Shown here: one piece after another, positions 1 to 64,000 of the stretch | How positions within the stretch are numbered: the first letter of the stretch is position 1 | Layout of the letters: each line of letters starts with the position of its first letter | DNA from: Candidatus Dormiibacterota bacterium | GTDB lineage: Bacteria; Chloroflexota; Dormibacteria; Aeolococcales; Aeolococcaceae | Direction of reading: 5' to 3' | Length of the DNA stretch: 64,000 nucleotides | Assembly (NCBI GenBank): GCA_963768105.1 | Contig: CAVYGR010000004.1 | Coordinates: 118,019 to 182,018, forward strand | Notes under the pieces: generated by a model | The model's database searches: none | What the model was told of the DNA's origin: nothing | The model's input: only the letters and a program-made list of their open reading frames with translations | Position numbers and translations under genes: made by a program

Positions 1-1
1 G

Positions 2-505
2 GCAACCGCCGGCACGGGTGGCACACCGACCGCCATCGCAACACCCGTGCAAACACCGACAACAGTGCCGACGCCAACACCGATACCGACAGCGATCGCC
101 ACCCCAACTCCCACTCCCACGCCGGTGCCGACGCACGCTCCCGCGACGGGCACCGCGATCACGTTGCGCAGCGTGGGCAATCTCGGGCAGATCCTCGTCG
201 GTGCAAACGGCAAGACCGTGTATGTCTTTCTGGCGGATAGAGGGACGACGTCCACCTGCAACGGGTCATGCGCGCAGAACTGGCCGCCGGTGACCACGAC
301 GGGCACTCCCCGGGCGATGGGCGGCGTATCGCAGGCACTGCTTGGCACCACGAGGCGCGCGAGCGGAAGCATGCAGGTCACGTACCACGGACATCCGCTC
401 TACTACTTCATCGCCGACAGTGGTCCGGGCATGGCCAATGGCGAAGGGCTCAACGCATTTGGCGCCCTCTGGGAGGTCATCACCGCCGCCGGAATGTCAA
501 GGTGA
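2..505 (+). CDS. Secreted or lipoprotein-type protein with a Thr/Pro-rich linker and a conserved repeat (GKTVYVF..D...C.G.CA..WPP, YYF..D), as in the 'secreted repeat of unknown function' lipoprotein family. It is 5'-partial: the frame is open to the window start.
   Basis: The ORF at 47..505 stays open in frame back to nt 2. There is a TP-rich low-complexity N-terminal part, then repeat motifs GKTVYVFLADRG..C.G.CA.NWPP and HPLYYFIADSG. Confidence 0.55.
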   Translation, partial: ATAGTGGTPTAIATPVQTPTTVPTPTPIPTAIATPTPTPTPVPTHAPATGTAITLRSVGNLGQILVGANGKTVYVFLADRGTTSTCNGSCAQNWPPVTTTGTPRAMGGVSQALLGTTRRASGSMQVTYHGHPLYYFIADSGPGMANGEGLNAFGALWEVITAAGMSR

Positions 506-518
506 CGGCGTTGGCGGG

Positions 519-1064
519 CTATTTCTTCCGCTTCCCCGCCGCCGCCTTGGATCGCGCTATCTCCGCCTGATACCTCGCGAATTCGACATCAAAGCTCTCG
601 AAGCCGAACCCTTCGCACAGCGACCGCGCGTACCGAAGCTTGAGCGCACCCGTCGCCACGTCGCGAGCCAACCGCCGGCCTTCGCCCGCTTCGTACTCCT
701 GGGTATCGGCGGCCAGCGCGGCGAGCGGTCGACTGAGCGACGTTCGGCCGTGTGCGGTCCGATCCGCCTCCACGCCATCCACATCCGGCCCGACCAGCTG
801 CGCGGCGTAGGACGTCCTGCCCGCGTCGACGTGCAACTCGAGCTTCACACCTCGAGCCCGCAAGAAGGTGAGATCCGCGAGTGTGTCGGGGAAATAGTCG
901 GCTGCTATCTCCAGCAGCCGACGCCACGGCCGAGCCGCGGATTCATATCGGACGATGGTATTTACCAGTCTCATCTCGAGCTCAGTATCCGGCACCGAAG
1001 CCAGTTCGATCAAGGCGCTTAGGCGCCGGGCGCAGTCACAAACGCTGGTGAATGGTTGCTGCAT
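519..1064 (-). CDS. Hypothetical protein (181 aa).
   Basis: This is the longest non-low-complexity ORF in the interval. Competing plus-strand ORFs are Arg/Pro-rich high-GC artefacts. No recognisable motif. Confidence 0.4.
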   Translation of the reverse strand: MQQPFTSVCDCARRLSALIELASVPDTELEMRLVNTIVRYESAARPWRRLLEIAADYFPDTLADLTFLRARGVKLELHVDAGRTSYAAQLVGPDVDGVEADRTAHGRTSLSRPLAALAADTQEYEAGEGRRLARDVATGALKLRYARSLCEGFGFESFDVEFARYQAEIARSKAAAGKRKK

Positions 1065-1313
1065 GACGCGACTCGCGCGAGTCGTCCGCGACGCCGGCTC
1101 GAGATGCGGCGGCGCGCGGCAGGAGTGCGGGAGATACTGCGATGCCAGCGTCGATGACCCCGCCGCGCTCCACGGTGTGCACCTCGATGGCGTTGCAGAA
1201 CACGCCGTTTGTCAACGACCCGCGGTGATGGCGCGGGGAGTGGTTAGGACGCACGATGCCGTACCATGGCCCGTTGCTGAGATTGAGGCAAACGCCTTCG
1301 CTGGGAGTGACCC

Positions 1314-2108
1314 GTGGATACTCGGACCATCGCCACTCGCCCTGACGGCGCGCCCGCTGCCCTGGCAACTGACGCCAGCGCTTCGGATCTCTACCTCGAC
1401 CTCATGAAACGCTGCCTCACCAACTCGATCTATGCCTCGAGCGAGGGCGCGACCTTCGATGCCGATCAACGCGCGACCGGCCATGACTGGCCGCCAACCG
1501 CCCACACCATGATCGGGCTGCGTCGACTGGACCAAGTGCAGCACTGCGTCGAGGATGTCATTCACTCCCAGGTTCCGGGCGACCTGATTGAGACCGGGGT
1601 CTGGCGAGGCGGTACGTCCATCTTCATGCGCGCGCTGCTGCGGGTTCATGGTGTCAGCGATCGCACCGTCTGGGTGGCAGATTCGTTCGAGGGGTTGCCG
1701 GCTCCCGACCTCGAGCACTATCCGCAGGACACCGGCGAGGTGGCGACCCTGCACGGCGTCGAGTACCTGGCGGTGTCTCTCGAGCAGGTCAAGGACAACT
1801 TCCGTGCCTATGGGCTTCTGGACGATCACGTTCGCTTCCTCAAGGGGTGGTTCAAGGACACCCTGCCCGACGCTCCGATCAACCGGCTCGCAGTGCTCCG
1901 ATTGGACGGCGACATGTACCAGTCCACGATGCAGGCACTGGATGCTCTCTACCCCAAGCTATCGGTCGGCGGGTACGTCATCGTTGACGACTACGGTGCC
2001 ATCGAGCAGTGCCGCCAGGCGGTCCATGACTATCGTGAAGCCCACGGAATCTCGGACGAGATGACCATGGTCGATTGGACCGGCGTCCACTGGAAGCGCA
2101 GTTCCTGA
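1314..2108 (+). CDS. Class I SAM-dependent O-methyltransferase of the TylF/MycF (macrocin O-methyltransferase) family.
   Basis: N-terminal LYLDLMKRCLTNSIY, then ETGVWRGGTSIFMRALL and VLRLDGDMYQSTMQALDALYPKLSVGGYVIVDDY, all typical of TylF-family methyltransferases. Confidence 0.8.
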   Translation: MDTRTIATRPDGAPAALATDASASDLYLDLMKRCLTNSIYASSEGATFDADQRATGHDWPPTAHTMIGLRRLDQVQHCVEDVIHSQVPGDLIETGVWRGGTSIFMRALLRVHGVSDRTVWVADSFEGLPAPDLEHYPQDTGEVATLHGVEYLAVSLEQVKDNFRAYGLLDDHVRFLKGWFKDTLPDAPINRLAVLRLDGDMYQSTMQALDALYPKLSVGGYVIVDDYGAIEQCRQAVHDYREAHGISDEMTMVDWTGVHWKRSS

Positions 2109-2130
2109 ACGGGGTTATGAGCCGGAAGGG

Positions 2131-2204
2131 TGGGCGGGCCAGGATTCGAACCTGGGACCGTGGGGTTATGAGCCCCCTGCTCTAACCGGCTGAGCTACCC
2201 GCCC
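2131..2204 (-). tRNA. tRNA-Met (anticodon CAT). As an elongator-type tRNA it could alternatively be tRNA-Ile2 (lysidine).
   Basis: The reverse complement reads GGGCGGGTAGCTCAGCCGGTTAGAGCAGGGGGCTCATAACCCCACGGTCCCAGGTTCGAATCCTGGCCCGCCCA. It has a 7-bp acceptor stem, D-arm, CAT anticodon loop, T-arm GGTTCGAATCC and discriminator A. CCA is not encoded. Confidence 0.85.
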
Positions 2205-2270
2205 TGTCGCGAACTCTAGCCGGAGACCACCCGCCCGCACGACACGGCCGATCTCAGCCACCATAGAATC

Positions 2271-2858
2271 ATGAACGAAATTCCTCCCGTGGTTGCCGAC
2301 AGCGACCGCCTTATCGATGCTGTCGCGCGGCTGGTCGATGGCGTCAGACCGGACCAATGGACCGCCTCGACACCGTGCCCCGACTGGAATGTGCGCCAGC
2401 TGCTCCAGCACGTGACCAACGGCAACGTCATCTTCGCGACCATCGCGACGGGAGAGCGGGCGCCCGGCCCGATCACGCCCGAGGAGCGCGCCGTCGACTG
2501 GCTGGGCGCCGACCCCGCCGCGGGATTCCGCGCCACCGGAAAGGTGATGCACGACGCCTTCATGACTCCCGGCTTCCTCGACGGCCGCCACGAAACCCCG
2601 GTCATGGGCGAGCAGAGTGGGACGACGATCGTGCACATGCGGATGAACGAGCTGCTCATTCACGGCTGGGACCTCGCCCGAGCGACCGCGCAGCCGGCCG
2701 ACCTCCCCGAGGATCTCGCCGAGGGTGCGCTGCGCATGTGGCAGACCCGGCTGGCCGACCGCCCCCGCCAGGGGATGCCGTTCGACGAGCCGACGCCGAT
2801 CGCCGACGGCGCCCCCGCCATCGACCGCCTCGCCGCGTACCTCGGACGGAAGCCCTGA
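2271..2858 (+). CDS. DinB/YfiT-like protein with a mycothiol-dependent maleylpyruvate isomerase N-terminal-type domain (TIGR03083/TIGR03086-like).
   Basis: The motifs DQW..STPCPDWNVRQLLQHV and IVHMRMNELLIHGWDLARA are typical of this actinobacterial family. Confidence 0.65.
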   Translation: MNEIPPVVADSDRLIDAVARLVDGVRPDQWTASTPCPDWNVRQLLQHVTNGNVIFATIATGERAPGPITPEERAVDWLGADPAAGFRATGKVMHDAFMTPGFLDGRHETPVMGEQSGTTIVHMRMNELLIHGWDLARATAQPADLPEDLAEGALRMWQTRLADRPRQGMPFDEPTPIADGAPAIDRLAAYLGRKP

Positions 2859-2881
2859 CCGCGCCGGCACCACGCCGCCCG

Positions 2882-3400
2882 GGGAAGGAGCAGTACTTCC
2901 TGCTCATCGCGCTCGCCGCGCGCACACGAGCTGACTGTCTCGGCCGGAGAGTTGGCGCGGTGATCACGCGTGATGCCCGCGTGCTCAGCACCGGCTACAA
3001 CGGCACGCCGTTTGGGATGCCCAACTGCTCCGAGGGTGGATGCCACCGCTGTTCGCGACGCGATGATGACGGCCTGCGTGGCGGCGCGTACGACATCTGC
3101 GTGTGCGTGCACGCCGAGCAGAACGCGCTGCTGACCGCCGCGCGCTTCGGTCAGCAGACGCTGGGCGCGTCGATGACGTCGACAACGCAACCCTGCTTCG
3201 GTTGCCTCAAGGAGATGCTCCAGGCAGGGATCACCGAGGTGCATTACCTCCATCCGTGGGATCCGATGGAGGCCTACGACGACCGGGCGCTGGTGCAGCA
3301 GTACGCCGCGCTGCGAGCGCGATTCGACAGCTTCTCGCAGGTCGGCGATCCGTCGATGGACACTCCGGATCTCTTCGGAGCCTTCATCGAGCAGCACTGA
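2882..3400 (+). CDS. dCMP (deoxycytidylate) deaminase of the ComEB type. The start codon is uncertain.
   Basis: EQYFLLIALAARTRADC, then the zinc-binding HAEQNAL and PCFGCLKEM motifs. No in-frame ATG, GTG or TTG lies between the upstream stop at 2856 and the domain. An SD-like gaaggag at 2884-2890 suggests a CTG at 2900 or an ATC at 2906, or else an undetected indel. Confidence 0.7.
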   Translation, partial: GKEQYFLLIALAARTRADCLGRRVGAVITRDARVLSTGYNGTPFGMPNCSEGGCHRCSRRDDDGLRGGAYDICVCVHAEQNALLTAARFGQQTLGASMTSTTQPCFGCLKEMLQAGITEVHYLHPWDPMEAYDDRALVQQYAALRARFDSFSQVGDPSMDTPDLFGAFIEQH

Positions 3401-3402
3401 GA

Positions 3403-5079
3403 CTACGCGCCGGTCTGGTCGACCAGCTGCACGCGGTCGCGCTCGATCGCCGTCGCGAGCGCGCTAACGCGCGACAGCGTGTCGATTTCGGCCGCCGATT
3501 TGTCCTGGCGCCAGCGGGCGATGCGCGGGAATCGCAGCGCGAAACCGGACCGGTGCCGCGCTGACACCTGCACCGCATCGAAGGCAACTTCGAGCACGAT
3601 GCGCGGCTCAACGGTGCGGTAGTGGCCGTGGTCGCTCACGGTGATCTCGAGCAGCAGCGCGGTCATCTCCGCGATCTCGGCATCGGTGAGACCCGTGTAG
3701 GCCTTGCCGATGGTTGCCAGGTCGCCGGTCTCGTCGACCCGCACCGCGAAGGTGACGTCGCTGAGCACGCCTCGCCGTTTGCCGTGCCCCCATTCGGCGC
3801 CGACCACCACGACGTCGAGCGTGTCCAGCGGCCGCTTCAGCTTGAGCCAGTTCAATCCTCGCCGCCCCGGGGTGTACGCCGACTCGGGTTGCTTGAGGAG
3901 GAGACCCTCGTTGAGGCGCGCGCGCGCGTCGGCGAAGCGCCGATCCACCTCCGCGGCTCCGCGGACGCGCTCGAGGTGGGCGAGCGCGAGTGGATGCGGC
4001 ACCGCGAGCGCCTCGAGGCGCTCGCGCCGCTCCCGCAACGGACGATCGAGCAGCACCTCGTCGCCGGCCACTAGCAGGTCCCAGGCGACGTAGATCACCG
4101 GCACCGCGGCCATCAGCGCGTCATCAGGCGCCACCCTTCCCAGCCGCGTCTGCAGTGCGTGGAAGGGCATCACTCGGCCGTCGTGGAAAGCGAGGATCTC
4201 GCCGTCGAGCATCACGTCCGCGCTGAGATGCTGCGCGCCGGCACGGACCTCGGGAAACTGCGCCGTGATGTTCTTGAGGTCGCGGCTGTACAGGGCAACC
4301 CGCGCGCCGCGACGGTGGAGCTGGCACCTGATGCCGTCATACTTGTCTTCAACCCACACGTCCTCGCCGAGGCGTGCGACCGCCTCGGCGGCGTCGGCGA
4401 CCGGCGTCGCGAGCATGGATCGCAGCGGCACGAACCAGTGCGGGGCCGCCTCCGCCAAACGGCCCGCGGCGGCGAGGAGGGCTGCCTCGCCGGCATCGCC
4501 GGTGAGCATCACCGCTCGGCTCACCGCCGCCTGATCGACGCCGAAGGCGGCGGCGATCGCTTCCTCCACCAGCCCTTCGCGCAACCCGATGCGCAGCTCG
4601 GCGGTGATGAGCTTGGCGACGTACCGGGCCTCGTCCGAGTTCGCGCGCTCGAGGAGGTTGCGGAGCAGCTGCTTGCGAGCCTGTACGCCGCGTGCGCCCG
4701 CGATCGCGGCAAAGGACCGGTCGAGGTCGCGGAGCGAAATCCACGCGGTGTCCCCTTGCTCCCGGCGCTCGAACAGCTCGCGGGTGACGTCACCAGTGTC
4801 GGAATGGCGGCGCCACGCCCGGCGAATCTCGGCGTCATCGGCACCACTGACCTCTTGCAACACCGACGAGAAGGCCGCCCCGCCCACATTCAACGTGCGC
4901 TCGTCGCCACCGGGAAAGATGGATCCGGTGAAGTAGCGCGCCGCCAGCGCCACCTCGTCCCCTTCGGTGCCACCGAGGAACTCTGCGAGCAGGCGCACCT
5001 TGCCGAGCTTCGACGGCGTGCTTGCGATGGCGTCTCCGGCGCGCGCCAACTCGGCCAGGGTGGTCACGCGGGCCATCAT
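3403..5079 (-). CDS. ATP-dependent DNA ligase (LigB/Cdc9-like, about 559 aa).
   Basis: KYDGIR adenylation motif (EDKYDGIRCQ), an N-terminal DNA-binding domain and a C-terminal OB-fold region. The tandem ATGATG at 5079/5076 matches the family N-terminus MMARVTTLAEL. The 220-codon upstream extension of the ORF is Arg-rich artefact. Confidence 0.85.
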   Translation of the reverse strand: MMARVTTLAELARAGDAIASTPSKLGKVRLLAEFLGGTEGDEVALAARYFTGSIFPGGDERTLNVGGAAFSSVLQEVSGADDAEIRRAWRRHSDTGDVTRELFERREQGDTAWISLRDLDRSFAAIAGARGVQARKQLLRNLLERANSDEARYVAKLITAELRIGLREGLVEEAIAAAFGVDQAAVSRAVMLTGDAGEAALLAAAGRLAEAAPHWFVPLRSMLATPVADAAEAVARLGEDVWVEDKYDGIRCQLHRRGARVALYSRDLKNITAQFPEVRAGAQHLSADVMLDGEILAFHDGRVMPFHALQTRLGRVAPDDALMAAVPVIYVAWDLLVAGDEVLLDRPLRERRERLEALAVPHPLALAHLERVRGAAEVDRRFADARARLNEGLLLKQPESAYTPGRRGLNWLKLKRPLDTLDVVVVGAEWGHGKRRGVLSDVTFAVRVDETGDLATIGKAYTGLTDAEIAEMTALLLEITVSDHGHYRTVEPRIVLEVAFDAVQVSARHRSGFALRFPRIARWRQDKSAAEIDTLSRVSALATAIERDRVQLVDQTGA

Positions 5080-5132
5080 GGCCCACCCGACCACGGCGTC
5101 AAGCGGAGAGCGACGGGCCGCGCGACGCTGCG

Positions 5133-6917
5133 CTAGCTGAAGATGGGTGGGAGGTGGGCAGCGCAGCCGGCGCAGGCCGCCGACCACCACAGGCTGCCGT
5201 CGCTCTGCTGCCAGAACGCCGCAACCGCATTGGTGTACCAGTTCACGACCGACACGCTCGACGCCGAGACCACTCTGTTGAGCAGCTCGGGCCCGATCCA
5301 ACCGTTGGCCGGCGCATAGATGGCCGAGGCGAGGCCGCCACTCGGGCGCTGCATGACCACGGTGACGGAGCTGGCGCCGGATCCGGACGCCACCGGCCGC
5401 CCCATGCTCACGGCCTTGTCGACCTCGACCTGGGCCGATCCACCGGACGAGGTGACCGGTGCCGCCCACACCGAGCCGGCCTGGGTACGCCAGACAGCGT
5501 CGAAGGTCGCCTGCCCGGCGATCGCCATTGTCGGGTCGCTTGCCAGGCCGCCGAGTCCGACCTTCTGCGCGCCGAACCATCCGTAGGACGCTCCGAGCTC
5601 GGTCCAGAGGTTGCCGGCTGCGTCGCGCCATGCGACCGCGACAGCGCCGCCCGACGCCGCGGCGGCGGGGTTGCCGGCGACCGCCCCTGTTGCCAATGGC
5701 GTGGGCCCAGACCAGGTGCCGGTGTAGCTGTCGGTCCACAGCGTGCCATCGGTGGCTTTCCAGAACACCTCCATGTCACCCGGGCCCTGGCTGATGGCTG
5801 CAGGCGCCGAGCCGGGGGCGAGCGTCCCGACGTCGAGGACGTGTGATGTCAGCCACGTCTGGGTGCCGTAGAGACCTGCCTGCGACTGGGCCTGCCAGAG
5901 CTGACCCGAGCTGTCCGCCCAGAAGGCGTCCACCTGGCCCGGCAGCGGCGACACCACGGCGGGAGTCGAGGCGGCGTTGCCGAGCGTGATGGCGACCTGC
6001 GGGTCCCACGTCCGGTTGCGATACGCCAGGTCCTGCAGGTTCGAAGCCGCATCCCGCCAGATGACGTCGATGTTGCCGGGCTGATCGGAGACGCTCTGTG
6101 GGGGTCCGGCAACGTTCGACGACGCCAGTTCGACTGGGGTCTGCTCGGTCTCGCGCAGCCACCCGATGATCGGGGTGTAGCCGTTGGCGGTCACCCTCGA
6201 CCCACTGAGCGGAAACCGGTCGGTCCCGGACGAGGTCGCGTTCTGCTCGACCACGTCGACATAACCGGGGCCGACATCGCGGACGATCGCGACGTGCCCC
6301 GATCCATCCCAGTAGCTGCTCAGCCAGCCCGGGGCGAAGATCATCAGGTCACCCTGCATCGGCGGGGTCCCAGCGCCGTTGGGTAACTGCACGAGCGGGA
6401 CCGGCAGGTTCGGTCCCGCCTGCCACATGGTGTTCGCCCCACCGACCGCGCCGTAGCCGTACCAGTTCGTCGGCTCACCCCAGGCGTAGAACGCGTACCG
6501 AATCGCGAGTTCCTCGCACTGGAATTCCGGGCCGAACTTGCACGCGTTCGGTGGCCCGCAGCCGACATTGCCAAACCCGTTGCCGTTGCCGTACGCGGTC
6601 AGGTTCGCGCAGTCGGTCACCCAGGTCGCCCACGCGCAGCCGCTGATCAGCGGCGCACCGTAGTTCCCGGTGCCGCCAACCTCGGCGGCAAGCATCCCGT
6701 GCGTGACCGTCGGCGCGGTCGGGGTGGCCGGCTCGGTCGTGGTCGTCGGACGGCGATGCGGGGATCCCGTGAGGGCGACCACGGCGCCGACGCTCCTGGC
6801 GACCATGGTGGAAGCCGGCCTATCCGCTGCCATTGTCGCCGTGCTGATGAGGGGGCTGACGCTTGCGGAGGCGGCCAGAAACCCGGCGAGCGCAAGCCGA
6901 TACAGGTTGGGATGCAT
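5133..6917 (-). CDS. Secreted CHAP/NlpC-P60-type peptidoglycan hydrolase fused to six W-containing beta-propeller-like repeats (PLL/tectonin-like, about 45-50 aa each).
   Basis: Signal peptide MHPNLYRLALAGFLAASA. CHAP core with the Cys (GCGPPNACKF..QCEEL) and the His (GSGHVAIV). Then six repeats of the pattern [IV]D.[FVAI]W....G.LW. Confidence 0.7.
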   Translation of the reverse strand: MHPNLYRLALAGFLAASASVSPLISTATMAADRPASTMVARSVGAVVALTGSPHRRPTTTTEPATPTAPTVTHGMLAAEVGGTGNYGAPLISGCAWATWVTDCANLTAYGNGNGFGNVGCGPPNACKFGPEFQCEELAIRYAFYAWGEPTNWYGYGAVGGANTMWQAGPNLPVPLVQLPNGAGTPPMQGDLMIFAPGWLSSYWDGSGHVAIVRDVGPGYVDVVEQNATSSGTDRFPLSGSRVTANGYTPIIGWLRETEQTPVELASSNVAGPPQSVSDQPGNIDVIWRDAASNLQDLAYRNRTWDPQVAITLGNAASTPAVVSPLPGQVDAFWADSSGQLWQAQSQAGLYGTQTWLTSHVLDVGTLAPGSAPAAISQGPGDMEVFWKATDGTLWTDSYTGTWSGPTPLATGAVAGNPAAAASGGAVAVAWRDAAGNLWTELGASYGWFGAQKVGLGGLASDPTMAIAGQATFDAVWRTQAGSVWAAPVTSSGGSAQVEVDKAVSMGRPVASGSGASSVTVVMQRPSGGLASAIYAPANGWIGPELLNRVVSASSVSVVNWYTNAVAAFWQQSDGSLWWSAACAGCAAHLPPIFS

Positions 6918-7021
6918 GCCCCCACACCCTGCCAGAGAGGATCTGACACTGCCGTCACACCGGCGCAACGATCGAGTTCGTCAGGCCATGACGGCGGGAG
7001 CCCCCGAGGAAGCCGGATTCC

Positions 7022-10018
7022 CTACTGGAACCAGCCCTCGACGTCGATGGCCGCGTTGACGCTGCCGACCGAGTTAAGCAGCAACACAGACCCGTTGGCG
7101 GTATCTAGCTGCACCACCACCAGGTTGGGGAGCACGGCTCCAGCGGCGAGGTTGAGGTCCGACGCGTTCGGGGGCTTGGTCAGGTTGGCGGGGTACGCGA
7201 CCAGGTAGGTGGCCTGAGTCGGCGCGATGGCCGCCAGATTGGCGATGATCCCCTGGATCACCGGGCCGGTGCCGGGAATGCCGCCCACGCCGGTTGCGTG
7301 GATCAGGCGGGCAGCGCTCACCCCAGCCCCGATTGCGCCGGTCGTGCAGCCCGCCGATGCCGTCCGGGTGTCGCAGATCCGGCTCGGGGCGATTGCCTGG
7401 TACTGGTACCCGGTCGGCGCCGTCGCTGCGCCAAACCACCCGTTTGCATCCAGGATGACGTCGATTCTCCCGACCGACGTGAACACGCACACAGCCGTGT
7501 GCGGCCCGCTCGGTCCCGGGCCCAATTGGACCATCACGCGGTTGGCCTCGACCGCTTTCGCCACCAGGTTCAGGGTGGAGATCTTGGGCGCAGGGCAGGT
7601 CCCTGTCGACGAGGTGGGGTAGACGCTGACGTAGGTCGGCGCGGTTGGTGTCACCCCGATCAGGTTGAGGACTGCGGCCGCTGCCGTGCCGTTTCCTGGG
7701 ATCGCGCTTCCGGTCACCGTGACCAGCATCGCGGACCCACCCACCAGTGCGCCGTGGGTCCGGCAGGCAGTCGGCGCCGACGTGCTGCGCGTGTCGCATA
7801 CGCGGACCGCGGTCATCGGGTGGAACTCGCCGGCTGTGGTCGACGCCACGGGAGGCGCGAAATAGCCCTCCACGTCCGCTACCACATTGACCGTCCCAGC
7901 GGCGTTGAAGATCTCCAGCATTCCGTTCTGGCCGAGGGTCGCGGTCACGAGGTTGGGGGTCACCGTACCGGGACCGAAGTTCAGATTCGACGCGTTCGGC
8001 TTTGGCGTACCCATCGGGTACACGGTGAGCAGGCTCCCGGCTGAGCCATTGACCTCGGTCACGTTGAGCACCACAGCAACGGCTCCGGTCGGTATGGGCG
8101 GCGTTCCCGCGCCGGTCACCTGAACAGGACGGGTGGTGGCGGGCCCGAACGGCGCGCCGCCGCGGGTGTCGAAGAGCCGGAACGGCGTGATGGGGACGTA
8201 GTCGGACAGCGGCACGTACAGGTACGCGGACCCGCTGGACGGGGAGCTCGACCCCAGCGTGTCGGTCGCGACGACGTGCACGATGCCGCCGGCCGAAGGG
8301 CCGGCCGGGGTGGTGAACGTGAACAAGTTGGGCGTCAAGCCGATGACCGTGACGCCGGTTCCGTTGATCGTCGCACTCGTCCCGGTCGCGAAGTCAGAAC
8401 CGGCGACGGTCACGAGCTGGCCTCCCCCCGCCGGTCCCGAAGACGGTGTCAACGATGCGATCGACGGCGCAGCGAATGTGTACCGGCCGATGAAGGTGTT
8501 CCAGCAGGTGTTCGCGGTCGTGCATGGCGCGACGGTGTTCCCATCGTTGTCCTCGGAGACCACCCATACGTCGGTGGGGTGCGCCGCATCCTGCACCGCG
8601 CCCGAGTAGTCCCCCAAGTGCAGGGCGGGCATCCACTTGGGCTGTAGAAGTTGGAGCTGGAGTCGAGCGTGGTGAAGGTGCTCCACGTGCTGCCACCCGT
8701 TATCGACGCGACCATGATCGATTCGAGCGTGGTGCTCGAGGAACTCGTCGAATGTGGTGATCACGTTGCCGGAGCTGTCCACAGCGAGCGCCGGATAGAA
8801 GAGGTAGGCGCCGCTGACCCCCTCGGGAGCGAGTTGTGTCGCTCCGGTCACGGTACCGGTGGATCCGGCGTTGACGCTGACGACGTTCACGCAGGACCGG
8901 GAGCCCGTGTCTCCGGTGGGCGTGCAGCCGGTGTTCCCCGTGGCCCACAGCACGTTGTTCAACCACACTGCGCTGAGGAAGCGATCGTCATTGACCTGAA
9001 GCGTGGCGGTTGTCCCGTTTTGTGGCGCCGACGGCACAACGCTGCTCCCTTTGGGTGTGGACACGGCGGTGCATGGTGGCGGCGAGACAACTCCGGTGTG
9101 AGGCGTGCCAACAAAGGCGATCACCGCGACGGCGTTGTTTGCCGGAGTAATCGTGCAATTCAAGTCGTTCGCGATCTCGTATTCGACATTGGTCGACGTG
9201 AGGGCCATGGCCGGCTGCGCGCCGAGCGGGCCGTCCGTAAACGCGACAGCGCTATTGACTCCCATCGTCCCGGCCGCGAGGTCGGAGCGTTGGATGATGT
9301 CGGTCTGACTCCGATACGGCGTCTCGTTGAGGCAACCGAGATAGTCCCAGGAGATCGTGACGACGGTGTTGGTCATCCCGACGGACAGATTCGCAGCCAC
9401 CGGCATGTCACCACTGCTGGCATCGGGCAACTGACCCAGGTTGAAGAAGCTGTTGGCCACTCGCCATGCCGTCGTCGGGTCCGCCCCTGACACCACGACC
9501 TGGATCTGACTCTGGTCGTTGGTACACGCCGCGCGAGCCGGGTTGTATTGCAGCACCGCCAGGATAAACCGCCCCGAAGCCGGGTCGTACACCACGTGCG
9601 GGTATTTCACGGCAAAGCCCGTGGGAGTCCCGACGAGCGTACGGATGGCTTTGGTGGTGACGAGGGCTCCCGTGCGGCTGTAAACAAAGAGAGCGCTGTT
9701 CACCGCCTCGACGACGTACGTCGAGCCCACGGCGATGCTCGGATCAGCGGGTGTGGTAGCGCCTCCGGATCCCGCCGCCGCGATCGCCGCCTGTTCGCCG
9801 GCACCCGCAAACCCTGCAAGCTGGGAGGCCGAGGATCCCAGCGCGGTCGCGGCGGTACGCGCTGTAATCGAGCGCGGAGCCGCGTGACTCGGCGACCGCT
9901 GTGAGGTTGCTGTGAGTCCTGCAGGGTGTGACAACGCGGACGCCGACGCGGGACTCGCCGTCAATGCGACGGACAGTGCGGCAACGGAGATGAGCGCGAG
10001 AGAGCAACTGCGGCGCAC
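7022..10018 (-). CDS. Large secreted multidomain protein, paralog A (998 codons). It has a signal peptide, a ~550-aa N-terminal domain of unknown fold, an IPT/TIG domain and three tandem ~130-aa repeats ending DVEGWFQ. It contains a compensating frameshift pair.
   Basis: About 45% identity to the 45154..48396 product over the full length. IPT/TIG motif SLTPSSGPAGGGQLVTVAGSDF. Repeats of the type YVP..PFR..DTR...LLTVYP...PNASNLN....V.DVEGYF. The segment 8611-8746 is read out of frame, as shown by comparison with the paralog. Confidence 0.7.
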   Translation of the reverse strand: MRRSCSLALISVAALSVALTASPASASALSHPAGLTATSQRSPSHAAPRSITARTAATALGSSASQLAGFAGAGEQAAIAAAGSGGATTPADPSIAVGSTYVVEAVNSALFVYSRTGALVTTKAIRTLVGTPTGFAVKYPHVVYDPASGRFILAVLQYNPARAACTNDQSQIQVVVSGADPTTAWRVANSFFNLGQLPDASSGDMPVAANLSVGMTNTVVTISWDYLGCLNETPYRSQTDIIQRSDLAAGTMGVNSAVAFTDGPLGAQPAMALTSTNVEYEIANDLNCTITPANNAVAVIAFVGTPHTGVVSPPPCTAVSTPKGSSVVPSAPQNGTTATLQVNDDRFLSAVWLNNVLWATGNTGCTPTGDTGSRSCVNVVSVNAGSTGTVTGATQLAPEGVSGAYLFYPALAVDSSGNVITTFDEFLEHHARIDHGRVDNGWQHVEHLHHARLQLQLLQPKWMPALHLGDYSGAVQDAAHPTDVWVVSEDNDGNTVAPCTTANTCWNTFIGRYTFAAPSIASLTPSSGPAGGGQLVTVAGSDFATGTSATINGTGVTVIGLTPNLFTFTTPAGPSAGGIVHVVATDTLGSSSPSSGSAYLYVPLSDYVPITPFRLFDTRGGAPFGPATTRPVQVTGAGTPPIPTGAVAVVLNVTEVNGSAGSLLTVYPMGTPKPNASNLNFGPGTVTPNLVTATLGQNGMLEIFNAAGTVNVVADVEGYFAPPVASTTAGEFHPMTAVRVCDTRSTSAPTACRTHGALVGGSAMLVTVTGSAIPGNGTAAAAVLNLIGVTPTAPTYVSVYPTSSTGTCPAPKISTLNLVAKAVEANRVMVQLGPGPSGPHTAVCVFTSVGRIDVILDANGWFGAATAPTGYQYQAIAPSRICDTRTASAGCTTGAIGAGVSAARLIHATGVGGIPGTGPVIQGIIANLAAIAPTQATYLVAYPANLTKPPNASDLNLAAGAVLPNLVVVQLDTANGSVLLLNSVGSVNAAIDVEGWFQ

Positions 10019-10211
10019 ATTTCGATTCTAGAAGCCAATCGCCGCAGTGACACATCCCCGTAACACGGTCACCGAGTCGTGACATCGGGGCCGTCTCGAC
10101 GCCTGCGGACGCATGGCGATCGCCAGACCACTGTCCGGGCGTCAGGCAGCGACGATGGCGTATAAATTGCTCGCCGGGCAACCGCCGGCACACCCCATGC
10201 AGGAGATCCAC

Positions 10212-10304
10212 ATGACCGACACATACGGCTGGAAGCCCCTCTCCCTTGCCGACGACGAAGAGGACGAAGACGGCGACGAGGAAGGCGAGGACGACGACGA
10301 GTAG
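10212..10304 (+). CDS. Candidate 30-codon acidic micro-ORF (MTDTYGWKPLSLADDEEDEDGDEEGEDDDE) with a strong Shine-Dalgarno sequence.
   Basis: aggag at 10201-10205 lies 6 nt upstream of the ATG at 10212. The acidic run is encoded by a GA-rich repeat. A -10-like tataaa lies at 10162. The ORF overlaps the annotated start of the HD gene in a different frame. Confidence 0.3.
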   Translation: MTDTYGWKPLSLADDEEDEDGDEEGEDDDE

Positions 10305-11652
10305 CTCGCTGCAGACGGCGGAACGTTTTCGCCAGGTCAATCTCATCGCCGATCCGCTCTATGGCTACATAGAGATCACCAAGGACCGGCCCGGCGAGGC
10401 GAGCGAGCGCCAGCTCCTCGACACGGTCTGGCTGCAGCGCCTGCGGCGGGTCCACCAGCTCCAGTCGGCGTGGTGGGTCTTCCCCAGCGCTGAGCACTCG
10501 CGCTTCACGCACCTCCTGGGAGCGATGCATCTCGCGAGCCTGTTCGCGCGTCGTGTGGACGGATCCTTGCGCGCCTCGTTTTCCGACGCACCGTCGCCGG
10601 CGCTCGTCGAGGAGACCCTGCGCATTGCGGGTCTGCTGCACGACGTCGGCCACGGTCCGTTCGGACATTTCTTCGATCACGAGGTGCTCGAACAGTGGAG
10701 CCTCGACCACGAGGTGATCGGCCGTCACCTGGTGACCCACCAGCTCGCCGACATCATCGGATCGCTGCGCGCGAGTCCCGGTGGACGCTTCGCGTCCGGC
10801 GAGCAGATCGACCCGATGTGGGTGGCCTGGGTGATGGCTGACGCCGACATCGACGGCTACTCGCCACCAGGGTGGCTGCACGCGCTGAAGCCAATCCTCT
10901 GCGGTCCCGCGACCGTCGACAACCTCGATTACGTCCCGCGCGACGCGTACATGTGCGGCATCAGCCTGGGGGCGGTGGAGGTGCAGCGGCTCATCCACTA
11001 CACCTTCATCAGCGGCGACAGCGTCGTGCTCCACGCGCATGCGGCGGGCGCGCTGGAGATGTTCCTCGCCTCGCGCCTCTACATGTATCTGCAGGTGTAC
11101 CACCACCGAACCGGCCGGCGGTTCGACCTGTCGATGCGCGAGATCTTCGCGGACACCATCAGCCAGCTGTTGCACGGCAATCCGCTCGAGCATCTCGACG
11201 AGTACGAGCAATTGAACGACTGGTCGGTGCTGGTCGCGGTGCAGCGCTGGCTTGGCGAGGCACCGGGAACGGAGCGGCGTCGCCTCGCCGAGGCCTGGGC
11301 GCGGATCGCGGCTCGCGACCTGCCGTGGCATCTCGCCTACGAGAGCGTCGCCCACAAGGGCATGGACACGTCCACGCTGCAGGCGCAACTCGACGCGCAG
11401 CTCGAGTCAAGGGCGCTGAGCGCGCGGGTCGAGGTCGATGTGGCCATCGCCCGTATCGCGCCGCAGAACCCGATGACCGACGACGGCATGGTCAGGATCT
11501 ACGACCCGCTCAACGACACCATCGAGGCCGCTCGAGCCGCGGAGCTGGTGGCGCGGTTGCCACAGCACAACCAGGTGATCCGCGTGTTCACCGACGATGT
11601 GTCGGCGCTCCGAACCGTGCGTGACGCCGTCAAGGCGGTGATCGCCGGCTGA
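10246..11652 (+). CDS. HD-domain phosphohydrolase of the SAMHD1/dGTPase-like dNTP triphosphohydrolase family. The start is uncertain.
   Basis: IADPLYGYIEI...LQRLRRVHQL...FPSAEHSRFTHLLGAMHLA...LLHDVGHGPFGH. The only in-frame canonical start is TTG at 10246, inside the acidic micro-ORF. The K/R/T-rich first 20 residues are probably an artefact of reading the GA repeat in a different frame. Confidence 0.75.
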   Translation: MPTTKRTKTATRKARTTTSSSLQTAERFRQVNLIADPLYGYIEITKDRPGEASERQLLDTVWLQRLRRVHQLQSAWWVFPSAEHSRFTHLLGAMHLASLFARRVDGSLRASFSDAPSPALVEETLRIAGLLHDVGHGPFGHFFDHEVLEQWSLDHEVIGRHLVTHQLADIIGSLRASPGGRFASGEQIDPMWVAWVMADADIDGYSPPGWLHALKPILCGPATVDNLDYVPRDAYMCGISLGAVEVQRLIHYTFISGDSVVLHAHAAGALEMFLASRLYMYLQVYHHRTGRRFDLSMREIFADTISQLLHGNPLEHLDEYEQLNDWSVLVAVQRWLGEAPGTERRRLAEAWARIAARDLPWHLAYESVAHKGMDTSTLQAQLDAQLESRALSARVEVDVAIARIAPQNPMTDDGMVRIYDPLNDTIEAARAAELVARLPQHNQVIRVFTDDVSALRTVRDAVKAVIAG

Positions 11653-12138
11653 TCAGACGAGCCGGCGCTCGATCCACTCGACCGCCTCCGCCGCGGTCGA
11701 GACGCGATGCACCTGCGGGTCGGCTCGAGGTTCGCCCGGACGGGTGACGCTCCAACTGTTGAGCGCAACCACCGGCTTGCCGAGCACGAGCGCGTAGGCC
11801 ATCTCGCTGAGCGTCCCGTACCCTCCGCCGATCGCGATCATCGCGTCGCTGGAGCGCACGATCAGCGCGTTGCGCAGGTGACCCAGGCCGGTGGCAATCG
11901 GCATCGTCACACCCGGCGCAGCCCCCACGGGATCATCGCCGGGGAGCAGGCCGACGCAGGTGCCACCAGCCGCAGACGCCGCGTCGGCGACTGCGGTCGC
12001 GACACCCTGTCCGCCGCCGCACACGATGATGAATCCGCGTTGCGCGAGCAGACGGCCAACCTCCGCCGAAGCCTGGCGATCGTCGTCGGTGGCTTGCGAC
12101 GCGCCGCACACCGCCACCATCCGCGGACGCGCAGCCAA
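11653..12138 (-). CDS. LOG-family / TIGR00725 Rossmann-fold protein (LOG = cytokinin riboside 5'-monophosphate phosphoribohydrolase-like).
   Basis: MVAVCGAS...IVCGGGQGVATAVADAA...GYGTLSEMAYAL... is a typical LOG/TIGR00725 layout. Confidence 0.7.
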   Translation of the reverse strand: MAARPRMVAVCGASQATDDDRQASAEVGRLLAQRGFIIVCGGGQGVATAVADAASAAGGTCVGLLPGDDPVGAAPGVTMPIATGLGHLRNALIVRSSDAMIAIGGGYGTLSEMAYALVLGKPVVALNSWSVTRPGEPRADPQVHRVSTAAEAVEWIERRLV

Positions 12139-12156
12139 TAATGCGCCCGGCCGTCG

Positions 12157-13266
12157 TCAGGGGGCGACGGGCAGACGCGGCCCCGACGGCATCACGGGGC
12201 CGGCGGCGGCGCTGAAGTTCTCCTGGCTCACCTGAGCGGCGATGTGGGACGCGACATCGCGAAACACCTCGCCGATCGGGCTCGACGGTGCGGCAGCCAT
12301 GATCGGGCGGCCGTCGCCGTCCGCGCCGCGAATGCGTGGATCGAGCGGCACCGCTCCCAGGAAGGGCAACTCGTAGCGGGCGGCGAGGTCGCGCCCGCCG
12401 CCGGAGCCGAAGATGTCGGTTCGCTCGTTGCAGTGCGGGCAGATGAAACCGCTCATGTTCTCGACCACGCCGAGGACCGGGACATTGAGCTTGCGGAACA
12501 TCTCGATGCCCCGACTCACATCCGCAAGCGACACGTCCTGCGGGGTGGTGCAGATGACCGCGCCGGTCATGGGCATGCTCTGCGCGAGGCTGAGCTGCAC
12601 GTCGCCGGTGCCGGGCGGAAGATCGATGACGAGATAGTCGAGCTCACCCCACGTGACCTCGTAAAGGAACTCGCGCAACGCCTTGGCGAGCATCGGACCG
12701 CGCCAGATCACCGGTTGTCCGGGATCGAGGATGGTGCCGAAGGAGACCACCTTCAGACCGTGCGCCTCGAGCGGCTGCATCTTCCCGTCCGGACCGGCGT
12801 GGGGTCGCTCGCGAATCCCGAGCATGATCGGGACGTTGGGGCCGTAGACGTCAGCATCGAGCAGACCGACACGAGCACCGGCGAGCCGCAGCGCGATCGC
12901 GACATTGACCGCGACCGTGGTCTTGCCCACACCGCCCTTACCCGCGCTGATCGCGATCGCGTTGCGCACGCCGGGGATCTCCTGGCGGCCGGGCAGGCCT
13001 CGCGTGGTGCTCACGTCGGCGTCCCAGCGGATCTCGACGCGAGTGATCGACGGCACCACACCGATGACCGCAGCCTCGATGTCCTGACGGATGCGATCCT
13101 TGAGCGGGCACGCGGGCGTGGTGAGCACGACACGAAGTGACGCGACTCCACCGTCGATCGCGAGGTCGCGCAACATGCCGAGCTGCAGCATCGGCTTGTG
13201 CAACTCGGGATCGATCACGGTCGCGAGCGCACGTTCGAGGGCGTCGAGCGCCGCTGGGTCACTCAT
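12157..13266 (-). CDS. mrp: Mrp/ApbC/NBP35-family Fe-S cluster carrier ATPase with an N-terminal DUF59-like domain.
   Basis: Walker A GKGGVGKTTVAVNVA. CPHC Fe-S ligand motif (GFICPHCNERTDIFG). N-terminal MSDPAALDALERALATVIDPEL. ATG at 13266. Confidence 0.85.
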   Translation of the reverse strand: MSDPAALDALERALATVIDPELHKPMLQLGMLRDLAIDGGVASLRVVLTTPACPLKDRIRQDIEAAVIGVVPSITRVEIRWDADVSTTRGLPGRQEIPGVRNAIAISAGKGGVGKTTVAVNVAIALRLAGARVGLLDADVYGPNVPIMLGIRERPHAGPDGKMQPLEAHGLKVVSFGTILDPGQPVIWRGPMLAKALREFLYEVTWGELDYLVIDLPPGTGDVQLSLAQSMPMTGAVICTTPQDVSLADVSRGIEMFRKLNVPVLGVVENMSGFICPHCNERTDIFGSGGGRDLAARYELPFLGAVPLDPRIRGADGDGRPIMAAAPSSPIGEVFRDVASHIAAQVSQENFSAAAGPVMPSGPRLPVAP

Positions 13267-13354
13267 CTCCAAATGAGTATACCCAGCCGCTCCACAGCGA
13301 AAGCTCAACTCGGCGAAGCGCTGGATTTGATGCGCTCTCTACAATGCGGCCCGA

Positions 13355-14779
13355 ATGCTCGATCGCCGCGTGATTCGTCTCCTCGAGGGTCAGGTTGCGG
13401 CCTCACATGTCTACACCCGCCCCGCGGATCTCGCCGCCTACGCGTATGACGCGTGGGGAGCGACAGGCGAACGTCATCTCCCCGATGCGGTGGTCTTCCC
13501 CGCATCGACCGAGGAGGTGGCGGGCGTGGTCAGCGTCTGCGCAGTCTCCGGGGTACCGATCGTCCCCCGCGGCGCCGGCACTGGCTACGCGGCCGGCGCG
13601 TCGCCGTCGCACGGCGGCGTCATCCTGAGCCTCGCCCGCCTCAACCGGGTGCTCGGCGTCGAGTCCGAGGCGATGCGACTGCACGCCCAGGCCGGGGCCA
13701 TCACCGCCGGGATCCACGCACATGCGGCGGCCTCGGGCCTGTTCTTCCCGCCGGATCCGGGCTCGTCCACCACCTGCACCATCGGCGGCAACGTCGCCTG
13801 CAACGCCGCCGGCCCGCACACGCTTCGCTACGGGGTCACCGCCGACTTCGTCGCCGGTCTGACCGCGGTCCTGTCCGACGGCTCGGTGGTGCGCGTCGGC
13901 GAGGGCGGCGACACCTCGGCGTCGGGGCTCCTCTCGCTGCTGGTGGGCTCCGAGGGAACCCTCGGGGTGATCACCGAGGTCCTGCTGCGCCTGATCCCCG
14001 CGCCGAGGGCGAGGGCCACCCTTGCCGCCACCTTCACCGGCATGGATCGCGCCGCCGCGGCCGTCGCCGGGATCAGCGACGCCGGCATCGTGCCCTCGGC
14101 CCTGGAATTCCTCGATGCCGCGGCTCTCGACGCCGTGCGTCGGGCGGGTGGCGGCAATGTCGGCGGTGACGCCGCGGCGCTCCTGATCGTGGAGCTCGAG
14201 GGCGACATCGCCGCCGTCGGAGGAGACACCGATGCGGTGTCCGGGGCGATCACACGGGCGGGCGCCTCGCAGCTGCAGCGGGCCACCGAGCCGGGCCAGG
14301 CCGAGCGGCTGTGGGCGGCACGCAAGGCGGTGAGCGCGGCGGTCGCCAAGGTGCAGATCGGCAAGGTGAACGAGGACGTCGTCGTCCCCCGCGACCGCGT
14401 CGCCGAGCTGATCGCCCGCACCCGCGAGCTGGGCACCAAATTCGAGTTGCAGGTGGTGAACTTCGGACACCTCGGCGACGGCAACGTGCACGCGACCTTC
14501 CTCATCGACCCGCGCCTCGAAGGCCAGCGAGCTCGTGCCGACGCGGCCGCCGGGGAGCTCTTCGAGACCGTGCTGAGCATGGGCGGCTCGCTCTCAGGGG
14601 AGCACGGCGTCGGCGCCGCCAAGCTCGAGTACGTCGAACGTCAGCTCGGAGCGGGGACGGTGGAGCTGATGCGACGGATCAAGGCGGCCCTGGATCCGCA
14701 CGACGTGCTCAACCCCGGTAAGAAGATCCCGCCGCGTCAGTCTTCCGCGTCGAGCACCGCCAGCAACGAGGCTGCGTAG
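13355..14779 (+). CDS. FAD-linked oxidase (GlcD / D-lactate dehydrogenase family).
   Basis: An FAD-binding PCMH-type domain (VVFPASTEEVAGVVS..IVPRGAGTGYAAGASP) and a C-terminal GEHGVG motif. TACAAT lies 9 nt before the ATG, so the transcript is probably leaderless. Confidence 0.8.
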   Translation: MLDRRVIRLLEGQVAASHVYTRPADLAAYAYDAWGATGERHLPDAVVFPASTEEVAGVVSVCAVSGVPIVPRGAGTGYAAGASPSHGGVILSLARLNRVLGVESEAMRLHAQAGAITAGIHAHAAASGLFFPPDPGSSTTCTIGGNVACNAAGPHTLRYGVTADFVAGLTAVLSDGSVVRVGEGGDTSASGLLSLLVGSEGTLGVITEVLLRLIPAPRARATLAATFTGMDRAAAAVAGISDAGIVPSALEFLDAAALDAVRRAGGGNVGGDAAALLIVELEGDIAAVGGDTDAVSGAITRAGASQLQRATEPGQAERLWAARKAVSAAVAKVQIGKVNEDVVVPRDRVAELIARTRELGTKFELQVVNFGHLGDGNVHATFLIDPRLEGQRARADAAAGELFETVLSMGGSLSGEHGVGAAKLEYVERQLGAGTVELMRRIKAALDPHDVLNPGKKIPPRQSSASSTASNEAA

Positions 14780-15084
14780 TCGGTCTCATCGATACGCCGG
14801 GCCAGCTCGCGGCCGTCGTCGACGGGTAGCTCCATCGACGCGTCGTAGACGAAGCTGTACACGTTCGGCAGCGTCCAGTCGCCGAAACCGAGCGACGCCA
14901 GGATGCCGGCAAGGCGCGGCTCCTGCTCATCGGCCGCGAACGTCTCGCTGGCCGCTCGATACAGGGAGTTGAGGTTGCGATACTCCGTCTCGTACTCCTC
15001 GATGAGAGCCGGATCAGCGTCTTCGTCCCGCAGACGAGCGAGCGTCCGGCGCAACGACTGGATCTCCAGCTGATACTCGTCCAC
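14737..15084 (-). CDS. Hypothetical acidic protein (115 aa).
   Basis: Clean non-repetitive ORF immediately downstream of, and co-directional with, the VIT-family gene. Its 3' end overlaps the glcD-like gene convergently. No motif recognised. Confidence 0.45.
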   Translation of the reverse strand: MDEYQLEIQSLRRTLARLRDEDADPALIEEYETEYRNLNSLYRAASETFAADEQEPRLAGILASLGFGDWTLPNVYSFVYDASMELPVDDGRELARRIDETDYAASLLAVLDAED

Positions 15085-15109
15085 CCTCTCCCGAGTGTAG
15101 ATGACGCAG

Positions 15110-15868
15110 TCAGCCGGTCCGCACGTTGACGAGGTTGCCGACCAGGTGTCCGACCCCGAACGCGACGCCCGCCGCGACCGTGGCGAAGGCTAACTGGCGG
15201 AGCGCGGAGTGGACCCGCGAGCGCCCGGTGAAGATCGCGACCGTCCAGCCGACCGCGAGCACGGACACGGCTCCAAGGGCGATCGAGAGCAGGGCCGCGG
15301 TGGTCCCGCTGACGAAGAACCAGGGGAGGAGCGGGATGACCGCGCCGATGGCAAACATGACGAACGAGGATCCGGCTGCCTGCCATGGGTTCCCGGTCTT
15401 GCCGGGGCGCAACCCGAGCTCTTCCCGAGCGTGAACCTCGAGTGCAACGTCGGGGTTCCTCATGATCGCCTCGGCAATGCGGCGCGCATCGGCTTCCTCA
15501 ACTCCACGGAGCCGGTAGACGGCGGCCAGCTCCCGGGTCTCGTCCTCGGGGTGGCGCTCCAGCTCACGCCGCTCGATTTCCAGCTCGCGCTGCAGGAGCT
15601 CGGACTGCGCCGCCATCGACACGTACTCGCCCGCGGCCATCGAGAACGCCCCGGCGACGAGACCCGCCAGTCCGGCAAGCAGCACCACGGAGGGAAGGGG
15701 ATTGGCACCGGCAACGCCGAGGATCAGCGAGATGTTGGTCAGCAGGCCGTCGCTGATCCCGAAGACTGCGGCACGCGCGGCGCCGCCCTGCAGGTCGCGG
15801 TGATGGGACCGCTCGTGCGGCATGCGATGTTCGCCCGCCCCGCCGACCGGGGCAACCCTCTGGGCCAT
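15110..15868 (-). CDS. VIT1/CCC1-family (DUF125) iron/manganese transporter.
   Basis: N-terminal ferritin-like region with E..E motifs (ELLQRELEIERRELERHPEDE), then five predicted TM helices. Start is probably MAQRVAP at 15868. Confidence 0.7.
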   Translation of the reverse strand: MAQRVAPVGGAGEHRMPHERSHHRDLQGGAARAAVFGISDGLLTNISLILGVAGANPLPSVVLLAGLAGLVAGAFSMAAGEYVSMAAQSELLQRELEIERRELERHPEDETRELAAVYRLRGVEEADARRIAEAIMRNPDVALEVHAREELGLRPGKTGNPWQAAGSSFVMFAIGAVIPLLPWFFVSGTTAALLSIALGAVSVLAVGWTVAIFTGRSRVHSALRQLAFATVAAGVAFGVGHLVGNLVNVRTG

Positions 15869-16188
15869 GGAGACAGTATGCCGACGTCTCGACATCCGGT
15901 GTCCCCGGTCGGTAGTGGGTCAGTTTGAAACAGGACGGCTTACGGGCAATCGGGCGACCGCCAAGGAAGGGGAGAAGCAAGACGACCGCTGCTCAGTCGC
16001 CGCCCCGATTACTCGGCGGCCCTGATGTCTCCTGCGTGAATCGATGCCACCATCCCCATGAGTGGTTTGCGAAGGTGAACTTCCGGTGACGTTCGGCGGC
16101 GTTCATTGCAGCCGAGTAGTTGGCATACGTTGGGGACGCGGTACATTCTGCGCAGTCGCAAGCGGTGGGGTCAGGTTGGTCGCGTACG

Positions 16189-16410
16189 CTACGCATCTAT
16201 CGAATCGTCGAACAGTCGCTTGATGGCCCTGCGGGTGGGCTCAGACAGAGCGTGCCACGAAACGATGGCAGTGATGACGAGCAGGAGCATGACTGCGCCG
16301 CCGCCAATCACGTCGGCAGCGGAGTGCGTCGGGGGGCTTCCGCTGGCGAGCGCGATGGCGATCAGAATGGAGATACCGGCGGTCCAGCCGATCAGAGGTC
16401 TCCTCATCAC
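16189..16410 (-). CDS. Small two-TM membrane protein (73 aa, hypothetical).
   Basis: Two hydrophobic helices (GISILIAIALA and AVMLLLVITAIVSW) inside a lower-GC 550-bp segment bounded by 13-bp direct repeats. Confidence 0.35.
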   Translation of the reverse strand: MMRRPLIGWTAGISILIAIALASGSPPTHSAADVIGGGAVMLLLVITAIVSWHALSEPTRRAIKRLFDDSIDA

Positions 16411-16776
16411 TCAGCGAGATTAGCGGTTACCCGGCGAGCAGGGCAACCGATCTCCTCGATCTTCCAGGGGTCAGTTTGAATCCGATGGTTTCGTGGCGCG
16501 TTTGCCTCCCATGAGACCGCCAATAGCGCCGAATCCGCCCCAGAACGCCTCTGGGATTTGCTCAGGAGTTCCTCCAGATGGCGGCAGGTAGGCCATGACG
16601 ACGATGAGCACGAGGCAGATTCCGGTAACCGATGAAGTCGAATCCCGCTTCGATCTCGATGGCCAACTGTGTAGCTGAGGGACGGGGAGCTTGACGAAAC
16701 GGAGCTAGCAGGACAGCGCGTAGGTACCCGGAGCGCAGAATCAGATAGCACCCCACTACTCCCCGGTCGAACGGTA

Positions 16777-18843
16777 CTAGTAGAAGAGGTGGTGCAGGGC
16801 GATCGTGGGAATCGCAAGGATCGCGATGATGTTCATCACCTTGATCATCGGGTTGATCGCCGGTCCGGCGGTGTCCTTGCAGGGATCGCCGACCGTGTCG
16901 CCGGTCACCGCGGCGGCGTGCGCGTCCGATCCCTTGCCGCCGAAGTTCCCCTCTTCGATGTATTTCTTGGCGTTGTCCCACGCCCCGCCGCCGGTGGTCA
17001 TCTGGAGGGCGACGAACAGCCCGACCACGATGGTGCCGAGCAGCATCGCGCCGAGCGCCTGCGCCCCGAGCACGAAGCCGACGATGAGCGGGAAGACGAC
17101 GGGCAGCAGACCCGGGATGATCATCTCGCGCTGCGCGGCCGCGGTCACGATGGCAACGGTCTTGCCATACTCGGGCCGCGCGGTTCCTTCCATGATCCCG
17201 GGGATCTCGCGGAACTGGCGGCGCACCTCGGTTACGACTCCGCCGGCGGCACGTCCGACGGCGAGCATCGCCAGGGAGCCGAAGAGGAACGGCATGATCC
17301 CGCCGAGCAGGAGTCCGGCTATGACCGGCGGCGCGGTGAGATCGAAGTGGATTGCCGGCATGTGCGCGGCGAGCAGGGTCTTGTTGAGGATGTCGGTGTA
17401 GCTCGCGAAGAGCACCAGCGCCGCGAGACCGGCGGAGCCGATCGCGTAACCCTTCGTCACCGCCTTCGTGGTGTTGCCGACCGCATCGAGCGGATCGGTG
17501 ACCTGGCGCACCGACTCGGGCAGGTCCGCCATCTCGGCGATGCCCCCCGCGTTGTCGGTGATCGGTCCGTACGAGTCGATCGCGACCACGATGCCGGTCA
17601 TGCTGAGCAGAGCCATCGCGGCGATGCCGATGCCGTACAACCCGCCGAGTGCCGCGGAGGCGAGGATGCCGATCCCGATGATGAGCACCGGTATCGCGGT
17701 GCCCTCCATGCCGATCGCGAGCCCGGCGATGATGTTGGTGGCGTGGCCCGTCTGCGACGCCCTGGCGATGGTGCGCACCGGCCAGAACTGCGCCCCGGTG
17801 AAGAACTCGGTGACCGCGACGATGAGCACCGTGATGACGATGCCGATCACCGCGCACCAGAAGAGGTTGAACACCGGGTGGTCGAAACCGGTGAGATATC
17901 CGCCGTTGTTGAGCAGCACCGTGATGAGCAGGAACCCAGCCAGCGCGACCACCGCCGACACGATGAGCCCGCGGTACAGGGCACCCATGATCCAGGTACC
18001 GCGGCCCATGCGCACGAAGAAGGTGCCGATGATCGAGGCGACGATGCTGACCGCGCCGAGCATGAGGGGGTAGAACACGAAGATGAGGTTGGGGCTGCCG
18101 TTGCTCAGCTTGTAGAGCAGGCTGCCCAGCAGCATCGTGGCCACCGCGGTGACCGCATAGGTCTCGAAGAGGTCGGCCGCCATGCCCGCGCAGTCGCCGA
18201 CGTTGTCCCCGACGTTGTCGGCGATGACCGCGGGATTGCGCGGGTCGTCCTCGGGGATGCCCGCCTCGAGCTTGCCGACCAGGTCGGCGCCGACGTCCGC
18301 CGCCTTGGTGTAGATGCCGCCTCCGAGGCGGGCGAACACAGAGATGAGTGATGCACCGAAGGCGAAGCCGACGAGCGCATTGAAGTCCTGGAACAGGCCG
18401 TAGGCGAGCGCCACCCCGATCAAGCCGAAGCCGACGACGAAGAAGCCGGTGACCGCGCCGCCTCTGAACGCGAGCTGGAGGGCGGGGTTGACGCCGCCGC
18501 GGGCTGCCTCCGCGGTCCGCAGGTTGGAGCGCACCGAGATGTTCATCCCCACGTAGCCGGCGGCGCCGCTGAGCACGGCGCCGATCAGAAAGAGCACGCC
18601 GGTCTTCCACCCGAGCGTGAAGGTGAGGAACAGGAAGATAACCGCCCCGATGCCGGCGATGATCGTGTACTGGCGGTTGAGGTACGCCTGGGCACCTTCC
18701 TGGATCGCCTTGGCGATCTCGCGCATGCGATCGTTCCCCTCGGGCTGGCGCAGGACCCAGAAGATCAGGTAGACGGCGAAGAGGAGCGCGAGCAGTCCGG
18801 CAGCGCCGATCGGCAGCAGGACGGCGCGGTCGAGGGTCGGCAT
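16777..18843 (-). CDS. hppA: Membrane-bound proton-translocating pyrophosphatase (V-type H+-PPase).
   Basis: 688 aa and strongly hydrophobic, with the characteristic GGG..KG.AIGSAGL and DNVGDNVGD motifs. The overlapping ORFs on both strands are artefacts. Confidence 0.9.
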
Positions 18844-18992
18844 GCGCTCAGGGCTCCTGGAGGAAGTGAATGAGTGCCCGAGCGGCTCTCATCCGCGCCA
18901 CCCCGGGGCCGCCGCATTGTACCCGGCCCGTCCTTCCGTTCACCAACGCCTATGCTGATCCCGTGCCGAACGCCACCGGCCTGACCGCCATC

Positions 18993-19742
18993 GTGATGGT
19001 CGGCGACGAGATCCTCAGCGGGCACACGCAGGACACCAACTCGAGCCTGCTCGCGCGCCTCGCGTTCGCCGCCGGTCGTCCGGTCGCCCACATCGAGGTG
19101 GTGGCCGACGACCCGGCGGCGATCATCGCGGCCGTGCGGCGGGCCATCGACGCTCCGGCGATTTCACGCATCGCCGTCTGCGGTGGGATCGGGCCGACGC
19201 CGGACGACCGGACGTTCCAGGCGGTCGCCGACGCGCTTGGCCGGCCACTCGCGCTGAACCCCATCGCGTACGCGAACATCGAGGCGCTGGCGAAGCGGAT
19301 GCATGCCGCGGGCTGGACCGACACACCCGAGGTGTCCGAGGCCAACCGTCGCTGCGCCCTGGTGCCGATGGGGTCGACGGTCCTCACCAACCGGCGGGGC
19401 ATGGCGCCGCCGCTGGCGATCGACCTCGGTGACGACCGGTGGCTGTTCGTGCTGCCGGGGATTCCCCGCGAATTCAGCACGATCGTCGAGGAAGAGGTGA
19501 TCCCGCGGTATTTCGCGGGGGCGACCGCCCCGGTGGTTCGCGAGGTGAGTTACCGCTCGGTGCCGGAGTCGCAGATGTACGAGCCCATGCTGGTGCTCGA
19601 ACGTGAGTTTCCCGACGTCACCGTCGGTTCATATCCGCACGTTGAGCAGCGCGAGCTCGTCATCCGGCTCCGGGGACACGACGCGGAGCGCGTCGATGCG
19701 GCGGTTGCCCGGCTGCGCTCCCTGCGCAGCGACGGCGACTAG
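18993..19742 (+). CDS. Molybdopterin-binding (MoaB/MogA/CinA N-terminal-like) domain protein.
   Basis: AIVMVGDEILSGHTQDTNSSLLARL...IAVCGGIGPTPDDRT. The first ORF start at 18870 lies only 27 bp from the divergent hppA start. GTG at 18993 or ATG at 18996 is more likely. Confidence 0.6.
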   Translation: MMVGDEILSGHTQDTNSSLLARLAFAAGRPVAHIEVVADDPAAIIAAVRRAIDAPAISRIAVCGGIGPTPDDRTFQAVADALGRPLALNPIAYANIEALAKRMHAAGWTDTPEVSEANRRCALVPMGSTVLTNRRGMAPPLAIDLGDDRWLFVLPGIPREFSTIVEEEVIPRYFAGATAPVVREVSYRSVPESQMYEPMLVLEREFPDVTVGSYPHVEQRELVIRLRGHDAERVDAAVARLRSLRSDGD

Positions 19743-19770
19743 TCCGAGAAGCGGGGTCATCCCGCCGCGA

Positions 19771-19971
19771 TCAGACCTTCTGGAGGTTGCGCGCGCGCGG
19801 GCCCTTGGGCGAATCGACGATGTCGAACGTCACCTGCTCGCCTTCCTGGAGGGCGTCGAAGTCGACGGTGGTCAACTCGGTGCGATGAAAGAACACCTCG
19901 TTGCCGTCATCTGCACGGACGAAGCCAAATCCACGGTCAGGGATGATCTTCTTGATACGGCCAGCGGTCAC
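19771..19971 (-). CDS. cspA: Cold-shock protein (CspA family).
   Basis: 66 aa with the RNP motifs KGFGFI-like RGFGFV and VFFH. Confidence 0.85.
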   Translation of the reverse strand: MTAGRIKKIIPDRGFGFVRADDGNEVFFHRTELTTVDFDALQEGEQVTFDIVDSPKGPRARNLQKV

Positions 19972-20113
19972 GGCATGTCCTCCAGGATTCTCGCCGACAC
20001 GGACGTCCCACCGCGTTCACGACCACATGTGGGAGTGTCCCCTGTCAGCAACGGGAACCCGCAAAGACCGCGATGGAAGCACCGTAGGATGACGATTTCC
20101 GCCGTTCCGGTGC

Positions 20114-21369
20114 TCACACCAGCATAGCAGGGTGTTGATCCGAGCCGCGCTCCCACGCCGCGCGGAGCTCGTGCAGGCTCTCCGGGAGATTTGCGTAGTA
20201 GTCGTCGATGTCGAGGTGCGGGGGCCACGGAGCGGGATCGGAGCGCTCGCGTTCGCCGCGCGCCTGCTCGAGCCAGGCGCTCCCGAAGGCAGTGGCACCA
20301 CCTGAGGCATCCATGACGCCGAGCGTGCGCAGATTCGCATCTCTGTCAAACGGAGGAACCGTTGCGGCGCGAGGCCCTGGATCACTCCACATCGAGGCCA
20401 TCACCCCCGCGCAGCCGAGGTCGACCAGGGCGTCGAGCGATGCGGCGGCGAACCTGCGTGCGACCGCATCGACATCGCTGGAACTCGCCTGATCCGCCGC
20501 AGGCGCATTCGGGTCGTCGAAGCGGTGCGCACCGAGATGTGCGATCGGGGGACGGTGCCGGCGAGTGCCTGGCACAGCTGCACGAGAAACGCAGCCGCCG
20601 AAGGGTCCATGGCGCCACCCACGTTCGCGAGTGCGCTGCCCGCGAGGTCGAGACCAAGCGCGTCGACGCTCGGGCTGATGACCGCCGGACGTACCGCGCG
20701 AGCGATCACCAGATCGTTGGCGCTCAACGAGAGCATGCAGCGCTGCTCGCGTTCGTGGACGCGCCGGCTGATCAGGCTGACCCAATCGCGCAGGTGCTCG
20801 ATGCGCCGCGGGCGTACGCCGCCTGCCGGATCGTGACCCAGGTCCCACATGGTGATCGCCGGATGGCCGGCGAACGCTGCGAGCATCTCGTCGATCCAGC
20901 GGACACATGCCTCGAGCATCAACGGATCCGTGTAGACGTAGCGCGGGCCGCCTGGCTGCGCGACCGCGTCGTAGATGGCGCGCACACCGCCACGACGCGC
21001 CGCAACATCGATCGCGTACGCGGGGAGCATTACACACCCACCCAGCGTCTGCATGAACATGACCGGGATCACCTGGAGTGACTGATCGGTCGCCGCCGCG
21101 AGGAATCGGTCGAAATCACGGAGGCGCGCAGGCTCGACGCGACCGGGCGTCGGCATGAAGGCGTCCCAGAGCAGGTGGGTGCGCACCGTGCGATGCCCTG
21201 ACGACTTGATGGCGCGCAAGTCCGCTGCGGTTCGCGCGGCGTCGTACTCGTGCCACACATACGGGCCGACCTCGCGCGACCAGTACGTCACGCCGATGTC
21301 GACCGGTTGGCGCGAGGCCGCGGATGCGACGGGCGGCTCAGTAGACGAAGAGGTCGATGCCTCCCGCAA
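20114..21369 (-). CDS. (beta/alpha)8 glycoside hydrolase (GH5/clan GH-A-like), interrupted by a -1 homopolymer frameshift.
   Basis: The N-terminal part (ORF 20401..21369) reads DIGVTYWSRE..HEYDAARTAADLRAIKSSGHRTVRTHLLWDAF. The C-terminal part continues in the frame of ORF 20114..21037 (...RFDDPNAPAADQ...DIDDYYANLPESL...). The switch is at the G5 run 20547-20551, which is one base short relative to the frame. The start codon is uncertain because of a 32-nt overlap with the SDR gene. Confidence 0.55.
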
Positions 21370-22171
21370 CCGTGATCACCTGTCCGGTGATGTAGCGCGC
21401 TTCCGGTGAGCTCAGGAACACGATGGTGTTGGCGATGTCCTCCGGCTCGCCCGGGCTCCGCATGGCGGTGCGCAATACCATGCGATCGTTCATCTTCGCA
21501 TCACCCATCTTCCACGCCTCGGTGCTGATGACCCCGGGGGCGATGATGTTCGCGGTGATGCCGAATCGGGCACCCTCGAGCGCCATCGATTTGCCGAGCC
21601 CGATGACGGCCGCCTTGGTCGCGGCATACGACGCCTGCCCGAATCCGCCGAGCGTGCCGGCGACCGACGCCATGTAGACGACACGGCCCCAGCCCCGCTC
21701 GCGCATGTACGGCCAGGCGGCCTTGGTGCAGTTGAACGCGCCCGACAAGTTGACGCGCAGGTCCCTCTCCCACAGCTCATCGCTCTGGTGCTCGATCTGG
21801 GCGATGTGATCGAGCGTGCCCGCGTTGTTCACGAGGATGTCGAGCGAGCCGAAGTCCTGCTTGATGCCTGCGAACACCTCGCGGATCTGCTCGCGGTTGG
21901 TCACATCCATCTTGACGGCGGCGGAGCGCCTGCCCATCTGCCGGATCTCCTCGCTCGTCTTCTCCGCGTACACCACGTGTTGCGACGTGAACAGCTGGGC
22001 GAGGGCCGACTGCGACGCCTCTGCGGTCTTCTCGATCGCAGGGTCCGACTCGATGAGGATGTCGGTGACCACGACGTCGGCGCCGGCGCGGGCGAGTGCC
22101 AGGCAATCCGCCCTGCCCAGGCCGCGCGATCCTCCTGTGACGACGGCGACCTTGCCGGTCAGATCGAACAT
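21338..22171 (-). CDS. Short-chain dehydrogenase/reductase (SDR), 3-oxoacyl-ACP reductase-like.
   Basis: TGGSRGLG cofactor motif, NNAG, catalytic YAATKAA. Confidence 0.85.
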   Translation of the reverse strand: MFDLTGKVAVVTGGSRGLGRADCLALARAGADVVVTDILIESDPAIEKTAEASQSALAQLFTSQHVVYAEKTSEEIRQMGRRSAAVKMDVTNREQIREVFAGIKQDFGSLDILVNNAGTLDHIAQIEHQSDELWERDLRVNLSGAFNCTKAAWPYMRERGWGRVVYMASVAGTLGGFGQASYAATKAAVIGLGKSMALEGARFGITANIIAPGVISTEAWKMGDAKMNDRMVLRTAMRSPGEPEDIANTIVFLSSPEARYITGQVITVAGGIDLFVY

Positions 22172-22229
22172 GCAGTGCTCCTCGGAACCTGGTGATTGCG
22201 GCGATCGAAGAGCTTAGCGGGAGGTGGTC

Positions 22230-23468
22230 TCAGCTCGCGGCAGCGACCCCGTTCGGCGTTTGGGCGACCATCGAGGGGCGCGCCGCGGCGGTGCGCTCGC
22301 CGAGCACGTAGCGGCTGATGACCAGACGCTGGATCTCGGCAGTGCCCTCCCAGATCTGATAGATCTTGGCGTCGCGCATGAACCGCTCCACCGGGTAGTC
22401 CTTGATGTATCCGTAGCCGCCGAGGATCTGCACCGCGTCGATGGTGACTCGCATGGCCATGTCCCCGGCAAAGAGCTTTGCCATCGAGCCTTCGCCGCGC
22501 GCGAAGGGCAGCCCGTTCATCGCCATCCACCCGGCCCGCCAGGTCAGGAGGCGCGCCGCATCGATCTCGGTTGCCATGTCCGCAAGCTTGAACGCGATCG
22601 CCTCGTGCTTGGCGATCGGCTTGCCGAACGCGACGCGCTGCAGCGAGTAGTCGCGAGCGAACTCGAACGCGGCTCGGGCGATGCCGAGGGCTCCGGCCGC
22701 GACCATCGGTCGCGTTGCCTCGAGCATGATCATCGCGCCGATGGCGCCCGGTCCGGTCGACCGGCCGCTCTTGTCGTGGCCGAGGCGCTGGTCGTCGGGG
22801 ACGAAGCAGTCCTCGAAGATCACCTGGGCGGTGTGCGAGGCGCGCACGCCGAGCTTGCGTTCCTTCCGCCCCTGACGCATCCCGGGGGTGCCTTTTTCGA
22901 TGACGAAACCGGCGATGCCCGCGGGCCCCATCGACTTGTCGGTGGTGGCGAAGGCGACCTGGACGTCGGCGATGCCGCCGTTGGTGCAGAACTGCTTGGT
23001 GCCGTTGAGGACGTAGCCGCCGTCCACCTGGGTTGCGGTGGTCTCGAGCGCCAGCGAGTCCGAGCCGCTATTCGGCTCGGTGAGCCCCATGGCACCGATC
23101 CGCAGCTCCTTGGGATCGGTGAGCATGGGGATGTACTTTTCCTTCTGCTCCTCGGTCCCCATCGCGATGATGGCCGTGCCCGCCAGACCGGTTGCGCCGA
23201 TCGCCACCGCGATGCCGGCGTCGCCCCAGGACAGCTCCTCTTCACGGATGAGGTTGGTCACCAGATCGATGCCGCCGCCCCCATACTGCTCGGGGAAGCT
23301 CGCGGTGGCGTCGAGGCCGAGGGCGTGCGCCTTGCGCATCACGTCCCACGGGGTCTCCTCATGCTCGTCGTAGCGCTCGGCTACCGGGCGCATCTCCTTC
23401 TCGGCGAACTCGTGGGCGAGATCGCGGATCTCCTCCTGCTCCCGGGTCAGCGAGAAGTCCAGTCCCAT
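22230..23468 (-). CDS. Acyl-CoA dehydrogenase.
   Basis: 412 aa with the three ACAD domains and typical N-terminal, middle and C-terminal motifs (e.g. GGYGY, and the catalytic-base region near the C-terminus). Confidence 0.85.
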   Translation of the reverse strand: MGLDFSLTREQEEIRDLAHEFAEKEMRPVAERYDEHEETPWDVMRKAHALGLDATASFPEQYGGGGIDLVTNLIREEELSWGDAGIAVAIGATGLAGTAIIAMGTEEQKEKYIPMLTDPKELRIGAMGLTEPNSGSDSLALETTATQVDGGYVLNGTKQFCTNGGIADVQVAFATTDKSMGPAGIAGFVIEKGTPGMRQGRKERKLGVRASHTAQVIFEDCFVPDDQRLGHDKSGRSTGPGAIGAMIMLEATRPMVAAGALGIARAAFEFARDYSLQRVAFGKPIAKHEAIAFKLADMATEIDAARLLTWRAGWMAMNGLPFARGEGSMAKLFAGDMAMRVTIDAVQILGGYGYIKDYPVERFMRDAKIYQIWEGTAEIQRLVISRYVLGERTAAARPSMVAQTPNGVAAAS

Positions 23469-23480
23469 GGTGATGCTCCC

Positions 23481-23939
23481 TCAGCGTGAGAGCCGGACGG
23501 TTGCCCGGCCGTTGGTCAGCACTCGATCGCCGCGGTCCGAGGATGCGACGACCTCCAGAGTAGCGACTCCTTCGGCCTCGTTCACCGCAACCACTGTTCC
23601 TGTGCAGACGATGGTGTCGCCGGGTTGCAACGGCTTGCTGAACCGGCACGAGAGGCTGCGCAGATTGGCGCTCCCGCCGGCCCACACGGAGATCGCCTCG
23701 GCGAGGATCCCAAGCTCGAGGAGGCCGTGCGCGATGGTTCCGGGCAACCCGACCGAGCGCGCGAATGCCGGGTCGACGTGGATCGGGTTGTGGTCGCCGG
23801 AGGCGTCCGCGTAGGCGTCGATCTGCGCCTGACTGACCCGCCGCGAGAGCGGGGTGACGACGTCGCCGACGGAAACCGACGATGCGGTGAGCGCCGTCAC
23901 GGCGTCGCCCGGACGATCATCAGCGCCGCGCCGCGACAC
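23481..23939 (-). CDS. MaoC-like (R)-specific enoyl-CoA hydratase/dehydratase (hot-dog fold, HadB-like).
   Basis: Hydratase motif DxNPIHVD (GDHNPIHVDPAFA) and GTIAHG. Confidence 0.75.
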   Translation of the reverse strand: MSRRGADDRPGDAVTALTASSVSVGDVVTPLSRRVSQAQIDAYADASGDHNPIHVDPAFARSVGLPGTIAHGLLELGILAEAISVWAGGSANLRSLSCRFSKPLQPGDTIVCTGTVVAVNEAEGVATLEVVASSDRGDRVLTNGRATVRLSR

Positions 23940-24310
23940 ACCACAGCCCGATCGACGGGCCGGACCGCCTCCATCGCGAGCCGGACGAACGTCATGCCCC
24001 GTTTGACGTCGACGCCGACTATCTCGGTGGCGGCGTCGACCACGTCACCCGGCTGGACCGGCTCCGGCCACTCGAACGACTGCTCGCCGTGGATGAGACC
24101 GGCCAGATCGATCCCCACCTCGGGGTCGGCGAAGAGTTGAGCGAACGTCGGGGCGAGGCAGTACACGGCGGCGAACGTCGGGGGTACCACGCCGGGCTCG
24201 GCAACGGGGTCGGGACCGGCGATGGCTGCCGCCAACTGCGCCGCCGCGTCCGGGGCGATGCGCTGCCCGGGGGCCGAGTAGCGTCTCCCAGCATGGGTCG
24301 CGTCAGGCAT
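23897..24310 (-). CDS. MaoC N-terminal-like hot-dog protein (HadA-like partner subunit).
   Basis: Hot-dog fold sequence lacking the catalytic motif, and a 43-nt overlap with the downstream MaoC gene, as in two-subunit dehydratases. Confidence 0.6.
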   Translation of the reverse strand: MPDATHAGRRYSAPGQRIAPDAAAQLAAAIAGPDPVAEPGVVPPTFAAVYCLAPTFAQLFADPEVGIDLAGLIHGEQSFEWPEPVQPGDVVDAATEIVGVDVKRGMTFVRLAMEAVRPVDRAVVCRGAALMIVRATP

Positions 24311-24391
24311 TGATCCCTCACATCAAATATTCGCGGCCAACGGTACACCGGGTGCGGTGAGCTCGAGGTGGCCGTCAGTGTGTGTGACCAC

Positions 24392-25339
24392 TCATGGCTC
24401 GGCGCGGATCTCTCCAACCTGGGTTCCAGCCCAGTTCCGAAGCGGCAGGCGAGCGAACGGCAGGAGCCGGTCGCTCAAGGTCGTGTCGAGGAGCCCGAGC
24501 CGTTGGAGGATGGCTATGGCGGCGACCGGGATCGCATCCCCGGAGCCCGCCTCGAGCTTGATTGCGATCCCGGGACCATCGGGGCGCGCCACCGCAGCCC
24601 ACACGGCCGCGCCGCCGATCTTGGCGGTCAGGTGCAGCCCCGCTTCTGCCAGGAGCGCGGTGTCGAATCGACCCGTTCCGGCCACGAGGTGGGGGTGCGC
24701 GGCCATCGCATCCTGGCATCGCCGGAACGCCGGATCAGCGCTCGCAGCCGCGAAGCCGCGAGCGATCGCTGCCAGCGACGTGCCATAGGTGAGGAGCCCG
24801 CAGCCGTCGATCCCACGCGGGGCGTTCGGGAGATCCACGCCGAGCATCTCCCCCATCGCCGCGGTCACCGCCTGCTGACAGGGATGCTCCTCGTTCATGT
24901 AGCCGTCGAGCGGCCATCCCATGACAGCGCACGTCGCCAGCATGGCGGCGTGCTTTCCGGAGCAGTTGTTGTGGATCGGCTGCGGCCGCCCGCCCGAGGC
25001 GAGCAGGCGCCTCGCCGTCGCCTCGTCGGCGGGCAGCTGCGGCCCACACCCGAGTGCGGTCTCCGGCACATCCGCCTTGCCCAGCAGGCTGCGCACCGAC
25101 GCGAGGTGGTCGTCCTCGCCCTGATGTGAGGCGCACGCGACGGCCACCTCGGCCTCGGTAACGCCCAGCCGATCCGCCGCAAGGCGGACGAAGGGAAGCG
25201 CCTGGAGCGGTTTCACGCAACTGCGCAGCGTGGTCACCGTGCCGGGATCGCCCGCGCAGGCGAGCACCTTCCCGGTGGCGTCGACGACCGCGACGTGGCC
25301 GCGGATCCGTGCCTCGAGGACGCCGCCACGCCAGATCAT
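24392..25339 (-). CDS. L-asparaginase II family protein (asparaginase_II fold, 316 aa).
   Basis: MIWRGGVLEARIRGHVAVVDATGKVLACAGDP...CSGKHAAMLA...GIDGCG. ATG at 25339. The 140-codon upstream extension is Ala/Arg-rich artefact. Confidence 0.7.
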   Translation of the reverse strand: MIWRGGVLEARIRGHVAVVDATGKVLACAGDPGTVTTLRSCVKPLQALPFVRLAADRLGVTEAEVAVACASHQGEDDHLASVRSLLGKADVPETALGCGPQLPADEATARRLLASGGRPQPIHNNCSGKHAAMLATCAVMGWPLDGYMNEEHPCQQAVTAAMGEMLGVDLPNAPRGIDGCGLLTYGTSLAAIARGFAAASADPAFRRCQDAMAAHPHLVAGTGRFDTALLAEAGLHLTAKIGGAAVWAAVARPDGPGIAIKLEAGSGDAIPVAAIAILQRLGLLDTTLSDRLLPFARLPLRNWAGTQVGEIRAEP

Positions 25340-25421
25340 CGCGAGGATCGGAGGCTCGGGGGGTTCCACGCCAACACTTTGACGGCGGAAACCTGATTTT
25401 GGTACGGTCGCCCGCGATCTC

Positions 25422-26366
25422 TTGGGGAGCAGGCCTGGTACCCGGGCGCCGGATCGTGTCAGTGCATTAGCGAGGGAAGCAACTATCGCGACGCACGTCC
25501 ATCGACTGGTGCGACACCTTTGGGTGCTCGCCGTGGCTGCACTGCTTGTCGTGCTTCTCGCGCGTCCGACCGCAGTCCCCGCCGCGCCGATGCTGCGAAA
25601 CCTCGCCGCCATCCAGATCAACGCAGTGGTCGAGAACACCGCGACGGTCACGGCCCTCGCGGTGCGACCGCCGCGGACCATCGTCGTCCAGCCCGGCCAG
25701 TCGCTCGCGACCGTCGCGGCCGCGTACGGCGTCACCGCATCGACAATCCGCTGGGGCAATCAGCTCACCCCGTCGATGGCACCCGCAGCGGGGTCGACGC
25801 TGCTCATTCCTCCCGGGCCGGGAGCCCTCGTCGAAGTGCTCCCCGGCGAGACCCCCACGCGATTCGCCGCCCGGCTGCATCTCGACGCCGCGGTCATCCT
25901 CGAGTACAACGCCCTCAGCAGCAACGCGCCGATGACCGGCGGCTCATTTCTCCAGGTACCACTCGCGCGCGCGCCGACGGGGTCGCTCATCGCCTCGTAC
26001 TTCGTCGATGCGCAAGACGGGGTGCCCGGTGTCCCCGCAACCGCGCCACTCGTCGACAACTTTCCGTATGGACAGTGCACCTACTACATCGCGAGCCGGC
26101 GAGCCGTCACCTGGGGAGGCAACGCGGGCGAGTGGTGGTGGGCCGCACGCAGTCACCGCCCCGAGGGAGAGGTTCCCGTGCAGGGAGCGATCGTCGTCTT
26201 CAATATCGGATGGGTCGGTCATGTCGCCTACGTCGAGCACGTGAACCTCGACGGAACCTTCATCGTCTCCGAGATGAACTACCGAGCCGGCGGCGGAGGA
26301 TGGGGCCGCGTCGACTACCGCACCATCAGCGCTTCCGATCCCGCCATTCTTGGATATATCTACTGA
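25422..26366 (+). CDS. Secreted LysM-LysM-CHAP peptidoglycan hydrolase.
   Basis: A signal/TM region (LWVLAVAALLVVLLA), two LysM repeats (IVVQPGQSLATVAAAYGV..., VEVLPGETPTRFAARLHL...) and a C-terminal CHAP domain (YGQCTYYIASRR...GWVGHVAYVEHV). Confidence 0.8.
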   Translation: MGSRPGTRAPDRVSALAREATIATHVHRLVRHLWVLAVAALLVVLLARPTAVPAAPMLRNLAAIQINAVVENTATVTALAVRPPRTIVVQPGQSLATVAAAYGVTASTIRWGNQLTPSMAPAAGSTLLIPPGPGALVEVLPGETPTRFAARLHLDAAVILEYNALSSNAPMTGGSFLQVPLARAPTGSLIASYFVDAQDGVPGVPATAPLVDNFPYGQCTYYIASRRAVTWGGNAGEWWWAARSHRPEGEVPVQGAIVVFNIGWVGHVAYVEHVNLDGTFIVSEMNYRAGGGGWGRVDYRTISASDPAILGYIY

Positions 26367-26391
26367 GCGTGTCGGCAACGCGCGGTGTCTA

Positions 26392-26513
26392 GGCGAGAGG
26401 GAGGGACGGGGCCGCTCTGCTCAGCTTGCTCGTTCGCTCTTTCGCGCAAATAAATTATCGCGCTCTTTCGCTCGCTCCCAAATTCGCTGAGCGTCCCCGT
26501 CCCTCCCTCTCGC
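26392..26513. repeat. Palindromic element A (122 nt). It has a perfect 19-bp terminal inverted repeat (GCGAGAGGGAGGGACGGGG / CCCCGTCCCTCCCTCTCGC), an inner 7-bp stem GCTCAGC/GCTGAGC and an AT-rich core GCGCAAATAAATTATCGCGC.
   Basis: Read directly from the sequence. It begins 25 nt after the stop of the plus-strand LysM-CHAP gene. Confidence 0.8.
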
Positions 26514-26580
26514 TTGGCACGTGTTGTGCCTCGCTGACGCTCCACGAGGTTCCGGGTTGCGGATCGTGAGGCACTGAGCC

Positions 26581-26988
26581 GCTGGCTCACTCGCATCCTT
26601 CGTAGTCGAGGTCCTGGCGGGTGGTCTTTCCGCTGACGACGGTCACGGTGGCCGTTTGCGGCGACAAGTTGCTCCCCGCGCAATGACCGACGAGTACGTA
26701 CGTGCCTGGCGGAAGGTTGAACTCTTACGTCCCTCCGGTGGCAACGGAGGCCTCCGCAAACGCCGCTGAGCTCCCTAGGGTGAAGTTATCAACAGTCCCG
26801 GCCATGGGTGTGGGAGGTACTGAGATCGAAGGCGGAACCGTGGAGCAGCCATGCTTCGCACCGACGACCGTTCCTCCCGTGAACACGGGCATGTCCAGAT
26901 TAAGCGGGAGTACCTTGCGCTGGCAGTAGGCCGCGGAGTGCTCGAGCGCATCCCGCCAAAGCGGCTGCGATCGCAAACGTGCTGACAA
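26581..26988 (-). pseudogene. Gene remnant: an 87-codon ORF, then an in-frame TAA, then 35 more codons ending ...PGTYVLVGHCAGSNLSPQTATVTVVSGKTTRQDLDYEGCE, which resembles the C-terminus of a PPC (pre-peptidase C-terminal)-like beta domain.
   Basis: The same reading frame continues across a single TAA at 26725-26727. There is no convincing N-terminal domain. It lies between the two palindromic elements. Confidence 0.3.
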
Positions 26989-27120
26989 GTGCGAGTCTGC
27001 CTTCCACCTAGAAAGCGTACCCGTCAGGCGCCGAACAGTTCCACCATTCCCGACGTGGAGGCGTGACGAAGGAGCTAGTGAAAATCTCCCGCTGCCGAAG
27101 CGACGGCACTACGCGCGCTA

Positions 27121-27241
27121 GGCGAGATGGGGGACACGGACTCGCAGCGAATTTGATCGCGCCCGAGCGAGTGCGATAATTTATTTGCGCGAACGAGGGC
27201 GCGAGCAAGCTGAGCGGCGAGGCCGTGTCCCCCGTCTCGCC
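27121..27241. repeat. Palindromic element B (121 nt), an inverted copy of element A. Its 19-bp terminal stem GGCGAGATGGGGGACACGG / CCGTGTCCCCCGTCTCGCC contains one G-U position.
   Basis: The reverse complement of B aligns with A through GCTCAGCTTGCTCG, TTCGCGCAAATAAATTATCGC and CAAATTCGCTG. The stem sequences differ from A but stay self-complementary. It ends 31 nt before the stop of the minus-strand response-regulator gene. Confidence 0.8.
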
Positions 27242-27272
27242 AAACCACAACGCGAGGGGCCTCAGCGGAGGG

Positions 27273-27971
27273 TCACCCTGAAAAGCGGTACCCGATCCCC
27301 GGCACGGAGTGGATGTAGGTTGGTTTCTCCGCGTCCGGCTCGATCTTGCGACGCAGCCGGTAGACGTGCGCGTCGACGGTACGGGTCTCGATCTCGACCT
27401 CGTAGCCCCACACGCGGCGGAGCAACTCCCCGCGGCTCATCACCTGACCCGGGCGCGATGCGAGCAACGCGAGCAGGTTGAACTCGGTGAGTGTGAGCAT
27501 CACCTCCTCGCCATCGCGGAACACCTGGCGGCGACCGAGGTCGATGGTGAGCCCCGGGAACTCGAACCGGTCACGGGGCTGCTCCTGCGCTGAGATCTCA
27601 CTGCGCCGCAGGTGCGCGCCGATGCGCGCCATCAACTCGCGCACCTCGAACGGCTTGGTCACGTAATCGTCGGCACCCAGCTCGAGCCCGACGACGACGT
27701 CGATGGTGTCGCTCTTCGCCGTCAGCATGATGATCGGCACACGCGCACCCTCGGCGCGCAGGCGCCGGCACACGTCGAGACCGCTCATGCCCGGCAGGTT
27801 GACATCGAGGATGATCAGGTCGGGATTCTGTTCGCGGGCGAGGTTGAGTCCCTCGACGCCGGTTGCGGCCTCGATGAGCGTGTGGTTCTGTGCGCTCGTG
27901 GCAAGGCGAACCACCTCGCGACTCGGCGGGTCGTCCTCGACGATGAGGATGGTTTTCCCGGCTCCGCTCAT
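27273..27971 (-). CDS. OmpR-family two-component response regulator (REC plus winged helix).
   Basis: LIVEDDP...D (phospho-acceptor region LIILDVNLPGMSG), C-terminal trans_reg_C with the TVDAHVYRLRRKIE motif. Its ATG overlaps the HK stop (TGATG). Confidence 0.85.
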   Translation of the reverse strand: MSGAGKTILIVEDDPPSREVVRLATSAQNHTLIEAATGVEGLNLAREQNPDLIILDVNLPGMSGLDVCRRLRAEGARVPIIMLTAKSDTIDVVVGLELGADDYVTKPFEVRELMARIGAHLRRSEISAQEQPRDRFEFPGLTIDLGRRQVFRDGEEVMLTLTEFNLLALLASRPGQVMSRGELLRRVWGYEVEIETRTVDAHVYRLRRKIEPDAEKPTYIHSVPGIGYRFSG

Positions 27972-29702
27972 CAGTTGGGCACCTCGATGAATGTGGAGAT
28001 GCGCTTCACGAAGTTGGCCACCTCGATTGGTTTGGTGATGTAGCCGGAACAGCCGGCAGCGAGCGCTTCTTGTTCGTTGCCCTTCATGGCATTGGCGGTG
28101 AGCGCGACCACGGGGACCCCCGAGGTCTTCGGGTCGGCCTTGAGGATCCGGGTCAGAGTCAGCCCGTCCATCCCGGGCAGCTCCACGTCCATGAGCACGA
28201 GATCGTAGACCTTGGACCTCAACTTGTGGAGGCCCTCCTCGCCGTCGACCGCGATGTCGACGTCAAAGCCACTGCCGAGCAGGACCATCTTGGCCAGGTC
28301 GCGGTTGCTGGCGTTGTCCTCGACGAGCAGGATGCGATTGTGACGGTGGCCGTTGAGCACCTCAATTCCTGCCAGAGGTAGCCGGAACGTGAAGACCGAT
28401 CCGCGGCCCGGATCGCTCTCGAGCGAGATGCTTCCGCCGTGGAGGTCCACGAGCTTACGGGTCAGCGAGAGCCCGAGCCCGGTGCCCTCGACCTGCCGCG
28501 TGGCGGCGTGGTCGAGCTGGTAGAACTCGTCGAAGATGCGCGTCTGGTGCTCGAGCGGGATGCCCACGCCCGGTGTCGCCAACGTCGACGATGAGGTCCT
28601 CGGCATCGGCATGCGCCGACACCCAGACCTTGCCGCCCTGCGGGGTGAACTTGATGGCATTGCTGAGCAGGTTGTAGAGCACCTGCTTGAACTTGCTCTT
28701 GTCGGCGCGTATCTCGAGGTGGGTTGGGACCACGTCGATACTGAGGTCGATGTCGCGCCGCTCGCTGAGCGAGCGAATGACGTTGTGGACTTCCTTGACC
28801 GCATCCTGAACGCCGAAGCGATCGTAGGAGAGCTCCATCCGCCCCGCCTCGATCTTGCTCAGATCGAGGACGTCGTTGACCAGCTCGAGCAGATGCTTGC
28901 CGGACGCGTGGATGTTCTGCAGGCATTCCTGGCGCTGCTGCGGCGTGAGATCGACGAGATTGTCCTTGAGGATCTCGCTGAAGCCGAGGATCGCATTGAG
29001 CGGCGTGCGCAACTCGTGGCTCATGTTGGCCAGGAACTCGCTCTTCAGTCGCGAGATCTCGGCGATCTGGGCGTTGGCCACCTCGACCTCGCGCTTCTGC
29101 GACGCGATCTCACCGAGCTGGGCGCGCTGCGCGGTGTACAGCCGGGCGTTGTCGATGCTGATCGCGGCCTGGCTGGCGATGATCCGCATCAGCGCCTGCT
29201 CGATGCTCGTGAACGGCTGCACCTCGCGCCGCGCAAGCGTCAGCGCTCCGACCAGTCGCTGCGGCGACTCGAGCGGCATCACCAGGCATGATCGAGGCGC
29301 GTATGCGAGACCGAGGGTCTTGAAGCGTCGATCCTTGGTCGCATCGGCGACGGAAACGAGCTTGCGACGCTGCGCCGCCCATCCGACGATGCCCTCGCCG
29401 AGCTCGAATCGAGCGACCTGGCCAAGGTTGTCGGTGAATGGGAACGTCGCAATCGCTGAGAGGGCGCGGCCGTCCTCGTCGAGCAGGAACACCGTCGCCG
29501 CGTCGCAGTCGACCAGGTCGGCGGCGGCCTTGAGCATGAAGTCGATCGTCTCTTTCAGCTCCAGACTCGACGTGAAGAGGTTACCGACCTGGCCCAGAAG
29601 GTCGACAATGACCTTGTCGTCCATCGCAGACCCGAGTATACCCGCGAATTTCGGCCCCGGCTGACTGTCGTGCAATTGCAATCGATCCAGTGCAGTGCTC
29701 AT
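27971..29702 (-). CDS. Hybrid histidine kinase (GAF - HisKA - HATPase_c - REC), interrupted by a +1 frameshift.
   Basis: GAF domain, H-box [16 protein letters not shown]-box LLSNAIKFT and G1 DTGVGIP (split across frames at the CCC run 28549-28551), G2 GTGLGLS, then a receiver domain RILLVEDN...[14 protein letters not shown]. Its ATG overlaps the etfA stop (ATGA). Confidence 0.75.
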
Positions 29703-30680
29703 GACCGTCGCCTTTGCAACTCCTCGACGAGTGCAGGAAGAACCTTCAGGGCATCACCGACGACGCCGAGATCGGCCAATTTGAAGATTGGCGCGTTCTC
29801 GTCTCTATTGACGGCAACGATCGCCTTCGCGCCCTTCATGCCGACGGTGTGCTGCATCGCGCCGCTGATGCCGAACGCGAGGTAGACGGCAGGTTTGACG
29901 GTTTTGCCGGTCTGGCCGACCTGCATCGCATAGGGGACCCACCCGGCATCGACCACCGCTCTGCTGGCGCCGACCGCCGCATTGCCGAGCACGGCGGCGA
30001 GCTGGTCGAGGAGCTCGAAGTTCTTGGGATCTCCGAGACCCGCGGCCGCCGCTGATGACGATCGGCGCCTCTTCCAGCTTTGGGCCCAGCAGCCACATCG
30101 GCGACCCGATCGGTCACCCGCGCCGCCCGGTGCTTCTCGTCGATCGGCGCGGTCACCGGCGATACCGTCGCCGGGCCGCCGCCGCCGGGCTCGGCGGCGA
30201 AGGACTTGGGCCGGATGATCGCGATCGCCGGGCCCGGCGCCCTCGAATCGCGTGGTCACGTTGAGGGTCGCGCCGAAGACGGACGAGTGCACCGCGACGC
30301 CGTCGCCGTCGCTCACGTCGAGGCCGTTGGCGATCACCGGCACCCCGAGCTTGGCGGCGAGCCGGCCGGCGACGTCGCGGGAGTTGTAGGTCATCCCGAA
30401 GAGCACGAGATCCGGCTTGTGCTCCTCGACGAGCGCGGCGAGGGCATCGGCGGCCGGGCCGCCCGAGGAGCAGATCGGCCCAGAGCGGATCGGTGCCCGC
30501 GTACAGCGTGGTCGCGCCATGCGCGCCGAGCTCCGCCGCGGCGCCGGCGGCGTCCGGCGCGAAGGCGACCGCCTCGACCGTCGACGCGAGCGATCGCGCC
30601 TTGGTCAGCATCTCGAGGGCCACGGGCGCCGGCTTGCCGTCCGCGATCTCGGCGAACACCCAGATCTTTGCCAGAGGCAT
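29699..30680 (-). CDS. etfA: Electron transfer flavoprotein alpha subunit, interrupted by four +1 insertions.
   Basis: N-terminal [25 protein letters not shown], middle [20 protein letters not shown]...[10 protein letters not shown] and [16 protein letters not shown], then C-terminal [15 protein letters not shown] and [14 protein letters not shown]...[12 protein letters not shown]...GISGAMQH. The pieces lie in frames 2, 1, 0, 2, 1, and the switches fall in homopolymers at 30456-58, 30230-35, 30079-81 and 30039-41. Confidence 0.75.
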
Positions 30681-30682
30681 CG

Positions 30683-31456
30683 TCAGATCACCTTCTTCTC
30701 GGCAAGAAAGTCGGCGATCCGCTTGTAGCCGTCGCCGTCGTCCTTGACGATCGAGCCGGCCGCGCGCTGCGGCGCGGGCTCGACGCTCGTGATGCTCTGG
30801 CCGGCCGTGCCGCCACCCGCGCCGTCGAGGCCGAGGTCGCCGGGGGTGATCCGATCGAGGGGCTTCGACTTGGCCCCCATGATCCCCTTGAGGGACGGGA
30901 TAGCGAGGCTCGTTGACCCCGGCGGTCACGCTCAGCACGGCGGGGAGGCCGCTTCGACGAGGTCGAAGCCGTCCTCCGTCTGGCGCTTCACCTTCAGCGT
31001 GGTGCCGTCCACTTCGACGGTCTTCGCGAAGGTGACCGCGGGGACGTCGAGGAGCTCGGCGATCATCTGAGGGACGACGCCCGTGTAGCCGTCGGTCGAC
31101 TCGGTCGCAGTGATGACGAGATCGAATCCCTCGCGGCGGATCGCCGCCGCGAGCACCCTGGCAGTGGTGAGCGCATCGGACCCGCGCAGGCAGTCGTCGC
31201 TGATCAGCACCCCCTTGCCGGCGCCCATGGCGAGCGCCTTGCGCACCGCGTCAAGCCCACGCTCCGGGCCCATCGACACGACAGTGACCTCACCGCCCTG
31301 TGCCTCGACGAGCTGAAGGCCGGCCTCGACTCCGAACTCGTCGCCCGGGTCGAGAACGACCTCCACCCCATCACGCTTGAGCAGATGGGTGGTCGGGTCG
31401 AGCTGGCCGGTCGTGTTCGGGTCGGGGATCTGCTTGACGCAGACGACGACCTTCAT
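30683..31456 (-). CDS. etfB: Electron transfer flavoprotein beta subunit, interrupted by a compensating -1/+1 indel pair.
   Basis: MKVVVCVKQIPDP... (frame a), LSVTAGVNEPRYP (frame b), GAKSKPLDRITPGDLGLD...KKVI (frame c). Indels at G-runs near 30942-30945 and 30897-30899. GGAGG SD lies 5 nt upstream of the ATG at 31456. A 2-nt gap separates it from etfA. Confidence 0.75.
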
Positions 31457-31542
31457 GAGCGCCTCCGTGATTGGTGTCCGGGATCGAAACTCTACCGCAC
31501 CTACCGTCCGAATTCCCGGAACTGGGCCGCCGATCGAGCGGA

Positions 31543-32773
31543 TCAGCACCGCCCGAGGGACGCGGCGAGCGCCCCGAGCTCGACCGGATCGGCGAGCGCC
31601 CCGAGCTCGACCGGATCGGCGAGCGGGACCCGAACCGCCTGCGGCTGCGTGGCCCGCAGGGCGGTGTCGAGCGGGCCGTCGCTCCAGCGTGGATCGGCCA
31701 CGGCGACGATCCCGTAGTGGTAGCGCCGGCCGGCCAGCCAGTCGTCCCACGACGCCTCCCCGGTCACCGCCTCGACGCCGGCGTCACCGAGCTCGTCCGG
31801 CCGGGTCACCGGCCGGCCATCGATCGAGGCCACCGTCCATCGCACCTTCGGCCAGCGCCGCGCGGCGTCCATGATCAGCCGGTCGAGGCGGCGCTGCTCC
31901 GCGGTGCCCTCGGCGTCGGGTCGCGGGCCGGTGAGGACGAGCACCCGCTCGCAGGTCATGGCATCGCGACCCCCGAGGACGCCGCTCGGCTCGACACGCC
32001 GGCTCTCGGGCGGCCGCCGATCGAGGACCGAGCGCCACCTCGCCCGGAGGAGGCGCCGGTTGCGCTCCACGAGACCAGCCTTGACGCCGCCAGTGCTCGA
32101 CGCACCCCGAACGTGCTCGACCACCGACCGCGGTTGATAGACGACCCGCCCGTGGGCGGCCCCGAGCCCAAGACACAGATCGACGTCCTCGCCGTACATC
32201 GGGGCGAAGCGTGGATCGAAGCCACCGACGCCGATGAACGCGGAGCGCCGGACGAGCAGGCAGGCGGCCGACGCGTAGTCGACAGTGCGGCGAAACAGGA
32301 TACTCGGGCCGGCTCGGCAGGTCGCCGTCGCCGTAGTTGCGAACTCGAGCGTCCCGCCACACGATCGAGCCGGCTTCCTGCATGCGTCCATCCGGGTACT
32401 GAAGCTTCGGAGCCACGGCTGCGACCCCTGGGTCGGCGTTGGCGATCTCCAGCAACGGAGCGAGCCAGCCGGGACGAACCCACGCGTCGCTGTTGAGCAG
32501 GAGCAGGTACCGGCCCCTCGCCATCCCGGCACCCTGGTTGTTCGCGGGGCCAAAGCCGAGGTTGCGCCGGTTCCGCAGGATCGTGGCGCCGCCGACGTGC
32601 CCCAGCTGGGCCGCAGTCCCGTCGGTGGAGGCGTTGTCGACGATGACCACCTCGTAGCGGGGTTCGGTCGCCTCGGCGAGCAGCGACAGCGCCTGCCGGG
32701 TGAGGTCCCAGCGGTTGTACGTGACCATGACCACGGTCGCGTCCGGCCGATCGATCTTCGGGAACCGGATCAC
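31543..32773 (-). CDS. GT2-family glycosyltransferase with a C-terminal extension containing the 9-aa tandem repeat ADPVELGAL, interrupted by a +1 frameshift.
   Basis: N-terminal VVMVTYNRWDLT...VVIVDNASTDGT...LLLLNSDA (DxD-type). After a frameshift near 32288-32296 it continues DYASAACLLVRRSAF..GGFDPRF..YGEDVDLCL. Confidence 0.65.
31561..31625. repeat. 27-bp tandem repeat (about 2.4 copies of GAGCGCCCCGAGCTCGACCGGATCGGC). It is coding, inside the 3' end of the GT2 gene, and encodes ADPVELGAL x2.
   Basis: Direct observation: CGGCGAGCGCCCCGAGCTCGACCGGATCGGCGAGCGCCCCGAGCTCGACCGGATCGGCGAGCGGGACC. Confidence 0.8.
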
Positions 32774-34104
32774 GTGCGCCGCCGCTGCCAGAGCTGATAT
32801 CCCTCGCGGATCGGGCGCGCGATCCGGTGCTCGGGCGACCCCTGCAGATGCTCGAGCTCCGCCTGTATCCGCGAGAGCTCGGCCTGGAGCGCGGTTCGCT
32901 CATCGACGAGACGCTGCTGGAGGATCTCGAGGCCCGAGCGGACGGGGTCCGGGTGTGGCAGCGCCGCGGTCAGATCCGGCACCCGCGGTAACCGTTCGGC
33001 GAGATCGTGAAACGCCACGTCGAGCGTGTCCGTCGCGTCAACGAGGTCGAGCGGCAACCCGCCGGCCAGGAGTGCGGCAATGCGCGCCGGGAGATCCGTG
33101 GTGAACACCGGGATCCCTGGGTGGCAGCGGGCCGCGACGTCGCTCCGGACCACGGCGGTGGGCGTCCCGAGCGCCGCGGCCAGGTGCGCGCCTGCCGGAG
33201 TGGTCGCGAGCACCGCGGAGCTTCCCGACATCGCCGCGGCGATGTCGTCGAGCCCGGCCCAGGCGGGGAAGTGATGCACCCGCTCCGCGATCAGTCCGTC
33301 GACCTGGAGCCGCCTCTCCGGCGGCTGCGCCAGCGGATCGAGGCTGAGAACGATCACCGACAGCTCCGAGTCGGAGCGGAGGGCGCCGCGCAGCGCATCG
33401 ACGAGCTCCCGATCGGCGGCCGAGGGCCCGGCGCCTCGCGTCGCCTCGACGACGACGCGTGCTCCCGCCGGCAACGCGCCGCTCATCCGGAGCAGATCCG
33501 TGCGCCGGCGCAACGCCTCGACGCCGAACACGCGGGCAGCAAGCAGCACCGGATCGCCGCACTCCGCGACCGGCGCCCCAACCTTCTCGCTCGTCGCCCG
33601 GTTGCGTGCCCAGACCTCCGCGCCCTCGAGCGCTCCCAGATCGACGTCCGGGTCATCGGAGATCCCCACCGCGAACCACGTCACCCGCGCCGCGGGGCGG
33701 GGACCGGCCCGCATGCCGGTGAGCGCGAGAGCGGCGACACCCCGCTCGGCGACCGCCTCGGGAGCAATCCCGTAGCGCCTCGCCCACTGCTCATCGCCGG
33801 CGAGGACATCGCCGGTCATGACCAGAGCGTCGAGGCCGAGCCCACGCGCAACAGCCACAGGAGGGAGCGGACGTGCCGGGCGACCCTCATCCCCGGGGAT
33901 CGGGCGTTCGGCGCCGAACGGAGCCAGAGCAACCAGATCAACGTCACGGCGACGCCGGCTCAGCTCCCCTTCGATGACCCGGCGGAGGGCGACCTCGCCC
34001 AGATCCCCGGTGTCGAACGCCCCGAACAGCCCGACGACCGGCCTCTCAGCGGCACCGTTCACGTGATGCCTCCGTGTAGCAGGCGGATCGGGCGGGACGC
34101 TCAT
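32770..34104 (-). CDS. GT-B-fold protein resembling polysaccharide pyruvyl transferases (CsaB/WcaK-like), with a C-terminal coiled-coil tail.
   Basis: N-terminal VVGLFGAFDTGDLGEVAL, mid-C-terminal AMSGSSAVLATTPAGAHLAAALGTPTAVV, and a C-terminal heptad-like ERTALQAELSRIQAELEHLQ. The assignment is weak. Its stop overlaps the GT2 start (ATGA). Confidence 0.45.
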   Translation of the reverse strand: MSVPPDPPATRRHHVNGAAERPVVGLFGAFDTGDLGEVALRRVIEGELSRRRRDVDLVALAPFGAERPIPGDEGRPARPLPPVAVARGLGLDALVMTGDVLAGDEQWARRYGIAPEAVAERGVAALALTGMRAGPRPAARVTWFAVGISDDPDVDLGALEGAEVWARNRATSEKVGAPVAECGDPVLLAARVFGVEALRRRTDLLRMSGALPAGARVVVEATRGAGPSAADRELVDALRGALRSDSELSVIVLSLDPLAQPPERRLQVDGLIAERVHHFPAWAGLDDIAAAMSGSSAVLATTPAGAHLAAALGTPTAVVRSDVAARCHPGIPVFTTDLPARIAALLAGGLPLDLVDATDTLDVAFHDLAERLPRVPDLTAALPHPDPVRSGLEILQQRLVDERTALQAELSRIQAELEHLQGSPEHRIARPIREGYQLWQRRRT

Positions 34105-34197
34105 GTCTCAGCCATGGCTCAGGGAAAGCGCGCCGGCGACGGCCGAGAATGCGGGCACCGCCACGATAGAACAAGTCACAACCAAAGGAGCATGAGG

Positions 34198-34746
34198 ATG
34201 TCGGGAAAGTCCTTCCCCGTGAAGAGGCTCGCGCTGACCGTCGCCGCCTTCGCGGTCGTCGCCGTCGCGGGGATCGCCACCGTCGCCATCGTCCCGGCGC
34301 TGGCAGCAGGCTCATCCTCGAGCAACGCGGCAACGTTCGCCACCGCGCCCGCCACCGCGCAGTCCGGGGCCAGGACGATCGCGACGCGACGGATCGCGCT
34401 GGCGCTGTTCCGCACCTCGGTCGCACAAACCGGGCTCAGCCGGACGACCGTGTTGAAGGACCTCCTCAACGGCGAGACCCTGGCACAGATCGACGGTGCC
34501 AAGGCGCAGGCGGTCGAGAGCGCCGTCATGCAGAAGATCACCGCTCGCCTGACCAAGGCGGTGGCCAAGGGCACCATCACTCAGGCACAGGCGACTGCTC
34601 TCGGCACCGCTGCGACGGCTGCTATCACCAAGCTCATGAACCTCAACCTCAGCACGTACATCCACGTGCGCTTTGGCGGATTCCCCCGCACGCCGGCGAC
34701 GACCCCCTCCTCCGCTGCCCAGGCTGGATCGAGCCTCCCCCTCTGA
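34198..34746 (+). CDS. Secreted Ala/Thr-rich protein of unknown function (182 aa).
   Basis: ggag lies 8 nt upstream of the ATG at 34198. Signal peptide MSGKSFPVKRLALTVAAFAVVAVAGIATVAIVPALAAG. Only the last 182 codons of the long ORF 33007..34746 are credible; the rest is antisense to the upstream gene. Confidence 0.5.
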   Translation: MSGKSFPVKRLALTVAAFAVVAVAGIATVAIVPALAAGSSSSNAATFATAPATAQSGARTIATRRIALALFRTSVAQTGLSRTTVLKDLLNGETLAQIDGAKAQAVESAVMQKITARLTKAVAKGTITQAQATALGTAATAAITKLMNLNLSTYIHVRFGGFPRTPATTPSSAAQAGSSLPL

Positions 34747-34797
34747 TCCCGGCGGCGGCCGGGCAGTCTATCCGGGCGCCCCGGGTAGACTGCCCCG

Positions 34798-35274
34798 ATG
34801 CCCAAGAAGTACACCGCCGCCGAGCATGTCATCGACCCGGCTCACCGCTACATCGCCACCATCGCGACTGATCGCGGCGACATCGTCATCGCCCTCGATC
34901 CCGCACGCGCGCCCAAATCCGTCAACAACTTCGTGTTCCTCGCCCGCGAAGGTTTCTACGACGGGCTCACGTTTCACCGGATCGTCGACGACTTCGTGAT
35001 TCAGGGCGGCTGTCCCGAGGGAACCGGACGGGGCGGACCCGGATACAAGTTCGACGACGAGCCGGTGCAGGGCGAGTACGAGCCAGGCGCCGTCGCCATG
35101 GCCAACTCCGGGCCGAACACGAACGGCTCTCAGTTCTTCATCTGCGCGGTCGACGACCGCCACAAGCTCACCAAGTCGTACAACCTGTTCGGTCAGGTCG
35201 TCAAAGGCATGGACGTGGTCGGCGCGATCCGCCAGAACGATGTGATGCGGTCGGTGACCGTCGTCGAGGAGTGA
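34798..35274 (+). CDS. ppiA: Peptidyl-prolyl cis-trans isomerase of the cyclophilin type.
   Basis: FHRIVDDFVIQGG, GGPGYKFDDE, NSGPNTNGSQFFI. Confidence 0.9.
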   Translation: MPKKYTAAEHVIDPAHRYIATIATDRGDIVIALDPARAPKSVNNFVFLAREGFYDGLTFHRIVDDFVIQGGCPEGTGRGGPGYKFDDEPVQGEYEPGAVAMANSGPNTNGSQFFICAVDDRHKLTKSYNLFGQVVKGMDVVGAIRQNDVMRSVTVVEE

Positions 35275-36137
35275 TGGCTGATCCAGGACTTCGGCTGATG
35301 GCGGTTCACGCCCACGCCGACGACGAGACCATCACGATGGGCGGGACGCTGGCGGCGCTGGCGGACCGCGGCGTGCGCACCTGCGTGGTCTGCTGCACCG
35401 ACGGCAAGCTGGCGACGATCGTCGATCCCGACATGCCCGAGGAGACGACCCGTCCGCGTCTCGCCGAGATTCGGGAGGCGGAGCTGCGCGAGGCCTGCCG
35501 CATCCTCCGCGTCGACGAGGTGGAGTTCCTCAGGTACGGCGACTCGGGGATGCTGGACGCACCCTCCAACCAGCTCCCCGACGCCTTCTGGATGGCGCCC
35601 TTGCACGAGGCGACCGGCCGCATCGTCGCCGAGATCCGCCGCTTCCGTCCTCAGGTTGTAGTCACCTATGACGGTAACGGCGGCTACGGGCATCCCGACC
35701 ACATCCAGACACATCGCGCGACGTTGCTCGCCGTGGAGGCCGCGCAACTCTCCCCGATGTACAAGGGCACCGGCGATCCCTGGCGGGTCCAGAAGCTCTA
35801 CTACACCGCGTTCCCCAGATCCGAGATGGAGCGCATCGTGGAGATGGCGAAGCAGGCCGGAATGGATCCACCATTCGGTGAGGACAACCCCGACAACCTG
35901 GCGTTTCTCACCCCCGACGCGTGGGTGACCACGACGGTGGACTGCCGCTCGGTGGTCGCGCGCAAGCGCGAGGCACTGCGTGCGCATCGCAGTCAGATCT
36001 CGGCCGACTGGCCGCAGCTCACCATCTCCGACGAGGTCGCCGAGCAGTTCGCCACGGAGTTCTACCAACTCGTGATCTCCCGCACGCCGGCGGTGCTCCC
36101 CGAGACCGACCTTTTCGCCGGAATCTCCGCGAGCTAG
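35271..36137 (+). CDS. PIG-L/LmbE-family N-acetylglucosaminyl deacetylase (MshB/Mca-like).
   Basis: [11 protein letters not shown] zinc-binding motif, then [18 protein letters not shown]. Length and order match MshB/Mca. It cannot be assigned specifically to mshB without a search. Confidence 0.7.
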
Positions 36138-37306
36138 TCCCGCTCCAGCACCATCGCGATGCCCTGGCCGCCGCCGATGCACAGGGCGGCGACACCGAGG
36201 TGGACATCGCGCTTGGCCATCTCGTGCAGCAGGGTCACCAGGATGCGGGTGCCGCTGGCGCCGATGGGATGGCCGATCGCGATCGCCCCACCGTTGACGT
36301 TGAGCCGGTCCTCCGGCACCGCCAGCTCTCGTCCGACCGCCACAGCCTGCGAGGCGAAGGCCTCGTTGAGCTCGAACAGGTCGATGTCGCGCAGCTCCAC
36401 CCCGGCCTTCTGCAACGCCGAGCGCACCGCCGGCACGGGTCCCATCCCCATGATCCGCGGCGCCACGCCGGCACTCGAGTAACCGCGGATTCGAGCCAGG
36501 GGCACGCGGTGCTCCGCCTTTGCTCGCGACGCGCTCATCACCACCACGGCCGCGGCGCCATCGTTGATGCCACTCGCGTTTCCCGCGGTGACGGTGCCGT
36601 CCTTGGCGAACGCGGCTCGCAGGGTGGCCAGCGACTCAGCGGTGATGCCGGCTCGAGGATGCTCGTCGGTGTCGATGAGCACCTGTTCCTTCTTGCGCTG
36701 CACCGGGACCGCCACGATCTCGTCCTTGAAGCGGCCGCTCTTGATTGCCGCCTCCGCTTTCTGCTGGGAGGCGGCGGCGAACGCATCCTGATCCTCGCGC
36801 GACACCTCGAACTCCCGCGCGATATTCTCCGCGGTGCTGCCCATGTGGCAGTCGTCGAAGGCGCACCAGAGACCGTCACGAATGATGTCGTCGACGAGCT
36901 GTCCGTGTCCCAGGCGGTAGCCGTAGCGGCCGCTCTCCATCAGGTACGGCGCCCGCGACATGTTCTCCATCCCGCCGGCAATCACGCACTCCGCGTCACC
37001 GGCGCGAATCGCCTGCGCCGCGAGCGCGACCGTCTTGAGCCCGCTGCCGCAGACCTTGTTGATGGTCGTTGCAGGAACATGCTCCGCGAGTCCGGCGCCG
37101 ATCGCCGACTGGCGGGCGGTGTTCTGACCGAGACCTGCCTGGAGGACGTTGCCCATCAGCACCTCGTCGACGGTGTCGATGCCGGCGCGGCGCAACGCTT
37201 CCTCGACGGCGATCGAGCCGAGCCTGGTGGCCGGAGTGTCCACGTAGGCTCCGCCGAACGTCCCCACCGGCGTGCGCACCGCGCTGACGATGACCGCGTC
37301 CTCCAT
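36134..37306 (-). CDS. Acetyl-CoA C-acetyltransferase (thiolase II).
   Basis: [15 protein letters not shown], active-site Cys region NKVCGSGLK, and C-terminal [17 protein letters not shown] plus [15 protein letters not shown] at 37306. The upstream 92 codons are artefact. Confidence 0.85.
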
Positions 37307-37316
37307 GCCGATCACT

Positions 37317-38276
37317 CTACGCCGGGCTCTGTGACGGGAGCATCGGATCGGACCCGAACGTCTCCGCGTAGCGAGCACGGAACGAGTTGGGGGTGAAGTG
37401 GTGCGTCTGCGGGCCTCGTTCTCCGACGACGTAGGCCGCCGCCACCGATCCCATCCGTCCGGCGACGTCCGGGGTCGCGCCGGCGCGAAAGCCGGTGAGC
37501 AGCCCCGCAACGTACGCGTCGCCGGCTCCGGTCGGATCGACCGGGGTGACGACGACCGCGGGAGGGACGCGCGTGACTCCATCGGGCGTGTGTATCTCGC
37601 TGCCCGCGGCGCCCTTGGTCACCGCGACCATCCGCCCGGCGCCGAGCTCGCGGATCGACAGCCCGGTTCGATCGCGGATCATTTCCAGCTCGTAGTCGTT
37701 GCCCGCGACCAGCCATGCCTGCTCGAGGCCGGCACGCAGGACGTCATCCGGGAGCGCAGGAATCTGCTGCGCAGGCACGAAGACCAGCCGCGCGCCAAGA
37801 GTCCGCGCCTGATCGACGTGCAGCGCCATCGCGCCGGCGTCGTCGGCGCCCACCACCACCTCGGAGATGTCCCGAAGGACGCTGAGATCAACCCCGGCGG
37901 CGCGCGCCATCGCGCCGGGATGGAACGCGGTGATCTGGTTGCCGTCCAGGTCGGTGGTGATGAACGCGGTCGCGGTGTCGATGTCATCGCACCGCAGCAC
38001 GGCGGAGGTGTCCACCCCCTCGGCCTCGAGCGCGGCCGCGAACCCGTCGAAGTCGCGCGCTCCGGCCGCGGCGCAGAGCAGCGGTCGCTCCCCAAGCAGT
38101 GCCATCGAATACGCGATGTTCGACGCCGTGCCGCCTCGCCGGCGCTCGAGATGCTCGACCAGGAAAGCGACGTTGAGCAGATGCGTCTTGTCGGGCAGGA
38201 TGTGGTCGCCGAATCGCCCGTTGAAGACCATGATGGTGTCGAAGGCGACCGATCCGGTCACGGCAGTTCGTCCCAC
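37317..38276 (-). CDS. adoK: PfkB-family carbohydrate/nucleoside kinase closely resembling mycobacterial adenosine kinase (AdoK).
   Basis: [59 protein letters not shown] follows the Mtb AdoK N-terminus nearly residue-for-pattern, and the C-terminus carries [11 protein letters not shown] at 38276 gives a product of about 320 aa. Confidence 0.75.
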
Positions 38277-38328
38277 GGCGGGGCAGGATAGCCAGCCCGG
38301 CGTGCCCGCCGCACCGAGAGCGGCGACA

Positions 38329-40089
38329 ATGATCCCGATGGCGCTGCACGAGATCGGAGGCGAGGCGACCGCCCAGAGTCCGCCCACCCACCTCACCAGG
38401 GCGCAGCCGGCGCCCGAGGAGACAGCGCTCTTCGACGCGGTGGAGGTCTATCACCGCACCTATACGACCATCCTGCGCAGCAGCGGCGAGACTCAGCTGC
38501 GGGTGTTCGAGCACTCCCACAAGGCCATGGGCTCGAGCCTGCATCCGCTCGCCGGGTCCGCCGAGATCGACCTCGGCGCGTTCCTCTACGCGATCCGGCG
38601 CCTGCCCGAAGCGATCCACAGCGCCCGCATCGTCGTCATGGGTCAATCCGCCCAGGTCTTTGCGCAGCGCGGGTTCCGTCCCTTCAGCGAGTGGACGGAG
38701 GTGAGCGCCCCAGGGCGGCGGCGGCGCTGGTACGACGACGGAGACGGCACCCTCGCCGTGCTCATCGCGAGCGCCTCCGACGTCGACGATCTGATCCCCA
38801 CGATGGTGGCGCTCCAGATCGAATGGAAGAAATTGCGCCTCGCGCTGCGCGGGTCCGGCATGGAGCACATCGAGCAGGTCAGCCCGGCGGAAGTGGCGAC
38901 CGCGTGCGGCGGCCTCGAGGACGACTGGCTCCAGCTCCATGAGATCTGGGGCGTGAGCTTCGGCCCCCGGCTCGCGGAGATCGCGGAGCGGCCGATGGAG
39001 CTGCGCATCCGGATGCTCGGTGGCACCCAGGTCGGTTATGCCCGCGTCACCCGACGCTGGTGGCAGCAGGTGACCGGGCTCATGCGCTCCGAATCGCTGC
39101 TCGACCGCCCGGTCTATTTCGTGAGCAGCAACTCGCATGCCATCACCAACCTGCTCACCGGCGTCGCTCCTCGACACGCCGACGAGCTCGCCGCAGCCGT
39201 GGAGCGCGAGGGGTCTGGCGAGCTCCGCAAGGAGTTGCAACGCTTTCGCGACGGCACCGCGCAGGGACACTGGAACAACTTCCTCTTCTACGTCGCGCGC
39301 GAGCGGCTGCGTCTGCTCCCCGATGCCGAGCGGGGAGCGCTGCGACGCGAGGAACGGGAAGCGGGCGCTCTGAACGTCACCAGCAGGACCGCGCTCGACG
39401 TCGCGGCACAGGTCGTGCCCCTCGACCGCCTCGCGCCGGCGCGATTCGACGAGCGGGTGCTGCCCGTCGACGCGGCGGCGCTCGCGGCGAGCAGGGCGAT
39501 GATCGTCAACATCGACTACCCGCTCGGGCTCGCCGCCTACAACATCCTCCGAGAGGTTGCGGAGACCGTCGATCTCCGCGGTGTGTACATCCTCGGCAAG
39601 GCCGCCACCCTCAACGCGGACGTGGGCGATGTGATGATCAGCAGCGTCGTCCACGACGAGCACAGCCGCTCCACGTACTGGCTCGACAATGCCTTCGCCG
39701 TCTCCGACATCGCCCCGTACCTTCGTTTCGGGAGCGGACTCGACAACCAGCGCGCGGTGAGCGTCAAGGGGACCTTTCTCCAGAATCGCGGGTACCTTGA
39801 CTTCTACTACCGCGAGGCGTTCACGGTGGTCGAGATGGAGGCCGGCCCCTACTGCAACGCCGTGTACGAGATGACCCAGCCCGCCCGGTATCCGACCAGC
39901 GAGCCGGTCAGCTTCTCCAAGCTGCCGATCGATTTCGGGGTGATCCACTACGCGTCCGACACGCCGTACACGCAGGCGCGCACGCTCGGAGCACGCGGCC
40001 TGTCGTACTTCGGAATGGACTCGACGTACGCGTCGTCGGTCGCCATCGTGCGGCGAATCCTCGCCCGCGAGGGCGCGACAGGGCAGTAG
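38329..40089 (+). CDS. 586-aa protein with a C-terminal PNP/UDP/MTAN-fold nucleosidase-phosphorylase domain and a ~330-aa N-terminal domain of unknown function (AMP-nucleosidase-like architecture).
   Basis: The C-terminal GKAATLNADVGDVMISS, VEMEAGPYCNAVYE and IHYASDTPY match the MTAN/PNP motifs G.AG.L...GDVV.S, EMEA and SD.A, with the catalytic Glu and Asp conserved. ATG at 38329, divergent from adoK. Confidence 0.55.
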   Translation: MIPMALHEIGGEATAQSPPTHLTRAQPAPEETALFDAVEVYHRTYTTILRSSGETQLRVFEHSHKAMGSSLHPLAGSAEIDLGAFLYAIRRLPEAIHSARIVVMGQSAQVFAQRGFRPFSEWTEVSAPGRRRRWYDDGDGTLAVLIASASDVDDLIPTMVALQIEWKKLRLALRGSGMEHIEQVSPAEVATACGGLEDDWLQLHEIWGVSFGPRLAEIAERPMELRIRMLGGTQVGYARVTRRWWQQVTGLMRSESLLDRPVYFVSSNSHAITNLLTGVAPRHADELAAAVEREGSGELRKELQRFRDGTAQGHWNNFLFYVARERLRLLPDAERGALRREEREAGALNVTSRTALDVAAQVVPLDRLAPARFDERVLPVDAAALAASRAMIVNIDYPLGLAAYNILREVAETVDLRGVYILGKAATLNADVGDVMISSVVHDEHSRSTYWLDNAFAVSDIAPYLRFGSGLDNQRAVSVKGTFLQNRGYLDFYYREAFTVVEMEAGPYCNAVYEMTQPARYPTSEPVSFSKLPIDFGVIHYASDTPYTQARTLGARGLSYFGMDSTYASSVAIVRRILAREGATGQ

Positions 40090-40095
40090 CGGCGC

Positions 40096-41730
40096 TTGTC
40101 CCTGGTCAGTCTTCGCGACGTGGGTGTCGCCTTCGGTGCCGAGAGCGTGCTCGAGGGCGTGACTCTCCGCGTCGAGACGCGTGAGCGCATCGCCGTGGTC
40201 GGCGCCAACGGCGCCGGCAAGACCACGCTGCTCACGCTCATCAGCGGCGCCCGGGAACCGACCACGGGAGAGGTCGAATGGCAGCGCGGCCTGCGCATCG
40301 GCTACCTGCCCCAGGATGCCCCGGAGCCCATCGCCGAGACCATCCTCGACGAGGTGATGGCATCGCGCGAGGACCTGGCCGCGATGCACCACGAGATGAC
40401 GACGCTCGAGCCGCTGCTGGCGGACAGCGCGCGGCCCGACGCGTCGAAGTTGCTGGAGCGTTATGGAGAGGTCCAGCATCGCTACATCGACCAGGGTGGG
40501 TACGAGCTCGAGGCCAACGCCCGCGAGGCGCTGGGCGGGCTCGGGCTCGACACCGCAACGCAGCAACGCCACCCGTCGCAACTGAGCGGCGGGCAGAAGC
40601 GCAGGCTCGAGCTCGCCAAGCTGCTCGTGCAGGACGCCGATCTCCTGCTCATCGACGAACCGACCAATCACCTCGACCTCACCGCGATCGAATGGCTCGA
40701 GGACTTCATGCGCGGCGTCTCCACCGCCTTCGTGCTCGTCTCCCACGACCGCCGCTTTCTCGACAACGTGTGCACGCAGGTGGTCGAGGTCGCCGGCGGT
40801 ACCGTCGAGGAATACCCCGGCAACTACACGCAGTACACCAAGCTGCGGGTCGAACGGCGCGAGCGCAGGCGGCGCGAATTCGCCGCCCAGAAGGCATACA
40901 TCGATCACCAGGAGGAGTTCATCCGCAAGTACAAAGCCGGCCAGCGCGCTCGGGAGGCACGCGGCCGGCAGACTCGGCTCAACCGACTCGAACGGGTCGA
41001 GCCACCGACGGTCGACCGTCGTCCGCGGCTGCGCTTCGCCAGCGCCCCGGCTTCGCGCGTGACCCTGAAGGGAGTCGGTCTGGTGGTCGGCAGGGATGCG
41101 CCGCTCCTGAGCGTGCCGCCGTTGACGATCGTCCCCGGCGAGCGCATCGCCGTCATCGGACCCAACGGCAGTGGCAAGTCGACGCTGCTCCACACGCTTG
41201 CCGCAGATCTACCCCCGCTGGAGGGAACCCTGACGCTCGGCCCGCGCAGCGTGCGCCGCCTGTACCGGCAGGACCTCGGTCAATCCACCGAGCACGGTGC
41301 GGCGGACGTGCCCGCCGGTGACGACGAGCGCACCGTGCTCGCGGACCTGCTCGCGACCCATCCGGTCGGCGAGGAGCGAGCACGCACGCTCCTCGGGTCG
41401 TTGCTGTTCAGCGGCGATGACACCCTCAAGCTCGTCGGCGACCTCAGCGGCGGTGAGCGTGCGCGTCTGATGATGGGCAAGCTCGCCATCGAGGAGACCA
41501 ACCTCCTGCTCCTCGACGAGCCGACGAACCATCTCGACATCCCAGCCCAGGAGGTCCTCGAGGCGGCACTCGTGAAGTACCCCGGGGCGATGGTGCTGGT
41601 GACCCACGACCGCGCGCTGATCGACGCGGTGGCCACCCGCACCTGGGCCATCGAGGACGGTCGCATCCGCGAGGTCCTCGGCGGCTATTCGGATCTGCAA
41701 CGGGCGCGGGAGCGCGAGCGCCGCCGGTGA
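40096..41730 (+). CDS. ABC-F family ATPase (two tandem ABC domains, no TMD; EttA/Uup-like).
   Basis: Two Walker A motifs (GANGAGKTT and GPNGSGKST), two signature motifs (LSGGQKRR and LSGGERAR) and the inter-domain linker. TTG start. Confidence 0.85.
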   Translation: MSLVSLRDVGVAFGAESVLEGVTLRVETRERIAVVGANGAGKTTLLTLISGAREPTTGEVEWQRGLRIGYLPQDAPEPIAETILDEVMASREDLAAMHHEMTTLEPLLADSARPDASKLLERYGEVQHRYIDQGGYELEANAREALGGLGLDTATQQRHPSQLSGGQKRRLELAKLLVQDADLLLIDEPTNHLDLTAIEWLEDFMRGVSTAFVLVSHDRRFLDNVCTQVVEVAGGTVEEYPGNYTQYTKLRVERRERRRREFAAQKAYIDHQEEFIRKYKAGQRAREARGRQTRLNRLERVEPPTVDRRPRLRFASAPASRVTLKGVGLVVGRDAPLLSVPPLTIVPGERIAVIGPNGSGKSTLLHTLAADLPPLEGTLTLGPRSVRRLYRQDLGQSTEHGAADVPAGDDERTVLADLLATHPVGEERARTLLGSLLFSGDDTLKLVGDLSGGERARLMMGKLAIEETNLLLLDEPTNHLDIPAQEVLEAALVKYPGAMVLVTHDRALIDAVATRTWAIEDGRIREVLGGYSDLQRARERERRR

Positions 41731-42644
41731 CCGTCGCCGCGACGCGCACGCGCGCTCCCACGCCGGGGATCGCGCTGGTGGTCGCGACCGTGGGGGTCTC
41801 GTTCTCGGCGATCCTGATCCGCGTCGCCGGCGACGACGCGGCCACCATCGTCTGGCTGCGCATGGGGATGGCCGCCGCCCTGCTCACGCCCTGGGTGGTG
41901 CGCGACGCGCGCCGTCATGTCATGCCCAAAGGGCGGACACAGGTCGCCCTGGTCGTCGTGAGCGGCGTGCTCCTGGCCGGCCACTTCCTGCTGTGGACCG
42001 CGTCCCTCAAGTACACGTCGATCGCCGCCAGCGTGCTCCTCGTGTCGGTGCACCCGATCATCGTCACCCCGCTCGGCAAACGACTGCTCGGCGAGCGCGT
42101 CTCGCGTCGCACCCTGATCGCGGTGGCGATTGCGCTCATCGGCATGGTCGTCACGTGCGCGGGCGATCTGCGACTTGAGAGCAGCGCCTTTGTCGGCGAT
42201 CTGCTCGCGATCGGGGGCGCCGTGTGTCTCGCCGGGTACCTGCTCATCGGGCGCGGCGTGCGCTCCGAACTCGGGGTGGCCGGCTACTCCGCGATCGTGT
42301 ATGCGGTCGTGTGCGTCGTGGCGGCGCTGACGGCGTTCGCCGGCGGGACGGCGCACCTCCCCTCGCCGAGGGTCGCGCTCGCCTGCCTCGGACTCGCGGT
42401 CGTCTGCACGATCGGTGGCCACACCGTGTACAACTGGGCGCTGCGCCATGTGCAGGTGCTCCTGGTGTCGCTGTCGTTCCTTGGCGAGGCGCCGCTCGCC
42501 GCGCTGCTCGCCCTCGCATTCTTCGGCGCGGTGCCGGCGGCGGCGACGGTCGTGGGTGGCGCGCTGATCATCGCCGGGCTCGCGCTCGCGCTCATCGAGC
42601 CGCGCGCCTGGTCAGGCCGGGCCGACATCGCCCTGAACGGGTGA
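41727..42644 (+). CDS. EamA/DMT-superfamily transporter (10 TM).
   Basis: Two EamA repeats of hydrophobic helices. A 4-nt overlap with the ABC-F stop. Confidence 0.7.
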   Translation: MTVAATRTRAPTPGIALVVATVGVSFSAILIRVAGDDAATIVWLRMGMAAALLTPWVVRDARRHVMPKGRTQVALVVVSGVLLAGHFLLWTASLKYTSIAASVLLVSVHPIIVTPLGKRLLGERVSRRTLIAVAIALIGMVVTCAGDLRLESSAFVGDLLAIGGAVCLAGYLLIGRGVRSELGVAGYSAIVYAVVCVVAALTAFAGGTAHLPSPRVALACLGLAVVCTIGGHTVYNWALRHVQVLLVSLSFLGEAPLAALLALAFFGAVPAAATVVGGALIIAGLALALIEPRAWSGRADIALNG

Positions 42645-42655
42645 CGGATCCCTTG

Positions 42656-43385
42656 TCAGCGCGAGTAGCGACGGGATCGAAGCCCGAGACGGTGCAACTC
42701 GAAGCGATTCACCGTCCAGACCGTCTTCAAGCCGTACACGAGCGAGACGCGAAAGTTCACCGAAGACGCATCGTCGAAGTACTGCGTCTTGACCGGGACC
42801 TCGGCGACCTTGAAGTTGAAGGCGGCGGCCTGGGTGAGGATCTGCGTGTCGAACACGAAGTCATTCGAGTTGCGCAGGAACGGCACGGTGGTCAGGAACT
42901 TGCGACTGTAGGCGCGGTATCCGGTGTGGTACTCGGAGAGTCCGAGTCCGAGCACCCGATTCTCGAAGCCGGTGAGCGAACGGTTGGCGAGGCGCTTCCA
43001 CCACGGCATGCCCCCTGCCCTGGCGCCACCGGCGCTGAGAAAGCGTGATCCCAGCACCACATCGGCGCGTCCGCTGCTGATCACCTCCACCATGTCGGTG
43101 AGAATCGCGGGGTCGTACTGACCGTCGGGATGCAGCATCACGATGACGTCGGCGCCGTCGCGCAGCGCTTCGATGTAGCAGGTTTTTTGGTTGGCTCCGT
43201 AGCCGGCGTTGTGTGGGTGTCTGATGACCACGAGATCGAGGGACGCAGCCAGGCGGGCGGTGTCATCGGCGCTGCCGTCGTCCACGAGGATGATCGTGTC
43301 CACAACTCCAGCAGGGATCTTCGCGATCGTTGCCTCCAGAAGTCTTGGCCGCGTTGTACGCGGGCATCACGACTACCGTCCGCAA
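42656..43385 (-). CDS. GT2 polyprenol-phosphate glycosyltransferase (Ppm1/GtrB-like), interrupted by a +1 frameshift.
   Basis: The N-terminal VVVMPAYNAA lies in another frame (ORF 43263..43460) and joins LLEATIAKIPAGVVDTIILVDDGSADDT at the TT run 43345-43346. The rest is typical (HPHNAGYGANQ, VVLGSRF). Confidence 0.65.
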
Positions 43386-43552
43386 GGTCTCGATCGAACC
43401 TCGACCGGTGACACCGGAGCGCTTCTGCCGTGCCGTGTCTGGCAACTGCATCCATCCCACTTGGCCGGCACCAGCTCGGCGTTGGCGCGTTTGACCTCTT
43501 TCAGCGACCGATCATACCGCCTGCTCATGGGGGAGCGAACCCGCACAGGCCG

Positions 43553-44570
43553 CTACGGCGTCGCGCCGGTCTCGGCGGGTTTGTAGTTCCGCCGGTAGAA
43601 CTCCCAGAACTCACCGGACTTGAGCGGCCGCCACCAGTCCTCGTGCTCCACAAACCAGTCGACGGTCCGCTGCATACCCGCCTCGAAGGCCACCGCCGGG
43701 TGCCAGCCCAGCCCCATGAGCCGAGTCGAGTCGAGCGCGTATCGTCGATCGTGGCCGGGGCGATCGCGAACGAAATGCTTGAGCGAGCTCGGCTTGTTGA
43801 GCAGGCGCAGCACGGTATCCGCAACCGTGATGCCATCGGTCTCGCCCCCGGCGCCGATGTTGTAGTCCATTCCCACGACACCTTCGCGGAGGGCGCGATC
43901 GATCCCTCGAGCATGGTCCTCGACGTAGAGGTAGTCGCGAACCGCCCCACCGTCCCCGTAGATCGGCAGTGGTCGATTCTCGATCGCATTGGTGATGAAG
44001 AGCGGAATGATCTTCTCCGGGTACTGATAGGGGCCGTACGTGTTCGATCCGCGGGTGACGATCGCGGGGAATCCATACGACATCCGGTATGCCTGCACCT
44101 GAAGTTCGCCGCCGGCCTTGCTCGCGCTGTACGGGCTGCGCGGACGGAGCGGATCGCCCTCGACGCTGACGCCGCTGGTCACCTCCCCATAGACCTCGTC
44201 CGTGCTCACCTGCACAAACCGCTCGTGCCCGTGCTCGCGCGCCGCGTCCATGAGCACGAACGTCCCGTACACGTCGGTCAGAATGAACTGCCCGGGGGCT
44301 TCGAGCGAACGATCGACGTGCGAACTCGGCGGCGAAATTCACGATGACGTCGGTGGCGGCGGCAAGCTCGCGAACGGTCGCGGCATCGCAGATGTCGCCG
44401 CGCACGAATCGGAATCGGGGGTCGGGGCGTACCGGATCGAGATTGCGCTCGTTGCCGGCATAGGTGAGCTTGTCGAGCACGATGACCGAGTCATCGGGAT
44501 GATCGCGGAGGGTCATGCGCACGAATTCGCTGCCGATGAACCCCGCTCCGCCGGTGACCAGCAGGCGCAC
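43553..44570 (-). CDS. rfbB: dTDP-glucose 4,6-dehydratase, interrupted by a +1 frameshift.
   Basis: MRLLVTGGAGFIGSEF...NFAAE | SHVDRSLEAPGQFILTDVYGTFVLMDAA...YSASKA. The frames join at the AA run 44323-44324. Confidence 0.8.
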
Positions 44571-44571
44571 G

Positions 44572-45142
44572 TCAGATGTTCTCGATCGTCCAGTCGAAGC
44601 CGATTCGTGGATCGTTCCAGGCGATCCGGCCCTCGTCCGGGTCCTCGGCGTTGTACGGCTGGGTCACATAGTAGTTGAGGATCACGTCACGCATCGAGAG
44701 GCATTGGTATCCATGCGCGACGAGCGGCGGGATGGCCACCATCCGGGGTGCGTTCTCGCCGAGCATCAACGCCTGGATGTGACCCGCGGTGGGTGAATCA
44801 CTGCGCAGGTCAACGAGCACGACCCGGGCGTCGCCCTGGATGATGTCCCAGTAGTCCCACTGCCGCTTGTGCCAGTGGAACGCCTTGATCAGCTCGGGCG
44901 GGTTGCCCCCTCGAGCGTAGGTGAGGCTGCGCGACATCTGCGCGAAGGCCTGATCGGGGAGGAACGGGCCGGCCCTCGTCATCGAGGTCACCGACCTTCA
45001 GCTGCTCGATGAAGTAGCCGCGCTGGTCGGCCCACTTTTGAAACGTCTTGACCATGACGCCGTCGATCGCGCCGAAACGCTCGGCGAGGGGGCGCGAAGC
45101 CATCATGTTGAGCACCCCTTCCATCTCGGGGAGCACGGTCAT
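44572..45142 (-). CDS. rfbC: dTDP-4-dehydrorhamnose 3,5-epimerase, interrupted by a +1 frameshift.
   Basis: The N-terminal MTVLPEMEGVLNMMASRPLAERFGAIDGVM..GYFIEQL (ORF 44810..45151 frame) joins the C-terminal cupin part in the ORF 44572..44991 frame at the GGG run 44965-44967. Confidence 0.7.
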
Positions 45143-45153
45143 CCATGCCACAG

Positions 45154-48100
45154 CTACTGGAACCAGCCCTCAAGGTCGATGGTCACGTTGACGCTGCCGG
45201 CGCTGTTGTACAGGTAAACCTCACCGGCGTGCGCATCACCCATTCTGTCGAGTTGCACCACGGCCAGGTTGGGGAGGGTCACGCCGGCATTGACGTTCAG
45301 ATCCGATACCGACGGCCTGCTGGTGAGGTTCGCCGGGTAGAGGGTCAGGAATGTGGCGGCGGTGGGTACTACTGCGGTCAGGTTGGCGATCACCGCCACC
45401 ACCGTTGTCGCGCTCCCGGCGTCGGGAATGCCCATCGCTCCGGCGACCGGGGTCAGGCGGCTCAGCGCAGCACCGATCGCCCCGTGCGCGCACGAGGTCG
45501 TGGCCACGCGGGTGTCGCAGATCCGCGTGGGCGCGACCGCCTGGTACTGGTACCCGGGCGCGATCGCGGTCGGGCTCCCATACCAGCCGTTGGCATCGAC
45601 CACGACGTTGATGATCCCCGCAGCGTTGAAGACGCAGAGCGCGTCGGTGACCCCGCCGGGCGACGACGGACCGAGCTTGACCATCACCCGGTTGGCCTGC
45701 ACCCCCCCGGCGGCGAGGCTGAGGTTCGAGGTCCCGGTGGGCTTGCACGCCCCGTTCGGCTGGGGCGGAAAGAGGCTGAGATAGGTTGAGGCGGTTCCCG
45801 CCACGCCGGTGACGTTGACCACCACCGCCCCGGCCGTCCCGTCACCGGGGAGGCCCCCGGTGGCGGCGAAGTTGACCACCATCGATGCCCCAGGCCCGAG
45901 GGCGCCGTGAGCGCTGCAGATCGGCGTCGGCGACCGCGGCCTGGTGTCGCAGACGCGGATCGGCGAGACCGGGTGGAACAGCCCGGTCACGACGCTCGCC
46001 GGCTGCGGGGTGAAATACCCTTCCACATCGGCGACGACGTTGACGGTGCCCAGGGCGTTGTAGATGTCCACCGCGCCCCCTGGGCCGAGCGTCACCGTGA
46101 CCAGGTTGGCGATGACCGTGTGTGCCAGGAAGTTCAAATTCGACGCGTTCGGTCGCGTGGCGGACGGGTAGACGGTCAGCAGGCTCGCCGCGGAGCCGTT
46201 GACCTCGGTCACGTTCAGGACCACGGCGGTCGCACCCGTCGGTACCGGTGTGGGGCCAACTCCGGTGACCTGGAGTGGTCTGACTGCGCCCGGTCCCAGC
46301 GGGCTGCCCGCGCGAGTGTCGAGTATCCGGAACGGGCTGAGGGGTACATAGTTCGCGAGTCCCACGTACGTGTACGCAGATGCGCTGTTCTGGACGCTCG
46401 ATCCCAGGGAGTCGCTCGCCTGCGTCTGCACGACCACTCCCATTGTCGTGGCGTTCTTCGGAGTCACGAACGTGAACGATTCAGGAGTGAGACTGTTGAT
46501 GGGGGTGATCGGTGACCCCGCGAACGTGAAGGCCGTGTCCGGCGCGAAGTCGAAGCCACCGACGGTCACGGTCTGACCCCCCGCAACCGGGCCGGAGCTG
46601 GGCGTCAGTGACGTGATCGACGGTCCCGAGAGCGTGTAGCGACCTATGTACGTGTTCCAGCAGAACTGAGCACTGCTCTGGCAGCTCGTTGTGCTGTCGC
46701 CATTCGTGTCCTCGGAGACGACCCACACATCCGCGGGATGATTCGGATCCACGGCGGCACCGGAGTAGTCGCCCCAGCGGCACACGAACGACGCACAGGC
46801 CGGGGCATAAAATGTGGAGCTCGGCTGCAGCGTCGTGACGTTCGTCAGCACCGAGGCACCGCTGTCGATCGCCGCCACGTTGATGGTCTCGAGCGCCGCT
46901 GTGGAGGACTCGTCGAACACGGTGAACACGTTGCCGGCGGAGTCGATCGAGAGCGCTGGGTAGAACAGGTCGGCTCCGTTGACGCCCACATTGTTGATCT
47001 GGGTTCCGGCCGTGACGTTTCCGCTCGTGTCAGCGCCGACGCTCACGTAGTCGAGACATGAGCGCGCCGCGGTGTCTCCCATCGGCGTACACGTTGTGTT
47101 GCCGGCGGTCCAGAGTGCGTTGTTGTACCAGACCGCGTTGAGAAAGCGGTCGTCATCCGTCTGCAGCTGGAAGGGAGTACCCGGCTGATCGGCCGGCGGC
47201 GTCGAGCACGAACTACCGCTGCACTGCACGACCGTGGGTGTCATGGGCTCGTAGACGGGCGGCAACATCGCCACGTTGCCCCCACGCGGAGTGCCGTGCA
47301 CGGCAAGGACTCCGATGGAGCAGATCGTCGGAGAGCATCCACCCTCTTGAGCATCCGAGTTGTTCCACACGACGTACTGATACGGGTTTGACCCCAGTTC
47401 CTGCGCCGGCTGGAGCCCGAAGGCAAGGTTCTGAAAGTCCACCAGGCTGGAGGTGCCAACGAACGTGAGGGTGCCCTTCAGCAGATCCGATTTCTGGATG
47501 ATCAGCAGCTCGCTCTCTACGTAGCCGCCGGTGCAGTTGTCGTAGATACTCTGCGATGACGCCACGAGGCTGCTGGAGATGCCGAGTCCGGGCTGATCGC
47601 CCAGTAGTCCGTCGCTATTGCTCTGGTAAGGGGCCCACCCAAAACCGTACCAGATGTCATGCGATGTCAACGCCGACGCCGGCGAGACCAGGACGACGTC
47701 GAAATCCGGATAGCCGTTGGCGACGCACACCTCGAATTCCGGCGCATAGATGTCGAGCTCGCTGAGAAAGAACCGCCCGGAGGCGGCGTCATACACGATT
47801 CGCGGATCGGTGACCTGGTAGGACCCCGCGGACGATCCATTGAGAAACGTGTTGAGATCGAAGGAGAACTCAAAGCCGCCGACCCGCGAGTAGACGAACA
47901 CCGTGCTGTTCGTGGTCTCCACCACCTGGTACGGGCCCACTGCGATGTCCGGATCAGGGGGTGCCACCGTTTGGTCACCGCCGTAACGGGTGATCGCCGA
48001 CGACTGGGCGGTCCCCGCGAATCCGATCAGCTTCGACGGCGGCGTGCTGGAAGTCAGTGTCGGCGTCAGCCGCGCAGAGGGTGCCGGTGATGTGGCGCGC

Positions 48101-48396
48101 TGGTCGGCGCGAGAAGGCGATTGCGGAGCGCGCAGGGGCGGATTGATGAGCGATGGGCTCACCGGGAGGGTGAGCATGTGGAGGTGCCCGGGCGGCGCCG
48201 CTACCGAAGCGATCGGGGTGTGCGCGCCTCGATGCGCGGACCCCGCGCCACGGAATGGTAATGCCGAGCGTGCAGGCCCGTGGACGCCCCGCGAGACCGG
48301 GGCGGAGGCCGATGCCGGCACCTGCCCAAACACCGGAAGCGCGATCACGAGTCCTGCGGCGACCAGCACACGACGAGCGCGCCTTGCAGAGAGCAT
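45154..48396 (-). CDS. Large secreted multidomain protein, paralog B (about 1081 aa). Same architecture as 7022..10018.
   Basis: Signal peptide MLSARRARRVLVAAGLVIALPVFG (ATG at 48396). IPT/TIG domain SLTPSSGPVAGGQTVTVGGFDF. Three C-terminal repeats. It ends IDLEGWFQ, and its stop lies 3 nt from the rfbC start. Confidence 0.7.
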   Translation of the reverse strand: MLSARRARRVLVAAGLVIALPVFGQVPASASAPVSRGVHGPARSALPFRGAGSAHRGAHTPIASVAAPPGHLHMLTLPVSPSLINPPLRAPQSPSRADQRATSPAPSARLTPTLTSSTPPSKLIGFAGTAQSSAITRYGGDQTVAPPDPDIAVGPYQVVETTNSTVFVYSRVGGFEFSFDLNTFLNGSSAGSYQVTDPRIVYDAASGRFFLSELDIYAPEFEVCVANGYPDFDVVLVSPASALTSHDIWYGFGWAPYQSNSDGLLGDQPGLGISSSLVASSQSIYDNCTGGYVESELLIIQKSDLLKGTLTFVGTSSLVDFQNLAFGLQPAQELGSNPYQYVVWNNSDAQEGGCSPTICSIGVLAVHGTPRGGNVAMLPPVYEPMTPTVVQCSGSSCSTPPADQPGTPFQLQTDDDRFLNAVWYNNALWTAGNTTCTPMGDTAARSCLDYVSVGADTSGNVTAGTQINNVGVNGADLFYPALSIDSAGNVFTVFDESSTAALETINVAAIDSGASVLTNVTTLQPSSTFYAPACASFVCRWGDYSGAAVDPNHPADVWVVSEDTNGDSTTSCQSSAQFCWNTYIGRYTLSGPSITSLTPSSGPVAGGQTVTVGGFDFAPDTAFTFAGSPITPINSLTPESFTFVTPKNATTMGVVVQTQASDSLGSSVQNSASAYTYVGLANYVPLSPFRILDTRAGSPLGPGAVRPLQVTGVGPTPVPTGATAVVLNVTEVNGSAASLLTVYPSATRPNASNLNFLAHTVIANLVTVTLGPGGAVDIYNALGTVNVVADVEGYFTPQPASVVTGLFHPVSPIRVCDTRPRSPTPICSAHGALGPGASMVVNFAATGGLPGDGTAGAVVVNVTGVAGTASTYLSLFPPQPNGACKPTGTSNLSLAAGGVQANRVMVKLGPSSPGGVTDALCVFNAAGIINVVVDANGWYGSPTAIAPGYQYQAVAPTRICDTRVATTSCAHGAIGAALSRLTPVAGAMGIPDAGSATTVVAVIANLTAVVPTAATFLTLYPANLTSRPSVSDLNVNAGVTLPNLAVVQLDRMGDAHAGEVYLYNSAGSVNVTIDLEGWFQ

Positions 48397-48519
48397 TCCT
48401 GCCTCCGCGGGTGATGGTGCCGGCGTTGGAGCAGCTGCTCGGATGGTGGCCGCCGCCAAGAGCCCGCCGCCGCAGTCTAAGGGGCGTTGTCGAATTTGAG
48501 ACGGATCACGCGATCTTCG

Positions 48520-50401
48520 TTAGCCGAGGCGAAGACTGAGCGGGCTGGGCCAGAGGACGTTCTCGTTCAGGTACGGCTCCGCGATCTCATCGACGCCGCC
48601 CCACGCCTCGGCGAACGTCCGTGCAGCCTCGCCGACCGGTTCGATCCGCCCGGAGCGGGCAGCCCCGCCCCAGGTCAGCTCGGCCAGCGGTGTGCAGAGG
48701 ATGCGATGTTCAAGCGCGCGAACACGCAAGCAGTAGTCGACGTCCCAGAGCACCGTCGGGAATTTCTCGTCGAGCCCACCCGCCGCCTCGAACACCGCGC
48801 GCCTCGTCATCAGGCAGGCACCCGAGACCGCGCTCACCTCCTTGATCACCCGCAGCCCTTGATCCACGCTGGCCGCGATGGCCAGCCGCCCCAGAATCAT
48901 TCCTTCATGCGCAACCGAGCCGTCCGGATATCGCAGCCGCGCTCCCACCGCACCGATGGCTTCGCGCAGGCTCAATTCGAGCATCAATTCGAGCCATTCC
49001 GCGGTGATCACGCGCGTCGACGCGTCGAGGAGAACGATGTGGTCTCCGGTCGTGCTCCTGGTTGCGGCGTTGATCGCCGCCGGCACATTTTCACCGGCCC
49101 TCACGACCATGACGTGCCGATTCGCATAGGTGGAAAGCCGCGCAATGCCTGTCAAACACTCCTGCTCGTCAGCCCGGGACGTCCGAGCGACGACGAGGAC
49201 GTCAATCGACGGCGTCCCGGCAAGCGTGTAGCGAGGGATGTACAGCCCGGGGCTGGGACCGAACTCCACTCGGGCCGCCACGCCACGGCGGCGCAACGCG
49301 TCGTCGACCGCGCGGCGCCCCGCGTCCTGCGCCAGCGGCTTGCGGTCCGCGGCGACAGCCGTCGAACCGGGGGCCATCCGCCAGGCGTAAAGCACGTCGG
49401 GCACGTGGCCGATGTGTCTCGCGCGCTCGCTCACCCGCAGCATGAGGTCGTGGTCCTGGCTGCCGTCGAAGCCCTCACGAAATCCGCCGATCTCCGCCAG
49501 GAGCGAGCGGCGAACAACTGTAAAGTGGTTGATGTAGTTCTCGGCGAGCAGGCGGTCCGGCGAGTACTCGGGCTTGAACGCCGGCGCACCGAGTTCGCCG
49601 TCAGCAAGGAGCTTGTCCTCGTCCGAATAGACGAGGTCGGCATCGGCGTGGTCGCGAAGGTACCCGGCCATCGCAGAGAGCGCGTGCGGACGAAGCACGT
49701 CGTCGTGGTCGAGGAATCCGACGAAGTCACCCGTCGCCAGCTCGATCGCGGAGTTCGACGCGGCCGCAATACCACCCTGCCGGTCACGGAAGGTGACTCG
49801 CACGCGCGAATCATCGTGCGGCGCCTGCGAGCACTGCACGCACCCGCGGGTTTGTCGACGCGTCGTCAGCGATGCACAGCTGCACGTGCGGATACACCTG
49901 CGCCAGCACCGAATGGATGGCGGCGTCCAACCACACCGGGTCCGGGTCGTGCACCGGCATGACGATGCTGATCACCTGAGGGGACACGAGCGCCTCGGCG
50001 GCGCTGCGCATCCGGGCCAGCTCGGTGGATGAGGGCGTGTGCAGCACAAGCCAGCGGCGGTACTGCCTGCGGCGCGCCGTGGGGGTGTCCGCAACGCCGA
50101 TCGCTCTGCGCAGGGCGCGGTTGCGACGCATCACACCGACCAGCGCGGACGGGCCGTGCTCGATGAGCACGAGCGTCCTCGAGGCCACCGTGTGCAGGCT
50201 CTGCTGGCGGCGCGAGTCGGCAGGCACCAAGCGCCGGATCTTGCGCACCGCCGACATCGCGATCCGGGCGGATGCGCTGTCCGTGGACTGGGCGAGGTCG
50301 GTCCGGGCCCGCTGGAGCTCTGTCTCCAACTCTGTGATGCGCTCGCGGGCGGCCCCCAACTCATCGCGGAGCCTGCCCAGCTCAGCGCGGGAGCCTTTCA
50401 T
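48520..50401 (-). CDS. Two-domain GT2 glycosyltransferase with an N-terminal coiled-coil, interrupted by a +1 frameshift.
   Basis: N-terminal heptad-like LGRLRDELGAARERITELETELQRARTDL. First GT2 domain ISIVMPVHDP...CIADDAS. After a shift near 49821 it continues RVRVTF..GGIAAASNSAIELATGDFVGFLDHDD, then a second GT-like domain. Confidence 0.65.
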
Positions 50402-50548
50402 TGACCGAACGGGCGGCAGGTCGCCGAATCCATCCTCAGGTGCATGGACAGCAGATGGTAGGCGCGGCGCGCGCGATCCGCCGCCACTTAGTATGCTCGA
50501 ACTCAGGCGGGCCGCCAGTCAACGACATCCGAATTGGAGATTCCCAGC

Positions 50549-51398
50549 ATGACCGTCGTCGCCCAGGGGAGCAGCCGGCTCCAGGCGATCCCACGGCCGA
50601 GCAGTACCTTCCAGAGAAATCTCAACCTCATCCGCGAGCTTTCGATCACGCAGTTCAAGCTGAAGTACACGGGCTCCGCGCTCGGGTACGTCTGGTCGCT
50701 GGTCAAGCCGTTGATGCTCTTCGGGATCATGTACCTGGTATTCAGCCTCCTGCTGCATACCGGCGGCAACGACGCCGAATTCCCAGTCGAGCTGCTCGTC
50801 GGCATCGTCCTTTGGACGTTCTTCGTCGAGTCCACGACGCTCGCGATGAACGCCATCGCCGGAGCAAGCGATCTCATTCGAAAGGCATACTTCCCGCGCT
50901 GGATTCTGGTGGTTTCGTCGACCGCCAGCGCGTTGCTGACCTTTGCCATCAACACACTCCTGGTGGTGGTGGTCACGTTGCTCACCGGCCAGCTGCATCC
51001 TTCGTGGTGGAGCCTCCTGACGCCGCTGTATTACGTCGAGCTCGTCGCGCTGGTGCTGGGTCTGTCGCTGCTGCTGTCGGCGCTCTTCGTCTTCTTCCGG
51101 GACCTCGGGCATATCTGGGAAATTCTCACCCTCGTGCTCTTCTATGGTTCGGCCGTCGTCTTTCCCTTTTTCCGTATCCCCGCGTCGCTGCGTGGACCTT
51201 GCCGGACTGAATCCCATCGCGCAGATTGTTGAGGACATTCGTCATGCGCTCGTCGATCCCGGCGATCGGTATATCCCGTCGATGGTGACCGCGATCGGAC
51301 CGCTGGTGATCGTTCCGATACTGGTCACGGTGGCGGTCTTGATCATCGGGTTCGTCGTCTTCACCCGGCTCACCCCGAAGTTCGCCGAGGCCCTGTGA
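50549..51398 (+). CDS. wzm: ABC-2 type polysaccharide exporter permease (Wzm/KpsM-like), interrupted by a frameshift.
   Basis: Six TM helices, FKLKYTGSALGYVWS signature region. The C-terminus continues in the ORF 51144..51398 frame (LNPIAQIVEDIRHALV) after an indel near 51190. ggaga lies 8 nt upstream of the ATG at 50549. Confidence 0.7.
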
Positions 51399-52671
51399 AG
51401 CCCGTCGTCGAGGTCTCGCATCTGAGCAAGCGATTCCGGCTGCCGCTCGACAAGAGCACCACCCTGAAGTATCGAGTCACCCACTGGCGCAGCACGTCGC
51501 GCTACCGCGATCTCCACGCGCTGCAGGACGTTTCGTTCGAGATTCCGTCGGGGCAGTTCCTCGGCATCGCCGGACCCAACGGCTGCGGCAAGAGCACGCT
51601 GCTGAAGATCATGTGCCGGATCTACGAGGCGACCCGGGCAGTGCAGTGGTGAACGGCGAGTTCTCCGCATTTCTCGAGCTCGGAGTCGGGTTCAACCCCG
51701 AACTCACCGCGCGGGAGAACATCTTTCTCGGTGGCGCGGTGCTCGGCCTGACTCGCGCGCAACTCCGCGACAAGGTCGACGAGGTGCTCGCATTCGCCGA
51801 ACTCGAGGACTTCGCCGAGCAGAAGCTGAAGAATTTCTCGTCCGGCATGCAGGTTCGGCTCGCCTTCACCGTTGCCATCCTCGCGCGCACCGACCTTCTG
51901 ATCATGGACGAGGTGCTGGCGGTCGGTGACGCAAGCTTCCAGGAGAAGTGCTTCGACACCTTCAACACCTACAAGCGCGAGGGCAAGACCATCGTGCTCG
52001 TGAGCCATGACCTGGTCGCTCTCGAGGAGTACTGCGACCGTGTTCTGCTCTTGAACCACGGCCAGGTCATCGCGGATGGGCCCGCGGCCGAGGTCACGTC
52101 GGCGTACCACCGCATGATCGCCGAGCATTCCATGGCCATCGCGAAGGACCGGTCGGCGGTCTCGGTGTCGCGCGATCCGAATCAGTCCGGAGCGAGAGCC
52201 GTCGAGATCCTGTCGGTGGGCCTGCTCGATGGCAACGGGCAGACCGCGCGAGGGTTCGACACCGGGGATCCGATGACGGTAACCGTCCAGTTGCTCGCAC
52301 ATCGAGACGTCGGTGACGTCGTCTGCGGTGTGGCACTGCGCCGCATGGACGGGCTGCTCGTCGCCGGCACCAACACACTCCTCGACCACGTCCTGGTGCC
52401 GAGCGGTCCGCCGGGCTCCATCGCCACGCTCCGGCTCAGCATTGACTCGTTGCTGCTCCTCGCCGGCGGATACATCGTCCAGGTCTCCGCCCACGATGTG
52501 CCCGACTCGATCATGTACGACTTCAGCGACCCCGCCGCGAGCTTCCATGTCGACGACGCGGTGGGACACGTGGGTGTGCTCGAGATGCATGCCGCATGGC
52601 AGGTGGATCGGGAGGACGGCGCGACCACCGCAGACGCGGTCCCCCAGACCGCCGTGAACGTACCGCGCTGA
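51395..52671 (+). CDS. wzt: ABC exporter ATPase (Wzt/KpsT/TagH-like) with a ~150-aa C-terminal extension resembling the Wzt C-terminal carbohydrate-binding domain, interrupted by a -1 frameshift.
   Basis: Walker A GPNGCGKST, then IYEA|DPGSAVVNGEFSAF rejoined at the G-run near 51631, signature FSSGMQVRL, Walker B LLIMDEVLAVGD and a beta-rich C-terminal extension. A 4-nt overlap with wzm. Confidence 0.75.
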
Positions 52672-52680
52672 TCGGCAGAG

Positions 52681-53517
52681 TCAGATCGGGGCGCCGGTGA
52701 CGAAGAACAGCAGGTGCGCGGGCACCACCCCCATCACCACGCTGATGATGAGGACGTAGAGCATCGCCGTCGCCGGTTGATTGGCTCGGATCCTTGCGAA
52801 GTGCCTGGTGAGCAGGGCGACCCCGGTCGTGAAGACGATCCCCGAACCGATCACGAGCAACCAGAACGGGATGGCGTCCCCGGACCAGAGCAGCTCGCGG
52901 CGAACCGCCGATCCGGCGGTCGCGATCACGAGGACGATCGCCACCGCCTGGATCGCCACCGCCGCGAACACGATGTCGATGGCACGACGAAGTGGACGGA
53001 ACGAGAGATTGGGCGCCACCAGGTACCAGTGGCCTAGCAGCATCCCGGCGAGCGCGCTGCCCGACACCAGCGCGGCGGGCACAAAGGCAACCGCGGCTGT
53101 GGCCACCCCACCCAGCGCCGGGCCGAACGCGGCAGCGCACTTGGCGATCGCCATGGCACCGAACCCGATGGTGATGAGCCCAACCACCCGGCGGGCCACG
53201 TCGGTCATCACCGCGGAGAAGAACGCGTAGGCGAGCAGCGCGACGGTGAAGGCTATCGACCAGTGGAACAGGTCCGCCTGCGCGCCACCCGGCAGCGGCG
53301 CGCCGAGGAGCGCCGCACCCGGCGGCAGCAACCCCTGGACGAGCAGATCAACCCCCATGACGAGCGCGCAGATGAGCGACGTTGTTCCCGCGAATCCGCG
53401 TCCGACCCTGCCGAGGAGGTCAACCGCGTAGGCGGCGACTGTCGTGCCTGCAGCAACCTCGAGCAGCACGACCACCGTCGCGATCGGGGCGAGCGCCGGC
53501 AGCGACAGATCGGCCAC
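52681..53517 (-). CDS. Polytopic integral membrane protein (278 aa, unknown function).
   Basis: About eight hydrophobic helices. It lies in the glycan locus between wzt and the methyltransferase. Confidence 0.5.
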   Translation of the reverse strand: MADLSLPALAPIATVVVLLEVAAGTTVAAYAVDLLGRVGRGFAGTTSLICALVMGVDLLVQGLLPPGAALLGAPLPGGAQADLFHWSIAFTVALLAYAFFSAVMTDVARRVVGLITIGFGAMAIAKCAAAFGPALGGVATAAVAFVPAALVSGSALAGMLLGHWYLVAPNLSFRPLRRAIDIVFAAVAIQAVAIVLVIATAGSAVRRELLWSGDAIPFWLLVIGSGIVFTTGVALLTRHFARIRANQPATAMLYVLIISVVMGVVPAHLLFFVTGAPI

Positions 53518-53565
53518 GGCTCGATCCTACGGTTGTGGTGAGCCCCCACCGGCGGGGCTCGTCCG

Positions 53566-54543
53566 TCACGCGCCCGGGGTGCGCCGGCTGAGTCGTGCGA
53601 GCGCGCGCAGCGCCCTTCGCAGCACGGCGCGGCGCAAGGTTCCCTGGGGGGCAGCTTTGACGGCGAGCTCTTCGGCCCGCTTCGCAACCCGAGCGGTGGG
53701 TCGCTCGCTCCATTCGGCCGTGCGCTCGAGCGTCTGCACGCGTTCCTGGAGCTCGCCGAGGCGGCGCATCTGATCGAGCACGACGGCGTTTCGCTCCTGC
53801 AATTCGAAGCGCATGCGCGAGTAGGCGCGGTCGTAATCGGCGACCACCCGATGCAGTGGGGCCGATGACCTGCGGTAGCGCGCGGCCCACGGCGCGATGT
53901 AGAGGCCGTCGTAGTCCACGTCACGGATGAAGCCGTGACGCGCGAACCGCTCGCTCCAGTACTCCTGGGGGTGGATGTTGGTGTGGGTCGGGTCACGGTA
54001 GTGCACCGGGGTCGACGAGACGATCAGCTCGTCGGTGAAGGCGCAGAGGTTGGCGATGGCGCGGTCGGCGTCCTCCGGAGTCATGTGCTCGAACACCTCG
54101 AAGCAGGTGATGAGGTCGTAGCTCTTTGGGAGAGGCTCGGTGATCGAGCCGACCGTCAGAAAGGGCCGGATGTCCTCACGCGATTTGGCGATCGCGAACT
54201 CGCTGAAATCGATGCCCTCCGCATCGACCCCCCGGTCACGCAGGGCCTCAACGAGCAGCCCGATCGCGCAGCCGGCATCGAGCGCCGTGGCCGGATGGAA
54301 GTCCTCGATCAGCCGATCGGCGATCGTCCCAAAGAAACGGAGCCAGTGCGGGCTGTGCTCATAGGTGATCTCGCCCTCGGCGTAGTTCGCGTAGTAGCCG
54401 GCACCGTAGTCGGAGGAGAGGGCGCTCGTGCCGGCGACGCCGGGTGCCGGTTCGTCCTCTGCGGCTGCCGATCCGGTCTTCACCCGCCCGGATGCTAGCA
54501 CCCGCCTGCACAACCGGATGTTTGCCGGGTGACGGTTTCGCAC
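53566..54543 (-). CDS. Class I SAM-dependent methyltransferase with a C-terminal coiled-coil tail (WbdD-like chain-terminator candidate).
   Basis: SAM motif I LDAGCAIGLL, then DLITCFEVFEHM, then a C-terminal heptad-rich RMRFELQERNAVVLDQMRRLGELQERVQTLERTAEWSER. The start is uncertain because the divergent neighbour overlaps it. Confidence 0.6.
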   Translation of the reverse strand: MRNRHPANIRLCRRVLASGRVKTGSAAAEDEPAPGVAGTSALSSDYGAGYYANYAEGEITYEHSPHWLRFFGTIADRLIEDFHPATALDAGCAIGLLVEALRDRGVDAEGIDFSEFAIAKSREDIRPFLTVGSITEPLPKSYDLITCFEVFEHMTPEDADRAIANLCAFTDELIVSSTPVHYRDPTHTNIHPQEYWSERFARHGFIRDVDYDGLYIAPWAARYRRSSAPLHRVVADYDRAYSRMRFELQERNAVVLDQMRRLGELQERVQTLERTAEWSERPTARVAKRAEELAVKAAPQGTLRRAVLRRALRALARLSRRTPGA

Positions 54544-55296
54544 ACCGGGTTCGAACTCGATTTGGCTCTGCTAGGTTGGGTCGCAGTGTCTGACCAGCGT
54601 TCCCTGCTGCGCGGCCGCCTGGCCACCGCCATCGACGGCGTCGCCGACGTCGCTGCTCGCCTCGAGCCGCCGGCGACTCGCGCCGTCGCGTCAAGCCCGC
54701 CGCACGGGCCTGCCGCCCCGTCCGGGCGCCCGTGGACGGTCGCCGCGGCGATGGAGCCGGTCGCCCAGGCGCCCGTCGATCGGGTCGCAGTGGGAACCTC
54801 GTCGCGGCTGCACTCGCGTCACGTCCGTCCGGCAGGTCCCCCGGGGCACCACCACTTCCCGGCGATCATCGGCGCCGTGATCACGCTGGCGGTGGCGGTG
54901 CTCGCGGTGATCGGGGTCCGCCTGCTGCCCGGCTCCCGACCCGCCCCGGCCCCCCCGACCGCGCAGATCGCCCTCACCGCGGTCCGGCCGGTGGCACCCG
55001 CGGCTCCGGTGAGTGGGCTGGTCCCGCCGACTCAGGTCTCGTTCCCGGCCGGATCCTCGACAGTGTCCATCGACGTGAACTCCAGTGCGGCGACGGGGCA
55101 TGCCCCGGTCGAGATCCGGGTCGGCGTCGGGCAGCCAGAGCAGATGCTGATCGACCACGAGTACGTGCTCGATGCTTCCGGCAACACGCTCATCCCGTTG
55201 ACGCCCGCGAGTGGGACCTACGCGCCCGGCAACTACACGGTCACGATCATCAGCAACGGCGCCACCGTCGGTTCGACCGCCTTCCAGGTCCGCTGA
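54529..55296 (+). CDS. Hypothetical membrane-anchored protein.
   Basis: A single TM segment (FPAIIGAVITLAVAVLAVIGV) followed by a ~120-aa beta-rich C-terminal domain. The N-terminal 100 codons are low-complexity, so the start is probably internal. Confidence 0.35.
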   Translation: MTVSHTGFELDLALLGWVAVSDQRSLLRGRLATAIDGVADVAARLEPPATRAVASSPPHGPAAPSGRPWTVAAAMEPVAQAPVDRVAVGTSSRLHSRHVRPAGPPGHHHFPAIIGAVITLAVAVLAVIGVRLLPGSRPAPAPPTAQIALTAVRPVAPAAPVSGLVPPTQVSFPAGSSTVSIDVNSSAATGHAPVEIRVGVGQPEQMLIDHEYVLDASGNTLIPLTPASGTYAPGNYTVTIISNGATVGSTAFQVR

Positions 55297-55306
55297 CGAC
55301 CTTCGC

Positions 55307-55624
55307 TTAGCGCTCGACGGGTAGCCCGGCGTCCTCCCAGGCTTCGATGCCACCGCTCACGTTGTACGAGTTCTCGCGCCCGATGGTGCGCAGGTACTCC
55401 ACCGCGCGTGCGCTGCGCCCGCCCATATGGCAGTGCACGTAGACGTCGCGGTCGGCTGGGATCTCGCCGACGCGGGTGGCAAGCGTGCGCAGCGGGATCA
55501 GGATCGCGCCGGGGATGTGCACCTCGTTGTACTCGGACTGCTCGCGCACGTCGACGAGCACGGCTTCGCCGGCCTGCAACGCCGCGCTCGCTGCCTGGGG
55601 GCTGACCTCGGCGCTCTCGGACAT
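55307..55624 (-). CDS. Single-domain rhodanese-like sulfurtransferase.
   Basis: VLVDVREQSEYNEVHIPGAILIP and the active-site Cys loop YVHCHMGGRS. ATG at 55624. The upstream 85 codons are artefact. Confidence 0.75.
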   Translation of the reverse strand: MSESAEVSPQAASAALQAGEAVLVDVREQSEYNEVHIPGAILIPLRTLATRVGEIPADRDVYVHCHMGGRSARAVEYLRTIGRENSYNVSGGIEAWEDAGLPVER

Positions 55625-55700
55625 CGGCGGCAGTATAGGTGCGTCACCGGCGCGCGCCGTCCCGCGTGCACGCGCGCACCGGCCTGCTAGGCTCGTGGCC

Positions 55701-56969
55701 GTGAGCACGGTTGCCGCGCCGGCGCTGGTCGACTCTCCATGGCTGAACGCACAGCGCCAGTTCGACAACGCCGCCGAGATCCTGCAGCTCTCTCCGGGGC
55801 TGCGGGCGGTGCTGCGCGAGGTCCGCCGCGAGCTGGTGGTGCGGTTCCCGGTGAAGATGGACGACGGCGGTGTCCGCATGTTCGAGGGCTACCGCGTCCA
55901 GCACAACGTGACCCGCGGTCCGGCCAAAGGCGGTCTCCGCTTCCACCCTGCGACCGACATCGACGAGGTCAAGGCGCTGGCGATGTGGATGACCTGGAAA
56001 TGCGCGCTGACCAACCTCCCTTATGGAGGCGCCAAGGGCGGCGTCGCGGTTGACCCGAGCACGTTGAGCCATCGTGAGCTCGAGCGGCTCACCCGACGCT
56101 TCGCGGCGGAGATCAGTGTCCTGGTCGGCCCGGAGTCGGACATCCCCGCCCCAGACGTCAACACCAACGCCGAGATCATGGCGTGGATCATGGACACGCT
56201 CTCGATGCAGGCGGGCTACTCGGTCCCCGCGTCGGTCACCGGCAAACCGCTGGAGATCGGGGGCAGTGAAGGTCGCCCGAGCGCGACGGGGCGAGGGGTC
56301 AACATCGTCGCCGTCGAGGCGTGCAGGCGCCTCGGCCGCGAGCCCGCGGAGACCACGGTCGCGGTGCAGGGATTCGGCAACGTCGGCAGCTGGGCGTGCC
56401 AGCTCATGCACGAATCCGGCTTCACCATCTGCGCGGTCAGTGACGTGACCGGCGGCGTCTATTCGAAGCAGGGGCTCGACATCCCCGCGCTCCTCGCCCA
56501 TCGTCAGGCCACGGGTGGGGTGCGCGGATTCCCGGGGACGCAGGCGGTCACCAACAGCGAGTTGCTCGAACTCGACGTCGACGTGCTCGTGCCCGCCGCC
56601 ATGGAGAATCAGATCACCGCCCGCAACGCGGGAAGGATCCAGGCGAGGCTGATCGTCGAGGGCGCGAACGGTCCGACCACGCCCGATGCCGACAGCATCC
56701 TCGAGCGCCGCGGGATCACTGTCGTGCCCGACATCCTCGCCAACGCCGGAGGCGTGACCGTCTCCTACTTCGAATGGGTGCAGGATCTGCAGTCGCTCTT
56801 CTGGGAGGAGGACGAGATCAACACGCGGCTCAAGAAGATCCTGCAGAAGGCCTTCCGACAGATGTGCGAGCAGGCTGACCTCCATCAGGTGTCGCTCCGC
56901 CTCGGCGCCTACCTGGTGGCGGTCAAGCGGGTCGCCGACGCCACGGCGGTACGGGGCATCTACCCGTAG
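55701..56969 (+). CDS. gdhA: Glutamate dehydrogenase (Glu/Leu/Phe/Val dehydrogenase family, about 422 aa).
   Basis: Active-site Lys region GGAKGGV and the NAD-binding motif GFGNVGS. GTG at 55701. Confidence 0.8.
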   Translation: MSTVAAPALVDSPWLNAQRQFDNAAEILQLSPGLRAVLREVRRELVVRFPVKMDDGGVRMFEGYRVQHNVTRGPAKGGLRFHPATDIDEVKALAMWMTWKCALTNLPYGGAKGGVAVDPSTLSHRELERLTRRFAAEISVLVGPESDIPAPDVNTNAEIMAWIMDTLSMQAGYSVPASVTGKPLEIGGSEGRPSATGRGVNIVAVEACRRLGREPAETTVAVQGFGNVGSWACQLMHESGFTICAVSDVTGGVYSKQGLDIPALLAHRQATGGVRGFPGTQAVTNSELLELDVDVLVPAAMENQITARNAGRIQARLIVEGANGPTTPDADSILERRGITVVPDILANAGGVTVSYFEWVQDLQSLFWEEDEINTRLKKILQKAFRQMCEQADLHQVSLRLGAYLVAVKRVADATAVRGIYP

Positions 56970-56971
56970 GG

Positions 56972-58303
56972 GTGCCACCGGCGACCAACCGCTCACCGAC
57001 GCTCGTCGACAGGCTGCGCAAGCTGCCGCTGCCGGTTGGGACGATCCCGGTCGCGATCGGTCTCGGGCTCGCCGGGCTGACGCAGTACGGCTTTCTCATC
57101 GTGGCCGCGCGCGCGCTCGGTCAGGCCCGTTTCGCGCCCCTTTCGGTGTTCTGGGCCCTCCTGTTCGTCGCCGGTCCCGGCTTCTTCATACCCCTCGAGC
57201 AGGAGACGGGGCGCGCCATCGCCGCCCGGCGCGTGCGCGGCGACGGTGGACGTCCGGTCGTCGAGCGAGCGGCCGTGATCGGCACGGTGCTCGCAGTGGT
57301 GCTGATCATCGCGACGCTGGCGCTTGCCGGTCCGATCGACCGGCGGGTGTTCGACGGCGACCCGGCCCTCCTTGCGGCGCTCGTCGGTGGTTTCGCCGCG
57401 TACCTGTGCGAGTTCCTCGCGAGGGGCGCGCTCGCGGGCAACAACCGCTTCGGGTCGTACGGCGTGCTGATCGGCGGCGAAGGTGCGCTTCGGGTCGTCT
57501 TCGCCGCGACCCTGGCGGTCATCGGGGTCAAGGTGGCGGGCCCCTACGGGGTGTCGATGATCGTCGCCTCCTTCCTGGCCATCGCGCTCGCGATCGCGGG
57601 ACGGAGCGGACTGTTCCGGCCCGGTCCCCCGGCGGCATGGTCCGAGGTGACGAACGCGCTCGGCTACCTGCTCATCGCGTCGATCTTCACGCAACTGCTG
57701 CTGAGCGTCGGCGCGGTCGCGGTGCAGCTGCTCGCCACCCCCGCACAGGAGAGCGCCGCCGGCCGTTTTCAACTCAGCCGGATCGTCGCGTACGTCCCGA
57801 TCTTTCTCTTCCAGGCGGTCCAGTCAGCGCTGCTGCCGCGGCTCTCCGCCCTCGCCGCTGCGGGCCGAAAGGTCGAGTTCCGAAGCCTCCTCTTTCGCCT
57901 TCTTGTGCTCGTCGGTTGCCTCGGCGTGGTCGCCGTGGTCGGATTCACGGTCCTCGGCCCGACCCTCACGCGGCTGCTGTTCGGTCACGGCTTCGAACTG
58001 ACCAATCTCGACTTCGCCCTGCTCTCGGCGAGCTGCATCGGCTTCATCGTGACCCAGGTCTTCGGCTACGCGCTGATCTCGCTCTCCGCCTACCGGCGTG
58101 TCGCCTTGGGCTGGGCGACCGGCGGTGTCGTCTTCATCGCCGTGGCGGCGCTCGGGTCGCAGCTGTTCCTTCGCGTTGAACTGGGCCTCCTGTGCGGCGC
58201 GATCGCGTCGTCTGCGTTGATGGCCGCGCTCCTGATGTCCCTTTTGAGAGATCGAGACACGCTCGATACCCAGCCGCGAATTGCGGAGGCCCATACCGCC
58301 TGA
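56972..58303 (+). CDS. Polysaccharide biosynthesis protein / oligosaccharide flippase-like (MOP/PST superfamily, about 12 TM).
   Basis: 443 aa and very hydrophobic, with a repeated-helix topology typical of Wzx/PST proteins. GTG start 2 nt after the gdh stop. Confidence 0.55.
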   Translation: MPPATNRSPTLVDRLRKLPLPVGTIPVAIGLGLAGLTQYGFLIVAARALGQARFAPLSVFWALLFVAGPGFFIPLEQETGRAIAARRVRGDGGRPVVERAAVIGTVLAVVLIIATLALAGPIDRRVFDGDPALLAALVGGFAAYLCEFLARGALAGNNRFGSYGVLIGGEGALRVVFAATLAVIGVKVAGPYGVSMIVASFLAIALAIAGRSGLFRPGPPAAWSEVTNALGYLLIASIFTQLLLSVGAVAVQLLATPAQESAAGRFQLSRIVAYVPIFLFQAVQSALLPRLSALAAAGRKVEFRSLLFRLLVLVGCLGVVAVVGFTVLGPTLTRLLFGHGFELTNLDFALLSASCIGFIVTQVFGYALISLSAYRRVALGWATGGVVFIAVAALGSQLFLRVELGLLCGAIASSALMAALLMSLLRDRDTLDTQPRIAEAHTA

Positions 58304-58313
58304 GACTGGGCCA

Positions 58314-59273
58314 ATGGGAGCTCGTGCCCGGATTGCGCTGGTCGGAGCCGGGGCGATGGGGGCCAACCATGCGCGCGTCATCTCGGAGTTCGATAGCGCC
58401 GATCTCGCGGTGATCATCGACACCGACCGGGAGCGGGTGCGCCCGCTCGCCGAGCGGCTCGGGTGTGGGTTCTCGGAGGATCTCGACGCCGCCGCCGGCT
58501 GCGACGCGGCGGTGATTGCCACCCCGACCGCCTTCCACGCGAGCGCGGCCCGTGCCCTGCTCGAGCTCGGCAAGCCGATCCTCGTGGAGAAGCCGGTCAC
58601 CGCCGATCTCGAGACCAGCCGGGCGCTGGTCCTGTGCGCGGAGCGCCGCGGGGTCCCCCTCATGTGCGGTTTCGTCGAGCGCTACAACCCGGTCGTCGCG
58701 ACCATGCGCAGCCTCCTCGACGAGGAACCGGTGCACATCGTCGGCCTGCGCCACTCGCCGGCGACGCCACGCAGCACCCTCAGCGTGGTCTTCGACCTGC
58801 TGATCCATGAGATCGACCTCGCCGTGGCGTACATGGGAGGCGCTGTGCCCTCGCGGGTGTGCGGGGCCACGAGCACCGCGGGACGCGCCCCGATCATGGA
58901 GGTGGCCGACTGCCTCCTCCACTTCGCTTCCGGAGCGGTCGCGACGCTCTCCGCAAGCCGTGCGAGCCAGCGCAAGGTCCGCTCTCAGTTCGTCGCAACG
59001 TCCACCGCCCTGTACGAGGTCGATCTCCTCCGCCAGGACCTGACCGTCTACCGGCACCGCGCCCACGAACAGGGCGTCGGCGTCGGGCAGGCGGCCGGCT
59101 ACCGGGCGGAGACGGTGGTCGACATCCCGTTTGTGCGCCATACCGGCGAGCCACTCGCCCTGCAGTTTCGCCACTTCCTCGACCTCATCGAGGGACGCGC
59201 CGACGCGTGCCGCGAACGCAACTCGATCCTGCCCGCCCACGAGATCGCCGCGGTGATCGAGGAGTGCTCATGA
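58314..59273 (+). CDS. Gfo/Idh/MocA-family NAD(P)-dependent oxidoreductase (sugar dehydrogenase-like).
   Basis: N-terminal Rossmann motif ARIALVGAGAMGANHARV and a C-terminal alpha/beta domain. Confidence 0.8.
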   Translation: MGARARIALVGAGAMGANHARVISEFDSADLAVIIDTDRERVRPLAERLGCGFSEDLDAAAGCDAAVIATPTAFHASAARALLELGKPILVEKPVTADLETSRALVLCAERRGVPLMCGFVERYNPVVATMRSLLDEEPVHIVGLRHSPATPRSTLSVVFDLLIHEIDLAVAYMGGAVPSRVCGATSTAGRAPIMEVADCLLHFASGAVATLSASRASQRKVRSQFVATSTALYEVDLLRQDLTVYRHRAHEQGVGVGQAAGYRAETVVDIPFVRHTGEPLALQFRHFLDLIEGRADACRERNSILPAHEIAAVIEECS

Positions 59274-60016
59274 GCGAACCGACCTTCAGCTACGTGATCC
59301 CCGTCCACAACCAGGTCGCCGATCTCCGCCGCACCGTGCGCCTGCTGGTAGAACGTCTTGGCCATCTCCCCGGCTCGGAGATCATCCTCGTCGAGAACGG
59401 GTCGTCTGACGGGTCCGGGCCTCTGTGCCTCGCGCTTGCGGCCACCTTCGACGGGGGCGACGTGGCGGTCCGGGTGACGACATCAGCACAGGGCCTGGGA
59501 TTCGCCTGGCGGCGGGGGATGGCGATCGCGGGCGGCGAGACGCTGGTCCTCACGGCGGCCGACCTGCCCTTCGGGTTCACTGATCTCGACGGCTATCTCG
59601 GCATGGACCCGCGGCCGGCGCTCGTCATGGGCTCCAAGTCGCACCCCGAGTCGCAGGTGGAGACGTCGATGGTGCGGCGGGCGCTGTCGGGCGGATTCGG
59701 CCTGCTCCGTTCCGGGCTCGTCGGTGTCAACGTCGACACCCAGGGCACCGTGCTCATCCGGCGCGCGCTCGCCCAGTGGCTGCTGTCGCGCCTGCGAAGC
59801 GGTGATTTCCTGATCGGCGCCGAGATCAACTGCTGGGCGATCCGCGAGGGGATCACCCCCGTCGAGATCCCGGTCGTCTACACCGCCGGCGGCCGCTCGA
59901 CGGTCTCGCCGCTGCGCGACTCCACCCGGATGGCCATGGGCCTCTTCGCCCTGCGCCGGCGACTCGTCGACGACCGGCGTGCGCTTCCGAGCACCGGCGA
60001 GGCGACCGCCTCGTGA
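59270..60016 (+). CDS. GT2-family glycosyltransferase.
   Basis: SYVIPVHNQ...IILVENGSSDGS. The ATGA overlap with the upstream stop suggests translational coupling. Confidence 0.7.
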   Translation: MSEPTFSYVIPVHNQVADLRRTVRLLVERLGHLPGSEIILVENGSSDGSGPLCLALAATFDGGDVAVRVTTSAQGLGFAWRRGMAIAGGETLVLTAADLPFGFTDLDGYLGMDPRPALVMGSKSHPESQVETSMVRRALSGGFGLLRSGLVGVNVDTQGTVLIRRALAQWLLSRLRSGDFLIGAEINCWAIREGITPVEIPVVYTAGGRSTVSPLRDSTRMAMGLFALRRRLVDDRRALPSTGEATAS

Positions 60017-61138
60017 CCTTCGCCCGGGCACCGTCGCTGGATCGCGATCCGCATCTCCGCGCCGCAACTCGGCCGCGAGGTCGAGGCGCTCGTCCTGTCG
60101 GTGCTGCGCAGCGGCCACCTCGCGCAGGGCCCGATGGTGGAGCGGTTCGAGGCGCTCTGCACCGCGATGACCGGCACCGCACACGCGGTCGCGGTCAGCA
60201 ACGGCACCGTCGCTCTCGACGCGGCGCTGCAGGTCCTCGACATCGGCCCGGGTCAGGAGGTGATCACCTCTTCCTTCACCTTCGCGGCGACCATCAACGC
60301 GATCCTGCGCAGCGGCGCATCGGTGCGCTTCGCCGACATCGGTGAGGATTTCACCATCGACGCCGCATCGGTGGCCGCGCTGGTCGGACCCACCACCACG
60401 GCAGTCATGCCCGTGCACCTCTTCGGGCTTCCCGCCGACATGCGGGCGCTGACCTCGCTGGCTGCCTCGCACGGGCTCGCCATCATCGAGGATGCCGCCC
60501 AGGCACACGGAGCGGACGTCGGCGGCCGCCGCGCCGGCAGCTTCGGTGTGGGCTGTTTCTCGTTCTACGCCACCAAGAACGTGACCAGTGGCGAGGGCGG
60601 CTGCGTCACCACCGATGACGCCATGCTCGCCGAGCGGCTGCGCGTGATCCGCAACCAGGGCATGCGCGGCCGCTACGATTACGCCATTATCGGCCAGAAC
60701 TGGCGGATGACCGATGTGGCCGCGGCGATCGCCATCCCGCAGATGGAACACCTCGACGAGATCAACGCCGCCCGGCGCGCCAACGCCGCGACCCTGACCG
60801 CGTTGCTCGCCGGCAACGCGTGGATCGCCACGCCGGTGGTGCCGGCGGGGCGCGGTCACGTGTGGCACCAGTACACGGTGCTGCTCGACGTCGGCATCGA
60901 CCGCGATCGTGTCGTGGCCGTCATGGCAGCGTCCGGCGTCGACGCGGGTGTGTACTACCCCGGTCTGGTGTGGGACCACGACGCGTACCGGCATCATCCG
61001 AACGTACATCGTGACGACACCCCGGTGGCCCGTGACGTCGCGACGCGCTGCCTTTCGCTGCCGGTGCACCCAGGACTCAGCGCAGACGACCTCGAACGCG
61101 TCGCGGCGGCGCTGACCGCCGCGATTCGCGCCGCCTGA
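60013..61138 (+). CDS. DegT/DnrJ/EryC1/StrS-family PLP-dependent sugar aminotransferase, interrupted by a +1 frameshift near the 5' end.
   Basis: GTG at 60013 overlaps the GT2 stop (GTGA). The family N-terminus IRISAPQLGREVEALVLSVLRSGHLAQGPMVERFE lies in the next frame with no canonical start of its own, and the frames rejoin at the CC run 60049-60050. PLP-Lys region FSFYATKNVTSGEGG. Confidence 0.75.
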
Positions 61139-61160
61139 ACGCTTCGGGCGCGGCAGGTCA

Positions 61161-62473
61161 GCGCGAAGCGGTCGAACTCGATGGCGCTGAGCAGCTCGTC
61201 GCCCTGGTCGCTCGGTCCCACCAGGGCCATGCGCACCTCGTCGATGCCCGCAGCGATGCGCTCGGCCACGTCCTGGACCTCTTCGGCGGTCACCTTCATG
61301 ATCGCCTCGGCGCGATCGTCGGGCGTCTCCAGCGGGAGACGCGCCCGCCAGCGGGTTCCGTAGAAGCGCGCGCTCGCGATCGCGGTCTCGGTCGAGCGGA
61401 GCAACCGACCGACCATCGCCGACTTGGCGGCGGCGAGCTCGCCGGCCGCCACGCGCTTGGCGGCGATCTTGCGGAACTCCTTGAACGCGAGGCTGGTTGC
61501 CTTGCGCGCGTCCTTGGGCCGCGTCGCGGTCGCTATCGCGAACAGACCGGTGTCGTCGAATCCGGCGTGATGGGCATAGATGCTGTACACGAGACCATTG
61601 CGCTCCCGCACCGTCTGAAACAGCCGTGACGACATCCCGCCGCCCAGCACATGGGTCATCACTGACAGCGCGGTGCGCTGCGGATCGCGTGCCGGGATCC
61701 CTGGCACCGCGAAGACCATGTGCACCTGCGGCTCCTCCTCGGCGGTCACCGGACGCACGTTGGCGGTGTAGTCGCTCGCCAAGCCCCCACTTGGCGGGCG
61801 AGCGCGGCTTGGGTGTCGCCCGCGGAATGTCGGCGAGCAACCGCAGGGCATCGTCTCGCGAGAGGGTGGCGCCGCCGGCGACAACCAGGCACATGGACTC
61901 CGGCGCGTAGAAGGTCCGGTGGTACGAGGTGAGCTGGTCGCGCGTCGCCTTCTCGATGACACCGGGAAACCCCGCGGCCGACCACGACATCGGCTGATCG
62001 CCGCCGAAGGCCACCGTGCCGAGACGGTCCCAGATCCAGCCGTCGGGGTCGGCAAGGCGCATCGAGAGTTCCTGGAGCACGACGTTGCGCTCGCGCTCGA
62101 CCTCCTCCGCGGCGAACAGCGGCCGGCTCAGCATGTCGCAGATGATGTCCGCGAGCTGGAGCATCGCCATCGCCGGACCCTCGGCGAAATACGCGACCTC
62201 TTCGGTGTCCGTGTAGGCGTTGGTGTTGGCGCCGAGACGGTCGATCTCGCGCGAGATGATCTTCGTGGTCGGCCGGCGCTCGGTACCCTTGAAAAACATG
62301 TGCTCGAGGTAGTGCGCGAGACCGGACGTCTCGGAGGTCTCGTCGCGCGAACCGGCGCGCACGATCAGGAAGATGCCCGAGTTGCGGCTGCTCGAGGGCG
62401 CGTTGAGCAAGCTCACACCGTTGTCGAGCACGGTGAGGTCCGGCGCGTAGAGGGGTGTGTCCTGCTTCGGCAC
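61161..62473 (-). CDS. M16-family (pitrilysin/insulinase-like) zinc peptidase, interrupted by at least one frameshift.
   Basis: The N-terminal domain carries the HxxEH zinc motif (GLAHYLEHMFFKG) and the E in EVERERNVVLQE. The C-terminal M16 domain (VHMVFAVPG...NGLVYSIYAHH...) lies in the frame of ORF 60994..62055. The junction is near 61880-61900 and the 3' end is unresolved. The 996-codon ORF 59483..62473 is read-through artefact. Confidence 0.65.
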
Positions 62474-62475
62474 GG

Positions 62476-63756
62476 CTATGAGGTCCCCGATTCCCAGGAC
62501 GCGAGATACGTGCGCTGCTCGTCGGTGAGCACATCGATGTCGACACCCATCGCCTGCAGCTTGAGGCGCGCGACCTCACGGTCGATCTCCAGCGGCACAT
62601 CGTGCACCGCGAGCGCGAGGTCCTGGTGGTGCTTCGCGATGTATTCGGCGCACAGCGCCTGGTTGGCGAAGCTCATGTCCATGACCGCGGCGGGATGGCC
62701 CTCGGCGGCCGCGAGATTGAGCAGACGCCCCTCGGCGAGCACGTGCACGGTGCGCCCGTCGCGCAGCCGGTGCGACTGTACGAAGGTCCGCGGCGTAGTC
62801 ACCTCGACCGACATGTCGTCGATGGCGGCAAGGTTGATCTCGTCGTTGAAGTGGCCGCTGTTCGCCAGGATCGCCCCGTCCTTGAAGCGCTCGACGTGGG
62901 CGCGGTCGATCACGTTGATGTCACCGGTGACGGTGATGACGATATCGGCCTCCGGGGCGGCCTCGGCGAGCGTCATCACCCGGTACCCGTCCATCACCGC
63001 CTCCAGCGCCCGAGTCGGATCGACCTCGGTGACCACCACATGAGCGCCGAGGCCCGCCGCGCGGCTGGCAAGCCCGCGGCCGCACCATCCGTAGCCACAG
63101 ACCACCATGGTCTTGCCGGCGAGCAGAACGTTGGTCGCTCTGATCAGGCCGTCGATGGTGCTCTGACCGGTGCCGTAACGGTTGTCGAAAAGATGCTTGG
63201 TCAGCGCCTCGTTGACGGCGATGATCGGGAAGCGCAGCGCGTCGTCGCGGGCCATCGCGCGGAGCCGGATCACGCCGGTGGTCGTCTCCTCGGTCCCGGC
63301 GATCACGTGCTCCAGCAGTTCCCGGCGACCCTTGTGCAACTCGGCAACCAGGTCGGCGCCGTCGTCCATGGTGATCTGCGGGCGCGTGTCGAGCACCGAC
63401 TGGATGTGGGAGTAGTAGCGAGCCGAATCCTCACCCTTGACCGCGAACGTGGGAATCCCGTACTGCCGCGTGAGCGCCGCTGCGACCGGGTCCTGGGTGG
63501 AGAGCGGGTTGCTCGCGCACAGCGTGACCCGAGCGCCACCGGCCTTCAGCGTGATCGCAAGGTTTGCGGTCTCGCTGGTGATGTGCAGGCATCCTCCGAT
63601 GCGCAGCCCTTCGAGCGGTCGCTCGCTCGTGAATCGCTCGCGGATGATGCGCAGGACCGGCATCTCCCGCGCCGCCCATTCGATCAGGCGCTGCCCGTCG
63701 CCGGCCATACCGAGGTCGGCAACATCCGACTCGGCGGCTTTCAACACGTTGGTCAC
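62476..63756 (-). CDS. ahcY: Adenosylhomocysteinase.
   Basis: 426 aa, with the NAD-binding [10 protein letters not shown] and conserved HFNDEIN and DMSFANQAL motifs. Confidence 0.9.
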
Positions 63757-64000
63757 TCGACTCCTCCGTTTGTGTTCATGCGCAGCAGCGCTGTGTATGG
63801 GCGGCCGCCGAGCGCGGCCGATCCCTCGAGCGCGGTCAACTCGATCAGAAACGCAAATCCGGCGATGTCGCCGCCCAGTCGCTCCACCAGCGCCGCTGCC
63901 GCGCCCGCCGTGCCCCCGGTGGCGAGCAGGTCGTCGACGATGAGCACGCGCTGACCGGGTTGTATCGCGTCCGCGTGGATCTCGACCACCGCCTCCCCGT
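63753..64000 (-). CDS. apt: Adenine phosphoribosyltransferase, 3' portion only. The gene continues past the window end.
   Basis: PRTase motif [14 protein letters not shown] and the C-terminal ALLRM. A 4-nt overlap with the ahcY start. Confidence 0.8.

Follow-up and report, generated by a model that had tools for sequence, protein, structure and literature searches.

Two paralogous exported proteins of Dormibacterota with a beta-propeller, an IPT/TIG domain and three jelly-roll repeats

Dormibacterota are an uncultured sister group of Chloroflexota and are abundant in soils. To our knowledge, nothing is known about their cell envelope, and our literature searches found nothing on this envelope or on the protein family described here. 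The window (the whole stretch of 64,000 nucleotides analyzed) contains two long related genes, here called copy A and copy B, whose products match no named family over most of their length. What are these proteins built from, and what could they do at the cell surface?

Domain architecture of the two paralogs

Copies A and B are genuine ORFs lying 35 kb apart on the same strand:

7022..10018, minus strand: copy A, the A-type paralog, 998 aa; signal peptide at aa 1-28, propeller at about aa 75-517, TIG at aa 518-592, repeats at aa 603-998
7025..8212, minus strand: triple jelly-roll module of copy A, with repeats at aa 603-722, 724-864 and 865-998 (repeat HMM)
8611..8743, minus strand: out-of-frame stretch of copy A, aa ~426-469
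45154..48396, minus strand: copy B, the B-type paralog, 1080 aa from the ATG at 48396
45157..46362, minus strand: triple jelly-roll module of copy B, with repeats at aa 700-818 (46362-45982), 823-962 (45981-45574) and 963-1101 (45573-45157) (repeat HMM)
46399..46623, minus strand: IPT/TIG domain of copy B, aa 613-687; Pfam PF01833, E 2.3e-10
46624..48042, minus strand: N-terminal beta-propeller of copy B, aa 140-612, with paired Cys

The ORF of copy B is open up to a TTG at 48459 (45154..48459, 1101 aa). In this 1101-aa numbering the signal peptide occupies aa 22-53, and a Pro/Ser/Thr-rich linker of ~90 aa, reaching to aa ~139, precedes the N-terminal domain; with the ATG at 48396 as start, the signal peptide is N-terminal. 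Both proteins have Sec-type signal peptides, followed by a ~470-aa beta-propeller, an IPT/TIG domain and exactly three jelly-roll repeats of ~130 aa. The paired Cys of copy B, an acidic pI of 4.6 and a Lys content of ~0.6% likewise speak for export. No sortase signal of the LPXTG kind, no lipobox and no membrane anchor at the C-terminus were found.

A sequence-only reading of this DNA had described the two proteins as secreted paralogs that align over their whole length. BLASTP indeed aligned them end to end with 47% identity (749 bits, 1018 columns), and the motifs quoted in that reading are found in the alignment. It had given the N-terminal domain 550 aa and the repeats a common DVEG[WY]F ending; the large domain is real, its structured part being ~470 aa, and there are three repeats, of which the middle one ends in DANGW[YF]G, while the C-terminal end of copy B is DLEGWFQ instead of DVEGWFQ. 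Its view that no curated family explains the architecture holds: scans of both proteins and their parts against Pfam, NCBIfam and PHROGs named nothing but TIG (PF01833; 42.5 bits at aa 518-592 of A and 40.8 bits in B, cut-off 20.9), and searches of PDB sequences, whether started from one protein or from a profile of the family, found IPT domains only, plus a marginal sialidase match. The IPT profile matched the IPT domains of plexins and MET in PDB (E 3e-9). A DUF6223 match stayed below the threshold (E 0.031), and a FlgE match in the HMM scans is spurious. A known glycoside hydrolase joined to a known CBM, the result named in advance as contrary to that reading, did not appear in the sequence searches. 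Modelling went further than the sequence-only reading, which had left both the N-terminal domain and the repeats without assignment, and made their folds recognizable as a beta-propeller and jelly-rolls.

Two compensating 1-nt indels bound the out-of-frame stretch of copy A: a T too many in a TT run (~8742) and a G too few in a run of G (~8611-8615). Once they are mended, the stretch reads FDESSSTTLESIMVASITGGSTWSTFTTLDSSSNFYSPSGCPPCTWGDYSGA, in agreement with copy B and six orthologs, and the fragment in frame +1 matches the propeller HMM (E 5.6e-6). At least four other genes of the window are frameshifted as well. A short-read MAG lacks their breaks, and assembly error is the likely cause both there and in copy A. 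We rejected a decaying pseudogene as an explanation of copy A, since both indels lie in homopolymers and restore the conserved reading, and similar breaks occur in at least four genes of the window.

Gene neighborhoods and their conservation

The genes flanking the two copies are the following:

5133..6968, minus strand: CHAP-domain secreted protein (Pfam CHAP, E 4.8e-6), 53 nt downstream of copy A
42656..43523, minus strand: GT2 glycosyltransferase, frameshifted near 43350
43553..44570, minus strand: rfbB (dTDP-glucose 4,6-dehydratase), frameshifted near 44322
44572..45151, minus strand: rfbC (dTDP-4-dehydrorhamnose 3,5-epimerase), starting 2 nt past the copy B stop, frameshifted near 44960
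48520..50431, minus strand: coiled-coil protein with a double GT2 glycosyltransferase, directly upstream of copy B, frameshifted near 49800
50534..52671, plus strand: Wzm (ABC-2 permease, 50534-51232) and the Wzt ATPase with a Wzt_C carbohydrate-binding domain (51613-52671)
53566..54543, minus strand: SAM-dependent methyltransferase beside Wzm/Wzt, possibly a glycan end-capping enzyme

The CHAP protein has C-terminal Trp-rich repeats of ~48 aa, a putative equivalent of the beta-propeller named in the sequence-only reading, and a weak match to an endolysin PHROG. A-type genes are followed by the CHAP gene and then by an ATP-dependent DNA ligase, the CHAP protein being a conserved partner. B-type genes stand in the array GT2 / B / rfbC / rfbB / GT2 beside Wzm/Wzt, and their adjacency to Wzm/Wzt is likewise conserved; the coiled-coil/double GT2 gene is one 637-aa ORF in L005. 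No terminator-like site was found between copy A and the CHAP gene or after copy B. The neighbors reported earlier, a CHAP protein downstream of A, rfbC-rfbB-GT2 after B and Wzm/Wzt nearby, are thus in place, and the proposed cell-wall context is strengthened by its conservation in ~35 genomes or loci for the B-type and ~22 for the A-type, whose orthologous group was defined by tblastn and synteny. This fixed position beside genes for wall sugars and wall cutting suggests that A and B are cell-surface proteins.

The 35 kb between A and B contain housekeeping genes and no mobile-element domains, and the B...A order recurs on one strand of single contigs in at least 10 other Dormibacterota genomes, in line with the earlier statement that this is not an island boundary. 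A lineage-specific duplication, raised there as a point to check, was rejected: copy A has its own orthologs (at most 61% identity), and B and A are found together on single contigs of other genomes. A and B are two old orthologous groups, and their duplication predates the divergence of the sampled Dormibacterota; several paralog types occur per genome. The whole B...A region (26-62 kb) keeps its order, and local linkage is therefore not independent evidence gene by gene. In the deeper lineages L062-L064 a single family gene adjoins rmlA-D, and those of L063 and L064 have a CHAP-like neighbor as well.

Conservation of the entire region in order could also mean that the synteny reflects slow genome rearrangement in the phylum alone, and that A and B are generic adhesins or receptor-like proteins with a Sema-IPT-style head of propeller and IPT and no particular link to their neighbor genes. 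We consider this improbable: the rml association persists in the distant lineages L062-L064, whose neighborhoods are otherwise different, and the gap between B and rfbC is just 2 nt.

The cluster adjoining copy B, composed of wzm/wzt, glycosyltransferase and rml genes, has the context of slg clusters, which raises another alternative: the B-type protein, and perhaps the A-type protein, might be an S-layer or major surface glycoprotein, with the flanking Wzm/Wzt, methyltransferase, GT2 and rml genes forming an slg-like glycosylation cluster and a poly-rhamnose chain being attached to the Pro/Ser/Thr-rich linker or the Thr/Ser-rich propeller. The mature B-type protein is exported, ~100 kDa in size, acidic, Lys-poor and Ser/Thr-rich. 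The gene order (wzm/wzt upstream, glycosyltransferases central, rml downstream) resembles that of slg clusters, the Wzt_C domain of Wzt and the adjacent methyltransferase are like those of end-capped rhamnan export, and this context is kept in ~35 genomes. However, we regard an S-layer role as unlikely. Copy B contains 18 Cys, many of them as closely spaced pairs, which is unusual for S-layer proteins; the multiplicity of paralog types per genome is a further objection, and a lattice would be hypothetical. The nearest parallels are the S-layer genes sgsE and sgtA of Geobacillus, which lie close to slg clusters (PMC2943079) and, like copy B, encode large exported proteins beside wzm/wzt, glycosyltransferase and rml genes that serve a rhamnose-containing glycan. 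Copy B has no sequence or domain similarity to SgsE and SgtA, and lies inside a biosynthetic array, 2 nt from rfbC, whereas known S-layer genes each form a transcript of their own under a strong promoter (PMC2943079). Within the window, no gene was seen for a WsaB-like O-oligosaccharyltransferase.

The propeller and the triple jelly-roll module

The AF2 model of the copy B propeller (pLDDT 90.2, pTM 0.92) probably has six to seven blades. In a Foldseek search against PDB it retrieved propellers exclusively, with TM 0.4-0.5. The family of this propeller is unnamed and large (~18,700 clusters); members also exist without the triple module, and in one of 62 sampled ones CWB2 repeats, a known wall anchor, take its place. 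Family-wide, its partners are mostly adhesin-type domains (Ig-like, FG-GAP, cadherin, PKD), an observation that favors generic adhesins, as does the presence of Sema, plexin and MET among the fold and IPT sequence matches. In plexins and MET (Sema-PSI-IPT) a propeller likewise directly precedes an IPT domain, but A and B lack a PSI domain and a Sema HMM match, the TM values are 0.37-0.40, and the resemblance most likely concerns the general architecture only.

A third possibility is that A and B are secreted enzymes that degrade or bind polysaccharides for nutrients, with the propeller a sialidase- or lyase-like glycoside hydrolase and the jelly-rolls CBMs. Among the best structural neighbors of the propeller are sialidases, GH43 enzymes and the glycoside hydrolase BT_0996; the six-bladed sialidases and neuraminidases of GH33/GH34/GH83 (7mhu, 6mnj, 1kit/6eks) were found with E 1e-6 to 1e-5, and the marginal profile match was to the V. 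cholerae sialidase (E 0.005). Numerous polar positions of the propeller are conserved (DPR..YD, DQPxLG, DDRF, RWGDYSG), including three Arg (in DPR, DDR and RWGDY), one Tyr and one Glu, with an R-x3-Y spacing unlike that of sialidases; R81, D149, R299, R422, Y426 and E444 in domain numbering are among the conserved residues. In addition, the jelly-rolls are similar to CBM22/35, discoidin and the CBM-like domains of Cry/Vip, and among the proteins bearing the module one is named chitodextrinase and another cutinase.

Nevertheless, we find the enzyme explanation quite unlikely. The TM values are low (0.38-0.51 against the sialidases), the E-values fall in the same range as those for Sema domains and viral attachment heads, and by strand count there may be as many as seven blades. 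A regular-expression search found neither the canonical Asp-box (S-x-D-x-G-x-T-W) nor FRIP ([FYW]R[IVL]P) in A and B, and the Pfam models BNR, BNR_2 and Sialidase had no match in A or B at E <= 1 or among 62 diverse members of the propeller family at E <= 1e-3. HMMs of glycoside hydrolases, polysaccharide lyases and CBMs were all without a match, and the conserved neighbors are biosynthetic or wall-remodelling genes, not genes of sugar uptake or catabolism. The strict three-repeat rule is also atypical for CBM arrays.

Of 96 proteins with the module, 95 had exactly three repeats, and so did 118 of another 120, the remaining two resembling 2x3; the list of 120 is biased to three or more repeats because it was drawn with a three-repeat profile. 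The AF2 model of the three repeats of copy B is all-beta (pLDDT 90.1, pTM 0.87), and a pTM of 0.87 across three repeats implies a fixed packing in the model. By these counts and this model, the module is an obligate three-repeat set predicted to form one folded unit. Fold searches with the three-repeat model gave only generic jelly-roll or CBM-like matches (TM about 0.2). Jelly-roll CBMs (CBM22/35, discoidin F5/8C, Cry/Vip) share the all-beta sandwich of ~130 aa and were the top PDB matches, those to CBM22/35 and discoidin being weak, but the TM is at most 0.24 on the three-repeat model, no CBM sequence model matched, and strict triplication is unusual for CBMs. Jelly-roll folds serve as substrate-binding CBMs too, which counts against reading the module as an anchor.

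In BFVD the module found generic tandem jelly-rolls only (picornavirus P1, a C1q-like protein, STIV), and nothing tied it specifically to phage receptor-binding proteins or endolysins. It had no tblastn match in 50,697 phage records, and in these and the PHROGs searches no phage endolysin or tail protein bears it.

The triple module is present in at least 1376 proteins, where it stands alone, N-terminally or C-terminally. Its fusion partners include six catalytic families that act on peptidoglycan (CHAP, GH25, YkuD with PG_binding_1, sortase, Rv2525c-like and Amidase_2), along with CAP, S8 and Ig-like domains; the peptidoglycan-active fusions are a minority, proteins with CAP, with TIG or without a partner being predominant. 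Its named sources (Dormibacterota, Chloroflexota, Acidimicrobiia, Streptomyces, Curtobacterium, Arthrobacter) are all monoderm-type lineages; Streptomyces homologs lie in NZ_CP108424.1 and NZ_CP108158.1. The propeller and the triple module are both very large families and recombine independently of each other.

Two known anchors offer an analogy. SLH-domain trimers fasten surface proteins to the wall through its pyruvylated secondary polymers (PMC6081394), and the Cwp proteins of Clostridioides difficile attach to the PSII polymer by triple CWB2 repeats (PF04122; PMC4973711). Like the module, SLH repeats form an obligate unit of three in tandem at either end of varied extracellular proteins of monoderms, wall hydrolases included, but they are helical and ~55 aa long, in contrast to the ~130-aa all-beta jelly-rolls described here, and no csaB-like gene was seen; this likeness is one of analogy only. 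Three CWB2 repeats form a pseudo-trimer that anchors varied heads, and the one propeller-family member mentioned above has them in the place of the triple module; the fold is different, there is no sequence similarity, and wall binding by the jelly-roll module is putative. Neither SLH (PF00395) nor CW_binding_2 (PF04122) had a Pfam match in A or B.

A possible role at the cell wall

Our preferred reading, which we put forward tentatively, is that A and B are exported, disulfide-stabilized, wall-associated proteins in which the triple jelly-roll is a cell-wall targeting module displaying the propeller head. The large beta-propeller would form the head, the Ig-like IPT/TIG domain a spacer and the three C-terminal jelly-rolls, packed as a single unit, a non-covalent device for targeting or anchoring to the wall, with a wall glycopolymer or peptidoglycan as the putative ligand. 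By analogy, its role may be comparable to that of three SLH or three CWB2 repeats in Firmicutes. The fusions to CHAP, GH25, YkuD, sortase, Amidase_2 and Rv2525c-like domains, together with the glycan-locus context, are indirect pointers to the predicted binding of a wall polymer. Points against this anchoring role are that fusions to peptidoglycan-active domains are the smaller part, that phage endolysins and tail proteins do not bear the module in the searches above, and that no gene for an LCP ligase or a pyruvyltransferase was seen in the window. The propeller itself may be catalytic or may only bind.

Judging from the spacing, the B-type gene would be co-transcribed with the rhamnose-glycan genes, and its product probably binds, processes or carries the polymer. 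The A-type gene, by the same token, would be co-transcribed with that of the CHAP peptidoglycan hydrolase, the two proteins probably acting jointly in wall remodelling.

A broader proposal, which we consider rather doubtful, is that the triple jelly-roll represents an unrecognized class of non-covalent anchors common to Actinomycetota, Chloroflexota and Dormibacterota and functionally equivalent to SLH and CWB2. On this view the B-type protein would be the main wall or S-layer-like protein of Dormibacterota and would either bind the rhamnose polymer made by the adjacent genes or carry it as a decoration, and the propeller would be a major, as yet unstudied surface-display head in soil Terrabacteria.

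Our analysis picks out two surface-protein genes that are syntenic across the phylum, links one of them with a pathway for a rhamnose glycan and the second with a peptidoglycan hydrolase, and defines two large domain families that are unnamed in current databases. Cultured Streptomyces, Curtobacterium and Arthrobacter also bear the module, which makes the wall-anchor hypothesis testable at the bench without Dormibacterota cultures. If it is true, triple-repeat wall anchors would gain a third type, and well over 1000 hypothetical proteins would become easier to annotate.

Two paralogous proteins and frame breaks in the window

Both ORFs that the sequence-only reading had described as secreted paralogs were confirmed (copy B residues are numbered in its 1101-aa ORF, from the TTG at 48459):

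7022..10018, minus strand: copy A, 998 aa
45154..48459, minus strand, or 45154..48396 from the ATG: copy B; with the ATG start, the protein begins with the signal peptide

BLASTP aligned the copies with 749 bits and 47% identity over 1018 columns, so the alignment claimed for their whole length indeed runs from end to end. They lie 35.1 kb apart and, in agreement with the earlier claim that no mobile-element genes separate them, the interval contains housekeeping genes and no mobile-element domains. Both have export signals, paired cysteines and an acidic, Lys-poor composition, and both consist of three parts: an N-terminal propeller, an IPT/TIG domain (Pfam; A 518-592, B 613-687) and a C-terminal triple module, in which an HMM built from the repeats of B detects exactly three units of ~130 aa per copy. 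The motifs quoted earlier are present, except that the middle repeat ends in DANGW[YF]G and copy B in DLEGWFQ. No curated family beyond IPT/TIG is named, as the sequence-only reading held: Pfam scanning of A and B recognized IPT/TIG only, NCBIfam recognized no family, PHROGs gave no match, and the PDB sequence search returned only IPT matches and a marginal match to a sialidase.

As listed, residues ~426-469 of copy A do not resemble copy B; the +1 frame over this stretch reads FDESSSTTLESIMVASITGGSTWSTFTTLDSSSNFYSPSGCPPCTWGDYSGA. Deleting a T from the TT run near 8742 and inserting a G into the G-run near 8611-8615 restores this reading, and the stretch thus repaired matches both the propeller HMM and six orthologs of copy A (A-type). 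Four glycan genes of the window are each broken into two frames:

near 44960: break in rfbC
near 44322: break in rfbB
near 43350: break in one GT2 gene
near 49800: break in the other GT2 gene

All four are intact single ORFs in L005, a family locus from a short-read MAG. The HATPase_c domain of a GAF histidine kinase is likewise divided between 28455-29702 and 27971-28804. A similar break probably affects the ETF subunits (29699-31750 region). With many genes split and the glycan genes whole in L005, the breaks read as systematic indel errors in homopolymers, introduced by a long-read assembly; pseudogenization is disfavored by the repaired copy A reading and the intact L005 genes.

Predicted folds and partner domains

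The AF2 model of B 140-612, built with 90 homologs, is all-beta with about 29 strands (pLDDT 90.2, pTM 0.92) and fits a 6-7-bladed propeller closed by an N-terminal strand. Foldseek against PDB matched it to sialidases, henipavirus G heads, Sema domains, CylK and lectins (E 1e-7 to 1e-5, TM only 0.4-0.5), and a motif search found neither Asp-boxes nor the FRIP motif in A or B. At the level of the model, the fold class is established, family membership is not. A profile of ten diverse members, searched against clusters at 50% identity, retrieved 18,721 of them at E <= 1e-3, with 4,340 still matching at E <= 1e-30. Pfam assigns no model to the propeller in any of 62 sampled representatives; the domains that accompany it are TIG (17/62), further Ig-like domains, FG-GAP and, in a single protein, CWB2. 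Those with an available name are called 'hypothetical protein' and come from Chloroflexota or Acidimicrobiales MAGs. The conservation of polar motifs (PPD, DPR..YD, DQPxLG, DDRF, YPA..D..G and RWGDYSG..DP) as far as an archaeal member suggests a putative, defined site for binding or catalysis. A rival reading, a glycoside hydrolase with CBMs that scavenges nutrients, is supported by no HMM or motif and does not fit the genomic context.

In copy B the IPT domain directly follows the propeller (window 46399-48042), recalling how the Sema-(PSI)-IPT ectodomains are built in plexins and MET. With the IPT profile, plexin and MET are matched at E 3e-9, and the fold matches of the propeller include Sema domains at TM about 0.4; the likeness is probably one of architecture only.

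Structure prediction of the repeats, proposed earlier, gave an AF2 model of B 690-1101 with pLDDT 90.1 and pTM 0.87, the latter predicting that the three repeats pack in a fixed manner. Its fold matches are generic jelly-roll or CBM-like folds (CBM22/35, discoidin, Cry/Vip, picornavirus P1 triple jelly-roll, STIV), with TM about 0.2 over the whole three-repeat unit. The repeat number is remarkably uniform: of 96 proteins, 95 have three repeats, as do 118 of another 120, a set drawn with a three-repeat profile and biased accordingly; the two exceptions in that set resemble 2x3 arrangements that have been truncated. At least 1376 proteins carry the module, and among the 120 best-scoring of these it stands alone in 41, C-terminally in 51 and N-terminally in 27. 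Wall-enzyme partners with confirmed positions are CHAP, GH25, YkuD with PG_binding_1, sortase, Rv2525c-like and Amidase_2; others include CAP/YkwD (13 proteins), S8 protease, cupredoxin and RHS, along with numerous Ig-like domains. Cultured Streptomyces, Curtobacterium, Aeromicrobium and Arthrobacter carry the module in proteins annotated as hypothetical, and it has no match in the phage collection searched. Propeller and triple module recombine independently of each other.

Orthologous groups and gene neighborhoods

The proteins closest to A and B come from Candidatus Dormibacterota MAGs and form about 90 full-length clusters, named only 'IPT/TIG domain-containing' or 'hypothetical'. Scanning GTDB species representatives yielded 79 loci, which were grouped by tblastn with A, B and their neighbors. 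About 35 are B-type (50-67% identical to B) with a constant array in which the oppositely oriented Wzt and Wzm are followed by coiled-coil-GT2, B, rfbC, rfbB and GT2, with EamA and ABC-F beyond; about 22 are A-type (50-61% identical to A), with Mrp/(LOG) and an HD protein upstream and a CHAP protein and an ATP-dependent DNA ligase downstream. Additional paralog types have neither context (L003/L012/L049; L025/L030/L037/L050; L059). A B-type and an A-type locus share one contig in at least 10 genomes, on the same strand, in the same order and 43-62 kb apart; the pair thus goes back to an old duplication that has become fixed in a stable part of the chromosome.

In three loci of deeper lineages (L062-L064) a single family member adjoins rmlA-D, with a CHAP-like gene also adjacent in L063 and L064. 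There (about 2200-15600; Dormibacteria/Chloroflexia-labelled) the gene lies amid several further ORFs of 740-906 aa, at least some of which start with a signal-peptide-like stretch, and the region may be a larger surface-protein gene cluster. Some family loci lie on contigs labelled Candidatus Saccharimonadales, Acidiferrales, Binatia or Solibacter (L031, L047, L054; also L062, L065), which are probably mis-binned or mislabelled; in L031, L047 and L054 the locus is A-type and its neighbors are 80-95% identical to those in the Dormibacterota window (HD 89-93%, Mrp 93-95%).

In the window, copy B is surrounded by Wzm/Wzt(+Wzt_C), methyltransferase, GT2 and rml genes. Its stop is 2 nt from the rfbC start, copy A is 53 nt from the CHAP gene, and no terminator-like sites follow either copy. 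Further features were observed nearby:

5133-6968, minus strand: CHAP protein whose C-terminal ~330 aa hold six or seven Trp-rich ~48-aa repeats (vD.fW...g.LW) with no Pfam match; this half looks like a lectin-type propeller
10025-10053, minus strand: sigma-70-like site GTGTCA-17-TAGAAT, ending 7 nt before the copy A GTG start, a weak candidate, as the region has only two such sites vs 0.5 expected by chance; if a promoter, it would imply a leaderless or near-leaderless mRNA
25422-26366, plus strand: second secreted peptidoglycan hydrolase (LysM + CHAP, 314 aa), between the paralogs, overlapping the end of an opposite-strand asparaginase II ORF
32770-34746: two long overlapping ORFs on opposite strands (444 aa minus, 579 aa plus), both with high GC3 and neither with a Pfam match
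37867-40089, plus strand: large, conserved 740-aa protein with a full-model DUF6909 match (E 8e-205), just upstream of the ABC-F/EamA genes bordering the B-type locus

Proposed role of the family

From the export signals, paired cysteines, acidic Lys-poor composition, three-part architecture, obligate triplication, conserved gene order, short gaps and lack of terminator-like sites we infer a role for A and B as surface proteins associated with the wall. By analogy with triple SLH (PMC6081394) and triple CWB2 repeats (PMC4973711), which target proteins to wall polymer, the three-jelly-roll unit would target A and B to such a polymer; B-type proteins would be linked in function to the rhamnose glycan that the surrounding genes produce, and A-type proteins to the CHAP hydrolase. 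An S-layer-type glycoprotein with an slg-like cluster is plausible from the genomic context (cf. the slg cluster, PMC2943079), a reading weakened by the position of the gene inside a predicted operon and by its many cysteines; a generic adhesin with incidental synteny is a further rival to the wall-associated role.

The folds are ordinary and the head-stalk-anchor logic is already known. The propeller and triple-module sequence families are without a name in Pfam, NCBIfam and RefSeq annotation, and the strict three-repeat jelly-roll unit with its wall-enzyme partners is credible as a new kind of putative wall-targeting module.

Follow-up and report, generated by a model that had tools for sequence, protein, structure and literature searches.

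The ERIC (or IRU) elements of Enterobacteriaceae and Vibrio are imperfect palindromes of ~127 bp that are best conserved at the center, extragenic, transcribed, and located near gene ends. They occur in moderate copy number, are inherited largely vertically at orthologous sites, and undergo paired changes that keep their structure, while their transposition is undemonstrated. The REP, BIME, and REPIN sequences of the Proteobacteria are extragenic palindromes at gene 3' ends and convergent junctions, often in inverted pairs, where they are known to confer stability on the mRNA upstream, to act as attenuators, and to serve as binding sites for gyrase or IHF; the REP unit has 20-40 nt with conserved stems and a 5' tetranucleotide, reaches hundreds of copies, and is linked to a RAYT transposase gene. 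Correia elements (CREE) of Neisseria and other MITEs measure ~100-150 bp, have inverted ends, form hairpins in transcripts, and can carry outward promoters as well as terminator or RNase III sites; in MITEs the terminal inverted repeats (TIRs) are conserved, the target site is duplicated, and strains differ in the insertions they carry. Integron attC sites are imperfect palindromes of 57-141 nt at gene 3' ends that bound variable genes and keep their structure while the sequence varies; their outer R and L boxes are conserved, their center varies, they contain extrahelical bases, and they form direct arrays next to an intI integrase gene. The "Tuberculosis Rho-independent terminator" (TRIT) motif of Mycobacterium is a palindromic hairpin, conserved in sequence and structure and without a U-tract, that is found 147 times in M. 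tuberculosis at gene termini and is mostly bidirectional (Gardner et al., 2011; PMC3152330). It is confined to one GC-rich lineage poor in canonical terminators, lies mostly inside coding sequence at around -8 relative to the stop, and was suggested by its authors to be recognized by a motif-binding factor (PMC3152330).

Two elements, A and B, in a 64-kb stretch of Candidatus Dormibacterota DNA (the window) belonged to a hitherto undescribed family of imperfect palindromes, ~130 nt long, that is restricted to Dormibacterota and located at gene 3' ends. The kinship with ERIC, REP, and TRIT was one of kind, in that the family was new and the system a familiar sort of gene-end repeat.

Elements A and B behind two convergent genes

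The window held only two copies of the family, which lay between the ends of a LysM-CHAP gene and a response-regulator (RR) gene with the following features:

25422..26366, plus strand: LysM-CHAP peptidoglycan hydrolase gene, start uncertain (Pfam CHAP 3.8e-15, LysM 1.6e-9)
26385..26518, plus strand: element A, full covariance-model match (cmsearch 135.9 bits, E 2e-26)
26392-26513, plus strand: element A, hairpin proper (RNA MFE -67.9 kcal/mol, z -7.8)
26393..26420, plus strand: element A, 5' arm of outer stem P1, G-rich, partner 26486-26513 (28-nt arms 93% complementary; P1 columns of the family covary)
26421..26485, plus strand: element A, conserved asymmetric core (alignments, fold)
26454..26481, minus strand: sigma-70-like promoter match on the non-core strand of A, TTGGGA-16-GATAAT (promoter scan)
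26486..26513, plus strand: element A, 3' arm of P1, C-rich (repeat search, fold)
26514..26530, plus strand: element A, conserved 3' tail TTGGCAC..GTTGTGCC (flank listings)
26587..26892, minus strand: pseudogene cargo between A and B, outside the elements, in-frame stop at 26725-26727 (translations)
27100..27120, minus strand: element B, conserved 3' tail, TAGCGCGCGTAGTGCCGTCGC on the minus strand (flank listing)
27116..27248, minus strand: element B, full covariance-model match (cmsearch 127.7 bits on the minus versus 40.5 bits on the plus strand)
27121-27241, minus strand: element B, hairpin proper (MFE -73.5 kcal/mol on the minus and -86.8 kcal/mol on the plus strand)
27121..27148, minus strand: element B, 3' arm of P1 as read on the minus strand (28-nt arms 89% complementary)
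27149..27213, minus strand: element B, conserved core with P2 as an intact 8-bp helix, TCGCGCCC/GGGCGCGA (fold, alignments)
27153..27180, plus strand: sigma-70-like promoter match on the non-core strand of B, TTGATC-16-GATAAT, preceded by TG (promoter scan)
27214..27241, minus strand: element B, 5' arm of P1 as read on the minus strand (repeat search)
27273..27971, minus strand: OmpR-type response-regulator gene (Pfam Response_reg, Trans_reg_C)

Both elements were hairpins of ~122 nt, ~80% alike in inverted orientation (repeat-search match of 101 nt, 79%) and with terminal 28-nt arms placed 65 nt apart. The 21-mer TTCGCGCAAATAAATTATCGC occurred exactly twice in the window, once on each strand, where shuffles expect none, and the 19-bp terminal stems were perfectly complementary in A and included one T-G pair in B. 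The core was read on the strand of the upstream gene in each case (LysM-CHAP for A and RR for B), with A beginning at 26392, 25 nt beyond the CHAP stop (TGA, 26364-26366), and B ending at 27241, 31 nt short of the RR stop (TCA on the plus strand, 27273-27275). Re-measurement in the window bore out the coordinates, motifs, and gene-end distances of the original prediction. All four strands of A and B also folded far more stably than their shuffled controls both as RNA (z -7.8 to -11.2) and as DNA (z -6.0 to -9.3), with 0/200 shuffles as stable in either case.

Across the family, each element was bounded by a short outer clamp, GTG...CAC, followed by the ~25-bp outer stem P1, a conserved junction (TGCTCAG / AAATTCGCTG), a variable helix P2 of 8-11 bp that covaried in part, a pyrimidine-rich internal loop, and a GCGC stem capped by a conserved, A+T-rich loop of 12 nt. 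The core of A ran in the order GCTCAG, CTTG, pyrimidine internal loop, GCGC stem with its A+T-rich 12-nt loop AAATAAATTATC, and CAAATTCGCTG, while its middle helix P2 was degenerate. The 3'-tail motif listed for A was common to most copies at several loci.

A Dormibacterota family with a hairpin maintained by compensatory change

A blastn search identified 18 more copies in 10 contigs encoding an identical RR protein, and covariance model R1, built on copies from related contigs, recovered at least 53 + 96 + 3 copies at 90-142 bits. The pair first noticed in the window therefore belonged to a family of at least ~150 copies and was plainly not without relatives. Among the matches listed, all named copies were in Candidatus Dormibacterota metagenome-assembled genomes (MAGs), and model R1 found no copy in 75 + 8 loci of other taxa that were chance matches to the raw pattern or in six viral pattern matches. 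As blastn likewise gave no true copy in the phage and plasmid collections, an origin from phages or plasmids was rejected. A search of the whole window against Rfam 15 returned only a tRNA at curated thresholds, leaving the family without an Rfam match, and matches to the element region up to E 10 were only to plant and animal microRNA precursor models (34 bits versus a gathering threshold of 168), which is attributed to the generic long hairpin. No description of such repeats in Dormibacterota was found in the literature. At least five copies were present on one 851-kb contig, implying tens per genome, and from the matches listed the copy number is estimated at a few tens per genome.

A conserved asymmetric core of ~76 nt was enclosed by the fast-evolving P1, which drifted at or above the synonymous-site rate and retained Watson-Crick pairing. 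Changes on both sides were found for 23/23 P1 pairs, with 94.5% of cells paired, so that the compensatory pattern that two copies could only suggest became very strong with 53 and then 149 members. The observed pairing was matched by 0/500 shuffles, slid registers were 39-47% paired, and the orthologous RR-side set alone had 21-22/23 compensatory P1 pairs and 95-96% Watson-Crick cells. Compensatory change thus maintains the hairpin. Between genomes, identity at the RR locus was 69% at RR third codon positions, 47% in P1, and 71% in the core; the terminal arms were the least conserved part of the orthologs and yielded no conserved end sequence. The flanking GTGGT and ACAC..GTTGTGCC motifs were identical across different loci, and inspection of the flanks revealed no copy-specific direct repeats or target duplications. 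The stems were recognizably homologous between copies and bracketed by these motifs, and insertion of the core into pre-existing terminator hairpins, a possible account of the variable stems, was accordingly rejected. One copy (L041:1238-1371) had a core flipped relative to its own arms, indicating arm-to-arm recombination.

The family had a clear sequence strand preference (100-142 bits for the core strand versus 30-49 bits for the reverse strand). On the core strand, G-U pairs were rarer than A-C mismatches (12 versus 29 cells; 27 versus 70 locus-deduplicated events), which is the opposite of the expectation under selection on core-strand RNA alone and fits a constraint on both strands or on DNA. 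The lack of a coding-strand wobble signature, together with a conserved promoter-like motif opposite the core strand, keeps DNA-level and promoter readings among the candidates.

Genomic position and material between paired elements

The position of the elements was conserved at orthologous sites across deeply diverged genomes, and the nearest neighbor of most copies was the same locus in another genome. Genes were called with a crude custom GC3-based finder whose thresholds were calibrated on known genes, and 117 copies with genes on both sides comprised 73 in convergent, 36 in co-directional, and 8 in divergent contexts (22, 11, and 5, respectively, per locus cluster, with clusters defined by tblastx comparison of the upstream flanks). 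Model matches usually had their 5' end 5-50 nt past a stop codon. Gene ends were strongly preferred, above all convergent junctions, behind functionally unrelated housekeeping genes that included a dihydrolipoyl-dehydrogenase-type oxidoreductase, aminotransferase, QueF, cation efflux, Glu/Gln-tRNA synthetase, Fe-S assembly, Fur, decarboxylase, DNA ligase, Crp-type regulator, RR, CHAP, acyl-CoA dehydrogenase, and thiolase; a regulon operator was rejected owing to this lack of functional relation. Core strand and strand of the adjacent gene coincided for both elements in 15/16 close pairs, the orientation preference in co-directional contexts was only 7:4 at the locus level, and many single copies were present at other loci. 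An element occupied only one of ~6 convergent junctions in the window and is therefore not the general terminator of this genome. No coding GC3 signal was detected in ORFs overlapping the elements or the A-B interior. Several ORF calls in public contigs pass through elements.

At the RR-CHAP locus, orthologous copies were identified on the RR side (n = 25, also behind the gene for the identical protein in other genomes) and on the CHAP side (n = 16, median of 18 nt from stop to model start), with each element anchored separately 16-27 nt past the stop of its own gene in many genomes. The A-B spacing ranged across genomes from 32 nt to 2.1 kb with unrelated contents (CYTH, PMT_2, hypotheticals), and the pseudogene in the window was related to a small protein at another locus (L007:415-723; tblastx 54% over 56 aa, E 1.6e-13). 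The interiors of 14 element pairs contained neither a transposase nor a RAYT-like gene, and in ten genomes no recombinase, integrase, transposase family, or RAYT-like gene was called in the +/-10 kb around the RR locus. Some genomes had the RR-side copy alone with a deletion remnant of the other, a loss showing that single copies are dispensable. At two independent loci, extra and variable genes were always enclosed by face-to-face elements, and in no case did one separate a gene from its element. An invertible A-B segment was rejected, as the orientation of the CYTH cargo relative to RR was constant in every carrier genome. In the window, A would serve the CHAP gene and B the RR gene, and the intervening 600 bp would be decaying cargo, unrelated to the elements, at a locus whose content differs from genome to genome.

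Among the described systems, ERIC resembled the Dormibacterota family in size (~125-130 nt), conserved center, gene-end site, moderate copy number, vertical inheritance, and paired changes. This likeness is one of kind only and concerns a different phylum; the indications against sequence homology are indirect, namely the absent Rfam match, the lack of blastn matches in the phage and plasmid collections, and the confinement of confirmed copies to Dormibacterota. Unlike ERIC, the Dormibacterota elements had a near-perfect 25-bp outer duplex that turns over completely between species and a clearly asymmetric core with a promoter-like motif on one strand. REP and BIME sequences were comparable in their gene-end, convergent, and inverted-pair context, whereas the Dormibacterota family was distinguished by its ~130-nt unit, variable stem, unique asymmetric core, apparent tens of copies, and the absence of a RAYT-like gene from element-pair interiors and the surroundings of the RR locus. 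The promoter-like motif and the long duplex of the family recall Correia elements and other MITEs. Both TRIT and the Dormibacterota family are multi-copy, U-tract-less gene-end palindromes, each confined to one GC-rich lineage; TRIT is much shorter, and unlike it the Dormibacterota element had a hypervariable stem around a conserved core. Their descriptions also set the two apart by position and host, with the Dormibacterota element starting 5-50 nt past the stop and TRIT located at about -8 and in Mycobacterium only (PMC3152330).

Candidate roles at transcript 3' ends and competing explanations

Canonical hairpin-plus-T terminators were at chance level in the 19 kb around the elements (6 versus 5.6 expected), and the terminator scan did not call A or B as units. 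No U-tract followed the stem, with 3' flanks of TTACAC, TAGCGC, or CCGAGA lacking a T run, and mycobacterial RNA polymerase has been reported to need one (PMC3993855), which makes plain intrinsic termination doubtful. An ERIC/REP/TRIT-like gene-end hairpin acting on transcript 3' ends is the preferred reading, to which we assign a roughly even chance. The element would be transcribed together with the upstream gene, forming the tail of its transcript, and at convergent junctions would be read from both sides, which may be why its pairs are strictly Watson-Crick and not G-U. The very stable hairpin would define or protect the transcript 3' end, possibly by blocking 3' exonucleases, by terminating transcription without a U-tract and probably with the help of a factor, or by offering a processing site; it could insulate convergent transcription units, and the conserved loops may provide the contact surface for a protein. 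Such roles have been demonstrated or suggested for REP/BIME, ERIC, and TRIT elements in other bacteria. The closest of the candidates in the original prediction was a new structured RNA or bidirectional terminator family, which held as to a dispersed, conserved family that keeps its structure, sits at gene 3' ends, and matches nothing in Rfam; its transcription, termination, and action at the RNA level are putative, and the wobble statistics do not single out coding-strand RNA.

A single recent local inverted duplication, or a decayed foldback transposon at 26392-27241 with A and B as its two TIRs, could account for two mutual inverted copies of ~80% identity that share a loop variant rare elsewhere and enclose a pseudogene. 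It was refuted by the orthologous loci and is extremely improbable, as both positions were filled in many genomes with unrelated interiors of variable length, some genomes combined the RR-side copy with a remnant, and single copies were numerous elsewhere. The foldback or MITE-like element with ~120-bp terminal inverted repeats raised in the original prediction was not supported (separate anchoring, variable interiors without a transposase, genomes keeping one element, and arms as the least conserved part). A selfish non-autonomous mobile element of MITE or REPIN type that spread through Dormibacterota and was tolerated at gene ends as harmless is unlikely; its hairpin would be kept up by a mobilizing enzyme or by arm-to-arm repair that needs or produces a palindrome. 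Such an element would agree with the dispersed, multi-copy family and with several further observations. One lineage-specific copy (L002:494-628) was closest (78%) to another in the same genome (L002:12109-12244) and shared its derived CCGG/CCGG variant, copies within one genome shared derived loop sequences (AAATAAATTATC in A and B of the window, GCGCCAC in L001a and L001b), and partial or nested copies, multiplied arms (L002:10867-10973, L088:4740-4823, L007:16890-17230), and deletion remnants were present. A further lineage-specific copy was L007:16944-17074, and among the sites compared, those free of an element were too diverged or had deletion remnants, with no clean empty sites. However, conservation in a mobile element is highest in its REP sequences or in the TIRs to which the transposase binds, whereas the arms here were the least conserved part, and the conserved TIRs, target-site duplications, and strain insertion polymorphism of MITEs were not found at the loci compared, where the GTGGT and ACAC..GTTGTGCC flanks were the same across loci in place of a variable duplication. 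The lack of transposase or RAYT-like genes in the interiors and within +/-10 kb of the RR locus and the absence from viral, phage, and plasmid collections also argue against mobility, and most copies were orthologous across genomes with saturated synonymous sites, from which any spread must have been ancient and rare.

The strictly Watson-Crick pairing without a wobble preference of the coding strand and the stability of the DNA folds would suit a DNA-level site, in which a protein recognizes the folded single strand or cruciform, be it a nucleoid or topoisomerase protein (as in BIMEs) or a recombinase (as in attC and CTX attP hairpins), and face-to-face pairs mark a docking place for foreign-gene exchange. 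Positive supercoils accumulate at convergent junctions, as known for BIME and gyrase, and the enrichment of the elements there, the extra genes confined to the space between paired elements at two independent loci (a likeness to attC), and the flipped core in L041:1238-1371 point the same way. This reading is distinctly unlikely, given that no recombinase, integrase, or transposase family was found within +/-10 kb in ten genomes, that inverted pairs give inversion and not cassette exchange while the CYTH cargo nonetheless kept a constant orientation, that the 76-nt spacer probably disfavors cruciform extrusion from duplex DNA, and that safe insertion sites in convergent intergenic regions explain the variable content equally well. 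Unlike attC, the family had a conserved center, a variable stem, inverted pairs, no integrase within +/-10 kb, and no RYYYAAC...GTTRRRY end motif; a hairpin-based recombination site, as also proposed at the outset, is an improbable candidate, with nothing positive in its favor, no recombinase nearby, and pairs that were inverted rather than direct. A palindrome carrying a sigma-70-type promoter (TTGnnn, 16 nt, GAyAAT) opposite the strand of the upstream gene has a slim probability; it would produce antisense RNA through the 5' arm against the 3' end of that gene or, in the minority orientation, drive the neighboring gene. The only two promoter-like matches in the 19 kb around the elements were inside A and B on the non-core strand. 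TTG-16-GA(C/T/A)AAT was kept in ~124/144 copies, a promoter score of at least 9/12 was reached by 82/144 copies versus 0.5% of shuffles (the core strand mostly scored 7), the spacer was fixed in length and variable in sequence, and the invariant loop positions corresponded to -12, -11, -9, -8, and -7, with -10 as the variable one. This recurrent architecture is nevertheless not independent evidence, given the descent of every copy from one sequence. The CCGG and CCCGG variants swapped the "-35" TTG together with its partner (TTG/CAA to CGG/CCG), indicating that pairing and not the hexamer was retained in them; in 29/38 locus clusters the promoter would fire into a gene 3' end and not toward a gene start, the first -10 base was G rather than T, and a promoter leaves the invariant blocks GCTCAG, TTCGCGC, and CGCTG and the 25-bp stem unexplained. 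The very strong covariation, conserved single-stranded loops, preferred strand, and site directly past stop codons, which suits 3'-UTR-derived sRNAs, are compatible with a family of independently transcribed structured sRNA genes or with sRNAs from 3'-UTRs whose loops bind a protein or pair with targets. This is very unlikely, as the core strand lacked a wobble signature, a promoter-like motif upstream, and a terminator downstream, no Rfam relative was found, and a trans-acting RNA would not usually exist as tens of diverged copies per genome whose stems are hypervariable.

A sequence-specific, factor-dependent module unique to Dormibacterota, beyond a passive hairpin, is likewise a distinctly improbable candidate. 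It would be either (a) a new type of U-tract-less terminator or processing site with loops recruiting a dedicated protein and an embedded opposite-strand promoter producing antisense RNA to some tens of gene 3' ends, or (b) a folded-DNA docking site for gene exchange in face-to-face pairs. Both versions are kept viable by the Watson-Crick pairing without coding-strand wobble, the promoter-like hexamers, whose 16-nt spacing is fixed and whose conservation falls exactly on the bases important to a -10 element, and the variable cargo always located between two elements at two loci.

Dormibacterota are an uncultured phylum abundant in peat, permafrost, and soil, and to our knowledge nothing is known about their transcription-unit ends and repeated DNA. 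Long near-perfect palindromes can break assemblies and mislead gene callers. The alignment of at least ~150 sequences has exceptionally clean covariation and is ready for an RNA or DNA family model, which would improve the annotation of intergenic regions and gene 3' ends in Dormibacterota MAGs and offer a target for metatranscriptome mining. Beside the mycobacterial TRIT, the family is a second case to suggest that sequence-conserved gene-end hairpins are used by GC-rich lineages in which canonical terminators are scarce.

Elements A and B at the LysM-CHAP and response regulator junction

The window sequence bore out the original prediction of two inverted elements lying just beyond the stops of two convergent genes, encoding a LysM-CHAP protein and an OmpR-type response regulator (RR):

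26364-26366, + strand: stop of the LysM-CHAP gene (Pfam CHAP and LysM)
26392-26513, + strand: element A, beginning 25 nt past the CHAP stop
26587-26892, - strand: pseudogene of a small protein in the A-B interior, with an in-frame stop at 26725-26727
27121-27241, - strand: element B, its end lying 31 nt before the RR stop
27273-27275, - strand: stop of the OmpR-type RR gene (Pfam)

A repeat search of the window matched A to B in inverted orientation over 101 nt at 79%, and blastn aligned A with the reverse complement of B at 79.5% identity across 122 nt. A 21-mer common to both had exactly two occurrences in 64 kb compared to none expected, and A and B were the only family copies in the window. 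The closing arms were 28 nt each (93% complementary in A and 89% in B), and all four strands formed one long hairpin far more stable than dinucleotide shuffles, with z of -7.8 to -11.2 for RNA folds and -6.0 to -9.3 for DNA folds. The interior pseudogene showed no coding GC3 signal and, with the motif PGTYVLVGH..., was a homologue of the 102-aa protein encoded at L007:415-723 in another RR-encoding locus. No Rfam family matching A or B was found, the sole gathering-level match in the window being a tRNA gene (2131-2204, - strand), and canonical hairpin-plus-T terminators were about as frequent as chance predicts across the 19 kb around the elements. Between co-directional genes at 34747-34802 lay a short hairpin of very high stability (23-nt arms, 3-nt loop; -0.75 kcal/mol per nt across a 51-nt gap); it had no sequence relation to the family and may be an ordinary terminator-like stem.

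A compensatory palindrome family in the Dormibacterota

Many long contigs, from metagenomes and MAGs, encoded the RR protein residue for residue. Searching ten 20-kb loci encoding it (L001-L010) by blastn with A and B gave 18 further copies; one about 25 nt past the RR stop was nearly always present, one adjoining the CHAP stop was usual, and a few lay elsewhere. A covariance model trained on 16 copies identified 53 distinct confirmed copies (100-142 bits) in Candidatus Dormibacterota/Dormibacteraeota-labelled MAGs, the RR-encoding contigs, and the window, and it identified 99 further copies in 103 metagenome loci taken from a complete scan; the elements are far from confined to the window. 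A degenerate core pattern scanned over one genome per species (GTDB) had many taxa among the matches listed, and the other-taxon loci (75 + 8 among the matches listed) gave no covariance-model match. A single 851-kb metagenome contig held at least five copies; a 3-Mb genome would probably carry a few tens. No account of Dormibacterota repeats turned up in the literature searched.

The 232-aa RR protein itself (window 27273-27971; L001-L010:10001-10699) was 100% identical across genomes despite approximately 31% differing third codon positions, and it was listed in 708 blocks of the collection; purifying selection this strong is unusual for a two-component regulator. The GAF/histidine-kinase/receiver gene upstream (27971-29702, - strand) was split at 28521-28570 into two overlapping frames, matching the L001 orthologue by tblastn at aa 1-390 (frame -3) and aa 378-575 (frame -1); its orthologues were one ORF of 575-576 aa, and the split comes either from a frameshift, which would make the gene a pseudogene, or from a sequencing error.

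The anatomy was taken from alignments in the orientation favored by the covariance model; read on the reverse strand, these copies scored only 30-49 bits, and the element is therefore asymmetric. Its outermost part is a short clamp, GTG(GT)...(A)CAC, followed by the outer stem (P1), roughly 25 bp long, in which the 5' arm is rich in G and the 3' arm in C. Next inward come a conserved junction, with TGCTCAG on its left side and AAATTCGCTG on its right, then TTG/CAA, and then a variable 8-bp helix (P2) such as CCGCTCCC/GGGAGCGG, CAGCGCCC/GGGCGCTG, and TCGCGCCC/GGGCGCGA in element B; P2 is degenerate in element A and in about 40% of copies. Beyond a 6x6 internal loop rich in pyrimidines, a GCGC/GCGC stem is capped by a conserved 12-nt loop rich in A+T, which reads AAGCAGATTGTC in the majority of copies and AAATAAATTATC in A and B, and the 3' tail motif GTTGTGCC follows most copies.

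The compensatory stem changes that the original prediction had read from A and B proved real and very strong. Every one of the 23 P1 pairs had changed on both sides in the alignment of 53 copies, and 94.5% of P1 cells held standard pairs, values reached by 0 of 500 shuffles, while sliding the partner by 1-3 columns gave 39-47% pairing. RR-side copies alone showed double changes in 21-22 of 23 pairs with 95-96% Watson-Crick cells, and including P2 yielded seven additional covarying pairs, but with only about 80% of their cells paired. The alignments were fitted to the covariance model and hence lean towards structure, a minor caveat because the effect is large and the slid controls are low. Between genomes with identical RR protein, RR third codon positions were 69% identical compared to 47% for P1 and 71% for the core, indicating that P1 changes no more slowly than silent sites with its pairing kept; blocks within the core were invariant across these genomes. 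The hairpin has been maintained over deep time by selection or a pairing-restoring process.

Genomic context and inheritance

Flanking genes were called with a simple GC3-based finder calibrated on the window, for 117 copies with a called gene on both sides.

Orientation of genes flanking the elements
Convergent: 73 copies, 22 locus clusters
Co-directional, core strand (preferred by the model) same as gene strand: 29 copies, 7 locus clusters
Co-directional, core opposite to gene strand: 7 copies, 4 locus clusters
Divergent: 8 copies, 5 locus clusters

The model match usually started 5-50 nt past a stop codon. Close pairs, which came from two loci only (RR-CHAP and a second convergent junction), were face to face in 15 of 16 cases, every core lying on the same strand as the gene beside it, and their intervals of 32 nt to 2.1 kb held unrelated genes (CYTH, PMT_2 glycosyltransferase, lipoprotein, and hypotheticals). 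The RR-CHAP interval varied across L001-L010 (10700 to about 13200): it contained a PMT_2 glycosyltransferase, a CYTH-domain gene, 105-337-aa hypotheticals, or a pseudogene in some genomes and was empty in others, and the PMT_2 gene of L006 and L007 abutted the RR stop without any element. The genes followed by an element had no functional relation among them, and of the window's convergent junctions, about six in number, only one had the element. Clustering by upstream flank gave about 46 loci (RR-side copies n = 25; CHAP-side n = 16), and the closest relative of most copies was the same-locus copy in another genome, showing that the family is old and mostly vertically inherited.

Candidate roles of the gene-end palindromes

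A selfish mobile element is an unlikely explanation. Sequence comparison gave signs of occasional within-genome copying or gene conversion, such as the rare loop sequence common to A and B, two L001 copies (L001a and L001b) that were 90% alike, and the lineage-specific L002:494-628, whose closest copy was another one in L002. No transposase or recombinase was found between paired elements, phage and plasmid collections gave no element match, and six viral-contig pattern hits gave no true covariance-model match. The foldback or duplication origin in the original prediction has a close to negligible chance; where the CHAP-side element was missing (L003:10990-11030, L007:12590-12640, and L009:10870-10905), what was left was a GTGGT-type flank together with one arm or just the final few bases of one, indicating deletion rather than an empty target site. 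Other copies also bore apparent signs of decay and rearrangement. Around element 16944-17074 of L007 (16890-17230), outer-stem arms were multiplied in tandem, the left twice (with a GCTCAG-like motif) and the right four times, forming nested hairpins, which suggests slippage or repeated partial duplication. Partial copies directly beside full ones at L002:10867-10973 (model positions 18-118) and L088:4740-4823 (26-110) show that fragments in tandem or nested arrangement occur at some loci. At L041:1238-1371, adjoining CHAP, the asymmetric core was flipped between flanks and arms in the usual orientation, an arrangement that fits inversion of the 76-nt core through recombination of the two arms. 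As an account of the family, a site for binding or recombination at the DNA level is slightly less probable than mobility. Wobble pairs bear on the choice between RNA and DNA. In P1 on the core strand, which is that of the upstream gene, G-U pairs were rarer than A-C mismatches (12 versus 29 cells; 27 versus 70 events in 149 copies, counted once per pair and locus), the opposite of the expectation for selection solely as coding-strand RNA. A stand-alone small RNA is very improbable, and the low G-U would fit both-strand constraint, DNA constraint, or mutational bias, the first being the expectation for an element that convergent transcription traverses in both directions.

A promoter scan of 19 kb found only two sigma-70-like sites, inside A and B and opposite to their cores:

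26454-26481, - strand: TTGnnn-16-GATAAT match in A
27153-27180, + strand: TTGnnn-16-GATAAT match in B

TTG-16-GA(C/T/A)AAT was kept in about 124 of 144 copies, 82 of 144 scored at least 9 of 12 compared to 0.5% of shuffles (the core strand mostly scored 7), and the invariant loop bases correspond to positions -12, -11, -9, -8, and -7. A promoter-bearing palindrome is nevertheless improbable as the explanation of the family, since in several copies the "-35" TTG has changed together with the bases it pairs with (TTG/CAA to CGG/CCG), the remaining invariant blocks are left unexplained, and firing would be directed into a gene's 3' end at most loci.

An action like that of ERIC, REP/BIME, and TRIT elements has about an even chance of being correct. 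The element would be co-transcribed, and its hairpin would set or protect transcript 3' ends and insulate convergent transcription units, with a protein reading the conserved loops probably taking part. The closest conceptual precedent is TRIT, which is palindromic, mostly bidirectional, without a U-tract, and lineage-restricted, and for which a factor was proposed by the authors (PMC3152330). By type, the Dormibacterota elements fall among the intergenic palindromic repeats already well known from bacteria, and their mechanism is not demonstrably new, but they constitute a clean, new, phylum-restricted family of long gene-end palindromes that is worth a family model.

Follow-up and report, generated by a model that had tools for sequence, protein, structure and literature searches.

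The locus at 42.6-61.1 kb of a 64,000-nucleotide stretch of DNA (the window) carries the genes for an ABC-transporter-dependent surface glycan. As we read the sequence, a methyltransferase (MT) probably caps the end of the glycan with a methyl group, and Wzt_C/Wzm exports only capped chains; the glycan is probably rhamnose-containing and the system intact. Capping followed by export is a known strategy, which would here be used in a new phylum.

The glycan locus and its host

The close relatives of the window are all Candidatus Dormibacterota MAGs. By this comparison the host is an uncultured soil bacterium of that phylum, which we infer to be monoderm, and not the actinobacterium that the earlier note had supposed. 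Every component described in that note was found in place between 42.6 and 61.1 kb, with highly significant domain matches. The features are as follows.

42656-43451, minus strand: PpgS/Ppm1-like GT2, probable polyprenyl-phosphate sugar synthase (Pfam Glycos_transf_2, E=1.2e-15); frame break at ~43340
43553-44570, minus strand: rfbB, dTDP-glucose 4,6-dehydratase (two Pfam halves in two frames); break at ~44324
44572-45142, minus strand: rfbC, dTDP-4-dehydrorhamnose 3,5-epimerase (Pfam dTDP_sugar_isom, E=1e-19); break at ~44968
45154-48396, minus strand: secreted TIG/IPT-domain protein of 1,080 aa, formerly "paralog B" (Pfam TIG, E=2.3e-10)
48520-50401, minus strand: probable glycan polymerase, N-terminal heptad coiled coil and two GT2 domains (Pfam GT2 twice); frame break at ~49814
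50549-51398, plus strand: wzm, ABC-2 permease (Pfam ABC2_membrane, E=1.4e-9); frame break at ~51165-51196
51395-52671, plus strand: wzt, nucleotide-binding domain and C-terminal Wzt_C (Pfam ABC_tran, Wzt_C); frame break at ~51631
52681-53517, minus strand: polytopic membrane protein, ~8 TM helices, Dormibacterota-specific (homologues 84-93% identical, all unnamed)
53566-54501, minus strand: class I SAM methyltransferase, candidate chain terminator (Pfam Methyltransf_23/25/11/12)
54592-55296, plus strand: small extracytoplasmic domain on a membrane anchor (conservation low, 35-81% identity among relatives)
56972-58303, plus strand: MOP-superfamily (MurJ/Wzx-like) membrane protein (Pfam MurJ, E=0.0014, under cutoff)
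58314-59273, plus strand: Gfo/Idh/MocA oxidoreductase, probable aminosugar-branch sugar dehydrogenase (Pfam GFO_IDH_MocA, E=1.6e-23; 87% identity to the relative L004)
59270-60016, plus strand: GT2, 248 aa (Pfam Glycos_transf_2, E=1.1e-10; tblastn residues 1-248, 76% identity)
60013-61138, plus strand: DegT/DnrJ/EryC1 sugar aminotransferase (Pfam E=1.3e-110; tblastn alignment from residue 10); frame break at ~60045

The presence of wzm, a wzt bearing Wzt_C, a dual-GT2 protein and rfbB/rfbC bears out the assignment to ABC-transporter-dependent surface glycans. On either side of its break, rfbB is 86% identical to the intact L004 protein, and rfbC was matched by tblastn in two frames at 82% and 89% identity; in several lineages rfbB/rfbC are linked to the MT-GT pair. 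The PpgS-like GT2 matched NCBIfam PpgS with E=8e-24, under the cutoff, and its N-terminus lies in a different frame; its counterpart in L021 is intact. Neither rmlA nor rmlD turned up in the locus, nor was an initiating phosphoglycosyl transferase or a ligase found in the window.

At the right-hand end, the Gfo/Idh/MocA, GT2 and DegT genes overlap at their stops and starts by 4 nt each (59270-59273 and 60013-60016), as noted earlier. The rhodanese and GDH genes, previously counted as glycan components, are present in the locus as conserved neighbours within a housekeeping block. The polytopic membrane protein, which had no Pfam or NCBIfam match and an AF2 model of pLDDT 44.5, probably has no dedicated part in glycan synthesis either; its gene stays with the GDH block in L053 and L085. 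The membrane-anchored protein had no Pfam match. The MOP-type protein, which is kept in the conserved block where the aminosugar genes are missing (L036, L053 and L085), may be either a side-branch flippase or a housekeeping protein.

Transporter, methyltransferase and polymerase

The C-terminal extension of Wzt proved to be a true Wzt_C carbohydrate-binding domain (~52180-52570), scoring 82.3 bits in the Pfam profile search against a cutoff of 30.4 (E=4.5e-23). When repaired across its frame break, which falls just past Walker A in a three-frame reading of the junction, Wzt matched that of Aquifex aeolicus (8DKU/7K2T) with E=1e-63 over residues 37-386, covering both the NBD and the CBD. For wzm, residues 1-207 and 205-283 of L004 Wzm were matched in two frames (tblastn). 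The CBD of Aquifex Wzt binds a 3-O-methyl-Man/Rha cap (PMC9445017). At the position of its methyl-stacking Trp362, 30 of 37 MT-linked Wzt proteins have His or an aromatic residue, which in the window is Phe. Of the four residues of the Aquifex cap pocket, three are changed in the window Wzt_C (L300A, T346Q, A348S), a point against the capping reading, and its trap loop is shorter than that of Aquifex; because of these differences, the identity of the cap is not transferable from Aquifex.

The predicted structure of the MT (AF2, pLDDT 80.5) contains a helix at residues 195-240 (~53719-53856) in which heptad a/d positions are 85% hydrophobic, compared with 24% elsewhere. A basic amphipathic C-terminal helix (~53587-53637) follows, with a tail charge of +6 that equals the family median. 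The C-terminal heptad coil recognized earlier is thus present. Perhaps 25-30 of its 46 residues are free of the catalytic domain. The coil might serve as a chain-length ruler, a role that is weak for the split form because the free coil is short (~4-6 heptads). Membership in the WbdD family, which had also been proposed, was not borne out: comparison with WbdD gave E ~0.4-0.6, WbdD was absent among the best 50 Foldseek matches, the window MT contains no kinase domain, and its class I fold is generic.

The genomic context of the MT, by contrast with its sequence, ties it to glycan synthesis. In 63 of 85 MT loci wzt lies within 10 kb, and in Anaerolineae, other Chloroflexota and Cyanobacteria it often terminates 4-65 nt ahead of the MT gene. 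MT homologues adjoin transporters bearing Wzt_C in several phyla; even beside distant homologues, Wzt_C is found on 28 of 31 Wzt proteins. Fusions of MT homologues to GT2, GT1 or WsaF-type glycosyltransferases occur in many lineages, and every one of the 46 long members of the family that were scanned is such a fusion (six with WsaF_C), with linkers of 123-523 aa that are rich in helix-forming residues. These associations link the MT to glycan polymerization and export and not to quinone or lipid metabolism. A terminator role for the MT is well supported by this context, from which we also infer that it O-methylates the terminal sugar.

The probable polymerase was matched on both sides of its frame break: its N-terminal ORF stops at GT2 profile positions 1-45 (Pfam), and tblastn covered residues 1-191 and 197-624 of the 625-aa L004 protein. 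Heptad a/d positions in residues 5-38 are 100% hydrophobic, and the second domain shows a weak likeness to the TIGR01556 rhamnosyltransferase. In L036, L037 and L054 a single ORF of ~900 aa encodes the MT together with the same dual GT2 (Pfam-confirmed); across loci the two are fused in 11 and adjacent in 15. Nine of the 11 fused loci have no wzm/wzt inside 10 kb, which counts against the capping reading. In the window they are separate genes 3-6 kb apart, flanking wzm-wzt, and one and the same segment of the fused proteins is matched by the tail of the MT and by the N-terminus of the polymerase.

Proposed mechanism and alternative readings

In the mechanism that we propose, the dual GT2 would extend a polyprenol-linked chain at the cytoplasmic face of the membrane, with the coil and basic tail keeping the MT close to polymerase and membrane; each of the split halves retains a copy of the linker module of the fused proteins. 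The MT would O-methylate the non-reducing terminal sugar and so end elongation, and binding of the capped end by Wzt_C would license export through Wzm/Wzt. More speculatively, the PpgS-like GT2, the Gfo/Idh-GT2-DegT unit and the MOP-type protein may serve to attach side residues once the chain has been exported, a step that would use GT-C enzymes of the kind found in this locus in relatives.

That the system is intact depends on how its frame breaks are read. At least seven genes of the locus (those marked above) are each cut by one single-base frame switch within 18.5 kb, as would be expected if the locus were decaying and wzm, wzt, the polymerase gene, rfbB, rfbC and the DegT gene were pseudogenes. 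We consider this very unlikely. L001, a relative that is 95.3% identical, is intact at all of these sites (including the DegT indel at 60045) and is itself broken in GDH, MT and AdoHcyase, which are intact in the window. Housekeeping genes of the window are split too, and breaks outside the locus affect PepM16 (61770) and a hybrid histidine kinase (27971-29702); identity to distant intact homologues is 57-90% to the left and right of every break; third-position GC bias runs on across the breaks; and the relatives closest to the window are assemblies from long-read metagenomes. Because L001 is intact at these sites and broken elsewhere, we read the breaks as long-read assembly errors and therefore presume that the glycan system is functional.

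Three other readings concern what the MT does and where the glycan goes. A quinone, tetrapyrrole or lipid methyltransferase lying near the transporter by chance would account for the best characterized matches of the MT, ChlM and UbiG (PDB E ~1e-5; NCBIfam 39 and 32 bits), but these scores fall far short of the cutoffs for those families (159 and 103 bits), and with glycosyltransferase fusions in all the long members scanned, and synteny across phyla to wzt, to the polymerase gene and to rfb genes, the idea is effectively refuted. It is also rather improbable that the MT methylates internal residues or adds a non-gating methyl while Wzt_C reads another feature (another cap, the backbone or another enzyme's cap), in which case methylation would make the glycan more varied but would neither stop its synthesis nor admit it to export. 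Some relatives do have another rhamnosyl O-methyltransferase, of the CmcI type, whose gene is immediately upstream of wzm; where it occurs, this enzyme could be the one that really makes the cap; the altered methyl pocket fits this reading, and K. pneumoniae O1 exports without needing a terminal modification (PMC11231755). The window, however, has no CmcI gene, so that the MT is the only methyltransferase of the locus; the prevalence of Wzt_C beside distant MT homologues also argues for gating, and an N-terminal MT joined by a helical linker to a polymerase is a described terminator architecture (PMC11231755; WsaE, PMC2943079). Somewhat less improbable, though still unlikely, is transfer of the glycan to the secreted TIG protein, as an S-layer-like or surface glycoprotein instead of a wall polysaccharide, with the same logic of synthesis and export. 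In 25 Dormibacterota loci of the window type, and also in L038, the TIG gene follows immediately downstream of that for the polymerase; its product has a signal-peptide-like N-terminus, a region that is 55% Pro/Ser/Thr/Ala and three C-terminal repeats (and no informative PDB match); in relatives the locus includes a GT-C enzyme of the PMT_2 type; and the Geobacillus slg cluster beside sgsE provides a precedent (PMC2943079). Against this, the window lacks PMT_2, GT87 and WaaL/WsaB-type transferases, L004 and L005 have no TIG gene within their flanks, a paralogue lies at 7022-10018 in the window, away from the glycan genes, and there is no sign of TIG glycosylation or of a lattice. Methyl capping that gates export remains the reading we prefer.

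Comparison with known systems

Among known systems, Geobacillus WsaE, K. pneumoniae O7 ORF6 and O8-type WbdD come nearest to the window. The likeness to the mycobacterial GlfT1-RfbD-RfbE unit pointed out earlier is generic: RfbD/RfbE (Rv3781/Rv3783) with GlfT1 also place a Wzm/Wzt-type ABC exporter beside a GT2, but RfbE (260-263 aa) lacks a C-terminal domain, there is no methyltransferase terminator, and the window Wzt matches RfbE less well (E=2.7e-39) than it does the Wzt of Aquifex. Among solved structures, Aquifex WzmWzt (7K2T, 8DKU) matches the repaired protein best and shares its methyl-stacking aromatic (Trp362 to Phe).

The E. coli O8/K. pneumoniae O5 system (WbdD, WbdA, Wzm, Wzt-CBM), of which O9a/O3 is the methylphosphate variant, is likewise ABC-transporter-dependent. 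Its terminator, WbdD, is standalone like the candidate one of the window, and in both an N-terminal methyltransferase is followed by a coiled coil and a C-terminal helix that is basic and amphipathic; common to both, too, are a multi-GT polymerase encoded apart from it and a Wzt with a C-terminal carbohydrate-binding domain. The window MT, however, shares nothing detectable with this WbdD beyond the class I fold and has no kinase domain; its coil is far shorter (a 46-residue helix), the polymerase is built of GT2 domains behind an N-terminal coil of its own, the host is a presumed monoderm without LPS, and the sugar is probably rhamnose and not mannose. In K. pneumoniae O7 ORF6 and O12 WbbB, a terminator, a coiled-coil ruler and two polymerase GT modules form one polypeptide, in the order terminator-helical linker-GT2-GT2 that the window proteins' fused relatives also show. 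The variable linker length in the MT family is as expected of a ruler. O7 differs in adding methylphosphate through an MT-kinase pair and O12 in adding Kdo, whereas the window form is split and its coils are short.

In Geobacillus stearothermophilus NRS 2004/3a, WsaE combines a methyltransferase with two rhamnosyltransferase domains and the product is a poly-L-rhamnan with a 2-O-methyl cap. The host is monoderm, as presumed for the window, and as in the window rml genes accompany wzm and wzt and a gene for a large secreted protein lies in or beside the cluster. The domain order of WsaE is that of the MT-GT2 fusions in L036, L037 and L054, a likeness of architecture, and WsaF_C in the six fused family members provides a further link. 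In the window the MT and polymerase are instead split into separate genes, and neither an oligosaccharyltransferase of the WsaB type nor a WsaP initiator turned up there. The suggestion that this logic was undescribed outside Gram-negative O-antigens does not hold, as the S-layer rhamnan of G. stearothermophilus is made by wzm-wzt-wsaE with a 2-O-methyl cap (PMC2943079) and cap-then-export has been described as common among bacteria at large (PMC11231755, with reference to Mann, Kimber and Whitfield 2019).

Content of the locus and identity of the host

We selected open reading frames (ORFs) by third-position GC bias (the G+C content of the window is 64-72%) and then tested them against Pfam. 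The full list of components that the earlier note had described was found at 42.6-61.1 kb, in the following order:

PpgS/Ppm1-like GT2 glycosyltransferase
rfbB
rfbC
45154-48396 (-), large secreted TIG-domain protein, which the earlier note called "paralog B"
48520-50401 (-), dual GT2 protein that starts with a coiled coil, the probable polymerase
wzm
wzt, with a Wzt_C domain
52681-53517 (-), polytopic membrane protein
53566-54501 (-), class I SAM methyltransferase (MT)
small membrane-anchored protein
rhodanese
glutamate dehydrogenase (GDH)
MOP/MurJ-like membrane protein
Gfo/Idh/MocA oxidoreductase, GT2, and DegT aminotransferase

ABC2_membrane, ABC_tran, and two GT2 domains are co-encoded, which supplies a Wzm, a Wzt, and a polymerizing glycosyltransferase. 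The wzm and wzt genes overlap by 4 nt and are separated by 148 nt from the polymerase gene, which is transcribed divergently; overlaps of 4 nt also join the stops and starts of the Gfo/Idh/MocA, GT2, and DegT genes. The genes that Pfam identified upstream of 42656 (thiolase, PfkB kinase, DUF6909, ABC-F, and EamA) are housekeeping genes, and so the left boundary of the locus is reasonable.

The ORFs scanned across the window yielded no WecA/MraY-type, WbaP-type, LCP, or WaaL-type domain. Genes for the initiating phosphoglycosyl transferase and the ligase are often encoded elsewhere in the genome, and their absence from the window is therefore compatible with an ABC-transporter pathway. Of the RmlABCD genes, the locus contains rfbB and rfbC alone; the ORFs scanned in the window included neither rmlA nor rmlD, which may be encoded at another site in the genome.

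The rhodanese and GDH had been counted as components of the system, an assignment that we rejected because in divergent relatives they form a conserved block with the polytopic and MOP-like genes, all four being kept together ~2-8 kb from a fused MT-glycosyltransferase gene. It is doubtful that the polytopic and MOP-like proteins belong to the locus. The polytopic protein, whose gene lies 48 nt downstream of the MT gene, has ~8 transmembrane helices and is specific to Dormibacterota: its homologues (84-93% identity) are all unnamed Dormibacterota proteins, no family could be assigned, and its structure model (pLDDT 44.5) is too poor for use. No NCBIfam match above cutoff was obtained for the MT, the polytopic protein, a 239-aa protein, the MOP-like protein, or the PMT_2 and GT87 proteins of relatives.

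The actinobacterial background proposed earlier is wrong, as the close relatives of the locus are Candidatus Dormibacterota (spelled Candidatus Dormiibacterota in NCBI). When each GTDB species was represented by one genome, the scan yielded 469 loci; the 28 closest share 67-81% amino-acid identity and nearly all bear the label of this phylum, many of them being from long-read soil metagenome-assembled genomes. Named homologues of the MT are assigned to Candidatus Dormibacteraeota, and members of the MT family that are more distant occur in Thermoleophilia/Solirubrobacterales. Candidatus Dormibacterota are abundant in cold, nutrient-poor soils, and to our knowledge nothing has been established experimentally about their cell surface, which leaves the phylum without envelope data. 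They are uncultured and, by genome inference, monoderm (bioRxiv 10.1101/2021.08.23.457424; PMC10608941).

Throughout Dormibacterota the locus is syntenic and occupies one chromosomal position, with accessory cassettes that can be swapped. L004, an intact relative, carries three such genes, none of which was found in the window by tblastn with the L004 proteins:

L004 8748-9959, GT87, adjoining the MT gene
L004 11884-13383, PMT_2 GT-C enzyme, flanked by the polytopic gene and wzt
L004 15570-16412, CmcI-type rhamnosyl O-methyltransferase, directly upstream of wzm

Because variable cassettes occupy one locus in these relatives, the locus looks like a hotspot of glycan diversification. We also considered whether the presence of CmcI tracks the divergence of Wzt_C among relatives and dropped the idea, as the identities gave no clear split and were confounded by phylogeny.

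Interrupted reading frames

Single-base frame breaks occur approximately every 2.5 kb across the whole window, in well-conserved genes that include housekeeping genes. A tblastn search with the intact L004 proteins located exactly one frame switch each in rfbB, rfbC, the polymerase gene, wzm, wzt, and the adjoining PepM16 gene. In wzt, the switch falls directly after Walker A, where "...GPNGCGKSTLLKIMCRIYEATR" resumes as "GSAVVNGE..." in a different frame. The PpgS-like GT2 gene has one further break, and in DegT, for which the tblastn match begins only at residue 10, the break was placed by comparison with the closest relative, L001. The break sites include 27971-29702, 43340, 44324, 44968, 49814, 51165-51196, 51631, 60045, and 61770.

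The L001 sequence is a metagenome contig from ENA. It runs collinear to window positions 43606-64000 at 95.3% nucleotide identity, and ~70 scattered single-base indels separate the two. It is intact at the sites where the window is broken (it encodes, for example, a 425-aa Wzt) and broken at genes that are intact in the window (GDH, MT, and AdoHcyase). Split housekeeping genes are also present outside the locus, and identity to distant intact homologues is 57-90% on either side of each break. We rejected decay of the locus into pseudogenes in view of the intactness of L001 at these sites, the complementary pattern of breaks in the two assemblies, and the identity that is kept across each break. 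From the different set of breaks in L001, the split housekeeping genes, and the identity on both sides, we conclude that the breaks are long-read assembly indel errors, and that the system should be read as intact. Such a pattern is commonly seen in long-read metagenome assemblies that have not been polished, and every gene call in the window needs frame repair. Because of start-codon choice and frame breaks, the MT and DegT ORFs returned no match when looked up by exact sequence.

Several genes outside the locus were recorded in the same scan:

1314-2108 (+), TylF-type (macrocin) O-methyltransferase (Pfam E=1.6e-107)
2271-2858 (+), MDMPI_N/DinB-like protein
31784-32773 (-), GT2 (E=2e-26)
32770-34104 (-), 444-aa ORF with no Pfam match
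35271-36137 (+), PIG-L family deacetylase

The profile match of the TylF-type enzyme begins at position 49, and its N-terminus may have been lost to another frame break. The start of the GT2 gene overlaps the stop of the 444-aa ORF, and the two may form a second small glycan module. The MDMPI_N/DinB-like and PIG-L families are both associated with low-molecular-weight thiol metabolism.

The methyltransferase and its family

The earlier note took the MT to be WbdD-like, and homology to WbdD did not hold up. In a phmmer search of the PDB, WbdD chains reached only E=0.43-0.58, and none of the 50 best Foldseek hits in the PDB was WbdD. ChlM and UbiG were better matches (E ~1e-5), themselves far below their family cutoffs. 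The AlphaFold model of the MT (pLDDT 80.5) resembles generic class I methyltransferases, with one Rossmann-type domain followed by helices. Pfam identified methyltransferase domains alone and no kinase domain; because O8/O5-type WbdD also lacks kinase activity, the missing kinase excludes only the O9a type.

Beyond the catalytic domain lies a helix of 46 residues whose heptad pattern is clear: 85% of the a/d positions are hydrophobic, compared with 24% of the positions elsewhere. The first ~20 residues of this helix are conserved and may pack on the catalytic domain. It is far shorter than the extended ruler of WbdD (PMC11231755). Two short helices close the protein, the last of which (LRRAVLRRALRALARLS) has a charge of +6 and a hydrophobic moment of 0.51. 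Family members typically have basic tails, the last 30 residues showing a median charge of +6. The MT architecture echoes that of a small WbdD, by analogy with which the MT may bind the membrane and recruit the polymerase.

A profile search of 1.84 billion representatives identified 1,030 members of the MT family at E<=1e-30. Among the best 150 of these 1,030, ~40% are proteins of 650-1,450 aa in which the MT is N-terminal, and all of the long members that we scanned (46/46) proved to be methyltransferase-glycosyltransferase fusions. GT2 was present in 36, GT1/GT4 in ~20, and the WsaF_C domain of the Geobacillus rhamnosyltransferase in six. The linker between the MT and the first GT2 is 123-523 residues long and rich in helix-forming residues. 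A single ~900-aa ORF encodes both the MT and the same dual GT2 in other Dormibacterota, Ca. Aeolococcus gillhamiae among them, and in other phyla, with Pfam matches to methyltransferase at residues 58-183 and to GT2 at ~380-540 and 635-850. Three fusions of 896-901 aa in related loci illustrate this arrangement:

L036 5158-7848, MT-dual-GT2 fusion
L037 3165-5858, MT-dual-GT2 fusion
L054 5880-8585, MT-dual-GT2 fusion

We examined gene order at 85 MT loci, of which 11 contain a fused gene and 15 an adjacent MT-glycosyltransferase pair. A wzt gene lies within 10 kb of the MT at 63 of the 85, and no wzm or wzt lies within 10 kb at nine of the 11 fused loci. The gap between the end of wzt and an MT gene that follows on the same strand is often 4-65 nt in Anaerolineae, other Chloroflexota, and Cyanobacteria, and 28 of the 31 Wzt proteins that adjoin an MT in distant lineages carry Wzt_C. 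One Wzt ORF beside a distant MT homologue also matches methyltransferase domains, which reflects either a fusion or read-through caused by an assembly error. Judged from these sequences, glycan polymerases of Chloroflexota, Dormibacterota, Thermoleophilia, Cyanobacteria, and others repeatedly carry the unnamed MT family at their N-terminus, and the family could serve as a genomic marker of capped-glycan pathways.

The polymerase encoded in the window has a perfect heptad of its own at its N-terminus (residues 5-38). In alignments with the fused proteins, the polymerase N-terminus and the MT tail both fall on a single stretch of the linker, which suggests that each split half retained a copy of the linker module.

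Wzt_C, the proposed pathway, and known systems

A Wzt/TagH-type nucleotide-binding domain (NBD) was identified by Pfam (ABC_tran), and its Walker A motif (GPNGCGKST) can be read directly in the sequence, a result that is valid only after repair of the 1-nt frame break at ~51631. Aquifex Wzt, TarH, and TagH in the PDB were matched at E=1e-63 to 1e-45. The C-terminal extension is, as had been proposed, a Wzt_C domain (PF14524; 82.3 bits against a gathering cutoff of 30.4; E=4.5e-23; profile positions 3-140 of 143). Residues 37-386 of the repaired protein align contiguously, through the carbohydrate-binding domain (CBD), to full-length Aquifex aeolicus Wzt (8DKU/7K2T) at E=1e-63, whereas mycobacterial RfbE, which has no C-domain, matches the repaired protein at E=2.7e-39. 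We found no literature that deals specifically with Wzt in Chloroflexota or Dormibacterota.

In the Aquifex CBD, a 3-O-methyl-mannose/rhamnose cap is held in a pocket formed by Leu300, Thr346, Ala348, and Trp362 (PMC9445017). The Trp362 position is Phe in the window, and 30 of the 37 MT-linked Wzt proteins have an aromatic residue or His there. The other three pocket residues are all replaced in the Wzt_C domain of the window, and so the identity of the Aquifex cap cannot be transferred to it. Known CBDs differ between serotypes, and the pocket residues therefore neither prove nor exclude methyl recognition. Among Dormibacterota, identity to the L004 Wzt is 82-93% in the NBD and 47-77% in the C-domain; the greater divergence of the C-domain fits a specificity-determining module.

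The TIG protein of the locus has a paralogue at 7022-10018 (-), next to a CHAP-domain protein; each is ~1,000 aa long, and their genes share 65.8% nucleotide identity over 2 kb. The gene for the locus copy immediately follows the polymerase gene, and the two are placed in this way at 25 window-type Dormibacterota loci and at L038, another related locus. The N-terminal region of the locus copy is rich in Pro, Ser, Thr, and Ala. A search of the PDB with the TIG protein returned an IPT/TIG domain and chance-level sialidase matches, and nothing more. By analogy with S-layer glycoproteins, it may be a glycan acceptor.

The set of parts, the presence of Wzt_C, and the link in the genomes between the MT family and both polymerases and Wzt_C transporters are established, and a pathway can be proposed from them. 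The dual GT2 would build a polyprenol-linked chain, which is probably rhamnose-containing because rfbB and rfbC accompany the MT-glycosyltransferase pair in several lineages. The MT, tethered by its coil and basic tail, would methylate the non-reducing end and so stop chain growth, and recognition of the cap by Wzt_C would license export. A role of such short coils in fixing chain length is unproven. Modification after export could draw on lipid-linked sugars provided by the PpgS-like GT2, the Gfo/Idh-GT2-DegT unit, and the MOP-like protein. The locus thus predicts a long, end-capped, probably rhamnose-rich surface glycan in Dormibacterota.

A bolder reading is that the MT and the polymerase arose by natural fission of one terminator-ruler-polymerase, that the linker copies of the two halves (coil plus "PxGxxRR" helix) reassemble as a heteromeric ruler, and that the capped rhamnan is put on the TIG protein. 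We consider this unlikely; if it were true, the result would be an S-layer-type glycoprotein coat, the first envelope structure proposed for the phylum.

For the pathway of capping and Wzt_C-licensed export, the concept is already established, and the gain is one of breadth, not principle, in a phylum that had no prior envelope data. The predicted export logic is the same quality control as that of Gram-negative O-antigens and Geobacillus S-layer glycans. PMC11231755, in a passage citing Mann, Kimber and Whitfield (2019), describes the combination of a cap-recognizing Wzt and a coiled-coil terminator as widespread across bacteria. A monoderm precedent is the S-layer glycan of Geobacillus stearothermophilus, a 2-O-methyl-capped poly-L-rhamnan made via wzm-wzt-wsaE, in which WsaE comprises a methyltransferase and two rhamnosyltransferase domains (PMC2943079). 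ORF6 of Klebsiella pneumoniae O7 has the same domain order as WsaE, with a coiled-coil ruler. In both, the MT, the linker, and the dual glycosyltransferase form one polypeptide, whereas in the window the MT and the polymerase are two genes. On domain order, the window is a split relative of the WsaE/O7 ORF6 architecture, arranged like O8-type WbdD/WbdA.
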